64,000 bases of DNA from Geosiphon pyriformis uo1. Its lineage: Eukaryota > Fungi > Glomeromycota. Positions within the stretch are counted from its first letter, which is position 1, and each line of letters begins with the position of its first letter. This document shows positions 1 to 64,000 of the stretch, one piece after another. Position numbers and translations under genes: made by a program. The notes beneath the pieces are model-generated. The model did no database searches and was not told the origin of the DNA. It saw only the letters and a list, made by a program, of their open reading frames with translations. The stretch lies in the NCBI GenBank assembly GCA_016748015.1, contig JAAOMT010000603.1, positions 153,008 through 217,007 on the forward strand, in the 5' to 3' direction.

Positions 1-3000
1 ACTTACCAAATGGCAAAACTGCTAGTTTATTTAACATATTAAATGAACTTTAAAAGCATTGTGACAATAATATAATATAATGCTTTTTAAGTTTATTAAA
101 CTTTTATTTAACTCTTAGTAAAGTTCTAGTTTTTTGGAAGAGAACATAAATCTCAATAATTTTCAAATCTTACAATTAGAATAATATCTTAATAAATATA
201 TAATCTATTGTATTAATTAAAACAGCCAAAAAAATCCTGTCAAAGATTTTGTTAGACTGAATTTTGTTAGCTTGTACCAAGTGTAATGTTTTTTAAAATA
301 ACAATTTTTTAGTTTTAAAGAGTACTTCAACTTAATCTCCTGTGTTTACTGTTGGTTTAATTGTGAAAAATGCTTTGAAAAAAAATTATGAGGTTTGGTT
401 GGTTCTATAAAACATATGCAAAACTTATAATTCAGTTAAATAACATCATTTAGAAACTAGTTTAAGATATATTAAGATATGTGGCAGGTTTATTAAGTTC
501 TTTAATAACATATACAAAAACAGAATTAACAAAATAATAAAAATTTTGGTCTTTTAGATGATTACAAAGTGCAAAATAGGCTGGATTAAGATGAAGTGTT
601 TTCACCACTTTTGTAAAGAATTTTTTATAATTTTTTGCTATATAAAGTTAAAAAACAAAACTATTTGTGTAAATACAGAATTAATATAAACTTTGTAATA
701 AAGATAAGCAGAGTAGAAATGGGTAAAGATAAATTTTCTTTTTTTGCAACAGGTGCATTTGTCAATAATACAATTTGAGTGAAAAATAGTTAAATTTTAA
801 TGCAGTATATTTTAAATGTAATTAGTAAATTTTTTAAAATTAATAACATTTTTATTAATAATAATAAAACTGTGACAATTCTTATTAATTAAATGGTTAA
901 AAATACTTCTTTAAACATTAATAATTAGCCAATATTTATAGTAAAACATGGTAAATTTTATAGATACTTGGAGATATTTTTGTTAACAGAAGATATTTTT
1001 AAGTTCAATCTTGTTAAAGTATATTCAAATGTTAAGTTCTTTTCTAATTTGGTTCTCAGAAAGACATTGTTAAATAAACAATTTTTTTATTTGGTTTTAA
1101 TAATTTTACAGTCTATTATTAATTACTAAACATAGTTTAGTTTTATATTTAAAAATATATGCCAGAAATAAGACATTATATTAAGAAAAAAATTTAAGTT
1201 TAAGACTAATTTGCCAAAAATTTTTCTAACAAAACTTTGTACCACCTATTTTTTATGAATTAAAAATCTTTGAACAGATTTAAACAGAAAACAAGATTGC
1301 TTTATTGATTATGTTTTCTAATATATCTGGAATTAGAATGGACTTCAATAAATTTTTTACAATATTTTGTCAAATTAAAAGTCAGTTCTGTAAATAACTT
1401 TTTGGTAGATGTTATGAAAATTTTTTGAATAATAAAATCTCTATGACTAATAATTTGTTTAATGTTTTTTGTGGTTTAAAATACTTTCTAATATTAAAAA
1501 TTTTGGGAAAGTTTTTTTATTTTAATGTGGTTTACTTTTTGAAGTGTTTTGGTATTGTCTTTGATAACAGATTATTAAATAAACAAAAATTGATTATAAG
1601 TTAAAAAATTTTTTGTTAATAAAAGAGACTAAGTCCTAGAGGTTTGGTGTTATTGTAATTTAAAAAAGCTTCAGCTTATATAAGTGATTATTATATAAGA
1701 TCTGATAAGACTATTTGTTTCTGGTTGCTCAGATTTCTCTTACTTATCTGTTTTTTTGAACATTTATAACTATTTGCACAGATTGTGGACTGACATATTT
1801 AATGTTTATACAGATAAATTATTGAAGCAATTAGATATTGCAGAAGTAGCTAATAGAACAGCAGTTTATTTTTCTAATATTGAAATTAATATGAACATAA
1901 AAATACATAAGATACTGTCTTTTACAATATTAAAGCTTTAGACAATTTTTTTAGTATTAGAATGCATTTTTTTATTATGCTTAATAATAGTATATATAAA
2001 TAGTTAAGCAGTTTTAAATACATGTATTTTAAAAATTGAGCTTCTTCTATCAGACTTTTGGAATAAATGCTAAGTAAAAAAACATTATATAATTAATTTA
2101 ATTAAGTCTAAGAATATTTTTATTAAGTAAGTAAAGATTAAAGATCATTCAAAAGACATTAATAATAACAAAGCTAATATTTTTGCATATAATACAGCAA
2201 TCTCTAACTTTGTTTTTTTTATTTGAGTTCATAAAAAATTTATTATGACTAATGACTGGGTTGTATTAGAAAATGCTTGCTATTTTGTTTGAAATATTTA
2301 TAAAACAGTTTGTAAAGCTTAATAAAAGACTAATCCAAGTGCAAAGATTGTGGATAAAACATTAATTGGATCCATAAAAAAGTTAGTATTATAGCAGTTT
2401 GACATTTAAACTTATATATGTTTTTAGAATTTATAAACAAAGTTTTAACAACTCTCTGCATATATTTAATGAAAATAGTTCATAGAAGATCGCCAATTGC
2501 TGTCAAAAAAAGACTCTATAATTAAAGTTATCCAGAAGTTTTGTGTTTAATGTGTAGTAATATTAAACTCCTTAATCATGTTTTTACTTGCTTAAAAAAC
2601 ACTATAATATATTCTGAAATTTTGCTAAACTATATTAATTTGTGAAAATTTTTAATAGATAAATGCTTTTTATTATTGTTTTCAGTATTATATATTCTTT
2701 TTTTAAGGATATTAGATATTGGTGTTTATGAAATTTTGTATAAAAGTTTTGTTTTTAAAAAATAGACTAATAAGGCAGTTTTGGTCTTTAAAGATAGAAA
2801 AAAATCTAGATTAGTGGTAGTTAATTTTTCTTATTGTTTGGTTAAAAACCATTAAAATAAGTTGTAATTATTTAAAGTAAAATTTAATATAAACATGAAA
2901 AAAAGTGGCTTAGTTAGTAATATAGAAATAGTTCTTACTATTTTTTTTGCTGTGTCTAATTGTTTATTGGTGAGTGTTGTTTATTTGTTTGGTATTATTA

Positions 3001-3220
3001 AGTTATTTGCTATTAGTTTTGGTTTGCATAAGACTTGTTTTTTTTTAAGTATTTATAATAATATAAGAATATATATGAATACATAATATTGTCTTAATTG
3101 GTTTAAGTGGCCAGTTATATATAGAAAGCACATAAACCATATTTAGTTAAACTTACTTAGTTTGTTTTTGTGTATTAAATAGTAGTTGAATTACATTTAT
3201 TAAATATTTAATAATAATAA
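1..3220 (+). mobile_element. LINE copy 1 (heavily decayed 3' part: RT, RNase H, C-terminal Zn finger, 3' UTR, (TAA)n tail); truncated by window start
   Basis: Colinear with ORF2 of the better-preserved copy at 44815-49456: GAFVNNT RT motif ~750, YTD RNase H motif ~1806, CxxC..H..C ~2545, ORF end 3086, homologous 3' UTR, and taataataataa ~3209-3220. Many stops. Confidence 0.88.
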
Positions 3221-3406
3221 AAAATATTTTTTGTTTGTGCTAATATAATTAAAAATAAAGTCATAGAATTTTATATCTTAAATAAACAAAAATTAAAAAT
3301 AAATACTATCTTTATTATAAAATGTTTTATTATTTTACTTATATTTATAATATAATAAATATACTTAAGTACATTAAATTTTTAAACATTTTTTAATTAA
3401 GATTCT

Positions 3407-3803
3407 AATATTTAATTTGGTTTAGTTTAAGTTTAAGCAAATTATTAAATTAAATTAAACTTAAACAAAAACTTTAGCTAAATTTCAAACTTAAACTTAA
3501 ACCAAACTTAAAAAAAAAATTTTTTTAAAAGTTTATTTATTATGTAAAAATTAGAAAATAAATTATTTAAATAAATAAATAACTTATAATTTTTTTATTT
3601 TATTAAAATAATTAATAAACAAGTTATATCAAAAAAAAAATTTTTTTAATTTTATTAAGTTTAATCAAGTTTATAAACTTTAAACCAGACTTAAACCAAA
3701 TTTAAACTTGCCAAAAAGTTTAACTTCAAATTTAAATTGAACTTACTTTGAAAATTTAGTTTAATTCAAGTTTAATTTATAATTTAAACCAAACTTGAAC
3801 AGT
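3407..3803. repeat. Possible decayed MITE-like element built of AAAC(T/C)(T/A) short repeats
   Basis: Left end tttaatttggtttagtttaag is roughly the inverse of right end tttaaaccaaacttgaacagt; internal aaactt/aaacc repeats occur in both orientations. Confidence 0.3.
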
Positions 3804-5359
3804 ATTCAAAATTCAATTTTATTTAATTTTATAAAATTCTTATTTTTAATAATAAAGCTTTATTTTTGTTATTGTTTATTATATCAATAACAATTAAAAT
3901 TTTTAATAAACAATAATTGATTTTAATTTAATAAGTATATAATAAAATAAATATTGCTAATAGATTTTTTAAAATATTAAATAATTATAAAATTATATTA
4001 AAAATATATATTTATATTTTTTGCATAAATATAAGTTAATTGATGACCAATAATAAAATTAACATATTATATAGCAAATTAGTATTATCTAAAACTTAAA
4101 AATACTATAGTGCTTATATTATTAAAAATTTTATTTTCTTAATATTAATTTAAATAGTTTTTATTATTGTTTTAAGCTAAATTTTTAGCCAAAAAAGTTA
4201 TATTTACTTTTTTTTTTATAATTTTATTAGTTATTAAATTAATTTTTTTTAACAGTTTTTTGTTATTACTTTAGATAATACTATAAATAATAGTATTTTT
4301 ATAAAAAAATTAAAAAAAAAAACATTTAATGAAATTAAAACACTTTTAATTTTAATGTTTTAATCATATTTTTAACTTAATAGTACAAATAATTTTAAAT
4401 AAAATAAAAAATCATATTTTTAAGATATTTATTAAAAATCCAAACCAAATATAATTTACTTAAAATTTTTTTAATATAAAATTTGTATAATTTAAGATTA
4501 GAAAACTTAACTCTAAAATTTATATTTTGGTTTAATATTTTAAATTTTTTGAATATATCTGTAATATATATTAAATTAAATACCATAAATTTATTTTAAA
4601 TTGTTTTATTTAATAGAATTATACTTATAATATAATTAAAAATAAATTATTTTTAAAATTAACAAGTTTTTTATTTTTTATTTTATATATTTTAAATACA
4701 AAAATTTTAATTATAAATTTATAGATACTTAATATTTTTATTAATACTTATATTAACTTTTATTAATATTTTATTTTAAGTTGTTTTTAATAAAATTACT
4801 AAATTTTTTGAATTATTTAAAAATATTATAATTAAAATGTTAATTAGTTTAAATAATACTGCTTTTTTAATTATAATTATGTTAAAAACATAGTTAATAA
4901 TAATAAATTTGATAAAACATTATAATTTAACATATTTAATATTAAATTTAATATTTATTATAATAGTTAAAACAGTAAAAAAAAAGTTGATTGGATTTTA
5001 CTTTAAAACAAATATAATTATAATGTTTTATATTATATTATATTCAAAAAAAATTTTTATTATTTTACAAAGAAAAAATTTTCAAATAAAAATATTAATA
5101 AAATAAAAAAATTATGAATTATTTTTTTATTCAAATAGTTTTATTTTTCAATTCTTATATAATAAATAAAATTTTAGAATACATATTAACTATTATATTT
5201 ATATCAATAAAAAATTTTACAATCTTAAATATAATAATTAAAAAAATATTCTTTCTCTTGATAATTTCCTGATCACAACAAAAACTAGAATATACTAAAG
5301 AAATAAATTTTCTTTATTCTTTATTTCCTTTATCTTCATAGTTATTTCTTTCAATATAT

Positions 5360-6035
5360 TGTTATGGGTTGGAGTAACAAGCTAATGAATAGCAAGGGAA
5401 AACAGGATTGTAGGGTGATGAAAATAATCAAAGAAAATTCAACTTCAAAGAGCAAATTGAATGAGTATAGATTCAATGTGTAAGATCAGTCTCATAAAAT
5501 ATCTCAGTTGCTATGCTTTTTAAAGTAACCGGGGAATCTGAAGGTAGAGGGATAGTCCATACTGTCAACAAATGATTACACTTGGTATAATTCTATGCCT
5601 TACATCAGCACTCTTAGAATTCAATATCAAGTATCAAATGTGTTCTTCAGTCACATTTTATTCAATAATCTCCAAATATTGCAATTACATGTTTTAAAAA
5701 AAGGCAAATAAACACCAACAAGTAATTTTTTATTCCAAAGATGTTCGGATACTTGAAGGTAAAGAAAGAGAAATTAGCAATAAGAAAATGATTGAAATGA
5801 AAGTTGTTATTTTATTTATTTAATTTCTTGATTTTTGACATGATTTTCTACAGCTAAGAGATTCACTGCTTATATAGTTGTCAAAAGTGGTCAATAACCA
5901 GGTCAATGATCAAGTCAACAGTCAAGTCATTGATCAAGTCAATGATCACTATCTAAAAATAGGATGGCTAATTATATAACATTAGTGGCTAATATATGTG
6001 ATAACTAATAAAAACTATGAGTTTCAACTGTAACA
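5360..6035 (-). repeat. E1 3' LTR (676 bp)
   Basis: Direct repeat of 12356-13103; adjacent to the PPT. Confidence 0.96.
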
Positions 6036-6661
6036 TCATTCTCTCCAAAGAGATTGAGCTCTGGTGAAATCAAACTATACATAAAATAATCTATTTGAAG
6101 AGTTTTATCTAATTCAAAACTAACTAGTTTGTTGAAGTCTTTTGTGGATAAGGTGTATAATACTTGGAGTAAAATAAGTTTTGTATCCAAGAGACCAAAT
6201 CTTTGTATAAGAGTTTTGGTTCTTCTTGCAATGGTTAAAACTCTTTAGACATTCAACCGTATAATGCCCAAAATTTCCACTTGTATTTCAGAAGTTGTTT
6301 TCTTCATGAGCTTCATGTCTTCTATAATTTCACCAAGGCAACCATAGAGTTCTAATTGTCTTCCATATGACAAGTTTTTGTTTATGGGGAAAATTTCTTT
6401 AATTGTTTTTCCAATTATGATGGAAGGTGCAAGTATCACTGCTGTTATGCTTTCCAGCAGATACTTATCCATTTTGCTACCAATTTTTTCTCTTCTGGTT
6501 GTTGTTTTCTTAGATTTAATAACAGTATGTGTTCCACTGTTATCAGTTATGATGGTCTGTTTTCCAATGGTTAAAGTAGCATTTGGATAGTTTTTGATCC
6601 AATACTCATAAAGAGTATAGAAAGCATTTTGAATGTTTTGATCCAGAAAATAATTATTCAT
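6005..6661 (-). pseudogene. E1 ORF3, accessory protein of unknown function (~218 aa, one internal stop at 6245-6247)
   Basis: ORFs 6245-6661 and 6005-6190 are in the same frame, separated by one TAA and 18 open codons; homologous by eye to ORF3 of E2 and E3. Confidence 0.75.
6036..6050 (-). promoter_or_regulatory. E1 polypurine tract
   Basis: Minus strand TTTGGAGAGAATGA immediately before the TGTTA of the 3' LTR. Confidence 0.75.
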
Positions 6662-6753
6662 GTTGATTGAAAATACCTCTGTTTTGGAAATAGTGCATTT
6701 ATTTATATCTGATTTTTGCTGATTATTTGGGTCAGTATTACCACAACAGATAA

Positions 6754-8015
6754 CTAATTAGATTGTTTGTGATATTTCTTAAGTTGCGTACTATAAACAG
6801 AATAATTTTTGAATATTGTTCTATATTGATTTTGTAGAATATAAGAACCATTGTTCAAAACTTTGTTGACTATAAAGAGTCCTTTCCACTGGCTAGAAAA
6901 TTTATCACCATAAACATTGTCTCTGTTTGAATGATATTCCAAAACTAAGTTACCAACACTTAGAGAAAGTGTTTTATAAGTTTTCTTCTTCTTAAGTTTT
7001 TCTTGGAACTGTTTTATCTTTTCAAAGACAATTATCCGGGCCTTTACAAGTGAGTCAAGAATGGTACCAAGTCTTCTTTGCAAAATGTCTTTGTAATTCT
7101 CTATTGTAATTTCTTCAAAGAGTATTGTCTCAATATCAATTTCTATTGGTAGAGTTGCCATTCTTCCATAGAACAGATAAAAAGATTCATAACTTGTTAT
7201 GTCATGATTCACAGTTCTATAAGCAAACAAAGCTGAAAGCAGTACTTTGTCACATAGGTTTGTTTCTTCACTGGTTTTGGCTAAGGTTTCACATAATGTT
7301 CTATTAAAACGTTTTACTAAGCCATTTGTTTGGAGGTAATAAAGAGAGGAAAGTTTATGACATATTCCCATTTTCCTGCAAAGTTCTTCATCAGTGTACT
7401 GAGAAAAGCTTTTCTTCTATTAGATAAAAGTTCTTTGAGACAGCCATGACAGCAAATAATATCTTCATAAATAAAGTTAGCTATTAAGACTGCTGTTTAG
7501 TCTGGAGTGGCTCTTGTTTCTACTCACTTTGTAAGATAGTCAGTAGCTGTAATAATGAATCTGTTGCCATCAAGAGTTATTGTTAAAGGTCCAACAACAT
7601 CTATAACAATTCTGTTAAATGGTTGACCAACAGAGATTAAATGGATATCTTCTTTGCGATTGGGTTTGCCTCTTCTTTGGCAAATGTCACAGGTCTTGAT
7701 GTATTTAACAATGTCTTTTCCCAAGGTAGGCCAATAGTAGCGAGCCAAAGTTTTCTGGATTGTTTTTGTTTTTCCAAAATGTCCAGCTAATAGATCAGTA
7801 TGCATGTTGTAGATTACAATTTCTTTTTTTTCAAATCTTATAACTCTCTGGGGATGGTCAGGATCTTTTCTGTTTCTTTTGTATAACTGGTTTTGATGGA
7901 TCAAATAGAAAATTGATTGTTTGTGCAATTGTTTTCTTTGTTGTCAAGTGTAGTCCAGTGGGTATTGTCCTTTACCCAAAAATTCCATTAAGGCAAAATA
8001 GTTGTCCAAATCCAT
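6754..8015 (-). pseudogene. int: E1 integrase, separate ORF with own ATG (MDLDNYFAL...)
   Basis: HHCC (MHTD..GH...CDIC), IDVVGPL, QTNGLVKRFNRTL core, degenerate GPY/F (WKGLF); ATG 8015 is in frame with ORF 7524-7928. Confidence 0.92.
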
Positions 8016-8079
8016 TATTGTGTTTGTTTATGAGGGAGTTACTAATAATTAAGTTGGTTTAGTTTGAGAGATTGTACTG

Positions 8080-10762
8080 TCACTGAATGGTAAGTCTAGA
8101 GAGAGCATCAGCATTTTGATAATTAGCTCCTTTGTAGTGTTGAATATCATAGTCGAATTCATCCAGATGAAGTATCCAGCGAGTTATCTGTTTATGTTTC
8201 AGATTCTTTTTATTGTGCAGCTAAACCAAGACTTGATGATCTGTTACTACCAGGAATTTGGCACCAAGAAGATATTGGTTCCAATAGCTAGTAGCCCAGA
8301 CTACTGTTAAACATTCTTGTTCAGTTACTGAATAGTTCTTTTCTGCTGATGTGAGAGATTTACTGGCATATGCTATAGCATGTTTTCTGCCATTTTCATC
8401 TTTTTGTAAGAGTACAGCACCAAGTTTATAACCAGATGCATCAGTGTGAAGGAAAAAAGGTTGGTCCAAATCAGGTTGCTTAAGGATTGGTTCAGTAACA
8501 AGTTTTTCCTTCAGGATTTCAAAGGCTTTTTGTTGATGTGTGCTCCAGTAGTAATTAACATTTTTTCTGAGTAGCTGGTTGAGAAAAGGCAATTTTGGAA
8601 AAATTTTTGATGAATTTGTGATAGTAAGAAGCCAAACTAAGGAAAAAGTGTAGTTCAGAAACATTTATTGGTTGTCTAATGTTTTGAACTTTTTCAATTT
8701 TGGCTGGGTCAGGGAAGATTCCATCTTTTGTAATAAGATGACCAAGGAACTAAGTGGATTGGCATCCAAAGAAAGATTTAATTGGGTTGATCTTAAGACC
8801 AGCATTTCTGAGCAGATCAAAAATCTTTTGCAAATGTTTGAGGTGTTTATTCCAGATTTTTGAATATACCATTATGTCATCCAAGTAAACCAGAACAAAG
8901 TTTTTTTTTACTGATTCAAACACTTTATCCATTAGGCGTTAAAAGGTGAGAGGAACATTGATGAGACCAAAAGACATGACTGTGAATTTATAGGTGCCAT
9001 ACTTAGTAATGAAAGCAGTTTTCTTTCTGCTTTCTGGATCCATCTTTACTTGCCAGAATCCAGCAGTTAAATCAATGGTTGAGAAAAAAGCAGCACTATT
9101 AAATTTATCTAGCATTGCATCAATTTTGGGAAGTGGGTACATGTCTCTTATAGTAATGGCATTTAATTGGCAGTAGTCAACACAAAAGCATAGAGTTCCA
9201 TCTTTCTTGAATACTACTACAACTGGAAAAGCCCATTCACTCTTGGTTTCTTGTATGAATCCAAGATCTTTCATCCTGTTTATCTCTTTCTTGATAAACT
9301 CATTATTACGACAATTGGATTGATAAGGCTTCAAATGTATAGAGCAAGTTTCTTTGGTTGTGATGATGTGTTGTATCACATAGATTTGTTCAGGGGTATC
9401 ACCTTCTTTTGAGATAACTGGGCTGTTTCTAGCCAATAGGTTTTTAATATCTACTTTTTTTTCTTCTGGAGAAGATTCTCTTTGTTCTACAACAAGTGAT
9501 TGAATCTCAGGTGGTTCATTTTCAAAGAACTTCTGTACTTTTTTTATTTCTTCTTTGGGTATTAAACTGATTGGTTTCCAATCTTTGTAATAGATTAAGC
9601 AAAATTTGCATTCATTACTGGGAGAATACAAAAATTTATTGCACCAGCATCTGGCACAAGAGCCATGTCACCAATAACTATATTTGGCTTTCTTGTCAGG
9701 CTTTTGGTCAAAGATTTTTCTAAGGATATTATAATAGGGCCAGCAGATCAGCTTGTCATTTACCATGATTTCTTTTTTATCTGCTTTGACATTATCTAAT
9801 GGTTTGCCATTGCTGGTAAAGATAGTGTAGGCAAGTTTAGCAGTTTCTTCTTGTTCATCTTCTTTATCACTTTCTTCATCATCTGACTCATCTGATTGCT
9901 CTTCTTCTTGGTTTTGTTTGGGTATTGGAGGAGTTGTCCAATGGTGATACTTAACCACAATGGGTTTCTTACCATATTTGATGGTCAGTTTACAGAGTTT
10001 ATAATCAAACAAGGCTTTTGTTTTCTTGAGCCATTCATTGCCAACTATTATGGTGTATTCTTTTGCTTCAGATACTTCTATGTTAGTTTCAATACTGATG
10101 TCATTGATTCAGACAAGAACAGCTTTGGCTATACCTAGATCTTTTTTCTTGTTACCATGTATATTGGTCATCAGTCATGTGGATGGTTCATCAATCTTTC
10201 TGCCAATTGTTTCTAAGAAGTGTTTGGCAATGATGCTAATAGATGATCTACTGTCCAGAATTAGATCAATGAAGTAACCAGCCACTTGGGCCTTACAAAT
10301 GAGAGGGGTAACATTGTTGTTGTTAGCAAGTCTAGCTTGGCATGGGCACTTGTTGGTTTTTAGTGTTTTTTTCTTAGGAATCAAAGATTTGCGAAGGTCT
10401 TTTCTGAATTTGGGATGAGTCTTTAACTGGCCAAAGATAATGTGTGCAGAAGTTTCCATGAGATCTTTGACAATGGAATAAGAACCAGATTTTTGCATTA
10501 TTTCTGGGGGTTTCAACTTTGGAGAATTCTTGAATACTTTAGTCTTTGGTGGCTCATTGTTGTTAGCAGTTGAAGTGGATGGTTTGTTTGGATCCAGAAT
10601 GAAATCAACCTTGGTCTTCTTCTTCTTCTTGGTTGATTCTGAAGTATTGATTGCTAGTTCATCCATGTTATGGTCATCATTAATTAAGTTAAAAGCATAA
10701 AAGGAGTTTTTTTCTAGTTGGTTTGCACTCTTACCCTTTGGAGGTATGCCTACTAGTTTAAA
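8080..10762 (-). pseudogene. pol: E1 pol: aspartic protease - short Cys motif - RT - RNase H, ending at TGA 8080-8082
   Basis: LILDS(R/G)S protease, CARCWC..CKFC, FCVDY, YLDD ~8880, TDASG..YAS, NADALSRLTIQ*. Confidence 0.93.
10753..10762 (-). promoter_or_regulatory. E1 gag-pol -1 ribosomal frameshift slippery site U_UUA_AAC followed by UAG
   Basis: Gag frame reads TCT TTA AAC TAG. The -1 frame (TTT AAA CTA GTA GGC...) is open into the protease-containing ORF 10175-10666. Confidence 0.75.
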
Positions 10763-12303
10763 GACTGATAAACAGTAGCTTCAACTAAGAGATTCTCTCC
10801 AAAGAAATTAATGTTGGCATGATTAGGTCTTTGATTGAGAATATTAATATTGTTGAGTCTGTTATTCTGGGTGTTATTATTTCTAGGAGCTGGAAAGGGC
10901 AATAGAGGATTGTTACAGTCTCTGAAAAAGTGTTCAGTTAGTTCACAGCAATAATACACAGGTAGACCATGATTTTGCTGTCTTTGATATGGTGGTTGCT
11001 GGAGTTGATTAAAATAGGGTTCAAATCTGGGTCTTTGGGGTTGTTGATTCTCTTTGACAGCTTGGGCTAAAGATTTCAGTAATTGGGCAAGATTAGCTGT
11101 AAGTCTATCTATTAACTGTTTATTTGGGTCTTGAGTTTGGGCAGCAAAAGAGACAGCAGCTATTTGTGGAGCTAGAGTCATGACAGAAGCAGAAGCAAAA
11201 ACTGGAAGTGTGGATCCCAAATGCATCCTTTGGTTATCTTCAATTCTTTGTGCCAGTTCAATATCCATGTCCATTGTTGGGTTGTCTTTTAAAGCCAAGA
11301 GAGGCCAAAGAGCATACGATAAATCAGTTTTTAATTCTTTTGTGAAGAAATAAATCTTTTATCCTTCTGTCCAGTTTCTCCCAGAGTCTACACGTTTGAT
11401 TAGCTTTCTGATAGCTTTGGCATATTCAGTCACTACTTCTCTAGGGCCTTGGGTTCTTCTTTCCAATTCCATGTGCCATTTGGATATTAATATTGGGGTT
11501 CTGAACTTGGTCTCAAACCGGGTGATAAAAGAGGTATTTTTTTCTCCAGCATTGTTTGGTGTCTATTTGATTATTCTGTGTTGAGCATTGGCATCTGTTT
11601 CTTATGAGAACCAGGTAGCAGAAGAGCCTTGAAGGTAGCCACCAACAATTTGGAACTTGTATTCTTTATCATACTGGTTGGCTGTAACAGTTCTCTCAAA
11701 ATCATCTAACCATTCAATTGGATCTTGTGCATCACCTCTAAATAGTAGTAGTGGGATATTGTTTCTTCTTCCTAGAGCAGTTTGTATACTTTGGAGGGCA
11801 GCCAGAATGTTTGCTTGTATGGGGTCATTAGCCATTAGTTCAGGGATAACTGTTTGTATAGATGAGTCTGATTCACTTGATAAAAGATCAAAAACAGGAG
11901 CAGTTTGGTAGCTTTCTTCTTCTGTTTCAAAAGGAGTTTCAGTTGCTTAATGGGCAGCAATCCAAATGTGGATTTGATGATTCAGATATTCGAAATCAGG
12001 GGGCTGTTGTTCAAAGATTGCAGAATATAAGAGCTGATTGATACTGTTGTTTCTTTCTTTAAAGTCATTTTTAAAATAAGCTTGGTCAAAGTAATAGGTT
12101 GTATAAGCTGTATAGGTTTCAACTGAATGCTCATTCAGGAACCAGTTCCAAAAGTCTTGGAATTGTCTGCTGGATTGTTTTTCAATGGGGAAACAAATCA
12201 AGCAGGAGGACAAAAGATTGAGTTCAATAAAGTCTAGATCATTTTTGTTGTGTGCTTTAAAGTGTTTTTCTGATTATTGTGGCAGGTATAAATAATTACC
12301 CAT
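10753..12303 (-). pseudogene. gag: E1 gag with ~156-aa N-terminal extension (MGNYL...), capsid domain from ATG 11835, CCHC knuckle
   Basis: 12303, 12213, 11835 and 11298 share one frame; FRGDAQDPIEWLDDFE capsid motif; degenerate Cx2Cx4Hx4C (~10920-10960). Confidence 0.88.
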
Positions 12304-12331
12304 ACAATAGGAAACAAAGTGGATTTTGACA

Positions 12332-12349
12332 ACCTTACAAGGAGCACCA
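12332..12349 (-). promoter_or_regulatory. E1 primer-binding site TGGTGCTCCTTGTAAGG
   Basis: TGG-start sequence 6 nt inside the 5' LTR; nearly identical to the E2 PBS. Confidence 0.85.
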
Positions 12350-12355
12350 CTTTTA

Positions 12356-13103
12356 TGTTACAGGTTAGAGTAACAAGCTAACGGATAGCAAAGGAGAACA
12401 AGATTGTAGGGTGATAAAAATAATCAAAGGGAATTCAACTTTAAAGAGTGAATTGAATGAGTATAGATTCAATGTGTAAGATTAGTCTCATAAAATATTT
12501 CAGTTGCTATGCTTTTCAAAGTAACCGGGGAATCTGAAGGTAGAAGGATAGTCCATACTGTCAACAAATAATCACACTTGGTATAATTCTATGCTTCACG
12601 TCAGTGCTTTTAGAATTCAATATCAAGTATCAGATGTGCTCTTCAGTCACATTTTATTCAATAATCTCCAAATGTTGCAATTACATGTTTTAGGAAAAGA
12701 CAAATAAACACCAACAAGTAATTTTTTATCCCAAAGATGTTCGAATACTTGAAGGTAGGGAAAGGAAAATTAGCAATAAGAGAATAATTGAGATGAAAGT
12801 TATTATTTTATTTATTTAATTCCTTGATTTTTAACATAATTTTCTACAGCTAAGAGATTTATTGCTTATATAGTTGTCAAAAGTGGTCAATGACCAAGTC
12901 AATGATTAGGTCAATGATCAGATTAATGATCAGATCAACAATTAGGTCATTGATCAGATCAATAATCAGGTTAATGATCAGGTCAACAGTCAGGTTATTG
13001 ATCAGGTCAATGATCACTATCTAAAAATAGGGTGGCTAATTATATGACATCAGTGGCTAATACATGTGATAACTAATAAAACCTATGAGTTTCAACCATA
13101 ACA
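12356..13103 (-). repeat. E1 5' LTR (748 bp) with U3 12-bp tandem array (12886-13016) and TATA (TATATAAG ~12866-12873)
   Basis: Direct repeat of 5360-6035; 11 copies of GGTCAATGATCA. Confidence 0.96.
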
Positions 13104-14564
13104 ATATTTTTGTTCATAAGTATGGATTCAGTAGGCTCTTTTGCTGGTAGATTGGTATCTATTTTAGCTAAGTTAAGAACCCAGTCTAATATTAAAACCA
13201 AATGGTTGGTGGATGCTCACTCACATGATATTTCATACAAGAAACCCAAAAAATTTACTGTCATTAGCAATATAGTTGAGACATCTGCTGGCTTTCTATT
13301 TTTTGTAAATATGATTATTGACAGCAACAAGTCTTTAAGATTCTGAAACAGCAAAGTAAACAGTAAGACAAGCAGTATTAGCAGTATATTAGACCTGGAA
13401 AACATGAAAGATACAATTGTAGAAAAAACCAGCTATGCAGATTCAAATGTCTCAGAAGTTAATAATACTATAGACAATACTACACCCAAGAAAACTCATA
13501 TCAAGACATTATGTTTTAGGCAACAAACCAAAAAATATTTCTTTCAATAATTTAAATAAAGACAATAATAATATTTTAACACTTTTAGTTCTTAAGTTTT
13601 CTGGTGCTAAGTATTTGTTGACTGTCAAGTTACATGTTTTAGATAGACATGATTTTAAGCTAGTTAAATCTTTTGTATTGGATATTGAGTTATATGCTGT
13701 GCCAGACAAGACTAATAGTAATAAATTGATTGCAGTTAAAAAAATTTTCTATTAGATTGATGGTTTTGGAGGAGCCTCTACTTTCTCAAAATTTCCAGAA
13801 ATCATTAAATTATCTTTTATATCAGAATTTAGTTTAAATAAGACAGAAGATTTGGCTGTTAATAAGAAAATTTTGGTTAATAATGATATAAAAAAAGTAA
13901 ACAACTGCTTGAATTGAGAAGTGATTATCAAAAAAATCTCAGTTGATCTTTTTAAATTGGCTGTAAAATCAGTTTTTTCCAAATTTGGCAAAATTATTTT
14001 AATTAAAATGCAACTAATTGGTCTTTGGCAAAAGGTTTTGATCAAATTTAAGTTAGCAGATATTGCCAGTTTGATTGCTTCCAAATAGTCAGTTCTTATA
14101 AAAAAGAATTCAGTGTGTATGGCAAAAGCTGTTAAAAATAAACAAACATGAGTATTTAAGAATCAACATTAAATTTTGTTGTATACTTTGTTAGTTGAAA
14201 CTACTGCTCACAATTTTTCTAATCTGTTGGCATTCTATGATGGAAAAACCTGTGTCATTGGCCATAATCTGGTTATATATGTTTATAATAGAAGTGTAGT
14301 TATTTGTTTTGATAATAAAAAATTGAAAAATAGTGCTGTTGGTTCTTTGCCAGTTTTTAAAGGTGTAAGTTTACATTGGGCTGGTTTTTTTCTGGCCCAT
14401 TGTGCCAAATGTTAACAATTTGATTATGTTTCTAATAAGTGTTTAACTGATAGGAACTTGAGTGGCCATGAAAAAAAAACTTTCAGTTCTTAGGATTATG
14501 TTTACTTGGCAAACATATATAAAAAAAAGCAGGCTTCAGTGATCCATCCAGTTTTTTTTAGTAA

Positions 14565-15571
14565 TGTTACCAGTAGAATTTTAGCTATTAATTAGCATGA
14601 AATTATTCTTATAATTCCTATTATTAATTAATATGTTAATATCAATTCAAATTATCACTTATTATTTAATCAATTTATCACATATCATGATTCAATTAAT
14701 AATCCAATTAGTACAACAGAAAGTAAGATGATCAAATTACACAATACTCTGAACTTTGTAACATTCTAAAATTCGCCGAAATTTACAGAAATTTGCTGAA
14801 ATTTATATGAAATTCGCCGAAATTTATAGAAATTTGCCAAAATTATGAATAGTTCATCCAAATTAATCAATAGTTCAGTGAAATAACTTGTAGTTTATCA
14901 AAATGTATCTTTAATTTGCTGAAATTTGAGCAAAGAGGAAAAGTGCAAGTTCATAGATTAGTACTACAACAAGTTGTATAAAAAAAAGCTTTTTTCTTCA
15001 AGAAAATATATCTTGCTTTAGATTTATTACTTAGAATCATTCCTACACACACAAAAAGAAATAAATATCAAATAATTCGAAAAAAAAACCAAATTCTTTA
15101 ATTATTGTACTTGAAACATCCCCAAAACCCAACTAACATTTTGAAATTAATTAGCTACCAATTTCAGTAAACTGTTAGTGACTTCAGGCCTGGATAAAAA
15201 ACGTTTCTCTTGACAAAATTCTATTTCTTTTACATTTTTTTTATTTTCTTGTATTTTCTTATTACAATCATTAGGATAGCCTACAGACAAAATTCCTGTA
15301 GAAGAGTTGACTTTTACAGCAAAGTAACTACACATTTTAGTGAGCTTCTAGATAAGCAATTCTTGGAAAAGAGTTGACATTTACTACAACATAACTACAT
15401 AAAGTAACTGGCACAAAATTAGCCATTCTACTTATAAGCCCAGCAGTTCAAATTATAGGAGATAATTTGAAGATAAATTCAGTTACTGAAAGTCCAACTA
15501 CTTCTAGAAAACGTGAATTTACAATAAACAAACATTAACAACATTTAAGAAAAAAGACCAAAAACCTCCAG
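14565..15571 (+). repeat. E3 5' LTR (terminal 5 bp displaced to 25699-25703 by E2)
   Basis: Direct repeat of 33636-34643; ~21-bp GAAATTCGCCGAAATTTATAT array at 14768-14925; TATAAAA ~14976. Confidence 0.95.
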
Positions 15572-16459
15572 TGTTACAGGTGATTATTTCTGCTGTTGAA
15601 TTAAATAACAATCTGTAACTTGGCGCTCAAAAGCTACTTCCATTGAGGAGGTTCTGCAAGTGTTGTATCTGAAGGTTTTGATGAAGTCCTTTGTATAATA
15701 GACAGAGATTCAATAGTGTTGATAGTAGATGTATTTTTTCAAGAGTTTCCCAATTTCTTTCTTAGCGTGGTGGCTGGATTTAGTCTGGTAGTCATGCCCT
15801 TCTGGTAAGCTATCCGATAATATATAAAATTCTACCCTTATTTCTGGGTCTTTTACCAGGCTATCCTTGACATCAATAACTCAGTGCTTAATCTTTTAAT
15901 CAATTAGTATACAACAACAAAATCAAAAAAAAAATAAAATAAAATAAAGAAAATAAAAATAAAGAAAATAGAAAAAATAAGCCAAGGCAATTTGGTACAT
16001 TAGTATTTCGTCAATAGCCATGATCAAGAGCTATTGTTCCAGTGTGGTTAAGTATCAATTACTATCAACATGAAGTGTTGATAGTAGAGAGTGGGTTGAG
16101 ATATGGAATAATTATTTATTTTAATGATTGGAACTGGAATGTTGCTTAGATTAAATCTAAACTAGGAGGTCTGTCTTTTTAGCTTCTAATCCTACTGCTA
16201 TATATACATAATTGAGATTCCTCAATTTCTCAATTCTTTGTGACAGGAATTCTGGGATTCCTGGAATCTTGCGATTCCTGATGAGAAGAATCCTGGAATT
16301 CTGGAATCTTGCAATTTCTCGTCAGGGAATTCTGAAATTTCTGGAATCCTGCAATTCCTCTAAGAGGAATTCTGGAATTCCACCTTTACTACATCTACCT
16401 CTGATTGGCTAATATCTACTGACTAATAATACTATATTTCCTATATTCTACGAGTAACA
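15572..16459 (-). repeat. E2 3' LTR (888 bp) with GGAATTC-rich ~40-bp tandem array (16246-16382)
   Basis: Direct repeat of 24847-25694; CCAAT (~16404) and TATATATA (~16199-16206) on the minus strand. Confidence 0.96.
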
Positions 16460-16474
16460 TTATTCCCTCCTTTT
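16460..16474 (-). promoter_or_regulatory. E2 polypurine tract
   Basis: AAAAGGAGGGAATAA directly before the 3' LTR. Confidence 0.85.
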
Positions 16475-17159
16475 AATATTGAGTTCCATTGAAATCCAAC
16501 TCATTTAATTCTCCCTCTTGAAGTATTTTCTGAATTTCCTTTTCAAGAATTACTTGTGTTATTTGAGTTTGTAATTCCTCAAATTGAGCATTGGTGATTT
16601 TTCCCAATTAATTACTGGTAACCGTATCCATTGCTTTATTGAGTAGGATTTTTGGTCTATCTTGAAATGCTGTATGTATTCAGTATATAGCTCGGGCCTG
16701 TGTAGATAAATTGTTCTTTCTCACAAAATGTTTTAATTGTTGTAGTATTCTTTTGTCAAATAATTGCTTTGTTTTATCCGTATATAAATTCTGAATATTT
16801 ATGTGTTGTCCCAAGTAAAAATAACAATAGTTTTGTGGAAATTGTTGTATCCACCAATTCCAAGTTTTTCTGGTAAGTTCTTGGTGTAATCTGACTATTT
16901 GTTGTTTTTTTATGGCCAATTTTATCTTAGTTATGATCTTGTCGACCACGTTTCTAAGTCTTTTCTGTGCTTTGTTTTGTGGTATTTTTGCCGTATTTTT
17001 GTAACAAATGATTTGTTGATTGATGGTAATTTCCATCTCCTGGTGTTGGATTAATTGAAAAATTTGTTGGGCTAGTGAATGGATATTGTCCATAATCTCC
17101 ATTTTTTTGCTCTTTTCTATCGCGTCAACTATGTTCTTATATATTCTTTTGTCAATCAA
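16473..17159 (-). pseudogene. E2 ORF3, accessory protein of unknown function (first ATG ~17102; two internal stops)
   Basis: The 159-aa ORF continues in frame past a TGA (likely from CGA) to the TAA at the PPT; YFYLGQ...ARAIY.IH..F...LGKITNAQFEEL pattern. Confidence 0.75.
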
Positions 17160-18538
17160 TTAGACGTGTTGTTGTCAATGATAATGATTGGTTCCAGAAT
17201 TCGTGAAATCTCATCTAGTTGGACTAGTATTCTCTGTACTCCTAATTGTGGGATATTACTGGTGGATGATAATGCTATATGATGGTATGGTTTCAGTCGA
17301 TTTTCATGTGCTGCTTTGGTCAAGATTTTGTCATTCAATCTTAATTTATAAGCTTTATTTCCTAGAATTTCTTCTATGTAAAATGGTCCGTCCCATTTGG
17401 GGTCAAATTTTCCACTCCATTGTTTTTCCGCTTTGGTACAATGTAGTAGTACTTTGTCTTCAATTCTGAATTCAACTGGTTTATCTGGTAGTTGGTTATT
17501 ATGTCTTTTTTTTTGTTTCTCTTGTGACTTTTGTATGTTATTGGCTGCTTTTCATTATTTGTTTTCTAATGTTTTCATTAAATCATATGTTTTTCTCAAC
17601 AATGTATTTTTGAAATTCTCTTCTGTTATTGGTTTGGTTGGGTATGTGCTGACTTCTATTTCCACTGGTAGTGTTGCTGTTCTACTATATACTAATTCAA
17701 ATGGTGTTGCTTGTGTAGTATCTTGCTTCATTGTCCGATAAGCAAATAGTACTGATGGTATCAACAAATCTCAATCATTCTGGTTTTCTTGGCTGAATTT
17801 AGCTATTGCTTCACACAATGTTTTGTTGAATCTTTTGACTAATCCATTGGTTTGTGGATGGTATGGTAATAATAGTGGTCTCTTAATTTCGAATCTTTGG
17901 CTCAATTCTGTTAATGTTTTATTCACAAAATGAGTTTCTTGGTCTGATAATAATTCTTTTGGACATTCATGTCGACAGATCAAATCCTAATGAACAAATT
18001 CAGCAATGGATTCTGCATTCACTCTTTGAATTGCTTTCACCTCTGGCCATTTAGTGAGATAATCCATGGCTACTACTATGTACCTGTTTCCTCCGCTGGT
18101 AATTGTTAATGGTTTGACTAGATTAATTCCAACACAGTCAAATGGTTGTTCTACTTTGATTGGTCTTAATGGTTCACTGGGTTTTGTACTTCCTCTTCGC
18201 TGACAAGCATCACAATTTTGAACATATTGGATGATGTCTGGATACATTGATGGCCAATAATATCTTTTTCTGGTTCTTTCCATGGTTGCTTCTTTGTAAA
18301 AATGTCCTGCTGTTGGATTTGAGTGCATGTTGAATAATATTGTCTCTTTTTCTGGTTCTGTAACTACTCTGGTTGGTTGATTTGGATTTTTTCTGTTTTT
18401 CTGATAAAGTATATTTTGGTGAGTGATAAAATATTTTGATTGTTGTTTGATACTCTTTTGTTCTGTTTGAGATAAATTCTCCTTAAACTGTTGAGTGTTT
18501 ATATAATGTTGCAGTTGTTGATATTTTTGTATGTTCAT
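17156..18538 (-). pseudogene. int: E2 integrase, separate ORF with own ATG (MNIQKYQQLQHY...)
   Basis: MHSNPTAGHF..CDAC HHCC; DYLTKWPE; SDQ..HF; QTNGLV.RFN; WDGPFY; ends LEPIIII. Confidence 0.95.
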
Positions 18539-18600
18539 CTTTTGTTACATTTTTCATTGGTATTGTTCTGGTTTTGTTATATTTTTGTGTTAAAATGTTC

Positions 18601-21600
18601 TTAGATTTGTCTCATTTGTGACAAACCGTCAGCATTTCTGTTGTCTTTTCCTTTTTTGTAATGTATAATATAATTGTATGATGTAAGTGCCATTTTTCAT
18701 CTTGACTGTTTTCCATCTCCAAATTTTTGTTTTTGGAGTGATGTTAATCCCTTGTGATCTGTGTATACTTCAAACTTCTGGCTCAAGTATTTTTTTTATT
18801 TTATGACTGCCCAGTATATTGCTAAGTGTTCTTGTTCTGATGTTCCATAGTTCTTTTTGGCTGGTATTAAATCTCTGCTGGCATATGCTACTGGATGTTC
18901 TCTGCTATCTAGTCCTCTCTGAGATAATACTGCTTCCAATGCTTGGCCAGATGTATTGGTGGTGATAATGAATGGTTTGCTGTAATCTGGATAAATCAGT
19001 ACTGGAGCTTGAATGAGCTTTTTTTTCAAAATGTCAAAAGCTTCTTGTTGACTTTCTGTCCATTCATATTTGGTATTCTTGGTTTGCAGTTGGTTGAGTG
19101 GCTGTGCTATCTTGGAAAAGTTCTTGATAAAACATCAATAATAGCTGGCAAATCCCAAGAATGATTTCAGTTCTGTCATATTGGTTGGCACTAGAAAGTT
19201 CTTTACTATCTCTATTTTCTCTGGATCTGTTTTGATGCTGTCTTTGCTGACTATGTGTCCCAAGAATTTTAGCTCTGTCTTGCCAAAGAAGCACTTTGTT
19301 GCATTTAACTTTAGCCCTGCTTTTCTTAGTTTTTCAAACACTTGTTGAAGATAATAAAGATGATCATCAAATGTTTTTGAGAATACGTTGGTGTTGTCCA
19401 AGTATACAACTACTAATTTCCACAATAAGCCAGTATAGATGATTTCCATTAGCTATTGGAAAGTGGCTGGTGCATTGGTTAAACCAAATGGCATTACTTC
19501 AAATTCAAAATTCTCTTCTCTCGTGGTAAATGCTATCTTCTCTTTGTCGGCTGGATCCATGGCTACTTGCCAGTAACCACTATCTAAGTCTAACGTTGAG
19601 AACTATTTGTTTCCACCAAAAGCATTGAATAATTTCTGTATTCGTGGAGTTGGATAGCTGTCTCCACAAATTACACTATTGAGTTTTCTGTAGTCCACAC
19701 AAAATCAGATCTTTCCATTCTTTTTACAGACGAGTACCACTGGTGATGACCATAGGCTCATTGATGGCTGAATTAGCCCATTGTCAAGCATTCGGTTTAT
19801 CTCTTGACGAATAATCTTGTGGCTAGCTGGTGGCACTCTGTATGCTCTTTGTTTAATTGGCATTGCATTTCCAGTCTTGATCTGATGCTGGATAATGTCA
19901 GTTTGGCCAAACTCATTTTTGCTGGCAAAGATGTCATTGAACTGGTTGAGCAATATCTTGAGTTGCATACGTTGGAGTGGATCTAAGTTTCCCATGTTCA
20001 TTTGTTCCAATTGTTCTGATTGAAGCAAATAACATTTACTTCATCCATATATTGTTTGTGATGTGATATTGACATATCCACAAAGTTGTAGAAAGTCTGG
20101 AATGGAGTTTGGTGGTTGATCCTCTATTTTAGTGTTTAAGTATCCAATAATGGTTCCTTCTGGTACATTGATGACATTGCCAGTGTTGTTGTAGATAGAA
20201 ATTTTTATACAGCTATAGCTTTTGGCTGGTATGTGGAGATTGATTAGCCCAATCTCTCTGGATTTACAAAGGTTTGTTACAGCTTCAAAAATCTGTTCTT
20301 GCTCTTTTTTCTTCCTTTCTATTGCTAGCATGTACTGGCTATATGGTGGAATGAAAATAGCTTGACTGGTTGAGATAATTTCTCCTTGGCCAACAATTTC
20401 TTTCTCTGCCATATTAACTAGTACATCTATTCTATCCATTGATCTAAATCCCTGTATTCCTCTCACTGTTATTCCTAATTTCTCTTTCTTTCCTACTGAT
20501 ACTAACTGAGCTACTTTAACCAGAGGCAGGAATATTGTCTGTGCTATCTTTTCATTGGGCTCTATTATATAGGCCTTTTCTGAGTCATTTTGTAGCATAG
20601 CAATAATATTTCCTACATATTCTGCGTCAATTATTCCTCCTCTTATATTAATTTTTCTTTTTGCTAAACTACTCCTAGATGCTAATTGAACCATTGTTGT
20701 TGCCGGAATTTCTAGTGCTACTTTTAGATCAATGCAGATGTGTGAATGTGGTTCTAATTTGATGGTCTCTTTTCCTGGATATCTTAGATCAAACTCTGCA
20801 TCAGTATTATGCACACATTCTGGCATAATACCTTCCCCATTGTCACTATACCATTTCAATTCTTGTTCCTTGGAGAGATCTGGTAGTGTAATATATTGTT
20901 CATAGTTTAACTCAGAGTTTGAATCTGAGTTTGAATCATCTTTGTTGTCATTGCCATTTTGAACGGAACTGGAACTAGTGTTTTTGTCATTGTTGTCGGA
21001 GTCTGGATTGCATTTATTAGTGATTCTGATTCCGATACACAGCTGCTGATTGGTTTTTCTTCTTTAAGGATTGTGTAGATCATGCATGGTGATGGATTGT
21101 AAATGAGATCACAATTATCACAATATTCAAAGTCACTGGAAATTAAACAATAATAATACAGTCTTGATTTAACTGTGCTAGCCATTGTTCTTGCTCTTCT
21201 CTAGTGGGTGCCAAGTTTTGGTAGTGTTCATGGAACTCTTCTGGTTTCAGAAAATTTATGACTGGCTCTGCATCTCAGTCAAGCTTAATGGGTTCTGGTG
21301 GGTTGTTTTTAATTGTTCTGATTTCTTCTGGCAATGCATCTTCAATTTTGGCAATTGCCATCTGCCATAGTTTATTGTCATTGTATGGACAACTGTCCAA
21401 TCACTGTACAGCTCTTCTCCAAGTGGCTTCTATGGGTGTTTCTTTCTCGACCCAGTTACTGATGAGGATTGTATATTGGCAGGACATGTCACATGTTCCT
21501 CTTCTCCCTGGAATGTTGTTTCACATTCCTTCATTAAGGAGAGTTTCTCTATAGGCTATATATGGTGTATTATCCCATTTTCCCACTCGCTTTAGTCTTC

Positions 21601-24600
21601 CAAAATGTTTGACATGGCATGCATGGCAATAAAACTTGGTTGCCATCTGATATTCTTCATCATTGCCACAGCATGCACCCATTGATGACAATTTCTTGCC
21701 ACAATCAACGCATATTAGTTTGGGTCGGCAATAAGTTGATAATTGTTGTTGACTGTAGGTGTATGGGATATAAGTGTTGTTGGCTTGAGTGTTTTCTTTC
21801 TCTCTCTCTTTCTCTTTTCCCTTTTCTTTTTTTCACTCCCAACTCGATGGTTCTTCCTGTTTATTGTCAGTCCAGGTTAAATTGTCTGTTTTCCAGATCA
21901 GTTCCTCTTTTTGCTTTCCCTTAGAGTTGTCGTTTCACGAGAGTATTGGTGGTAGTTCATTGTGGTTGGCATCGGCCCAGAAGACTTGGTAAGCTTCTCA
22001 GGTAGGTTTCTCTTTCTCCTCCTCCAGTTCGATCAATAGTTTCTCTCTTGGAGGAGTCTTGAAATGGCTACACGTGGCCGGTACACATATGTGTTAGCCC
22101 TAATATGTTAGCTGGAGTTCCTGAGTGTTCCAGTCTAGTGTCGCATTGACTTTGGATAGCCAGTCATTACCAACAAGAGCTTGGTATTGAGTGGCTTCCA
22201 TTACTAGAACTTTAATGGGAGTCACAATGCCATTGACTTCGAAAGAGAAGTCGTCAATTTTGCTGATTGGAGTTTTGGTCGCTCTATCAGCTATGATGAT
22301 TCTGGCACTGACAGCTCGATCAACTCGGCGACCTAATTGATCCATGAGTTGTCATGTGATGATGCTGCCTGCTAAACCACTGTCAAGGATCAATTTGATG
22401 GATTGTCCCTCGACTTTGGCATCAGTGTACATTGCAGTGACTGGTTTGGCTTCAAAAGTGGCTCCACTAAATAATGGCATTGTAGTTGTTTCCTCGAATT
22501 TGAATGGGAATATAGTAGCCAAAAACTTGTCTTCAGTGATGGTAGCAGGTAGAATATTACTGGTGAGTAGTTGTTTTTGGGCAAATGTTAGTTTATTGGT
22601 TAAGGCATCTTCTGAGGTGACCAAGAAACTTAAATAGTTCTGGGGTTGACCGGCACCTGAATTCCACTGGCGTAATCCAGATGGTTGCTGTAAAGAACTG
22701 GGGATCAGTTGATAGACTACTATTGCCAATTTCCAGCTCTGTTGAGTCATTCTTGGTCTTTGGGTTCTGTTGGGTGGTAAGCTTTGAAGTAGTGTTTGAA
22801 TTTGTTGGGGCTGATAGATTATTTGTGGCTGCGGTTATTGATAAATTACTTGTGGCTGCAGTTGATAGATTGGAGCTTGATACACTGGAGATTGATAAAC
22901 TGATGACTGTATCACTAGTAGGTAAATGGGTTGGTTTTAATTTGGGTACTGATTCGGAGTTTGAAACTGGCAATCGGGGTTTTGATATTGATTTCCCAAT
23001 TATTGGTTATTTAAATACTGGCGACAATCAATTTGGATATGTTCTTGTTTACCACAATAGTGGCAAATACATGTTTCCTGTTGCCATTGTTAATTGGTCA
23101 ATGAAGATAGACATGATTGATTTTGGCCACAATTAGAGTTTCCTTGATTATTGCGTCATTGTGGAGGCTGATAAATGGCATGATTGTCAGCTAAGTATCC
23201 TTCCAATCTCTTATTAATTGATTCACTAAACTTCTCCAATTTGGAATCCAATTCAGATGATCCGTTCATTACTAGATTAACAGCTTGGGCATGGTTAGCC
23301 TCTGACTTAGCAGATTCAAAATCTCTGGCACATGTGACTGCATCTTGAAGGGTGCCTGGATGCAATGGATGTACATATTGCAAGATGCTGCTGTGCAGGC
23401 CACAGATAAACTGATTGAGTATCTGTGGGGCTGTAAAATAGTTGGCGTCAATTGCTTGAATTTGGCGCAGGTTTCAATAGAAGCATCCCAGGTAAGTGGT
23501 GACCACTTCAGTTTCTTCTTGTTTCATGGTGGTGAATGTATTGACTAGGTGATTAATGCTGTTATTGTTGCTGAAGTATCTTAGGAATTTTGCTTTGAAG
23601 GCATTGAAATCTTGCAGTTTATTAACCAAGCTCTGATATCATGAATCAGCAGTATCCTTGAGAAAGTAAGAAATGGCTTGCATGGTTCAGGCGTCATTTC
23701 ATCTGTTGGCTGTGATGGTTTTTTTGACATCATTCAGCCATACTTGAGTATCATCCTCTTCGCCAGTAAAGTTGTCAAGTTTTGCAATTAGTGTGTAGGC
23801 CATTGGATCTAAGTTAGGTGGTTGTGGTGGCTGTTGAAGCAGTTGTTATTGTACTGGTTGTTGGGGTGGTAGTTGAAGTGGCTGTTGTATGGGTTTGGCT
23901 ATGGAATTAATTGGCAGTTGATTGATAATAATTACCAGAGGTAAGTTTTGCTGATTAATTAGTTCGGAGTTTGAATTGTTCTGCCTTTGATGATTCAGAG
24001 TTTTGATTTCCGAATTTTCTAGATTTAGATTTTGCTGAGTTTGAAAATTCGGGGTTTCAACTTCTGGGTTTTCAGTGATTGGGTGCTGGTAAGTAAATTC
24101 CTAATCCTCTGATTCTTCTTCCTCTTTTTCTGATTCTGCTGCTTCCCACGGATCAGAGATTCTGAAATCTGGTGGAGGTGGTGGTGATCGAAGTTCTGAT
24201 GGGGTTGATGATTGTGAATTAAATCTCTCAAAGTATTTGCCGTATGGTCTTAATAATTCTGTTTTTCTTTGTCTACTTTGGAATGGGAATCATCCAAATG
24301 CTGATGTTGCAGTTGATAGGAATGTGTCCATTGATAATATGTTAATGGTGCTTTCAGGTGTATAGTGGTAAGATGGGTTGCTTGGGAATTCAATTCTGTT
24401 TTTCTTCCAAATAGGTGGCTGTATTTTTCTGGGTGTTACTGCTGGTGTTTGTAATTTTCCCTTGCTTTTACTAGTGTATGTAATTGGATATTTTTGTTAA
24501 GTATGGTGTTCAATTTCTTTGTTGATCTCAGTGATGATGGATGCAAAATTATGATTTGTTGGCAAGTTGGTGTTTTAAATTAACTCCCTATAGAAAGTTT

Positions 24601-24784
24601 CTCTTGCTGATTTAGTATTCACTGGTGTTCCTAATAAAGAGGAAATCTTTTCATTGACATAGAAATTAAAGGCTGATTTGGCAGATATATGATTGTGGTT
24701 TAATCCCAAGTATTGACAATAATGTTGAAATAAAGATTTTGTGAATCCTAAATGGTTTGCTCCTATATTTTCTAATTCTGCCAC
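18601..24784 (-). pseudogene. gag-pol: E2 gag-pol polyprotein: N-terminal extension (GTG 24784), capsid (ATG 23803), CCHC, Q/P/Y-rich linker, PR, Cys-rich module, dUTPase, RT, RNase H; stop TAA 18601-18603
   Basis: LDNFTGEED capsid; CHYCGKQEHIQIDC; LILDSG; FCVDYRKLN; YLDNT; NADGLSQMRQI*. Gag and PR are in the same frame. Confidence 0.93.
20430..20859 (-). pseudogene. dut: dUTPase domain within E2 pol
   Basis: All five trimeric dUTPase motifs are recognisable: DAEFDL, RSSLA, GGIIDAEYVGNI, KIAQ, RGIQGFRS. Confidence 0.92.
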
Positions 24785-24827
24785 TTTTGGATGGTGTTTG
24801 TTGGTGCTGGTTCTCTGTAAGATTATA

Positions 24828-24844
24828 CCTCACAGGGAGCACCA
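24828..24844 (-). promoter_or_regulatory. E2 primer-binding site TGGTGCTCCCTGTGAGG
   Basis: 2 nt downstream of the 5' LTR; complementary to a tRNA ending ...GAGCACCA (Ile-UAU or elongator-Met-like acceptor stem; identity unconfirmed). Confidence 0.88.
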
Positions 24845-24846
24845 AA

Positions 24847-25694
24847 TGTTACAGGTGATTATTTCTGCTGTTGAATTAAATAACAACCCGTAACTTGGTG
24901 CTCAAAAGCTACTTCCGTTAAGGAGGTTTTGCAAGTGTTGTATCTGAAGGTTTTGATGGAGTCCTTTGTATAATAGACAGAGATTCAATAGTGTCGATAG
25001 TAAATGTATTTTTTCAAGAGTTTCTCAATTTTTTTCTTAGCATAGTGGCTGAATTTAGTCTGGCAGTCATGCCTTTCTGGTAAGCTATCCAATAATATAT
25101 AAAATTCTACTCTTATTTCTGGGTCTTTTACCAGGCTATCCTTGATGTCAATAACTCAGTGCTTAATCTTTTAATCAATTAGTATACAACAACAAAATCA
25201 AAAAAGAAAGAAAATAAAATAAAGAAAATAAAAATAAAGAAAATAGAAAAAATAAGCCAAGGCAATTTGGTATGTTAGTATCTCGTCAATAGCCATGATC
25301 AAGAGCTATTGTTTCAGCATGGTTAAGTATCAATTACTATCAACATGAAGTGTTGATAGTAGAGAGTAGATTGAGATATGGAATAATTATTTATTTTGAT
25401 GATTGGAACTGGAATGTTGCTTAGATTAAATCTAAACTGAGAGGTCTGTCTTTTCAGCTTCTAATCCTACTGCTATATATACATAATTGAGATTCCTCAA
25501 TTTCTCAATTCTTTGTGACAGGAATTCTGGAATTCCTGGAATCCTGCAATTCCTGATGAGAGGAATCCTGGAATTCTGGAATCTTGCAATTCCTTGTCAG
25601 GGAATTCTGGAATTCCACCTTTATTACATCTACCTCTGATTGGCTAATATCTACTGACTAATAATACTATATTTTCTATATTCTACAAGTAACA
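24847..25694 (-). repeat. E2 5' LTR (848 bp)
   Basis: Direct repeat of 15572-16459 with one fewer array unit. Confidence 0.96.
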
Positions 25695-25705
25695 CTGGTA
25701 ATATT

Positions 25706-25722
25706 TGGTGCTCTCCCACGGA
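25706..25722 (+). promoter_or_regulatory. E3 primer-binding site TGGTGCTCTCCCACGGA
   Basis: TGG start 2 nt after the displaced LTR end TAATA (decayed TAACA). Confidence 0.82.
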
Positions 25723-25748
25723 AATAACACAGTAACAACAAATTCAAA

Positions 25749-28700
25749 GTGGCAACCACACCAGACACAGCAACTCTAGAGTATTATCAGTCAATTTACA
25801 CCCACTGCAAACAAAGATTTAACATCCCAAACAGAATTAAAGTTGTCAAGAAATCAGTATACCAATACATTAAAAACCATATCAACATTTATCTTTTTGA
25901 AAACTACAACATTTCAGAAGTGAGAAGCAATTTCTACAACAATTTAGTGCACTATTCACAATTGAAAACAGAAGACCTGAACAGTGAAACACTTGCTACC
26001 TACTTCTAAGAACTTAATTTTAATATTATTGAGTATTGTGAAAAAAAATACCCAGTACAGTCTAAATACTCTTTTAACTTTGAATCAGAAACAAAGACAA
26101 GCAACAAAGGCAAACAAAAAGTGAAACAATACTCAAGAACCACTCCAAACACTTCAATACTACCAAAAACAACTGCCAAACACTTGCAAACACCTGAACA
26201 AGGAACCAGTATCAAATTACCACTTTCTATTACACCATTTCCAATTTCACTTGTTCAACCACAAACACCAAGTTCACTACTTAACTGTTTTTTTAGACCA
26301 GAAGATTTTCAGTCATTTAGAAATTCGACTTAACAACAAGAACCAATATCAACAAGTGCCAATATCATTGATTACTTACAGGAAAACAAAAGTAACCATT
26401 CAGAAAGCTTGGAAAGTAAAGAAACTGAATCAGAACCAGAAAAAATTACAGGAAACGAAAAAAAAATGACAACTGCTTACATTGCAAAAATTCCAGAATT
26501 CACTGGTGAAGACAATGATACCAGTCCTTAAGAATGACTTGACAAAGTTCAAAAAGCAGAAGATGCAAATGGTTGGATTGCAGTAAGAATGCTCAAACCA
26601 ATTCCCTACTTTCTTCAAAGAACAGCAGGAGAATGATTTGAAAATTTAGAAGAACCATTTGAAAACTGGCAAGCATTCAAAGATGCTTTCTTACAACAAC
26701 ACCTCTATTACTCTCTGCAATTGCTTTTACAATATCAAACAAAAAACATCTAAAACTGTTATGACCTATCTTGGAAGATTCAACAAACTTCTCAGACGAA
26801 TTTGACAATTGGAAACCAATGACTACTATTCTGATGCTTAAATTTTAGATCAGTTTATAGCAGAATTAAAAGACAAACTGATTAAAAAAGTCTGTCCACA
26901 TGCTCCAGCAGACTTAGCAACTGCCATTAAACATGCAAAGAGCTATGAAATGGCAATGAAAGAAGCAAATCACACCAAGCTTGTAAACCTTGCAATTAGA
27001 AAAACCAGCTTAGCAGCTGAAGAAAAGATAGACCAACTCACAAAAAAGGTTGAAAGCTACTTCACAAACCAACAACAACAGCAACAACAACCACAAAGAT
27101 ATCAACCCTCACAATAATACAACCAAAACAATTTTGGATTACCATCCAACAACCAATCTCAAAATTGTCATTATTGTGGAATTCCAGAACACTGGAAACG
27201 AGATTGTAAGAAATTACAAAGAGACCAACAAAACAGGAGTAATCAACATTACTCTTCATCATAACAATCTTATTACCAATCTTCACCACCAACCTATTAT
27301 TCACCAAGACCACAAAATCAAAACAGTTATTATCCACTAGTTCTACAACCAATGCAGCAACAATATCAGCAATCCTTACCAATTCAGCCATATCAGACAC
27401 CACCAACTCAACAATATCAAGTACCAGCAAGAAGATTGGTTCAACATAACCAATTCACACCCCAAAATCAATTTCAGAGTAACAACAACAGAATCAATCC
27501 AAATAACCAGTTGGTTCTCTGAAATTTTGGTCAGCAAAGACCCAATCACTATCACACTCAACCCAGTTATCTTACAATATCAGAGAAATCGGATTTTCAA
27601 CAACCTGCACTTTCTGAAGATAAAGTTACAACACCTAGATCAAACTCTTCCAATAACACTATTCTACCAGCTCAAATTGCCCAAAATACCAACCTTTCAG
27701 ATATATTCCCATTCGAATTTGAAGCAAATGAATCACCATTCTTGCTTAGTAATACAGCAGCTAATGAACAAAGAGCTATTATTGCTATGTATACTGAAAC
27801 TACAGTAGAAAGAAAATCCATCTGACTAATTCTAAACAGTAGATCAGCTGGAAGTATTATCACCTACCAGTTAATGCAACAGCTTCAAAGAACTGTTGAC
27901 AGACCAGCCCAAACTGTAATTGTTACAACAGATGGTATGAAAAAGACACCAGTAGGAGAAATCAACAATTTTCTATTCATCATTGATAAAATCACCATTC
28001 CAGTCAAAGTTCTAGTCATGGATACACCCCAATACCAAGCTTTGGTCGGAAATGATTGGCTTTTTAAGGCCAATGCAAACTTGGACTGAGAAACTCAGGA
28101 ATTAAAAATCTCATACCAAGAACAATACACCATAGTACCTGCTACTTGTGATACTTTTAACAAACAATCAAAAAAAGCCACAGTATTTGAATTTGAAAAG
28201 AAGAAAGAAATGCCACTTACTAAAACCTACATGGCTCTTGGATCAACATCCAATTGGACTGAAGAAACAGAACAAGAGATTTTTGAAGAATCAAGAGGAT
28301 GGAAGAAAGTTAGATATTCTACACCAAAACCACAGAAACAACCACCCTATATTCCACTCAAATGCAAAGATTGCAACAAGAAACTTTCATCAATGGAAGC
28401 ATGTATTTCTTCAGAAGAGGAATATGAAACTTGTACCTGTTACTTTTGCAAAGCATGCCATAGAGAACAATTTAGATCTTCAAAAAGAAGTAGAAAATGG
28501 GACAATACACCTTGCCTTACATGTGGAGATATGTTACCAGAAGAATGCAACTGGATTGATATTGCAATGAAAGGAGGAATATATAATCAAACCTGTTAAT
28601 ATGTTCTATTAATTTCGGAAAAAGTCAGAAGAGGAACACCATTTGATGCAGCATACAACAGTGCTCTCAATAAACTTTATCACTACTCTCATGATGCTGA

Positions 28701-31359
28701 AATGATTTTTGACTTAGCAACAGCATTGATCAATGAAACCACCCAAGAAGATGTCTACCAAATGAAAGAAGCTAAATACATTGAGTATACTATGGAATTA
28801 GCTGGATTTGATTATGAAGATAAAGTAGAAACCTACCACCAAATTGCAAGCCACACATATCTGACTTAAGAAGCTCAAATTCAACAATTAAAGCAAATGA
28901 ACATTCAATTATGTAAAAAATGCATCATGCCTTGTGATGACAAATAGTGTCCAGAATGCTATGCTCTTAGCATTCCTCTGCCAAAGGAAAATGATGAAAA
29001 TAAAATCGAATTTGGAGTATCTGAACTGGTAGAAGAACTACCAACTACTTCCATCTATCTTCTTGAAAAGCAACTACCTCTACAATTTAAATATTTCAAC
29101 AACCATGGCCAAGGAATCAAACCAGAAAAAGCACACGAAATTGATGCTAGATATGACCTAAAATACCCAGGAAAAGATACTTTGGTTCTCCAACCAAAGT
29201 TTTTGACAAAAATCAATCTCAAAATTGCTCTTGAAATTCCACCTAAAGCAATGGTTCAAATTGCATTCAGATTATTATTGGCAAGCAAAGGAATCAATGT
29301 TAAAAAAAGAGTTATAGATGCAGAATATACTGGAGACATTACCATCATGTTACAAAATGAAACAGACAAACCATTCAGGATTGAACATGCTGAGAAAATT
29401 GCCCAAGCAATTTACCTACCTCTAATCAACATTTCGAGGTTACAATCAGTTAAAAACAGAGAACAATTGGGAAAAAGTAAAAGAAAAACTCAAGGTTTTG
29501 GTTCAATTGAACGATTTTACAGTTCCAGTAAACATAGCTTTCAATACACAGAATAAATCTTACCAGATTCTTCAACTTTCTCAACCAATTACCATTCATC
29601 TTTTGGTAAACATCACGAAATTTACACTTGCTCAAAACCCACCACTATTCAACAAATCTTTGAATCCAATAAACAAATCTGTTTGAAGCATGAAATCTCA
29701 ATCCCAAACATTTATATTCCCAAAGGAATGAAAAAATTTCAAGTTACATTCTATAACCCCAATAATTACCTCATTGTCTTATTGAACAAACTAGAAATTG
29801 AAATCATACACAGTAACATTTTTCAAGATGAAAATCCTTAAATTGTCTCTAATTTTATCGAAATTATAAGACATACACTACTTCCAAATCCAAACATCAT
29901 TTCTACTACTGAAAACTACCACCTTTTGGAAGAAAAACTCTCTTGAATCAACATGGGTCCCTTGGAACCCCAACAACAAAGACAATTGAAACAATTGATA
30001 GCTGAATTCGCAGATATATTTGCAAAAGACAACAATGATCTTGAAAAAACGGATATTGTTAAACACCAAATCCATACAAGAAATGTTTCACCAAAACGAC
30101 AACAAACCTATCAAGTTCCACCTGCTAGCCACCAATTTATTAGAGAAGAGATCCAAAGAATGCTCAATAACGGATTGATTCAACTATTAAGAAGTCCATG
30201 AGCCTCACCAATAGTTCTTGTCAAAAAGAAAAACGGAAAAATCAGATTCTGTGTTGATTATTGACAATTGAATAGTATTACAATTGGAGATGCCTACTCT
30301 CTTCCAAAAATTGATAACATATTAAATGCTTTAAAAAAAGCCAAGTTCTTTTCAACTTTAGACTTGGAAAGTGAATACTGGCAAGTCAAAATGGATCCAA
30401 AAGATAGACCCAAAACAGCATTCACCACTCAAGGAGAAAACTATAAGTTCAATGTTATGCCTTTTGGACTCTGCAATGCACCAGCAATATTCCAACGACT
30501 CATGGATGTTGTATATGAAAGACTCTTGTGGCAGTTAGTGGTTGTCTATCTTGATGACACTGATGTATACTTACCAAGCTTTGAGGCTCATCTTATCTAC
30601 CTACAAGAAGTTTTTCAACGATTATGAAAAGCAGGATTGAAGTTAAATATTGAAAAATGTTACTTTGGAAAAACAAGCTTAATCTTCCTTGAACACATTG
30701 TTAGCAAAAATAGAGTTAAACCAAATTCTGGAACAATCAGTACTGTCAAAAACTTTCAAACTCTCAGAAATACCACAGAACTATGAGGATTTGTAGGATT
30801 AGCCTTTTACTATCGAAAATTTATAAAAAGATTCTCAGAAATTGTCAAACCACTCAATTATCTTACCAACAAAAACGTACCATACAAATGGACTGAAGAA
30901 CAACAAAAAGCTTTTGAAACCCTCAAAACAAAATTGACAACAGCCCCAGTTCTTGCTTACCCAGACTTCAACAAACAGTTCCAATTAGTCACTGATGCTT
31001 CACACATAACATTTGGTGCCATTCTATCACATTTGGATGAAAATGGCCAGAAACAAGTTATTGTCTATGCCAGTAAAACACTTAAGCCAACAGAACTCAA
31101 ATATGGCTCAACTGAATTAGAAGCTGCTGCCATCATTTGGGCTCTCAAACACTTTCAACAATACCTAAAGAATAGAAAAAAATTTGACATAATAACTGAC
31201 AATATTGGCCTTAAATGGCTCAATAAAAAGAAAACTGAACAAAATACCAAACAGTCTCAATGGAATGACTTCCTAGCAGACTACAGATATATTGTACACC
31301 ACAAACCAAGAAAACTACATACTAATGTTGATAGCCTCTCAAGAATGAGACAAGATTAA
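25749..31359 (+). pseudogene. gag-pol: E3 gag-pol polyprotein: N-terminal extension (GTG 25749), capsid (ATG 26466), CCHC, Q/N/P-rich linker, PR, Cys-rich module, dUTPase, RT, RNase H; stop TAA 31357-31359
   Basis: IPEFTGED; CHYCGIPEHWKRDC at 27166; LILNSRSAG (decayed DSG); YLDDT ~30547; TDAS..YAS; NVDSLSRMRQD*. Confidence 0.93.
29090..29515 (+). pseudogene. dut: dUTPase domain within E3 pol
   Basis: DARYDL, RLLLA (decayed RSSLA), VIDAEYTGDI, KIAQ, RKTQGFGS; aligns with the E2 dUTPase. Confidence 0.9.
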
Positions 31360-31416
31360 TACCAACAACAATTCCACCACAACTTATCAACCTACCAACA
31401 AAATAACCAAACAAAA

Positions 31417-32802
31417 ATGGATCCCAGAAATTACAGCAATCTTAAAAATTATTTGGAGACTCTTACCATGCCAGAAAACTGGTCTCCAAGTGAAAAACAT
31501 CATTTACAATACCAATCAAAACAATATTTTATACATTACAACAGAATCTATTACAAAAATTATAAAAACCCAAACCAACCACTCAGACTAATACAAGAAA
31601 ATGAAAATGAAACAATTCTATACAACATGCACACAGATTCTTCTTCAGAACATTTGGGAAGAAATAGAACAATTTAAAGAACTCTTGAACATTATTTTTG
31701 GCCTCAAATGCAAAAAGACATTCGACAATATATAGAATCTTGTGATAATTGTCAAAAAAGAAGAGGAACTCACCCCACAGAACCTTTAAATCCAATCAAA
31801 GTTGAACAATCTTTTGACAAAATTGGAATTGATTTAGTTGAACCATTACCTATCACAACCCAAGGAAATCATTATATTGCAGTTGCAGTAGATTATCTTA
31901 CCAAATGACCTGAAACTAGAGCCATTCAAAGAACAGATGCAAAATCAGTAGCAAATTTCATCTATGAAGACATTATTTGTAGACATAGATGCCCAATTGA
32001 ACTCTTATCTGATCAAGGAACACATTTTGTAAACAACCTAATACATGAAATTTGTGAATAATTCAATGTCAAAAGATCTCTATTATCACCTTATTACCCT
32101 CAAACAAATAGACTTGTAGAACATTTTAACAGAACATTGTGTAAATCTCTAGTCAAAGTCTCAACAGACTTTGAGCAGAAATGGAATATCTTTATTCCAT
32201 CAGTATTACTAGCATACAGAACACTAAAACAAAATACTACGAAACACACACTATTTGATTTAACTTATGGAAAGACAGCAACACTACCAATTAATTTCAC
32301 AGTAGAAACATATCCTGTACAACCAATTAATGAAGAAAACTTTTAAGAAACACTTCAAAGAAGGGCCTACATTCTTCTTAGTACACTGGAAGGAAAAAGA
32401 AGAATAGCAGCAACTTATATTGAACATTCCCAAGCTCAACAAAAAGAAAGACATAACAACAAATTACCACTCATAACCAACAAATTTAAAGTTAGAAATA
32501 AAGTTCTCTTACACAGAACTAAGGCTGAAAAACAATGGAGTGGAAAATTTGAAAACAAATAAGATGGACCATTTTATATTTATGAAATTCTAGGCAATAG
32601 ATCATACAAGTTAAGACTTGATGACAAAGTACTAGCAAAAGTTGCACATGGAGATAGATTGAAACACTATCATTCCAGAAACAATCCTAAACCATTAATT
32701 CCACAAATTAGTACACATTCCCCTTTAATTAATTCTGAAGATATTCCCCAAAATTTAGAACCAATAATTATAATAGAACAACAACCAAACTTAAACATTT
32801 AA
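31417..32802 (+). pseudogene. int: E3 integrase, own ATG after the RNase H stop (MDPRNYSNLKNYL...)
   Basis: MHTD...H..CDNC; GIDLV.PL; SDQGTHF; DGPFY; ends LEPIIIIEQQPNLNI*. Confidence 0.94.
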
Positions 32803-32947
32803 TTCAACATAATTTTACAATAATCTTTTAATAACACACAAAAGACAAAAATAATTACAAAACATCCAAAACCCAAAAACAAATAAAACTCCAGACCCAA
32901 AAATATTTTTCTTTATTTTTCCTTTTCATTAATTAGTCAATTTTATT

Positions 32948-33601
32948 ATGATTATTTCCTGAAATATTCAACAAATATCCCAAAAATTAATGTTAGCCTT
33001 AAAAACACTTCCTGACTTATCCATAATGATTAATGGAAGTCAAATTAATTACATTCAGAAAGAAACTACAGTCCCAGTAATAAATAATTCTCAGAACTAC
33101 CACTCCTATAGAAGAAAAACAAGAAGTTACTTTGAGAATAGGTTACCAGAACTTTTGAAGCAGGCACTAAAAGAAAACTTTTTATCTGCCCCTATTGACA
33201 TTCCACTAAATACCACAATATAACAAAAACTTTTACTATTATTTAATAAACAGAACAATGAACATACTCTCATATTTAAATATTTCTGCATTGAAAAAAC
33301 ACTTTATGAATGAAAACTAGAATTTGAAGCAACAAATACTATCCCAAAAGCCATACAAAAACAAATTCACAATGAATTCAAGACAGCAGCTGGATCAACA
33401 AACACTCACTACAAACTTAGAGCAGCTCTTAGACTCTATAACTTGTTTAATACTTGTAAAAATGTCCTACAAAACCCAATACTTCAACCATTGAAAATAC
33501 AATACATTGGAAAGCTTACAGAACTGAAATTTCAACAATTTTCAGAGCAAATCATTTCAATCATCTTGGACCACTATCTTAACATTACAGATAGTGCTTG
33601 A
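32948..33601 (+). pseudogene. E3 ORF3, accessory protein of unknown function (~217 aa, internal stops)
   Basis: ATG 32948 is in frame with ORF 32990-33223 and continues YFCIEKTL...RAALRLYNLF...IGKLTELKFQQF. Confidence 0.72.
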
Positions 33602-33620
33602 ACTTTAATAGAGCTCAGTC

Positions 33621-33635
33621 TTGAAGAGAAGGTTA
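33621..33635 (+). promoter_or_regulatory. E3 polypurine tract
   Basis: TTGAAGAGAAGGTTA before TGTTA. Confidence 0.78.
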
Positions 33636-34648
33636 TGTTACCAGTAGAATTTTAGCTATTAATTAGCATGAAATTATCTTTATAATTCCTATCATTAATT
33701 AACATGTTAATATCAATTCAAATTATCACTTATTATTTAATCAATTTATCACATATCACGATTCAATTAATAATCTAATTAGTACAACAGAAAGTAAGAT
33801 GATCAAATTACACAATACCCTGAACTTTGTAACATTCTAAAATTCACCAAAATTTACAGAAATTCGTCGAAATTTATATGAAATTCGCCGAAATTTATAG
33901 AAATTTGCCAAAATTATGAATAGTTCACCCAAATTAATTAATAGTTCAGTGAAATAACTTGTAGTTCATCAAAATGTATCTTTAGTTCACCAAAATTTGA
34001 GCAAAGAGGAAAAGTGTAAGTTCATAGACTAGTATTACAACAAGTTGTATAAAAAAAAAGCTTTTCTCTTTAAGAAAATATATTTTGTTTTAGATTTATC
34101 ACTTAGAACCATTTCTACACACACAAAAAGAAATAAATATCAAATAATTCGAAAAAAAAACCAAATTCTTTAATTATTGCACTTGGAACATCTCCAAAAC
34201 CCAACTAACATTTTGAAATTGATTAGCTACCAATTTCAGTAAACTGTTAGTGACTCCAGGCCTGGATAGAAAACGTTTCCCTTGACAGAATTCTATTTCT
34301 TTTACATTTTTTTTATTTTCTTGTATTTTCTTATTACAATCATTAGGGTAGCCTACAGACAAGATTTCTGTAGAAGAGTTGACTTTCACAGCAAAGTAAC
34401 TACACATTTTAGTGAGCTTCCAGACGAGCAATTCCTGGGAAAGAGTTGATGTTTACTACAATGTAACTACATAAAGTAACTGGCATGGAATTGGCCATTC
34501 CACTTATAAGCCCAGCAGTTCAAATTATAGGAGATAATTTGAAGATAAATTCAGTTACTGGAGGTCCAACTACTTCTAAAAAACGTGAATTTACAATAAA
34601 CAGACATTAACAACATTTAAGAAAAGAGACCAAAAACCTTCAGTAACA
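33636..34648 (+). repeat. E3 3' LTR (1013 bp)
   Basis: TGTTACC...CAGTAACA; direct repeat of 14565-15571. Confidence 0.96.
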
Positions 34649-35172
34649 GTGACAAAACATGGGCTCAGGTGGTTTCATCTGTTGCTTTCCTTAATAATAT
34701 TGATTCTGAATCTAATCCTCACTCTTCTGTTTCTGGTGTTTCAGATAAAAAAAAGAAATGTGTTGGTTTTTGACAATGTTTTGTTAATTGGTAATTTTTT
34801 GGCTTCTCTGAAACACTTTTTAAAGCTTTTGGCCAATCAGATTTTGAGTATTATAAAAAAGTTAAATATGGTTGATCTGATGCCTCTGGTATTTGTTTTG
34901 CAACTTTTCTCTTCCACTGTGGTTGTATCTTTAGATGTGAATTTAGATATAAATATGGCTATGGGTGATTTACAAATCTTCTCTATTTTTTTTTCCTTGG
35001 TTGTAAGTGTTGATACTATGAAATTAGATTTAAGCAGTTCTAAGATCTTAATCACTAAGGTAGACAGTTTAGAATCGAAAATAGTCACTCTTAAAATTTC
35101 AGTCAATTCAGTTTTGGCAAGATTGAATCAATTGTATGCTGGCTTGGCTTTTTTAGTAAACCTCTTCTTCTA

Positions 35173-38100
35173 ATAAGTAACTTAATTTGGAAGATAGCTA
35201 TGTGTAATGTTTGTGGCATTAATGTCCCAGCCAAGCAGAAAGATGTTGTGTGCTGGCATCTTAATTCTGGTATTATGATTTCAATTATTACAAAAACAAA
35301 GTTAAAGTCTAGCACTAGGTCATAGATCATGAGTAGATTTGATAAGATGCAAATTTTTATTTCTGGTTTGAATAAGGGTTTATTCAAAGCTGGAGTAGCT
35401 ATTATTATAAACAGTTTTTTGGCTCATCATGTTTCTAAGATTGAGGAGATTCTTGATCATTTTATTTTAGTTTAATTTCTCTTTAAAGGCAAGCTTTCAG
35501 TTACAATTTTGGATTTATATGCTGGTGCTTCTGTTGAGATTAGATTTGGATTGGCTATGGAGGTCAACTTTCTTATAGCTAAGGCAGTTAACTCCAGCAG
35601 TTTTGTGGTTTTGGGTGGAGATTTTAATGAAGATGAATCTAAGAAGAGTGCAAGTTTCAGAAAGTGTCTCAATTTGGGATTGGTCAATTCTTTATCAAAA
35701 AGTTCGGTTATAAGAAGTTCTATATAGAAAAATTCAAAGAATGCTAAAAAAACAATTAATTATATGTTTGTCTCTTTAGATTTGATTAATACAATAGTAT
35801 GTTGTAATGTTATGGATGTTAATAAACATTTTGATACTAATTATTGTGCAGTTACTATGTCAGTGAGTTTAGGTGGACTTTTGAGTATACTGTTATGGTT
35901 GAAATCTATATTTCTTATTAATTATCACATGTATTAGCCACTGATGTCATATAATTAGCCACTTTATTTTTAGATAGTAATCATTAATCTGATCATTGAC
36001 CACTTTTGATAGCTATATAAGCAATAAATCTCTTAGCTGTAGAAAAGCATATATAAATTAAAGAAAAAAAAGAAATAAAATAACAACTTTATTTTAATTC
36101 TTCTCTTTTCACTAATCTTCTTTTCTTTACCTTTAAGTATCTAAACATTTTAGAATAAAAAATTACTTGTTGGCATTTACCTACCCTTTTCCTAACTTGT
36201 ATAATTATAGTATTTGAAGATTATTGAATAAAATGTGACTGAAGAATACATCTGATACCTAATATTGAATTTTAAGAGTGCTGACATAAGGCATAGAATT
36301 ATACCAGTGTGTGATCATTTGTTAACAGTACAGACTATCCCTCTACCTTCAGATTTCCTAGTTATCTTTTGAAAAGTATAACAACTAAAATATTATGAGA
36401 CTGATCTCATACATTAAATTCATACTTATTCAATTTACTCTTTGAAGTTGAATTCCCTTTGATTTCTTTCATTACCCTACAATCTTGTTCTCTTTTGCTA
36501 TCCATTAGCTTGTTACTCCAATCCATAACAATACAATTATGCTCTCTTTATAAACAAACAAATAGAAATTATTAAAATTTTAATTTTAAGAGTGCTAATA
36601 TTATTAAATAGACCAAGTTCAAAAAAGCTATAGTGATAAATGCCACTATGTTTTTTAATAAGTTTTTTGTGGCTGTGAGATTTTTAGATTTGGACACAAT
36701 ATAGAATGCTGTTTGCAAAGCTATGTGTCTATTAGTTGAGAAAGTTTTTAGAAAAAAATGATTCAAGAATTATGACAGTATCTTTACTAAGGAGTCATCC
36801 AGATTTCACAAACTAGAACTTTTGGTGTTTAAGATTGTTAAAACTTTTTGTCTGGTTTTTCATGATGAGTTTGCTTTATTGCTGAATACATGAGGCTATT
36901 TTGATACTGTTAATGCTTCTGAAGTGAAATTTTTTTCCTTTTAGAGTCTTATTTTAATGCTATTAGGTCAATTTTGGCTAAGATTAAGAAGTTTTATTGC
37001 TCTTCTAAGATATTAGAGTTGGGATGTATTAGAGAATCTCAGATCAGATTGGCAATTAATAAGAGAATAGAAGATTTTGAAGTGAACAAGAGTTATACTA
37101 TCAGAAATGTATTGAAATATTCCTTTCACAAAATAGTATTAAACCATTTGGTCATTGATAATAAATTGGTTCTGAAGCCTAATTTGATTAAGTCCAAGAT
37201 AAACATAATTATAAAAAGCTGGACTAGAAAGTGTGAAGTAATTACGAATTTCTCTAATAATTGGTCTTATTAGTATCATTCATTGGAATATGTTTTTGAT
37301 AATGTTTTCTCAAACATAATAAGCCCAGTTAGTTTTGATGAATTGCTTAGTGTGGTTTTTAATCTGCCTAATGGCAAGGCTGCTGGTCTTTCTGGTATTT
37401 TGAATAAACTCTAAAAACATTGTGACAAATCAGTTTTGAATATGTTTTTGGTGTTTTTGAATTCTTTTTTATCTTGTGAATCAGTGCCTAATACTTAAAA
37501 AAGAGCTTGGGTTTCAATAATTCTCAAACCTTATGAGTAAAAAAATGTTTTTATAAACACTAGACCTATTGCTTTGATTAAAACTGTCTGTAAAATACTC
37601 TTCAAAATTCTCTCTAACAGGATCTCTTTAGCATGTGACATTTCTAATGTTCTCCATGAGAACAATTTTTTAGTTTTAAAGAGTATAATAATACAATCTC
37701 CTATCTTTGTTATTGGTTTAGTAGTTAAAGATGTCTTGAAAAAAAACTGCAAACTCTGGCTGGTTTTATAAAACATGTAGTAGACTTATGATTTTGTTGA
37801 GTGAAAACATCTAAGGAAAAGTTTGGTCAAGATAAAAATATGTGGCAAGTTTATTAAGTTTTTTGACAGCATTTATAATGACCATGTTAACAAAGTAATA
37901 ACTGACTTTGGGTTAATGAGTAAATACTAGGTGCATAATAATTTGGATCAAAAAGAGGTGTTTTTACTTCTTTTTTGGCACATATTTTATGATTCTCTTC
38001 TGTATAAAGTTAAAAGACAGAAAAGTGTGTATAGGTATAGGTTGAATTCTTATTTTGTTGTTAGGACTGGTTGTTTAGAATTTTAAGCTGAATTGATATC

Positions 38101-40501
38101 TTTTCTTGCTGCTAGTGCTTTTGTTGATAATACAATCTGAGTTGGTAGCAGCCAAACTGCTATCCAACACATTCTTAATATTGCTAGTAAATTTTTTTGA
38201 ATCAATAACATCTTAATTAATAATGACAAAACAGTGGTCATTCTTGTCAATTGCAGAGTTGAATGCCCTTTTTTATCAATTAGCTGTTTGCCTATTTCTA
38301 TTGCCAAAAAGTGGAAGTCTTATTGCTATCTGGATATTTTTTTATCTACTGAGAGTTTGTTAAAGTCTAATTTTGTTAAAGCATATTTGGATGTCCAGTT
38401 TTTTGTCAATCTTGTTTTTAGGAAGGCCATTTCTGATAAGCAGTTTTCATATTTGGTGTTGGCAGTTCTCCATCTTATTGTAAGCTATAAAATACAATTT
38501 AGCTTTGTTTCTATTAGTGTGTATAATAAGTGAAATGTTTTGATTCATAAAAGCTTGAAGTCAAAGTCTAATCTGCTTCTCAATTTCTCTAATAACATGT
38601 TTTACTACTTTTCACTATATGGTTTAAAAACTTTTAAGCAAGTCTAGGCTGAGAGCAAAATTGCTTCTGTTGTGTGTTTTGTGAACTTTGTTGGAATTTT
38701 GGGTCGTTTGTTTTTACACAGGTCTCATAATTTGCAAGTTTTATTTTGGTGTCCACTTTACTCTTTGATTTCTTCAGCTTGTATAAAAGTCAATACTTCT
38801 AATAATTTTTTGGCAAGTGTGGTTTGTATCTTTTTTGAATACAATTTATCTCTAAGTAGTCATATAAACAATTTTTTTCATTTTCATAGTAAAACTTTTA
38901 TGTTAACTGTTCTTGGTAAATCCAAATTTTTTAAGTTTTTCCCTTTACTTCAGCAGTATGGCATTGCTTTTGTGGACCAGCTTCATGGTAAAAATAGAGC
39001 TATTTTTAATTGGAAAACTTTTAAACATTGAAAGAGACTGAACCCATGTGGCTCAATTTCTAACTGATTTAAGTTTTCTGTTAATTTTTTCAGTAATGTG
39101 GTTTTTTTTTCTATGTGTTTCTCTTTTTTGGATGTTTTTGGGCTCTCAAATGTTCTTAAGTCTAGTAAGTTTGAGATAGTTTGCAATTGTTTTTTAGATG
39201 TTGATGCTGGTGGTCTTTTTGTTTATACAGATAAATCTTTAAGAGACTTGGAAAAATTTAGCATAAAGGCTGATGTGGCAGTTTTTTTAAGGACATTAAC
39301 TTAGGTTTGAGTGTCAAGATTTCTGGTTTGATGTCTTCTATTTTGGTGAAGTTGTAAGCTATAATATTGGCTTTTAAGTGTGTTCTATCTTATAGTTCAG
39401 TTCATTTTTTTACAGACAGTCAAGCTGCTTTGGATGCATGTAAATCAGAATTAAGTTTAGTGTATCCAGATTTTAGGAATTATTGTTGGGTCAAGCATTA
39501 GCACATTGTAAACATTATTCAGAAAAAAAATTTAAATGTTAGCTGGTACAAAGTAAAGGATTACTTAGGTGTTTTGGGTAATGTATATGCTAACATACTT
39601 GTCGATACTGCTTTTTTTTTTGGTACCTTTTTCCTCCTTAATTAGAAAAACATTATATTTTGGCTAAGAGTGATGTGGTTTTTGGTAATTTTAGACATTT
39701 TGTTTATGAGGTCTTCTAGTCTATTTATTGTGTATATTGAGAAGTTGGTTTTGGTTCTAAAATTCTGAATAGTAGTTTACTCTTAGATATTAATTGGTTT
39801 ATTTTGTCCTTGGTATGGCATTCTGATTTACACATAGTTGTTGGTTTCACTAGTAAGTTTATTACTAGTGTTTACATGTACTTTATAAAAGCTTTGCACT
39901 ATTGGCTGTTAGTTGCTGTTCAGAAGTGCCTATATGACAAACATTATTCCAGTGTATTGTGTTTGTATTGTGATAATGTTGAGATCTTGAACTATGCTTT
40001 TTCTTGTATGGTTGATGATTTTGTTTGTTGCAGTCTATTGGATGCTTATGTGGTTGCTTGGAATACACTCTCTGATTTTTCTCATTTCTTTTCTTGTGTG
40101 TTTCAGTTGTTGTCCTCTTGTGTTCTGAATATTGTAGTATATACAGCTCTTTATAAGAGCTTTGTTTTTAATGATTGAATTCAAGAGGCTGTATTTGTCT
40201 TTGGGAATTTCAAAGTTGTGAATCAGAAGGTTGTAAACTTTGTGCATGATTTCTGTTTTGCTTTTAGGGATGAGATTTGGTTAGTCTATGCTAAACACCA
40301 TGTCTTTATGAAAAAGAATGGACTTATACTATGTAATAGTTTGGCTTCAGTTCCAGTTTTTGGGTTGTTATTAAAGTTTTTTAATGGTGTGACTAAGTTG
40401 CTTAATATTGATGAGATATTTGGTGCTAGTTTTGGTTTTCATAAATCTTGCTTGTTTTTTTAGGTGTTAGAAACCCAGTCTTAATTTATATAAGTACATA
40501 G
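35173..40501 (+). pseudogene. LINE copy 2 ORF2 (APE endonuclease-RT-RNase H-Zn finger), interrupted by solo LTR 35891-36530
   Basis: ORF fragments 35509, 36974, 37574, 38234, 38672, 39804 and 40218 align with ORF2 of copy 3. Confidence 0.88.
35891..36530 (+). mobile_element. Solo LTR of the E1 family (640 bp), opposite orientation to E1
   Basis: Reverse complement of the E1 LTRs; TGTTA..TAACA; TSD ATAC (35887-35890/36531-36534). Confidence 0.95.
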
Positions 40502-40582
40502 TATTGTTTTGATCAGCTTGAATGGCTGGTCACATGTAAAAAATGTATGATTTACACCTAGTTTAAATTAATTATTTAATGT

Positions 40583-41426
40583 TATTACGGGATGGTTTTC
40601 TTGTTATATTTAATTGCTGATATCCTGCTTTAATTGCAATCAGTCTTTCGTGAGTTCCTCAATTCTATTTGTGTGATAATGTCACTGTTACACTAAAGGC
40701 TTTCTTTTTACTGTTGCAATGTAAGTTATTCTTTAATTCTTGATTGTTGTGTGTGTTTATGTACTCCTTCTCAGAGGCTGAACTGAAATCTACCCACTGT
40801 CTGGGGTCTTCTCTGAGGCTATCCTTGCAATTGCCTGATGTGTTTCTCTAATCTAGAAACACAGAATGTTAATGGTCTTTAGCGCTTTTCTAATTCTCAC
40901 AATAAAGCTTTTATCAATTAATAACAACGTGAATAATCTTGATCAAGGATTATTCTTCCAAGGGTTTCAGTTGATGAATGATANNNNNNNNNNNNNNNNN
41001 NNNNNNNNNNNNNNNNNNNNNNNNNNNNGTTTTAAATATTTCTTTTTGATTTTTAAAGGTTTCTTGGGATATTTAATTTGAAAGTATGATTTAAAGTGGA
41101 GTTTGTTGGATAAAATTGGATCTATTGCTTGATAAGTTATGATTTTTATTACTTGATTGATTCTTTCTCAATATTAAAACTACTGTATATATACATGTTT
41201 GTAGTTCTACGAGAAAATACTTTCTTTTTGATATTTCAACCTGGTGCTTGCTGCTATCACCAGTTGGTGTTGGCTGCTATTGTAAACTGGTGCTTGCCAC
41301 TATCGCGAGATGGTGTTTGCTACTATGTTAATCATTACCTTTCTAAGATTATTAGTGTGCTATATTATGATTGAATAGTTTGTATTATTTTTATGATTCT
41401 TTTTGCTAAATTCTTAAACCGTAACA
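40583..41426 (-). mobile_element. Fourth LTR family: solo LTR or assembly-collapsed full element (contains N gap), inserted in the LINE 3' UTR
   Basis: TATTACGG...CCGTAACA inverted ends; TSD ATGT (40579-40582/41427-41430); shares TCTACCC..CTGGG(G)TCTT..AGGCTATCCTTG with the E2 LTR; CTGGTGCTTGC repeats at 41240-41330. Confidence 0.82.
40985..41028. other. Assembly gap (N run)
   Basis: Run of n characters. Confidence 0.99.
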
Positions 41427-42989
41427 ATGTATTATATTAGGTAGTGTTTGAACTTTACTTATTAAAAAAAAAAATTTATATCAAATAATAATTTTTTGTT
41501 AAATAGCAATTTTAATAATACTATAATATTAATTATATAATTTATATTAAAGACAAACTTTAATAATAATAATGATAAAAATTTAACAAAATTAATTATT
41601 ATATCTCTAAAAAAATAGCCAATAAAAAATATATAATAGAAAATATATTGTAAAAAATATTTATTTAAATTATTATTTTTATTAAAAATTTAATATTTAT
41701 ATATTATTATGGGTAAACTTAGAGAATATGTTTGTAATATTTGGTATTTATAATTTAATATTAAGAGCCAGTTGATTTTTGAATAAATTAATATTTGTTG
41801 TAAAGTTAATTATTAGTTTTTAAAGATTTTTTTATTTGATATTCTATTTGTTGAGTTTTTTTATTATAAAATACAAAAATATTGTTTCTTTTAATGTATT
41901 GTTATATTTGTGTTTTTTTTCAAGTTAATCAAGTACAGTTATTAAAATCTAGCATTGTTTTTTTGTTTTTTGATAAGCAAACAAAATAAAATTAATATTC
42001 AAATTTAAGAAAAACTTTTATTTTTTATTAAATTATTATAAAGTTTATTTCCAGACAATTAATTTTCAATGTTACTGTTCCATAAAAAATAAAAAAAAAT
42101 AAAAAATAAAAAATAAAAAATTAGTATTCTATTAATTATTATGATTAAAAACAATTAGTTTAAGTTATTAAGATTTTAAAAGCATTTATGCTAATTACAT
42201 CTGGCTTGAAACAAAACTAAACAAAAACAATTAATTAGATTTCAATACTTAACTATTATAAGATCATAAACTTGTAAATTAAACAATAATATTTTATTTA
42301 GTAAATTTAAAATATAAAAAATAAAAATAAAAAAAAAGTTTTTAAGCTAAAAATAAAATAATAATATTAATTTAATTCTTATATGTTCTGTTTTTTATCT
42401 GTTAAAACTATTACTTTTTATATATATATTTTAGTTCTATAAAATTGTTTTTAATTGCTTATTAATATTAGCTATTATTTACTATTTTAGCTATTGTTTT
42501 GTTTTTTTACACTATAATTAATTCTTTTATATTATTACTAATTATTTTATATTATTGTGTATTATCTTATATTATCTTGAATTATTTTATGTTATTTTGT
42601 ATTATTTTGTATTATCTTATTTTTTTATGTTATCACATGATAATTACATTCTTTTAATAGTTTTGAATTGGTTTTTTACTCAGATAATATTATTTTTTCT
42701 TTTTAAAATTGAGTTTTTGCAAAATCATAAATATTTTCAAAAATTGTTCTTTTAGTATAGTGTTTAATTATTGTGTTAAATATTGTTTTTTATAGTTTCT
42801 TAAACTAAAAATTTGTTATTTATTCAATATTATTAACTATAATAATTTTTAATGAATTTTTTAACAGTATAACTAAACAATATAAAACTTCTTTCTTTCC
42901 TTTGTCCAAAATTCCCAAAAAAGAGTCAAAAGTTTTTTCAAAAGAAGTTTTTTTACCATTCAGTACAATAAATCAAAACCGTTCTTCAA

Positions 42990-44818
42990 TTACGAGGCCA
43001 TTGTTGGCTCTGTTATTGCTGTTATAAAAAAGACTATTAAAGTTTCTGGTTCTGAGAGTGGTTTCAATGTGGTTGTATCGAGGAAAAAGAGGAAGGGAAG
43101 TGTATTGACAGAGGGTGTTGATAATAGAGGGGTTGCTACTAAAGCTCCTGGTGTTTGTTCATAGGATTCAGAGACTAGGGATACTACTAAATCTGAGAGT
43201 ATTGATATGGAAGAGGAGTATCTGGTAGAGGAGACCAGCTTTGATTATGGTGAAGGTGGTGCTCTGGCTGGTGGGAATCATGATCAGACACCCACGAGTT
43301 CAAAAGTTAAAACCAAGAAGGTGTTGGACAAGCCATTGGGAAAGATTGATTTCTCAAAGAGTAGTAATAATGATGGTGTTCTCTCGAATACTCCTCTTGA
43401 GCTCCCCCCTTCTATGAAAAACTTGGTCAATGTTCCAGTCAAGAAGTCATTCACGTTGGATATTGGCTTGGATAAGGTGGCCAACAAATCTTCTCAGGAA
43501 AAGCTTGTGGTGGTGAAGATATTATTTTCTGAAATCAATGGTTTTGGGGGGGGCGTCTACCCCCTCAAAATTCTCAGGGATTATCAGAGCAATGTTCACT
43601 TCCGAATTGAGTCTAATGAAAGCTACTGATAAGGCTGTGAATGCGAAGATCCTAGTAAACACTAATCTCAAAAAATCTTCTGGGTGGTTAGATCGGACTG
43701 TGGTCATAAAAGAAATTCTGATTGGAATGTTAGCTGAGGCTGTGCACACTGCGCTATCCGAGTTTGGAGTTGTTAGGGCAATTAAGATGCAATTAATCGG
43801 GCTGTGGCAAAAGACAGTGGTAGATTTCAAGCAATCAGATCAGGCTGATTTGGTTGCAGCTGAGTGGTCTATTCTGATTGGAAAAGATGCTGTATGTGTG
43901 GCTAGGGCTGATTCAGACAAAGAGGCATGGGACACAAGGGATTGACATAGGATGCTGCTCTACACATTGCCAATAGAGACTAATGCTCATGATATCTGAG
44001 ACTTTGTTAGGTCTGTGGGTGGGAAAACATGTGTCATTAATTGTCATCTTGTTACGTATGCTCAGGCCAGATGCACTGTTGTTTGCTTCAACTCTGCTGA
44101 GTCATTGAATGCTGTTGTGGGAACCATGCCAGTACTTAAAAATGCCAATCTCCGCTGGTCTTGCCTCATTTCTGCTAAATGTGCCAAGTGTGAGAAGTTG
44201 AGTTATACGTCATTGGGTTGTGTAATTGGTGGGAAATTTTCTTCTGGTAATTTGTCGCGTAAGGCTTTTTCAAACACAGATAAAAGCAGACTGGCAGCCA
44301 TCTATGCCAAACGCTCAGCTCCAGTTGCTCATCTGGTCTCTTTTGGTGATTTATCTTGGGCAAAGGTTGCTCGTGGGTCTTCTTCTTTCTCCTTTTCTAG
44401 TCAGAATGTTTTGTTGAATGATGGCTTCTCTTTGGAAATGAAGCCATCCCTACTGGTTATGATAGAAGTCAACAATAGGTTTGCCGCTCTTAAGTGCAGT
44501 TTCGCCAGCCTTGTGGAACAAGTTAATAAGCTGGCTAAGAAGTTGGATGCACTCAGATCAATGGTTTCCCAGCCTAGCCCTGGATGTCAGCCATTGGTCA
44601 CCCCTTCATCACAGGATCAAAGGGCGGATATAGTAATGAGTGAGGGCTTGGGTGTGTTTACTAATGGTGAGACTGTTGCGGGAGCAGTGTTTTTTGATAT
44701 GTCTTCAGTATCTAAGCTGGAAGATAGCATGAAATGTCTAATGGAAACAGTTCTGGGCCTTTTGGCCAAAGTGGATAGTATAAGTGTGCATTCAGTGTTC
44801 CTACCCTTCACTCAATAA
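42990..44818 (+). pseudogene. LINE copy 3 ORF1 (RRM-like region, degenerate CCHC knuckle, C-terminal coiled coil); start approximate
   Basis: ORFs 43207, 43538 and 44015; CAKCEKLSYTSLGC; frameshift in the G-run at ~43546. Confidence 0.82.
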
Positions 44819-47800
44819 GCAGTTTAGTCTGGAAATTTGCTACGTGCAATGTTAGGGGCATAAACAATCCTGCTAAGCAAGAGGACATTATTAGATGGCA
44901 TAAAGAAATGAACAATTTGATCTCTATCATTACTGAAACAAAATTAAAAGGTAAGGTTTGTCTGTGGATTGCAGATAAGTTTGATGATGTCCAAGTGTTC
45001 ACTTCTGGTTTAGACTCTGGTCACTTGGGTGCAGGTGTTGCTGTTATCATGGACGTTTCTTTGGCTCATTATGTGTGCAAGGTTTCTGAGGTGCCTGGTT
45101 GGCTCCTGTCTGTTAAATTACTTTTCAAGGGTAAACTTTCTGTGTTGATTCTGGGGCTTTATGTTGGTGCTTTTCCAGCAGTTCAATTCTCTCAGGCTGG
45201 TAAAGTCAACTCGCTCATTGCGAAGGCTGTTAATGAATCTTCTTTCATTGTTCTTGGTGGCAATTTCAATGAAGATGGTTCTCATAAGTATACAAGTTTT
45301 AGGAAGTGCCTTGATTTGGGTCTGGCAAATTCTTTGGTCGGAAGCCCGGCTGTGAAATTGCCCACTTGGACAAATTCTAGAGGTGTTAGGAAAACAATTG
45401 ACTATGTGATGGTTTTTTCAAATTTGGTTAATGTGATAGTATACTGCAGTGTCTCAGATATTGGTGAGCATTTTGAAACAAACCATTAGGCTGTTTCTGT
45501 GTCTTTGGGTTTGGGTGGTTTATTGAATGTGCAGTTGAACTCTCTTTGCAAACAGGCAAATAGAAATTGTTGGAAGTTTAATTTTAAGGGTGCTGATGAC
45601 ATGAAATGAAACAAGTTCAAGGGTGCTATGGCTGCTAATGCCACCATGTTCTCTGACGATTTTATTGTCTCCCAGTGATTCTCAGATTTGGATGCAATGT
45701 GAGATATTGTTCGCAAGATAATGGTTCTTTTAGCTGATGAGGTGTTCAAGAAAAAATGGTTTAAGAAATATGATAGTGTCTTCACTAGAGAATCATCCAA
45801 ATTTCATAAGTTAGAACTTTTGATATCAAAGCTGGTTAAATTCATTTCACTGTTGGATGTCTGGAGTTCTTTTGATGATGATAACGCCTCTGTGGTCAGA
45901 TCTCTTTTTCTCTCTGGCTCTCCTCTTGATACTGTTTGGTCAGCCTTTTCTAAGATCAGAAAAACCTATTGCTCACTTAAAATAACAGAATCGAAGCATG
46001 TAGAGGAATCTCATATTAAATCAGCAATCAATAAGAGAATAGAAAGTTTCAAGCTGAACAAGGGTCACACTATTCAGAGCATTCTAGAGCGCCCTTTCTG
46101 TAAAGTTGTTTTGGATCACTTAGTTGTGGACAATAAGCTAATTTTGAAACCTGGTCCTATGAAATCAAGGGTAATCATGGAAGGATGAACTAGGAAGTGT
46201 AGAGTGGTTCCCGATGTCCCTAATGTGTAACACCATTAGTATTGGCCATTGGATTACGTTTTTGATGAGGCTTTTTCTGGTGTAGCCAATTGAGTTTTTG
46301 GAATTGTTCGGTGTGGTTTCTGATCTGCCTATTGACAAAACTGCTGGTTTTTCGGGTATTTCAAATAAGCTGTGGATGCATAATAATAGGTTTGTTCTGA
46401 ATATGCTCTTGGTGCTTCTGAATTCTTGTCTGTCTCATGAGTTTGTGCCTGGTCCTTGGAAGAAAGCTTGGGTTTCGATGATCCCTAAACCATACGAGTG
46501 GGAAGGTGTCCTTACAAATACCTGACCTATAGCCTTAATTGAGATAACTCACAAGATCCTCTCCAAGATTTTCTCCGACAGGATATTGCTGGTGTGCAGT
46601 GCTCATGACATTCTTCATGGAGATAATTTTTCAGTTTTGAAGAGTACAACTACCCAAACTCCTATTTTTGCTATTGGTTCGGTTGTTGAGGATGCTTTGG
46701 AGAAAAACAGAGAGCTCTGGCTGGTATTGCAGGACATGTGAAAAGCATACAACTCTGTTGGGTGGGAGCATCTTGAGAAGTGTTTGGTCAGAATCAAAAT
46801 GTGTGGCAAATTTATTTGCTTTTTCAGTAATATTCATAAGAATCGGACCAATTGGGTTATGACAGATTTCAGTTTAACTAATGGTTATAGTGTACATGAT
46901 GGGTTGAACCAAGGAGAAGTTTTTTCCTTCCTTCTTTGGCACATATTTTATGATCCTCTTTTGTGTGAAGTCAAGCATCAAGAGAGTGTGTACAGATATA
47001 AACTTAATTCCCATTTTGTCTCTAGGAGTGGTCACACTGAATCTCATGCTGGGTTTTCTACTTTTTTCACTGCTGGGGCTTTTGTTGATAACACAATTTG
47101 GGTTGGCAGCAGTCAGACTACTACTCAACATATTCTCAATGTTGCTAGTGAATTTTTTCAGATTAATGACATTTTAATTAATAATGACAAAACTGTGGCC
47201 ATTCCTATTAATAGCAGAATCAGCAATCCGTTTCTTTTCATCAGTAGTTTACCCATTTCTATAGCCAAAAAAGGTGAATCTTATCAGTATCTTGGTATCT
47301 TTCTCTTAACTGATGGTCTTTCTAAGCCTAATTTGGCTAAAGCACATTCAGACGTTCATTTTTTCAGTAATTTGGTTCTAAAGAAAGTGGTTTCAGATAA
47401 GCAGTTCTTGTACCTAGTGTTGGCAGTTCTCCAACCTATAGTTAACTACAAGATGCAGTTCAGCTTTGTCTCTATTAGTGTGTGTGACAAGTAGGATGCT
47501 CTGATTTGCAAGGATTTGAAACTTAAATCTGGTCTTCCTCTTGATTTTCCTAGTAACACAATTCATCATCCTTCTTTTTATGGTTTGAGGTCCTTTTCAC
47601 AATGTTAATCTGAAAGCAAAGTTGCTTCACTTATTAGTTTTGCAAATTCCTGTGAAGTTCTGGGTCAATTGTTTAGTCACAAATCTTACGACTTGCAGGT
47701 TCTGTGTTGGCACCCCATTTATCCATTGAGTTCACCGGCTCGTACCCATGTCTGTGTTTCCAATAATTTCTTGTCAGGTTTGGTATGCATTCTTCTTAAA

Positions 47801-49456
47801 TGCAATTTGTCTTTAGGTGGCTCTTTGGCCAGCTTTTTTCAGTTTCATAATAGAGTGCCTATATCTGCTGTTCTGGGCAAATTCTTGTTTTTCAAATACT
47901 TGCCTTTTCTCCAGTATTATGGCATTGCCTTTGTGGATCAGCTTCAGGATCATCATGGGGATATCTTTGATTGGTACACCTTTAAGTGGTAGAAAAAACT
48001 GGATCCTCGTGGCCTGGTTCCTGAGTGGTTTGGGCACTCTGTTGCATTTCTTAGTGGTGTATCTTCCTCTCCTTTGGCTTTGAGTGGTGTTGGTCCTGTA
48101 GACATTTGTGGTTCTGATGATTTTGTGTCTGTATGTAATCATCTTTCTCGGGTTGATACTGATAATTTGTCTGTGTATACAGATAGATCGGTGAAAAATT
48201 TGGGCATGACTGGTTGTAGGGCCGGGGCTGCTGCCTTTTTTGAGGATATTAACTTGGGTTTGGGTGTCTATGTTCAAAGTTTGATGTCGTCTATTTTGGC
48301 GAAGTTACAAACTATAGCATTGGCTCTGAAATGCGTACCTGTGGATTGTTCTGTTTGCCTGTTTTCAGATAGCCAGACAGTTTTGGATGCTTGCAAGTCA
48401 GAGGTTAACTTGGTGTATCCTGACTTTCACAATTGGTGTTGGGTTGAGTGCCAGCATATTAGGAATATTATCTGCAAAAAAAATTTGAGAGTTAGCTGGC
48501 ACAAGGTCAAGGGCCACTCTGGTGTGTTGAAAAATGATTGCGCCGATAGCATTGCTAATGCTGCAGCTCTCTCTGATTGGTTTCTCCCTTCTGATGTTGC
48601 TGAATGGTTTTTGTTGGCAGATGGTGGTATTGTTTCTGGTAATTCTAGGCACTTTGTTCAAGATGTTTTTCGTGCTATCTGTCAGGCGTGCTGGGAGATC
48701 AGTTCTGGTTCTAGGTTTCTAGCTGGTGATTTGCACTCGGATGTCAATTGGCTTACCTCTTCCAGAGTTTGGCATCCAGATTTGCATATGACGACTGGTT
48801 TTACCAGCAAGCGCACTGCTGATATTCGTACTTACCTTATGAAGGCTTTGTACTATCAGCTTCCTGTTGCTATTTGAAAGTATGTTTATGATAAAAGTTA
48901 CCCTAGTGTTTTGTGTCTGTATTGTGGTGAGATGGAGGTGTCTGATCATGTGTTCTCTTGTATGATTGATGATACGGCTTGTCATCAGGTTTTGGAATCC
49001 TGTATGTCTTCTTGGAAGGTGCTTTCTGGTCTCTCTCTCCCTTCTTCAAGTGTTTTACAGATGCTGTCAATCTGTGCTTCAGATTTCCTGATATTCTCAG
49101 CCCTTTGCAAAGGTTTTGTTTTCAAAGAATGGCTTTAGGAGACTGTTTCTATCTTCCATGATCCCAGAGTTGCTAGCATTAAAATTGCTGATTTTGTATG
49201 CTCTATTTGTGTTGCTTTTAGGAATGACATTTGGTTGGTCCATGCTAAGCATCATGCATACATGGAAAAAAATGGCCTGATTCTAGTGGATGGTTCAGTT
49301 CCTGTCTCAGTTTCTGGTTTGGCTTCAAGATTCTTGAATGGTGTGGTTAAACTGCTTGGTGTTACTGAAGCTTTTGGCATTCGTTTTGGCTTTCGCAAAT
49401 CTTGCTTTTTTTTTTCAGGTATTGGTGACTCAGTTACAGTTAATATAATTGCGTAG
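44815..49456 (+). pseudogene. LINE copy 3 ORF2: APE endonuclease - RT - RNase H - CCHC Zn finger
   Basis: TCNVRGIN, TETKL, GGNFN, IDY; IPKP..W, QGEV.S, AFVDNT; VYTD.S, DSQ, KVKGHSG..ND.AD; CLYCGEMEVSDHVFSC. Confidence 0.95.
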
Positions 49457-52235
49457 TGTTGTCCTGACTGGCTCGAATGGCTGGTCACGTGTGGAAAGTG
49501 CATGATTCATGCCTAGTTTAGATTATTTCTTTGATGTATAGTTCTAGGTAGTGTTTGGATCTCGCTTATTAAATAATAATAATAATAAAAAAACAATATT
49601 TAAATACTAAGTATAACTAATATGTTGTCTTATAGTGTAATGTTAAGTTGTTTCTTCTAACAATTTTTTTTACTTATTTAAAAACTTTTTTGTTGAATAT
49701 TTATTTATTGTTATTTATGTATAATGTTTATAGGTTTAGTTTTTTGCCAATTTTAAAAAACCAATATGTTAATAGAAATTTTTTTTCATATAATTAAGTT
49801 GTTTAAAGCTTTTTTGATTTTTTTAAGTATTTAAGTATATGAATTTTTTTTTAATCTTTTATAAGACTAGAAACATTTAATTCTAGTTGAATTTTGTTTA
49901 CTTTTTTTTTATTTAGAGTTCTATATTGTATCTCTTTTTTATCAATTGTAATTTCTATTGGTATTGTAAATTATTGAATTGTTTTAAATAGTTGTTATTA
50001 AAGTTTTAGAATTTTATTTAAAAGATTTATACTAAGAATGTTTTAAGCTTTTTTTTCCATTTTTTTAGTATTTATATATTTAATTTATATAATTCAATTT
50101 TTTGTAATTAGACTGTATTTCACAATAATAATTAGTTTTAGATCTTATAAAATATTTTTAAGTTTGATTAATAAAATTTGTGTTCCTAGTTAAAAGATAA
50201 TTGATAATAATTTTTGTGTTGTATAATAAAGTTTTAAACAATTTTCATGTACAGCTTTTTTTGAAATTCTGTTTTTTAATTATAGTTTATAAGCTCTATT
50301 GTTAAGAATTTTGTATATATAAAATAATTTATCTTATTTCAAATCAAATTTTTTATTCTACTCTTTTTTAGCTTTTGTATAATATAATAATATTTTGTTT
50401 TTTATCTTGAATTTAATTAGTTGTTGTAGTATTTATTATTAATACTTTTGTAAATATTATTGTGTTATTAATTTTAAAAAATAAATAAATAAATTTTATT
50501 ATAAAATAGTTTAATATTTCTATTGGCTATTATAATTTAAGATATTATAATATAATTAACTTTAAAACTTAATTAGTTAATTAATTAAAGTATTATAATG
50601 GTTTAACAGATTCACTATTTAAAATAAATTTAATTAGTGTATTATTTATTGTTGTTTTTATATATATAATAGTAATTAAACATTTCTTATTTAATACTGT
50701 TTTATTAAATATAGCTTTATTTTTTTATCTTAAAAAAATAATAATTATAAGACTATTATCTTTAGTAATAACTGTTAGTAGTATAGTTTGATTTAAAATT
50801 TGATTTTTAAACAAATTTTTAGCTTTAATTATGTTTTTATTATTATTATTTTCAAAATTCAAGTTTTTTAATATATTAAAATAAGTTTGTCAATAATTTT
50901 AATAGTTTAAATTGACTTGTTAACTAAGTTTTATGTGGTTTGTGTTTTTTTGAATTATTATATTTTTATTTTATATGAATTGATTTTAGGGTTCGAAATA
51001 CCAATTTGAATTGATTATTATAGATTATTGCTAATAAATTCTTTAATTTTGATATGTAATTAAATATTAATATTTTATTAATATATATTAATTTTTGAAT
51101 ATTTATAATAATATATAATAATTGTTTTTATGTATTTTATATATTATTTGTATTTAATATTAATTAATTAAATGTTTTATGTATTTGCAAAAATAGCAAA
51201 TATGTATTTTTGTTTTAAAGTCTTAATATAATAAGCAATTTTATTAATTATTATTAAATTTCTGATTATATTTTTAAAGTATTTAATAAGTATTGTTTTT
51301 TTTAAGTTTAGAATAAAATAACTTTTTGTTTTTTTAAAGTTTTTATTTAATTAAAATACTTTTTTTTTAATATTTTTGTTTTATTTTTTTCTATTATTAT
51401 GTTAATTATTTAGTTATAATTAATTTTTTTTAGTTAATTTAAGAGCTTTAACTAATATAACAACTTTTGTTAATAAATTAAGATAAGCAAAGTATATATT
51501 TTTTAAAATATTAGTTTTTAATTTTTTAAAATTTAAGAATTAGTGTAATATTTTTGTTTAATTGCTTCAATTTAATAACAAATTTAATTAAATTAAGCAA
51601 AATATTAAATAACAGTTTTATTTATATCTTGTTTAATAATATTAAATTTGTTTTAAAATTGTATTATAATATTTAAATTATTAAAGTATTTTAATAGTAT
51701 ATTTTTAAATTAGTTAAAGCTTGTAAATTTTGTTTTTAAGTTTTAATATTATAAGTTGGCAATGTTTTTTAGAAAAAAAAATAATGTTTAAATTGCTTTT
51801 TAGTTATTTCAGTTATTTGCTTAGATGTTTTTTTGACTTTTTTAAATTATATATATATGTCTATTTTTTTTTAAAAATTGGTTAATTATGTAATATATAA
51901 TATGGCTATTTTATTATTATTTTCTGTTAATAAGTTTAATAATTTAAAAAAAGTTAAGAAAATATTTTTTTAAATGTTTCTAAAAATAACTTCTTTTATA
52001 TTTGAGTTTTTTTTTTAGTTATGAATTTTTAGGTTTTTTGTTTTAATGATTAGTTTTGTAATTAGTTTTATTTTGGTTTTTTAATAAGCTCTTTAAATTT
52101 TAATTCAAATTTTTTTTCATAATGTTTAAACTTTACTCCAAATTTTGATTAAAAAAAAGATTTTTAGAATAGTAATAAATATTTTTTTGTAATTAATATA
52201 TTTTTTTAATTATATTGTTTAAGCTTTTTAATATA

Positions 52236-53427
52236 CAATCTGGGACAAAAAAAATTGGACAAAAAAATGCATCTTATAAAATTTGATTTAGTTTAATCAA
52301 TTTTGGTTAGATTGTGGCAAAGTTAGTTGGAAATGAATACAAAAATAAGTGGCTATTGGCTTATATATTTTTTTTAATTCTTATGTAAAAATGGCAACAT
52401 CCAAGCAAAAAATACAATAACAAATAGTATTGTATTTTTGGAATCAAGAAATACAAATTGCAGTGAAAATACAGAAGTGAACAAATATACTATGTTCTAT
52501 TATTTACAATATTCTTAAAAAACTCGAAAAAACTGGGGTGATGGAGCATACAAGTGGAAATAGTTAGCCAAAAAAAATTAAAGGGGTTGCTTTGCGAGTA
52601 TTATAATTGTACATCAAATGGGATTTCTTAATTTTAATAAGAACTTTGACAACAATTTTGTCAAAAATAAATGTAGAGGTATTCTATAGAATAATTGGAA
52701 GGCATTTAGCATTTTTTGGTTACAAAAAAGATCTTTCTTGGGCCATTCCAATGCTTACTAATAAACATAAAGAGAGATGTTTAGAATGGACTTACCAATA
52801 CTTGAATAACAATTGGAACCAAACTGTTTTTACAGATAAAACAGTTTTTTGTTTATTCTGGAACATACTAAAGTATTGGTATAGAGATTTACAGTTCACT
52901 CATGCTATAAAGGAGAAAAAACAAGTTTATTTTGTTTTACTGAAATAATGAATAGTTATTTTTACATAGAAATTTTTTATACTCACCTGTTTGAAATTAG
53001 AGAAATGCTTGGGCATAGATGGCAGTTCCAACAAGACAATAATTTGAAACACAAAAACAAAGTTTTCCAAGCCTTTATAGCTGCCAATATTAATAATGTT
53101 CTTGACTGGTCTGCCAACTCACCTGACTTAAACCCTATTGAAAACTTGTAAGCTATTGTCAAGAATAAGGTAGAAAAGTGAATGCCCAAAAATTGTGACC
53201 AGTTAATGCAGTTTATGAAAAAAGAGTAACAGATGATTTTCAAATCTATCCTTATTAAATTAGTAGAATTAATGAAATGGTATTGTGAGATGATAATTGT
53301 AAATAAGAGAAAAAGAATATTATATTAATTTTCTATTTTTCTAATGATATATTTTTTGTAAAATTTGGTCCATTAATTAAAGCACAATAATTAGTTTTTT
53401 GTGTTCAATTTTTTTTGTCTCATACTA
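52236..53427 (+). mobile_element. Tc1/mariner (IS630-Tc1, DD34E-type) DNA transposon, decayed
   Basis: Imperfect ~28-bp TIRs (CAATCTGGGACAAAAAAAATTGGACA / inverse TAGTATGAGACAAAAAAAATTGAACA) flanked by TA on both sides. Confidence 0.9.
52390..53328 (+). pseudogene. Tc1-like transposase pseudogene
   Basis: PMLT..HK..CLEW, W..TVFTD, FQQDN..KH, W.ANSPDLNPIENL; stops and an apparent internal deletion. Confidence 0.9.
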
Positions 53428-53951
53428 TAACTGAAAATTTTTAGTATTTGTTAAGTTAATTTAAATAATAATATGTCTTTTAATAAAATTTTTTTTTTAA
53501 TAAATAAATATATTGTTTTTTTACTAATTGTACAATGATTTTTTTTGGTGTTTAAATGAATATTTTTAATTTTTGTTGGTTTTTTTTATGACTAATTTCT
53601 GAATTGTTAATGTAGTTTTTGGTGTTTTTTGTAAATATTAGATAATTTTTGTTGATATATTGCTTAATTTGTAATAAATTTAAATAATAGTTATGACTAT
53701 TTTTATTTTTTTTTTTGTAATATATTATAATAAATTTTTATATAATTAAAGTTTTATGTTGTATAATTTTTTTTTCTCCTTATATAATAATTTATTTTAA
53801 TATTAATATAATATGTTTTTTTTTTATTAAGCATTTAATGAGTAAAGCCCAACTGTTATCTAGTACATAGAGCCAAACTAAGTGGCCCAAACTAAATGCA
53901 ACTCACATATTAACAACATGTGACTAGTCACTCAGGCCAGACGAGGCAACA

Positions 53952-56900
53952 CTATACACTAATATTAACACGAAGCTTACTATCCAAACCTGAAAAAAAG
54001 AGGCAAGGCCTAAGATGGCCAAAACTGACAGCAAAAGACTCAGCAATGCCAAGTATTCTTACTACACCATCAAAAAGCACAGAAGACACACAACAGAACA
54101 AACCCAACACTAAAACATTATTACCAACCAAGCCAGTCTTCTCCATGTTCACCCTGAATCTAGATCTAACCAACCAGACCTTAGATTAATACAACTCAAC
54201 CAAAAACCTCACAAAATCAACCACAATACAGGAAGCCTTCTTAACATTATTGAAAACACCTGCCACTTCAGCACACCAAACCTTCATCACGAAACTCTTA
54301 CATAAAACTGAATATCTGCCAATATCCAAATAACAAGAATCAAGGACCTAAAGAACAGAAGAGGAGAACAGGTTATGAACACCAACCAAAGAAGTCCAGC
54401 GTGCAGAAGCCTCCAGCAAAATCTTGCCCTGGATATGAACATCCTGTGAACAAGTGAAAACATAGTCCAGCAGCTCCACCTCCCCACACAACAAACACTG
54501 AACATCTGAATAACATCTATTATACAGCCTCTTTCTGACTGCTATCAGCAATCTCTTATGCAATGCCTTTATCAAATATGTATGAAAATCTACTGACTTG
54601 CAGCTAGTAAACCCAGCAAGCATGTGTGAATCAGGATGCCAGATCTTTACAAAAGCAGCCCAATCAAAATCTCTCAACATGTTAGCCAAAACCACATCTT
54701 GACCAGAACCAGCCTCCCAATAAGCATGACAAATAGACCTAAACACATCCCTAACAAAGTGGCAGGCATTGTCTGAAACTACAGTGTTATCAGTGACCAA
54801 AAAACACTTTCATATTCTTATCAGCAAAACAAAAAAAGAGCAGACAGCCTCTCTTGCGAATCTATCAGCTTCCATATTACCAAGAACACCAGCATGACCT
54901 TTGACTTTAACCCAACTCACACTAAGATCCTTATCCTTAATCAAGTCGAAAACATGTCTCCTCTCGACTCAGCATCGATTGCAGAAATCCGGAACTTCAA
55001 GCAACATCTCAGAAATGCACGCATCAATAGCAGCTTGACTGTTGAGATACAACATTACAGAACTAGATGAGGGAACACATTTCAAAGCCAGAGCAACAGC
55101 CTGCAACTTCACCATAGTAGAGGACAAAAAGCCACAAACTTTGACTCCAACACCCAATCCCAGAGCTGGGAAATACGCAGCTGCACCACTTAATACATCA
55201 GCAGATCCAGCCCCCTTCAAAGACCCATCCGTATATGCCTCAAAACAGCCAGACCAAATCTCATGTAAACTATCCTGCATGGAGGAGAACACATCAGACT
55301 TCAAAATGTTCAAACCACCAGATTGAACAGCAACAAATAAGTGAGAAGAAAAAAAACTCTGATCCAGAAAGTACTTAGAAGCAACTGTAAACCAAAGAGG
55401 CACAAGGCCCCATGGATCTAAACACTTTCAGTGATGAAAAGTCTTCCAATTCAACAACAACTCCTTTTTATCGAAAAGCCGATCACCAAAAACAACACCA
55501 AAATGCTTAAGAGAATGAACAGAATTGAAGTACAAAGACTTCCCAAGAATCAAAGACATCGGAAAACAACCAGGATGACAGAAAGCATTGAGGAGATTGT
55601 TCACTAAAGAGAGATCAATATTCATCAAAATCTTCACAACACCCACTAAAAAATTGTTCACCAGACTAACACACAACTTGATAGGATACTGAAAAGAATT
55701 CAAAGGGGTCCAACTCAGAACCTGCAAGTCCAAAAACCTATGTTCAAATAAGTGGCCAAGAACACTGGATGCATTAGCAAATGAGACTAAGAAAGCCATC
55801 TTTTCCTCAGACTGCACCTGCTCAAAAGATTTTAGACCATACAGAGAAGAATGATGCAGAGCAGCATCAGGAAAGTGACGAGGTAGATGTGTCTTAGATC
55901 TGAAGCCCTTCCTAACTAAAACATCCCACTTGCAACAAATACCAGATGAAATAAAACTAAATTGCATATGATAACTAACAATGAGCTACAAAACAGCCAA
56001 CACCAAGTAGGAAAACTGCTTATCTGTAATCACCTTCCTGAGCACCCTGTTGACAAAAAAACAAACATCTGAGTGAGTTTTGGCCAAACTTGGTTTGGAC
56101 AACTCTTCAGTTGACAAAAAAATTCCCAAATATCTGTGAGCTTTACTCTTCTTGGTAATAGAAATCGGCTGATTATTTATACTCAAAGTAGCAATCTTAA
56201 TACCCTGATTAATAGGTATAGCCACTCTCTTCTCATTGTTTATGGAAATATCATTAATATAAAAAAACTCACTAGCGATATTTAAAGCATATTGCATGGA
56301 AGCTTGACAATCTCTAATCCAAATCATATTATCCACAAAAGTGCCAGCAGCAAAGAAGGAAGACATCCCACCACCATTCTCAATTCTGTCAGTCCTTGCC
56401 ACAAACTTAGTATCAATATAATAACCACACAGATATTCATGCCTTTTAACCTTACACAAGAGCAGGTCATAAAAGATTCTCCAAAGAAGAGACGAGAAAA
56501 CTTCACCCTGATCAAGGCCATCATGCACCCTATAACCACTCAAAAAACCAAAATCAGTCATCACCTTATTAACTCTGTCCTCATAAATGCTACCAAAAAA
56601 GTCAATAAACCTGCTGCACATTTTAATACAATGCAGACTAGCTCTTAGGTGGTGTCAACCAACAAAATCATATGCCTTGCACATATCCTACAAAACTAAC
56701 TACAGTTCTCTATTTTTTTCAAGAGCATTCTTAACCACTGATCCAACAGCAAAAACAGGAAATTGTGTTGAAGTACCCTTTAATACCAAGAAATTGTCAC
56801 CATGGAGAATGCCAAACCTACTGCACACAAAAGAAATCCTATCTGAAAGAATCTTGGAGAGAATCTTTCTGGCCATCTCTATCAAAGTGATGGGATGAGT

Positions 56901-58642
56901 GTTTGTCAAAACTCTATCCCAATCATAAGGTTTTGGGATCATCGAGACCCAGGCCCTCTTTCATAACGCAGGTACTGAACCAACAGACAAATACACATTC
57001 AACAAAACCAAGAGACACTTCATCACTTCCTTACCACCCCACTTCCAAAGTTTATTAGAAATGCCAGACAAGCCAGCAGCTTTGCTATTAGGCAAACCAC
57101 CAACAACCAAAAGCAATTCATCCAAAGTAATAGTACTCATAACACCAAAAAAAGCATTATCCTTAACATGAGCTAAAAGGGCATACTGATGGGCCCAGAG
57201 ATCAGGCAGCATTGAAGGCATCATCTGTCTCCTCGTCCAGCCTTTCATGATACTATTAACTTTCAACTTTACCTCTTTAGGCTCCAAAACAAGCTCATCA
57301 TCAATGACTAAATGATTCAACACAACCTTTCGAAAGGGCCAATCCAAAACACTCCTGATCATGCTACTCTTGTCAGAACAAAACTTTTCCATGTGCTTTT
57401 CAATAGCTTCTCTGATGGAAGCCTTCTGCGCCAATTTCGATTCATACAATTTGAACTTTCTGTACTTTTTTTTGATGATTGACAAAAACTTAAGAATGGC
57501 AATCTTCTTCCAACCTGATTGAACTATATCCATCAACACGAAAGCCTTGTCAGCATCCAAAGTAGACCATTTCCTCACAAAATAATTAAAACCAAGAGTA
57601 TTAGCCGTGCTGAACTTTTTGACAATTTTGATGATTAGCAACTCCAAGCACAGAAACTTAGAGGATTGTTTATTTTTCGAACACTAAAATTTACTGAACC
57701 AATGACGAGAAAAGATTTCATCTACAGAATCTACCAACACCTTTTTTAGCAGAGACTACATAGCATCCAGATCTTGCTCAGCAGCAGCGGCAAGGAAATC
57801 ATCCTTCATTCCCAAAACCATGACAGAAGAGCAGTTCCTAAAACGAGACTGTCCAGTAACATTTGCATTCTTGATATTAAACTTCCAGTGATCTTTGTTA
57901 GTCTGCTTGCACAAGCTATTCAAATGAACATTCAAAAGTCCATCCAAACCAACAGAAACCATAACAGCATTGTAATTGGTGTCGAAAAAGTCTGACACCA
58001 GGCCAACTCTATGGCCAGCCACAGCAGAAACCAAATTTTCACTAACAAAAATGAAATCAATAGTTCTTTCGACCCTCCTAGAATTATCCCATGTGGTAGT
58101 CCCAACTAAAGGATGACCAAAAAATGAATTAACCAAACCCAAACTCAAGCAAAACCTGAAGCTTGCACTCCTCCTAGATCCATTTTTGTTGAAATCCTCA
58201 CCTAAAACAACAAAAGTGCTGGAGTTAACAGCCTTAGTAATGAGAAAATTCACTCAGAAGCCTAACCAAAATGAACACCAGAAGAAGCACCAGCATACAA
58301 TCCAATAACAGAAACTGAAAGTTTATTTTTGAACAGAAGCCATACAGCAACAACTTGGCCAGAGACTTTCTCAACTTTAGAGACATAATGAGCCAAAGAA
58401 TTGTTCATGATGATGGCAACACCAGCACTGAGAAAACCAATGTCCAACCCAGAAGTAAAAATACAGACACTTTCATATTTATCCTTGATCTATAGATCAA
58501 CAGAAGATCTTAATTTTGTCTTAGTTACAAAAAAGATTGTAAAGCCAGAATCCATGTGCCAACAGAGAACATCTACTTGCTTTGCAGGAACATTGAGACC
58601 CCAAACATTACACATAGTGAGTTTCCAAACCAGGTCACTCAT
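53952..58642 (-). pseudogene. LINE copy 4 ORF2 (APE-RT-RNase H-Zn finger)
   Basis: CNVWGLN, G.DFN, IDFIF; FVDNM; AYTDGS, KVKGHAG; CLLCGEVE...VFTC. Confidence 0.94.
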
Positions 58643-60387
58643 TGGGATGAAGAAGGCAAAGGAACACCCAAACTAAAGCACATACCATCCAAACAAGCCA
58701 ACACCGAACCAATAGAAGCTTCCAAGGATGCTAACTTAGATTTCAAACCACTCACCTTGCCAGTGAGAACCTTAGAGCTACTCAAACCGAGAGTAGGCTT
58801 ACCAACAATGGCAGCAAAAGAGGGATGAGGAGCAGACAACATCGAAGCACCATCCAAAACTATATCTGAGTCTAAACTCAAAGCCAAAGATGCAGAAGTG
58901 TTAAAAAGACAAGTAAGAGATGAGGACACCAAAGGCACCAGTTCAATACTGGCAAAATGCCTAATGATAGTAGACACTCAGTCAGAAAGAAGCTCTAATG
59001 AGCATTCCAAAAAAGCCAAGCAGTCATTCAAAGAAGAGACATTACCAAAGCCATGATGCAAAAAAGGGATATAATTTGGCCAGCTGGAGATGCCTTTTCT
59101 CAGAAACAAAATCTTTAGAAAATTTAGCCAAAGATAATGATGGCATATTATTAGTAGAAGCATCATATTCAAGTGCCAAATGTCCAAAACGCTCACACCT
59201 TCCACACTGAACCAAATCCAATCTAGCCCAAGAGAGTCGCACACCACCAAAAATAGGCTCAGTGTAAAAGGCGGAATCCAAATCTCTCTCAGATTCAAAG
59301 CCAACCACAGCACAGCAAAATCTACTACCAGTGTCCAAAGAATGATTAATAATGCAAGTTCTACCACCTGTCCTATCCAAAAGAGTACCAAGATTGTGTG
59401 CAGTTGTTTTCACTGGCAAAGTAAACAGAAGCACTCTAAAGCAATCCTTAGATGCTCATGTATCACAATCTCCCACAGCCATAGCTACACAAACTGAGTT
59501 TTTTCCAATGAGGAATGACCATTTTGACACCAATAGCTCAGCCTGCCCCAATTCGGTGAACTCTATCACAGCCTTCTGCCATATGCCAATTAACTGAATC
59601 TTGATTGATCTGATCTCTCCAAACTCGGCAGCTGTGGCGACAATTATTTCCTTTGGTGTATCCATGAGAATTTCTTTGATCACCACAGCCCGATCTGAAT
59701 GCACTCCTTGTTTTTTGAGATTGGTGTTTATAACAATTTTATTTTCTCTGGCCAATGATGCAGCCATTTCCATGCTCTTTTCTGATGTAAACATTGATCT
59801 GATGATCCCTTTGAATTTTAAGGGGGTAGTGGCCCCCCAAAACCATTGATTGTTGAGAAAATTTTTCTAATTAACTGAGTCTTCACCATTGCTGATTTAC
59901 CTTCCACAGCTGAGAGATTAATATCCAAAGCAAATAATTTCTTAACCGACACCTCTACAGGAGTTTTGATGACCTTGGAATTAATCCAAATCTTATCCAA
60001 AAGAACCTTTTTCCTAAGGGGAGATGGAAGAGGCTTCACCTCTTCATCCATTTTAAAGTCAAGAGAACCAATAGGAGAACCAAAATTCACACCAGTATTC
60101 ACTCGTTTAGTCTTGGGAGTATTAACAGCTGAGTCCAAGAGAAAACCATCAAAACCACCAGACATACTAACATTATTATTATTACCAGATAGGCTCTCCA
60201 TATCAGAATATATACTAGCACCAGAACCAGACTTCAAAAAAACATTCTTTTCATCACCAGAGTGTTTAACATTTCCAAGAGAAGCTTTCTTTCTTTGTAA
60301 AAAGGAACCACTAGCAGGATCATGAAACACGCCCTTAGGAGCCTTCTTACTAGACATGCTGCCACTAAAGACAGCCTTCAAATCCAC
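58639..60387 (-). pseudogene. LINE copy 4 ORF1
   Basis: GFGG, IKIQLIGIWQKA, LLFTLP..TTAH, CGRCERFGHLALEY knuckle; ends in an ATGA overlap with ORF2. Confidence 0.85.
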
Positions 60388-61686
60388 AACGAAAGGGTTG
60401 TTAGTTAAAGAAATGTTGATATATTATTAACAAAAAAAACAAAAAACTTCTTTTCTTAGAAAAGTGCTCATTGGGGTTTTTTGGAGGTAGGAGAGAAAAA
60501 AAGTTTTTATAATATATAAAAATATTTTTAGTTAAATAATATTTTAATATTATAAATAAAAAACATAATAGAATTTAATAATAGTGAAATTAGTTTTTGC
60601 TATTAATTTGGTTTTTTTTAACAATAAATTATTACTAATTATTATTTTTTTTAAATTTCTATTTTTATAAAATTTACTAAATATTACGAAATAATTTTTT
60701 TGGTATATTAAATATTGATATTTTTATTTTAATTACAATTAGTTTTTTGTAAATCTCTTAAATATATTTATGTAATATTATTAATATTATATTAAAGACT
60801 TTTTTTCTGATATTATAATATAAATTATTTTTCAATTTTTAATTGTTGTGTATATTTATGTATTTTTTTAAAAACTAAACTGAAATTTATTTATTGTTTT
60901 AAGATTTTTTTTAAGTTATTTTTGTAATTGTTTAATGTGTTTCTCTAATTTAAAAACATAAAATGTTAATAATTTTTAATGTTTTTCTTAATTTTTACAA
61001 TAAAGTTTTTATTAGTTAATAATAATATAAATAATCTTAATCAAAATTATTTTTTCAAAAAATTTAGCTAATGAATAATAATTTTATTTAGTAAATAACA
61101 CAAGTAATTTTTTTAATACTTTTAATTATTATAATTTAATTTTTAATATTATTTTTTATTTTTTTTTAATTAAAAGTTTTTTTAACTATTTATTTAAAAA
61201 TAAAAACTAATAAATAATTAAAATAGAAGATTAGAAGCTAACAAAATAATTTTTTTTAATATTAAAATTACTATATATATATATGTTTGTAGTTTTATAA
61301 AAAAACACATTGTAATACTTTTTTTTTAATATCTTAATTTGATATTTACAATTATTATTAGTTGATACTTACTGTTATTATAAGTTAATACTTGCTGTTA
61401 TTATAAAAAAATATTTACTATTATATTAATTATTATTATTATTATTATATTATATTATAATTGTATAATTTATATTATAATTTTTTACTAAATTTTTAAA
61501 CTATAATTGCAGTTATTTGTATTTATTATTATTATATTAAACTTTTTTGTAATTTTAAATAAAATCTTAAATAAAATTTTTTTAGTAATAATTAGTCTTT
61601 TTTTTAATATAGATAATAATAACAATAATATGTTTTTTAAAATAAGTAAAAATTAATTATTAATTGTATTATTAAATATAATATAT

Positions 61687-64000
61687 TTATTATTATTATT
61701 ATTATTATTTAATGAGCGAGGTCCAAACACTACCTAAAACTATACATCAAAGAAATAATCTAAACTAGGCGTGAATCATGCATTTTCCACATGTGACCAG
61801 CCATTCGAGCCAGTCAGGACAACACTACGCAATTATATTAACTGAAACCAGGTTACCAATATCTGAAAAAAAAGAGCAAAATTTGTGAAAGCCAAAACAG
61901 ATGCCAAAAGCTTCAATAACACCAAGCAGCTTAACCACGTCATCTGAGAATCTTGATGCCAAACCAGAAAGTGAGACGGAAACCAAGCCATCCACCAGGA
62001 TTAGGCCATTCTTTTCTATGTATGCATGATGCTTAGCATGGACCAACCAAATGTCATCCCTGAAAGCAACACAAATAGAGCATACAAAATCAGCAATTTT
62101 AACGCCAGCAATTTTGGGATTACGGAAGATGGAAACAGCCTCCTGAAGCCATCCTTTGAAAACAAAACCCTTGTAAAGAGCCAAGAACACCAGAAAATCT
62201 GAAGCACAGGTCAACAGCAGCTGTAAAACGCTTAAAGAAGGGAGGAAGAGACCAGAAAGCACCATTCAAGAAGACATACAGGATTCCAAAACCCGACGAT
62301 GAGCCGCACCATCAATTATACAAGAAAACACATAATTAGACATCTTCATCTCACCACAATACAGACACAAAACACTAGGGTAACATTTATCATAAACGCG
62401 CTTTCGAACAGCCACGGGAAGCTGATGGTGCAAAGCTTTCATGAAGTAAGTACAAATATCAGCAGTGCGCCTGCTGGTGAAACCAGCCACCATATGCAAA
62501 TCAGGGTACCAAACTCTAAAAGAGGCAAGCCAATCGACATCCGAGTGCAAATTACCAGCTAGAAACCCAGAACCAGAACCAACCTCTCAGCATGCCCAAC
62601 AAACAGCATGAAAAACATCTTGAACAAAGTGTCTAAAATTACCAGAAACAATACCACCATCTGCCAACAAAAAATGTTCATCCACACAAGGAGGAAGAAG
62701 CCAAACAGAGAGAGCTGCAGCATCAGCGATGCTATCAGCGCAATCATTTCCCAACACACCAGAGTGGCTCTTAACCTTGTGCCAGCTAATCCTCAAATTT
62801 TTTTTGTGGATAATATTCTTAATATGCTGGCACTCAACTCAACACCGATTTCAAAAGTCAGAATACATCAAGTTCACCTCCAACTTGCAAGCATCCAAAG
62901 CTGCCTGGCTATCTGAAAACAGGCAAACAGAATGATCTACAGACATGCACTCCAGAGCCAATGCTACAGCCTGCAACTCCACCAAAGTAAACGACATCAA
63001 ACCCTGAACACAGACACCCAAACCCAAGTTAATGTCCTCAAAAAAAGCAGCAGCTCCGGTCCTACAACCAGCCATGTCCAAATTTTTCACTGACCCATCC
63101 ATATACACAGACAAACTATCAGCGCTAATCCAAGAAAGATGATCACATACAGACACAAAATCATCAGAACCACAAATGTCCATAGGGCCAACACCACCCG
63201 AAGCCAAAGGAGAGGAAAATGCACCATTGAGGAATACAACAAAGTGCCCGAACCACTCAAGAACTGGACCACGAGGATCCAGTTTCTTCCATCACTTAAA
63301 AATGTACCAATCAAAAATATTCTCATGACAATCTTGAAGCTGATCCACAAAGGCAATGCCATAATGCCAAAGAAAAGACAAGTACTTGAAAAACAAGGAT
63401 TCGCCCAGAACAGCAGATATGGGCACCTCATCACGAAACCAAAAAGAGCTGGCCAAAGAGCCACCTAAAGACAAATTGCATTCAAGAAGAATGCGTACCA
63501 AACCTGACAAGAAATTATTGGAAACACTGACATAGATACGAGCCGGTGAACTCAATGGATGAATGGGGCGCCAACACAGAACTTGCAAGTCATAAGATCT
63601 GTGACTAAACAATTGACCCAGAACCCCGCAGGTGTTTGCAAAACTAATAAGTGAAGCAATCTTGCTTTCAGACTGACATTGTGAGAAGAACTTCAAACCA
63701 TAAAAGAAAGGATGATGAATTATGTTACTAGGAAAATTGAGAGGAAGACCAGATTTAAGTTTCAAACCCTTGCAAATCAGAGCATTCCACTTGTTGTACA
63801 CACTGACAGGGATAAAGCTGAACTGTGTCCTGTAGCTGACTATAGGATAGAGAACAGCCAACACCAGGTACAAGAACTGCTTATCTGAAACTGCTTTTTT
63901 TAGAACCAAATTGCTGAAAAAACGAACATCCGAATGCGTCTTAGCCAAACTAGGCTTAGAAAGACCATCAGATAAAAGAAAGATGCCAAGATACTGATGA
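61687..64000 (-). mobile_element. LINE copy 5 (same subfamily as copy 3), 3' part; continues beyond the window
   Basis: (TTA)n at 61687-61709 is the (TAA)n tail; 3' UTR nearly identical to copy 3; ORF2 stop 61825; RNase H VYMDGS..ELQAV..DSQ; CLYCGE. Confidence 0.95.

Follow-up and report, generated by a model that had tools for sequence, protein, structure and literature searches.

Integrase is very probably encoded apart from Pol in a Ty3/Gypsy-derived LTR lineage from arbuscular mycorrhizal fungi

In Ty3/Gypsy elements and retroviruses, integrase (IN) is normally part of the Pol polyprotein, and its amount, packaging, and activation are thereby coupled to Gag-Pol. Three LTR elements (E1, E2, and E3) of the fungus Geosiphon pyriformis uo1 (GCA_016748015.1, contig JAAOMT010000603.1, 153,008-217,007 of the forward strand; this whole 64,000-nt stretch is the window, and positions are numbered within it) raise the question of whether integrase can be encoded apart from Pol and, if so, how it is translated. 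In each of them, a stop codon separates RT-RNase H (RH) from an integrase frame with its own ATG.

E1 occupies 5360..13103 on the minus strand, with its 3' LTR at 5360-6035 and its 5' LTR at 12356-13103. E2 (15572..25694, minus strand; LTRs 15572-16459 and 24847-25694) is nested in reverse orientation about 5 nt before the end of the 5' LTR of E3, a plus-strand element (14565..34648) that it splits; the 5' LTR of E3 lies at 14565-15571 and 25699-25703, and the 3' LTR at 33636-34648. All three have an internal region between two LTRs, TG...CA LTR ends, LTR pairs that are 90-94% identical, PBS-like runs beginning TGG, and purine-rich PPT-like runs, while the 4-bp target duplications are exact in E1 (ATAT) and mutated in E2 and E3. 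The putative primer-binding site of E3, TGGTGCTC... (25704..25722, plus strand), has counterparts in E1 and E2. Pfam identified RT and RNase H upstream of the stop in E2 and E3, RT in E1 (the only domain tested upstream in that element), and integrase domains downstream of the Pol stop in the window elements (H2C2, core, and SH3 in E2). An open segment with a dUTPase domain (PF00692) is present in E2 between protease and RT (20044..21063, minus strand; E 2.9e-18) and in E3 (28948..29553, plus strand; E 1.7e-15). None of the window fragments tested by Pfam gave a gag match; the intact relative L010 matches Ty3_capsid, Retrotrans_gag, and zf-CCHC, a gag with capsid and nucleocapsid.

At the RH-IN junctions, the details given in an earlier note on this DNA were all reproduced: the frame stops four codons past the RH motif, a spacer of 64, 62, or 57 nt follows in E1, E2, and E3, respectively, and IN begins at a new ATG. 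In E1 (minus strand), the RT-RH frame ends in ...NADALSR-LTIQ at TGA 8080..8082; the phase 1 spacer (8016..8079) has no ATG and one G in its last 60 nt, and the stand-alone integrase ORF (6754..8015; ATG 8015, MDLDNYFAL) is decayed by stops and a frameshift. E2, also on the minus strand, ends in ...NADGLSQ-MRQI at TAA 18601..18603 and has an A-rich, phase 2 spacer (18539..18600) with two upstream ATGs (+43 and +50), which the earlier note overlooked; its integrase ORF (17156..18538; ATG 18538, MNIQKYQQL) spans 460 codons with 4 internal stops. In E3 (plus strand), RT-RH (29989..31359) ends in ...NVDSLSR-MRQD at TAA 31357-31359, the phase 0 spacer (31360..31416) is without G and therefore holds no ATG, AG, or GT, and the integrase ORF (31417..32802; ATG 31417, MDPRNYSNL) spans 461 codons with 5 internal stops. 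The phases agree with the claim that integrase is out of frame with RT-RH in E1 and E2 and in frame in E3. The split reported for three divergent elements is present in each, but the trees place E2 and E3 as sister families, so that they amount to nearer two independent witnesses than three. The G-poor, A/C-rich spacer holds for E1, E2, and E3 but not as a general feature across relatives: among 19 junctions (a set that omits L043 and L056, with no ATG at the mapped place), only E1, E2, E3, and L024 fall in the lowest 5% for G, and the L002 and L003 spacers are U-rich.

Each RT-RH or IN region of E2 and E3 contains between 4 and 6 internal stops, and because the window copies are decayed, the window by itself leaves room for chance stops. 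When copies were compared with E3 (run X1), none of the 40 differences listed of 334 fell on the stop that ends RH or on the ATG of IN; in one contig, 31355 and 31437 are linked across a stretch of undetermined letters, so that a minor in-frame variant is possible.

The claim that this lineage encodes IN apart from Pol is borne out in intact relatives, namely Rhizophagus proteins and metagenome loci, with mycorrhizal fungi and samples of soil as the sources. An M-[DEN] start lies at the equivalent position in 103 of the best 120 integrase homologs (390-453 aa), among which the named relatives are Rhizophagus proteins; of the remaining 17, 13 are partial or are shorter calls that begin further downstream. 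Just 4 of 64 fused relatives place a Met no more than 2 residues from the IN start column. Rhizophagus irregularis has many near-identical 419-430 aa integrase copies on record, and annotations of mycorrhizal genomes list the lineage's integrases as genes standing on their own. Ten metagenome loci from this RT clade have RH and IN on one contig; all are split, several with unbroken ORFs, while RH and IN are in frame in 16 of 18 outgroup loci. In L010, an unbroken 1479-aa Gag-PR-RT-RH frame is followed by a stop, 62 nt, and IN. Spacers of the 10 clade loci range from -8 to 727 nt, with all three phases and all three stop codons. Together with E1-E3, these loci make up 13 clade junctions, L030 not among them. 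Of 100 RT homologs in which the RH end motif can be recognised, 88 stop no more than 40 residues past it, in a search that left out proteins >798 aa and in which contig ends can truncate ORFs. Only 3 of the best 120 longer homologs reach at least 40% identity: two Cetraspora gene models without the RH end and IN N-terminus, and one Ginger-like protein. An open RH-IN junction, named beforehand as the result that would speak against the split, was found nowhere within the clade, and a search of viral contigs gave 2 weak loci only. Integrase pN was 0.19-0.37 and pS 0.57-0.87 (7 pairs); at the sequence level, integrase is conserved after the split. The RH-to-Met distance is 72-79 nt and the linker of fused relatives measures 63-81 nt in 14 of 16, showing that the spacer matches the ancestral RH-IN linker in both position and length. 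We put the probability that integrase is a cistron separate from Pol in this lineage at about 0.93.

The split group forms one RT clade under LG+G4 (94/94) in a tree built after long rows, L030 among them, had been dropped; an earlier RT tree was made without 6 near-duplicate and 8 short rows, and a quick tree under the C20 mixture model neither supported nor contradicted monophyly. L030 has the split layout yet is placed outside the clade, and L014 and L024 lie outside the core in the IN tree. In both RT and IN trees, the clade stands beside plant rows named as Brassica, Tanacetum, Mucuna, and Zingiber proteins, which we read from their motifs as Athila/Tat-like; clade integrases group with these Athila/Tat-like rows and apart from five Ginger-like rows (SH-aLRT 95). 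The RT trees, built without named reference elements or a non-Gypsy outgroup, place the clade among fused Gypsy-type rows. The domain order PR-RT-RH-IN is found in this lineage, as in Metaviridae, for which the ICTV profile includes integrase in pol (PMC7879559); here, a stop and a separate ATG at 13 of 13 clade junctions place integrase outside a single pol polyprotein frame. We therefore file the lineage as a Ty3/Gypsy-derived variant and not as a canonical Metaviridae member. E1-E3 are best explained as decayed copies belonging to this LTR lineage, which derives from Ty3/Gypsy and is present in arbuscular mycorrhizal fungi.

How might the separate integrase be translated? We hypothesize, at roughly even odds, that termination-reinitiation is the main route. 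One ancient fission at the RH-IN linker would have separated the frames, and ribosomes ending translation at the Pol stop would begin again at the following AUG to make integrase, either directly on an overlapping stop/start or after scanning a spacer with little structure and no AUG. A further restart of this kind would yield ORF3, a conserved ~140-aa frame that follows integrase in the clade. Integrase, no longer in Gag-Pol, could reach the particle or cDNA by binding RNA, Gag, RT, or ORF3; alternatively, it may meet the cDNA after release. The 12 spacers shorter than 200 nt contain 3 ATGs, compared with 11.4 expected from a mononucleotide shuffle (p 0.001) and 8.7 from a dinucleotide shuffle (p 0.003); from the Pol stop back to the preceding ATG, the median is 34 nt versus a background of 35 nt. 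In L021, the IN ATG and Pol stop overlap with no spacer, and this overlapping junction and the ATG depletion of the short spacers favor termination-reinitiation. An ATGA overlap joins IN and ORF3 in L009, and 8 of the 9 remaining IN-ORF3 spacers are ATG-free. The IN ATG has a purine at -3 in 17 of 19 junctions, and the IN AUG overlaps the stop or is the first AUG after it at 9 of 13 clade junctions, the exceptions being E2, L008, L016, and L020. Upstream ATGs in the E2 and L016 spacers count against reinitiation, as do the 6 ATGs in the IN-ORF3 spacer of L004. Ordinary 5' leaders are also ATG-poor, so that ATG depletion separates the routes poorly. Moreover, PMC5972666 describes reinitiation following a long ORF as very rare, and at several loci Pol itself is already behind a stop or frame change; integrase yield by this route would thus be low. 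LINE-1, SART1, and CaMV (PMC5972666) offer precedents for reinitiation, and stop/restart coupling in a fungus is described for hypovirus CHV1 (accessible part of PMC2699510).

Of the three mechanisms offered in the earlier note, reinitiation and a separate mRNA remain, while internal entry on a CAA-rich leader is weakened by the varying spacer composition. It is possible, if somewhat doubtful, that integrase has a subgenomic mRNA to itself, produced by splicing from the LTR leader or by an internal promoter, like env-position ORFs. The L008 spacer (365 nt, 7 ATGs) and the L020 spacer (727 nt, 12 ATGs, with a TATA-like run) have ATGs at background density and are ATG-free only in their last 82 and 110 nt, respectively, and such long, ATG-rich spacers fit a separate mRNA better than reinitiation. 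In 42% of the 19 junctions, the 120 nt before the ATG contain a branch-point-plus-YAG pair, compared with 21-23% in controls (95th percentile of shuffles), but no common acceptor emerges, as a pair without a later ATG is found in only 6 of 19 junctions and E2, E3, L002, and L003 lack one. In Athila, the closest group with a name, the downstream ORF is expressed from a spliced subgenomic RNA, and Tca2 has a minor promoter at the junction (as stated in parts of PMC7197481 and PMC2194720, respectively). A separate mRNA would uncouple IN levels from Pol recoding; however, it leaves unexplained the stop/start overlaps in L021 and L009 and the ATG-free zones extending to the stop in 30-190 nt spacers, and ORF3 would need yet another mRNA. 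Ribosomes could instead enter internally on an unstructured A/C-rich spacer, independently of upstream translation, since the last 60 nt before the ATG are almost unfolded in E1, E2, E3, and L024 (MFE 0 to -0.9) and the same four spacers are G-poor. We regard this as improbable, as 15 of 19 junctions are not G-poor, some being U-rich or folding to -8 to -13 kcal/mol, and L021 has no spacer; a universal CAA-rich leader was rejected because spacer composition varies.

A conventional RT-RH-IN polyprotein might also be restored by recoding or by a stop-removing intron, as in Ogre elements, where splicing removes a stop and rejoins the gag-pol frames. In E3 and L002, a single stop interrupts an otherwise shared frame, and L010 and L020, with long Pol tails, have consensus-like in-frame donor/acceptor pairs. 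However, at 11 of 13 junctions IN lies in another frame or a second stop intervenes; at 10 of 13, the reading frame of IN becomes open only past the Pol stop, so that a frameshift would have no space to act. In 8 of 13 junctions (E1-E3 and 5 of 10 loci), no in-frame intron of at least 40 nt that keeps the RH aspartate was found, so that the rejoining intron, which the earlier note had named as telling against a separate integrase, appears impossible there from the sequence. Neither the stop codons nor their 3' contexts are common to the junctions, and a polyprotein does not explain the conserved IN Met. With general readthrough, frameshift, and rejoining intron each failing at most junctions, we give a restored polyprotein little chance. 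Least probable of all is that the stops are decay private to dead copies, or that IN is a captured Ginger1-type DNA transposase gene, even though the window copies carry many premature stops and Ginger1 transposases resemble Athila/Tat-type integrases (accessible part of PMC2836005). Intact relatives carry the same split, on which ground a decay artefact was rejected; among the 40 of 334 differences listed in run X1, copies differ from E3 at 4 of 6 internal stops in 30400-32800 and no indel lies at the E3 junction. The match between the RH-to-Met distance and the fused relatives' linker and the separation from Ginger-like rows in the IN tree also speak against these readings, and Ginger capture was rejected. 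Direct LTRs and RT-RH are present, in place of Ginger1-type terminal inverted repeats without RT.

In the window, the ORF3 position is occupied by an ORF in E1 (6005..6661, minus strand) and in E2 (16473..17102, minus strand; 53 nt past the integrase stop), neither with an ORF3 profile match, and by a decayed ORF3 in E3 (32990..33601, plus strand) with a weak clade-profile match at 33359-33565 (iE 0.003). The predicted ORF3 structure has a pLDDT of 95.7. ORF3 gave no Pfam family, no PDB sequence match (best E 0.27), and no Foldseek match at E<=0.001 in PDB or BFVD, and the best VIA Z of 5.1 is not convincing; this lack of a fold match does not establish a new fold. An atlas lead to a closterovirus coat (0.94, 150 shared features) was not accepted. 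Speculatively, this would be a polycistronic LTR lineage in which Gag-Pol, IN, and ORF3 are translated serially, with a helical ORF3 acting as a reinitiation transactivator or an IN-to-particle adaptor, although Pfam and structure comparisons found no likeness to the CaMV TAV. If true, this would be a eukaryotic reverse-transcribing element built to provide its integrase in trans.

In the openly accessible literature that we searched, no account came up of a Gypsy lineage whose integrase lies outside pol, though Repbase, GyDB, Dfam, or subscription journals may contain one. No such layout appears in the accessible parts of PMC3248453, PMC2774666, PMC6317226, PMC5911963, PMC6431247, and bioRxiv 2021.03.30.436303 and 2026.05.21.726589. 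The Rhizopus element Gypsy-1-I_RO, named in the accessible part of PMC2836005, is a possible database example. A large, diverse lineage without the Pol-IN link would mean that the link is dispensable, and it offers natural elements in which to study integrase recruitment in trans and fungal ribosome restart after a long ORF. For annotation, pipelines expecting one pol frame will score intact elements as broken.

The lineage shares with canonical Ty3/Gypsy elements the LTRs, PBS, PPT, capsid and zinc knuckle, PR-RT-RH-IN order, and H2C2-core-SH3 integrase, but its IN has a separate ORF, with a non-env ORF3 behind it. Tat elements with an additional RNase H, a related group, likewise have a Pol-type enzyme domain outside pol, but theirs is a rare, upstream accessory RNase H domain, and Tat integrase stays in pol (accessible part of PMC10508981). 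Ginger1 is also a stand-alone Gypsy-like integrase of ~400 aa whose N-terminal motif is common with Athila/Tat (same part of PMC2836005); it differs in its terminal inverted repeats, lack of gag and RT, C-terminal protease domains, and separate place in the IN tree. LINE-1 and SART1 resemble the lineage in having a downstream enzyme ORF with proposed termination-reinitiation, across a 63-nt spacer and on an overlap, respectively (accessible part of PMC5972666). Unlike it, they are non-LTR elements with the break between ORF1 and the RT ORF, not RH/IN, and with no capsid packaging problem. Caulimoviruses are not known to have an integrase. Like this lineage, CaMV has serial long ORFs that are tightly spaced or overlapping, and its TAV-driven restart tolerates a few to 700 nt, as described in the same part of PMC5972666.

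The junction layout described in the earlier note was reproduced in the three LTR elements E1 (5360-13103, minus strand), E2 (15572-25694, minus strand) and E3 (14565-34648, plus strand, interrupted by the nested E2). Pol stops 4 codons past the final RNase H (RH) motif in each, spacers of 64, 62 and 57 nt in phases 1, 2 and 0 follow in E1, E2 and E3, respectively, and integrase (IN) opens at an ATG with M-D/N-x3-Y-x2-L; Pfam placed RT and RNase H upstream of the break and the integrase domains downstream. At the E2 junction the stop, spacer and ATG stood as described, but two upstream ATGs in the spacer had been overlooked, and while all three elements carry the split, E2 and E3 are sister families in our trees. 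All three are decayed, with LTR pairs 90-94% identical and, in E2 and E3, each RT-RH or IN region interrupted by 4-6 internal stops, and therefore the window by itself is insufficient to settle whether pol is split. Related copies in contigs of run X1, from the same organism, differ from E3 at at least 4 of its 6 internal stops, and no indel at the junction was found among the differences listed (40 of 334 in both cases). One run X1 contig connects 31355 to 31437 with ambiguous intervening letters, which may reflect either divergence of the spacer or an uncommon deletion that keeps the frame.

Other features of the window were also observed. E2 sits reversed in the E3 5' LTR, ~5 nt short of the LTR end and adjoining the primer-binding site (15568-15572, 25694-25703). 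A dUTPase, preceded by a Cys-rich region, lies between protease and RT in both E2 (20044-21063, minus strand) and E3 (28948-29553, plus strand). The frame of E1 changes at ~10780 (minus strand), a place matching the gag end of metagenome locus L014, where short -1 overlaps with slippery-looking A/T runs occur (2898-2919); both are possible frameshift sites. A solo copy of the E1 LTR (35883-36533, ~79-82% alike) lies in opposite orientation, and decayed related repeats, probably non-LTR retroelements, occupy 36500-49600, 54300-64000 and 1-1100, with an RNase H domain in one ORF (47993-48874) and an inverted pair (87%) at 47283-49622 and 61658-63998.

A survey of 80 metagenome loci revealed 10 of the same RT clade having both RH and IN. 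That integrase is encoded separately as a lineage trait was borne out: RH and IN are split in all 10, and 103 of the best 120 integrase relatives (of 910) start with M-[DEN] at the equivalent position. The locus spacers measure -8, 30, 62, 63, 74, 89, 110, 163, 365 and 727 nt, and the 13 clade junctions (E1-E3 included) use TAA (7), TAG (4) or TGA (2) in phases 0 (three), 1 (four) and 2 (six). In L010, an unbroken 1479-aa frame (capsid, zinc knuckle, protease, RT, RH) ends at a stop followed by a 418-aa integrase. Among the 18 non-clade loci in which both RH and IN could be aligned, 16 run from RH into IN in frame. Since the RH motif lies 72-79 nt from the Met in E1-E3 and 63-81 nt from the clade-Met column in 14 of these 16 fused loci, the spacer would most simply be the former RH-IN linker. 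An eleventh split locus, L030, sits on a long RT branch that does not belong to the clade, and is possibly an independent fission.

Some loci vary further within pol. L008 (870-875), L020 (3358-3363) and L021 (1585-1590), divergent members of one subclade, carry a single in-frame TGA then CTA between protease and RT; UGA-CUA is a leaky-stop context, so readthrough is likely there. In L021, another in-frame TGA follows the zinc knuckle. An acidic Pol tail of 315-590 aa with Cys/His clusters follows RNase H in L010 (3490-4441), L020 (4936-6705), L006 (2-544) and L011 (1-348); Pfam gave no matches for the L010 and L020 tails.

Searching with the E2 integrase (stops read as X) matched 910 proteins with lengths of 254-809 aa, narrowing to 390-453 aa in the best 120; named members come from Rhizophagus irregularis and Entrophospora, and related RT or gene-model matches from Dentiscutata and Cetraspora. 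Identity of 40% or more was rare in the best 120 longer proteins, being limited to two Cetraspora gene models (47% and 44%) and a Ginger-like protein (40%). Neither Cetraspora model includes the RH end or the integrase N-terminus, and one is also missing the RT core; both look like automatic joins. Fused proteins seldom place a Met near the column of the clade integrase Met (4 of 64). In the reciprocal RT search, which excluded proteins >798 aa and in which 20 of 120 lacked an RH motif match, 54 of the 100 motif-bearing proteins stop ≤10 residues after the RH end motif and 34 more within 40. Seven integrase pairs gave pN 0.19-0.37 vs pS 0.57-0.87 (uncorrected).

In an RT tree, one group without a fused member (SH-aLRT 93) took in 13 split loci together with 26 RT proteins that had been selected because they end after RH; P0358, one further RH-ending protein, grouped with animal-type rows. 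A careful LG+G4 tree (44 rows) gave 94/94 for 25 split-type rows; a quick C20 mixture tree broke the split rows up into two groups plus a singleton, in a polytomy-like fork with plant rows. In the integrase tree, 28 stand-alone rows make up a core (91) inside a 45-row set that takes in Athila/Tat-like fused rows and leaves out five Ginger-like rows (95). A single origin of the split appears likely from these trees.

How is integrase made? Recoding fails at 11 of 13 clade junctions, where the two frames differ or an additional stop intervenes, and 10 of 13 leave no overlap for a frameshift. An intron rejoining RH to IN, which the earlier note had set against its own reading, appears impossible from the sequence at 8 of 13 junctions, E1-E3 included, where no in-frame intron could keep the RH aspartate. 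Since recoding fails at most junctions, integrase most likely initiates at its own Met; a purine occupies -3 of its ATG in 17 of 19 cases.

We give roughly even odds (about 0.5) to termination-reinitiation, in which the ribosome would terminate at the Pol stop and then restart at the integrase ATG. The 12 spacers <200 nt, including those of L006 and L011, in whose contigs the Pol tail is present and RH absent, contain 3 ATGs vs 8.7-11.4 expected, the integrase start overlaps the Pol stop in L021, and the next junction (IN/ORF3) is ATGA in L009, a pattern that termination-reinitiation predicts; ATG spacing upstream of the Pol stop is at background. PMC5972666 gives LINE-1 (63-nt spacer), SART1 and CaMV as precedents. 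Against reinitiation, and in favor of a separate integrase mRNA, which we consider possible and the less probable route, count the ordinary ATG density of the long L008 and L020 spacers, a borderline enrichment of branch-plus-acceptor pairs, and the Athila downstream ORF, made from a spliced subgenomic RNA according to PMC7197481. Sub-lineages may differ in route. Several short ORFs lie in the 365-nt L008 spacer (2490-2854), along with one of 67 codons.

A further ORF, ORF3, follows integrase in E1-E3 and most clade loci having enough downstream DNA. Ten locus copies could be aligned, and the resulting profile matched 493 representatives at 50% clustering, mostly ~140 aa; the predicted structure is confident and all-helical (pLDDT 95.7). 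The profile matched E3 ORF3 weakly (iE 0.003) and left the E1 and E2 downstream ORFs unmatched, and comparisons with Pfam and PDB sequences, and by Foldseek with PDB and BFVD structures, gave no convincing match; that ORF3 might act as a transactivator or as an adaptor for integrase is speculation. Another ORF near the contig end, downstream of ORF3 or IN in L003 (3226-3781), L010 (6804-7436) and L024 (3880-4378), may represent a second copy, within the 3' LTR, of the beginning of gag, or else a fourth cistron.

Taken together, the sequences show that the stand-alone integrase layout is real and lineage-wide. It is apparently undescribed: our literature search, with repeat databases and subscription journals beyond its reach, returned no description of a Gypsy lineage with integrase outside pol. 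The elements resemble Metaviridae, whose pol includes integrase (PMC7879559), in their LTRs, PBS/PPT, gag and domain order, but place integrase outside pol, and are a Ty3/Gypsy-derived variant. At the RH/IN junction they likely operate in the manner of bicistronic non-LTR elements.
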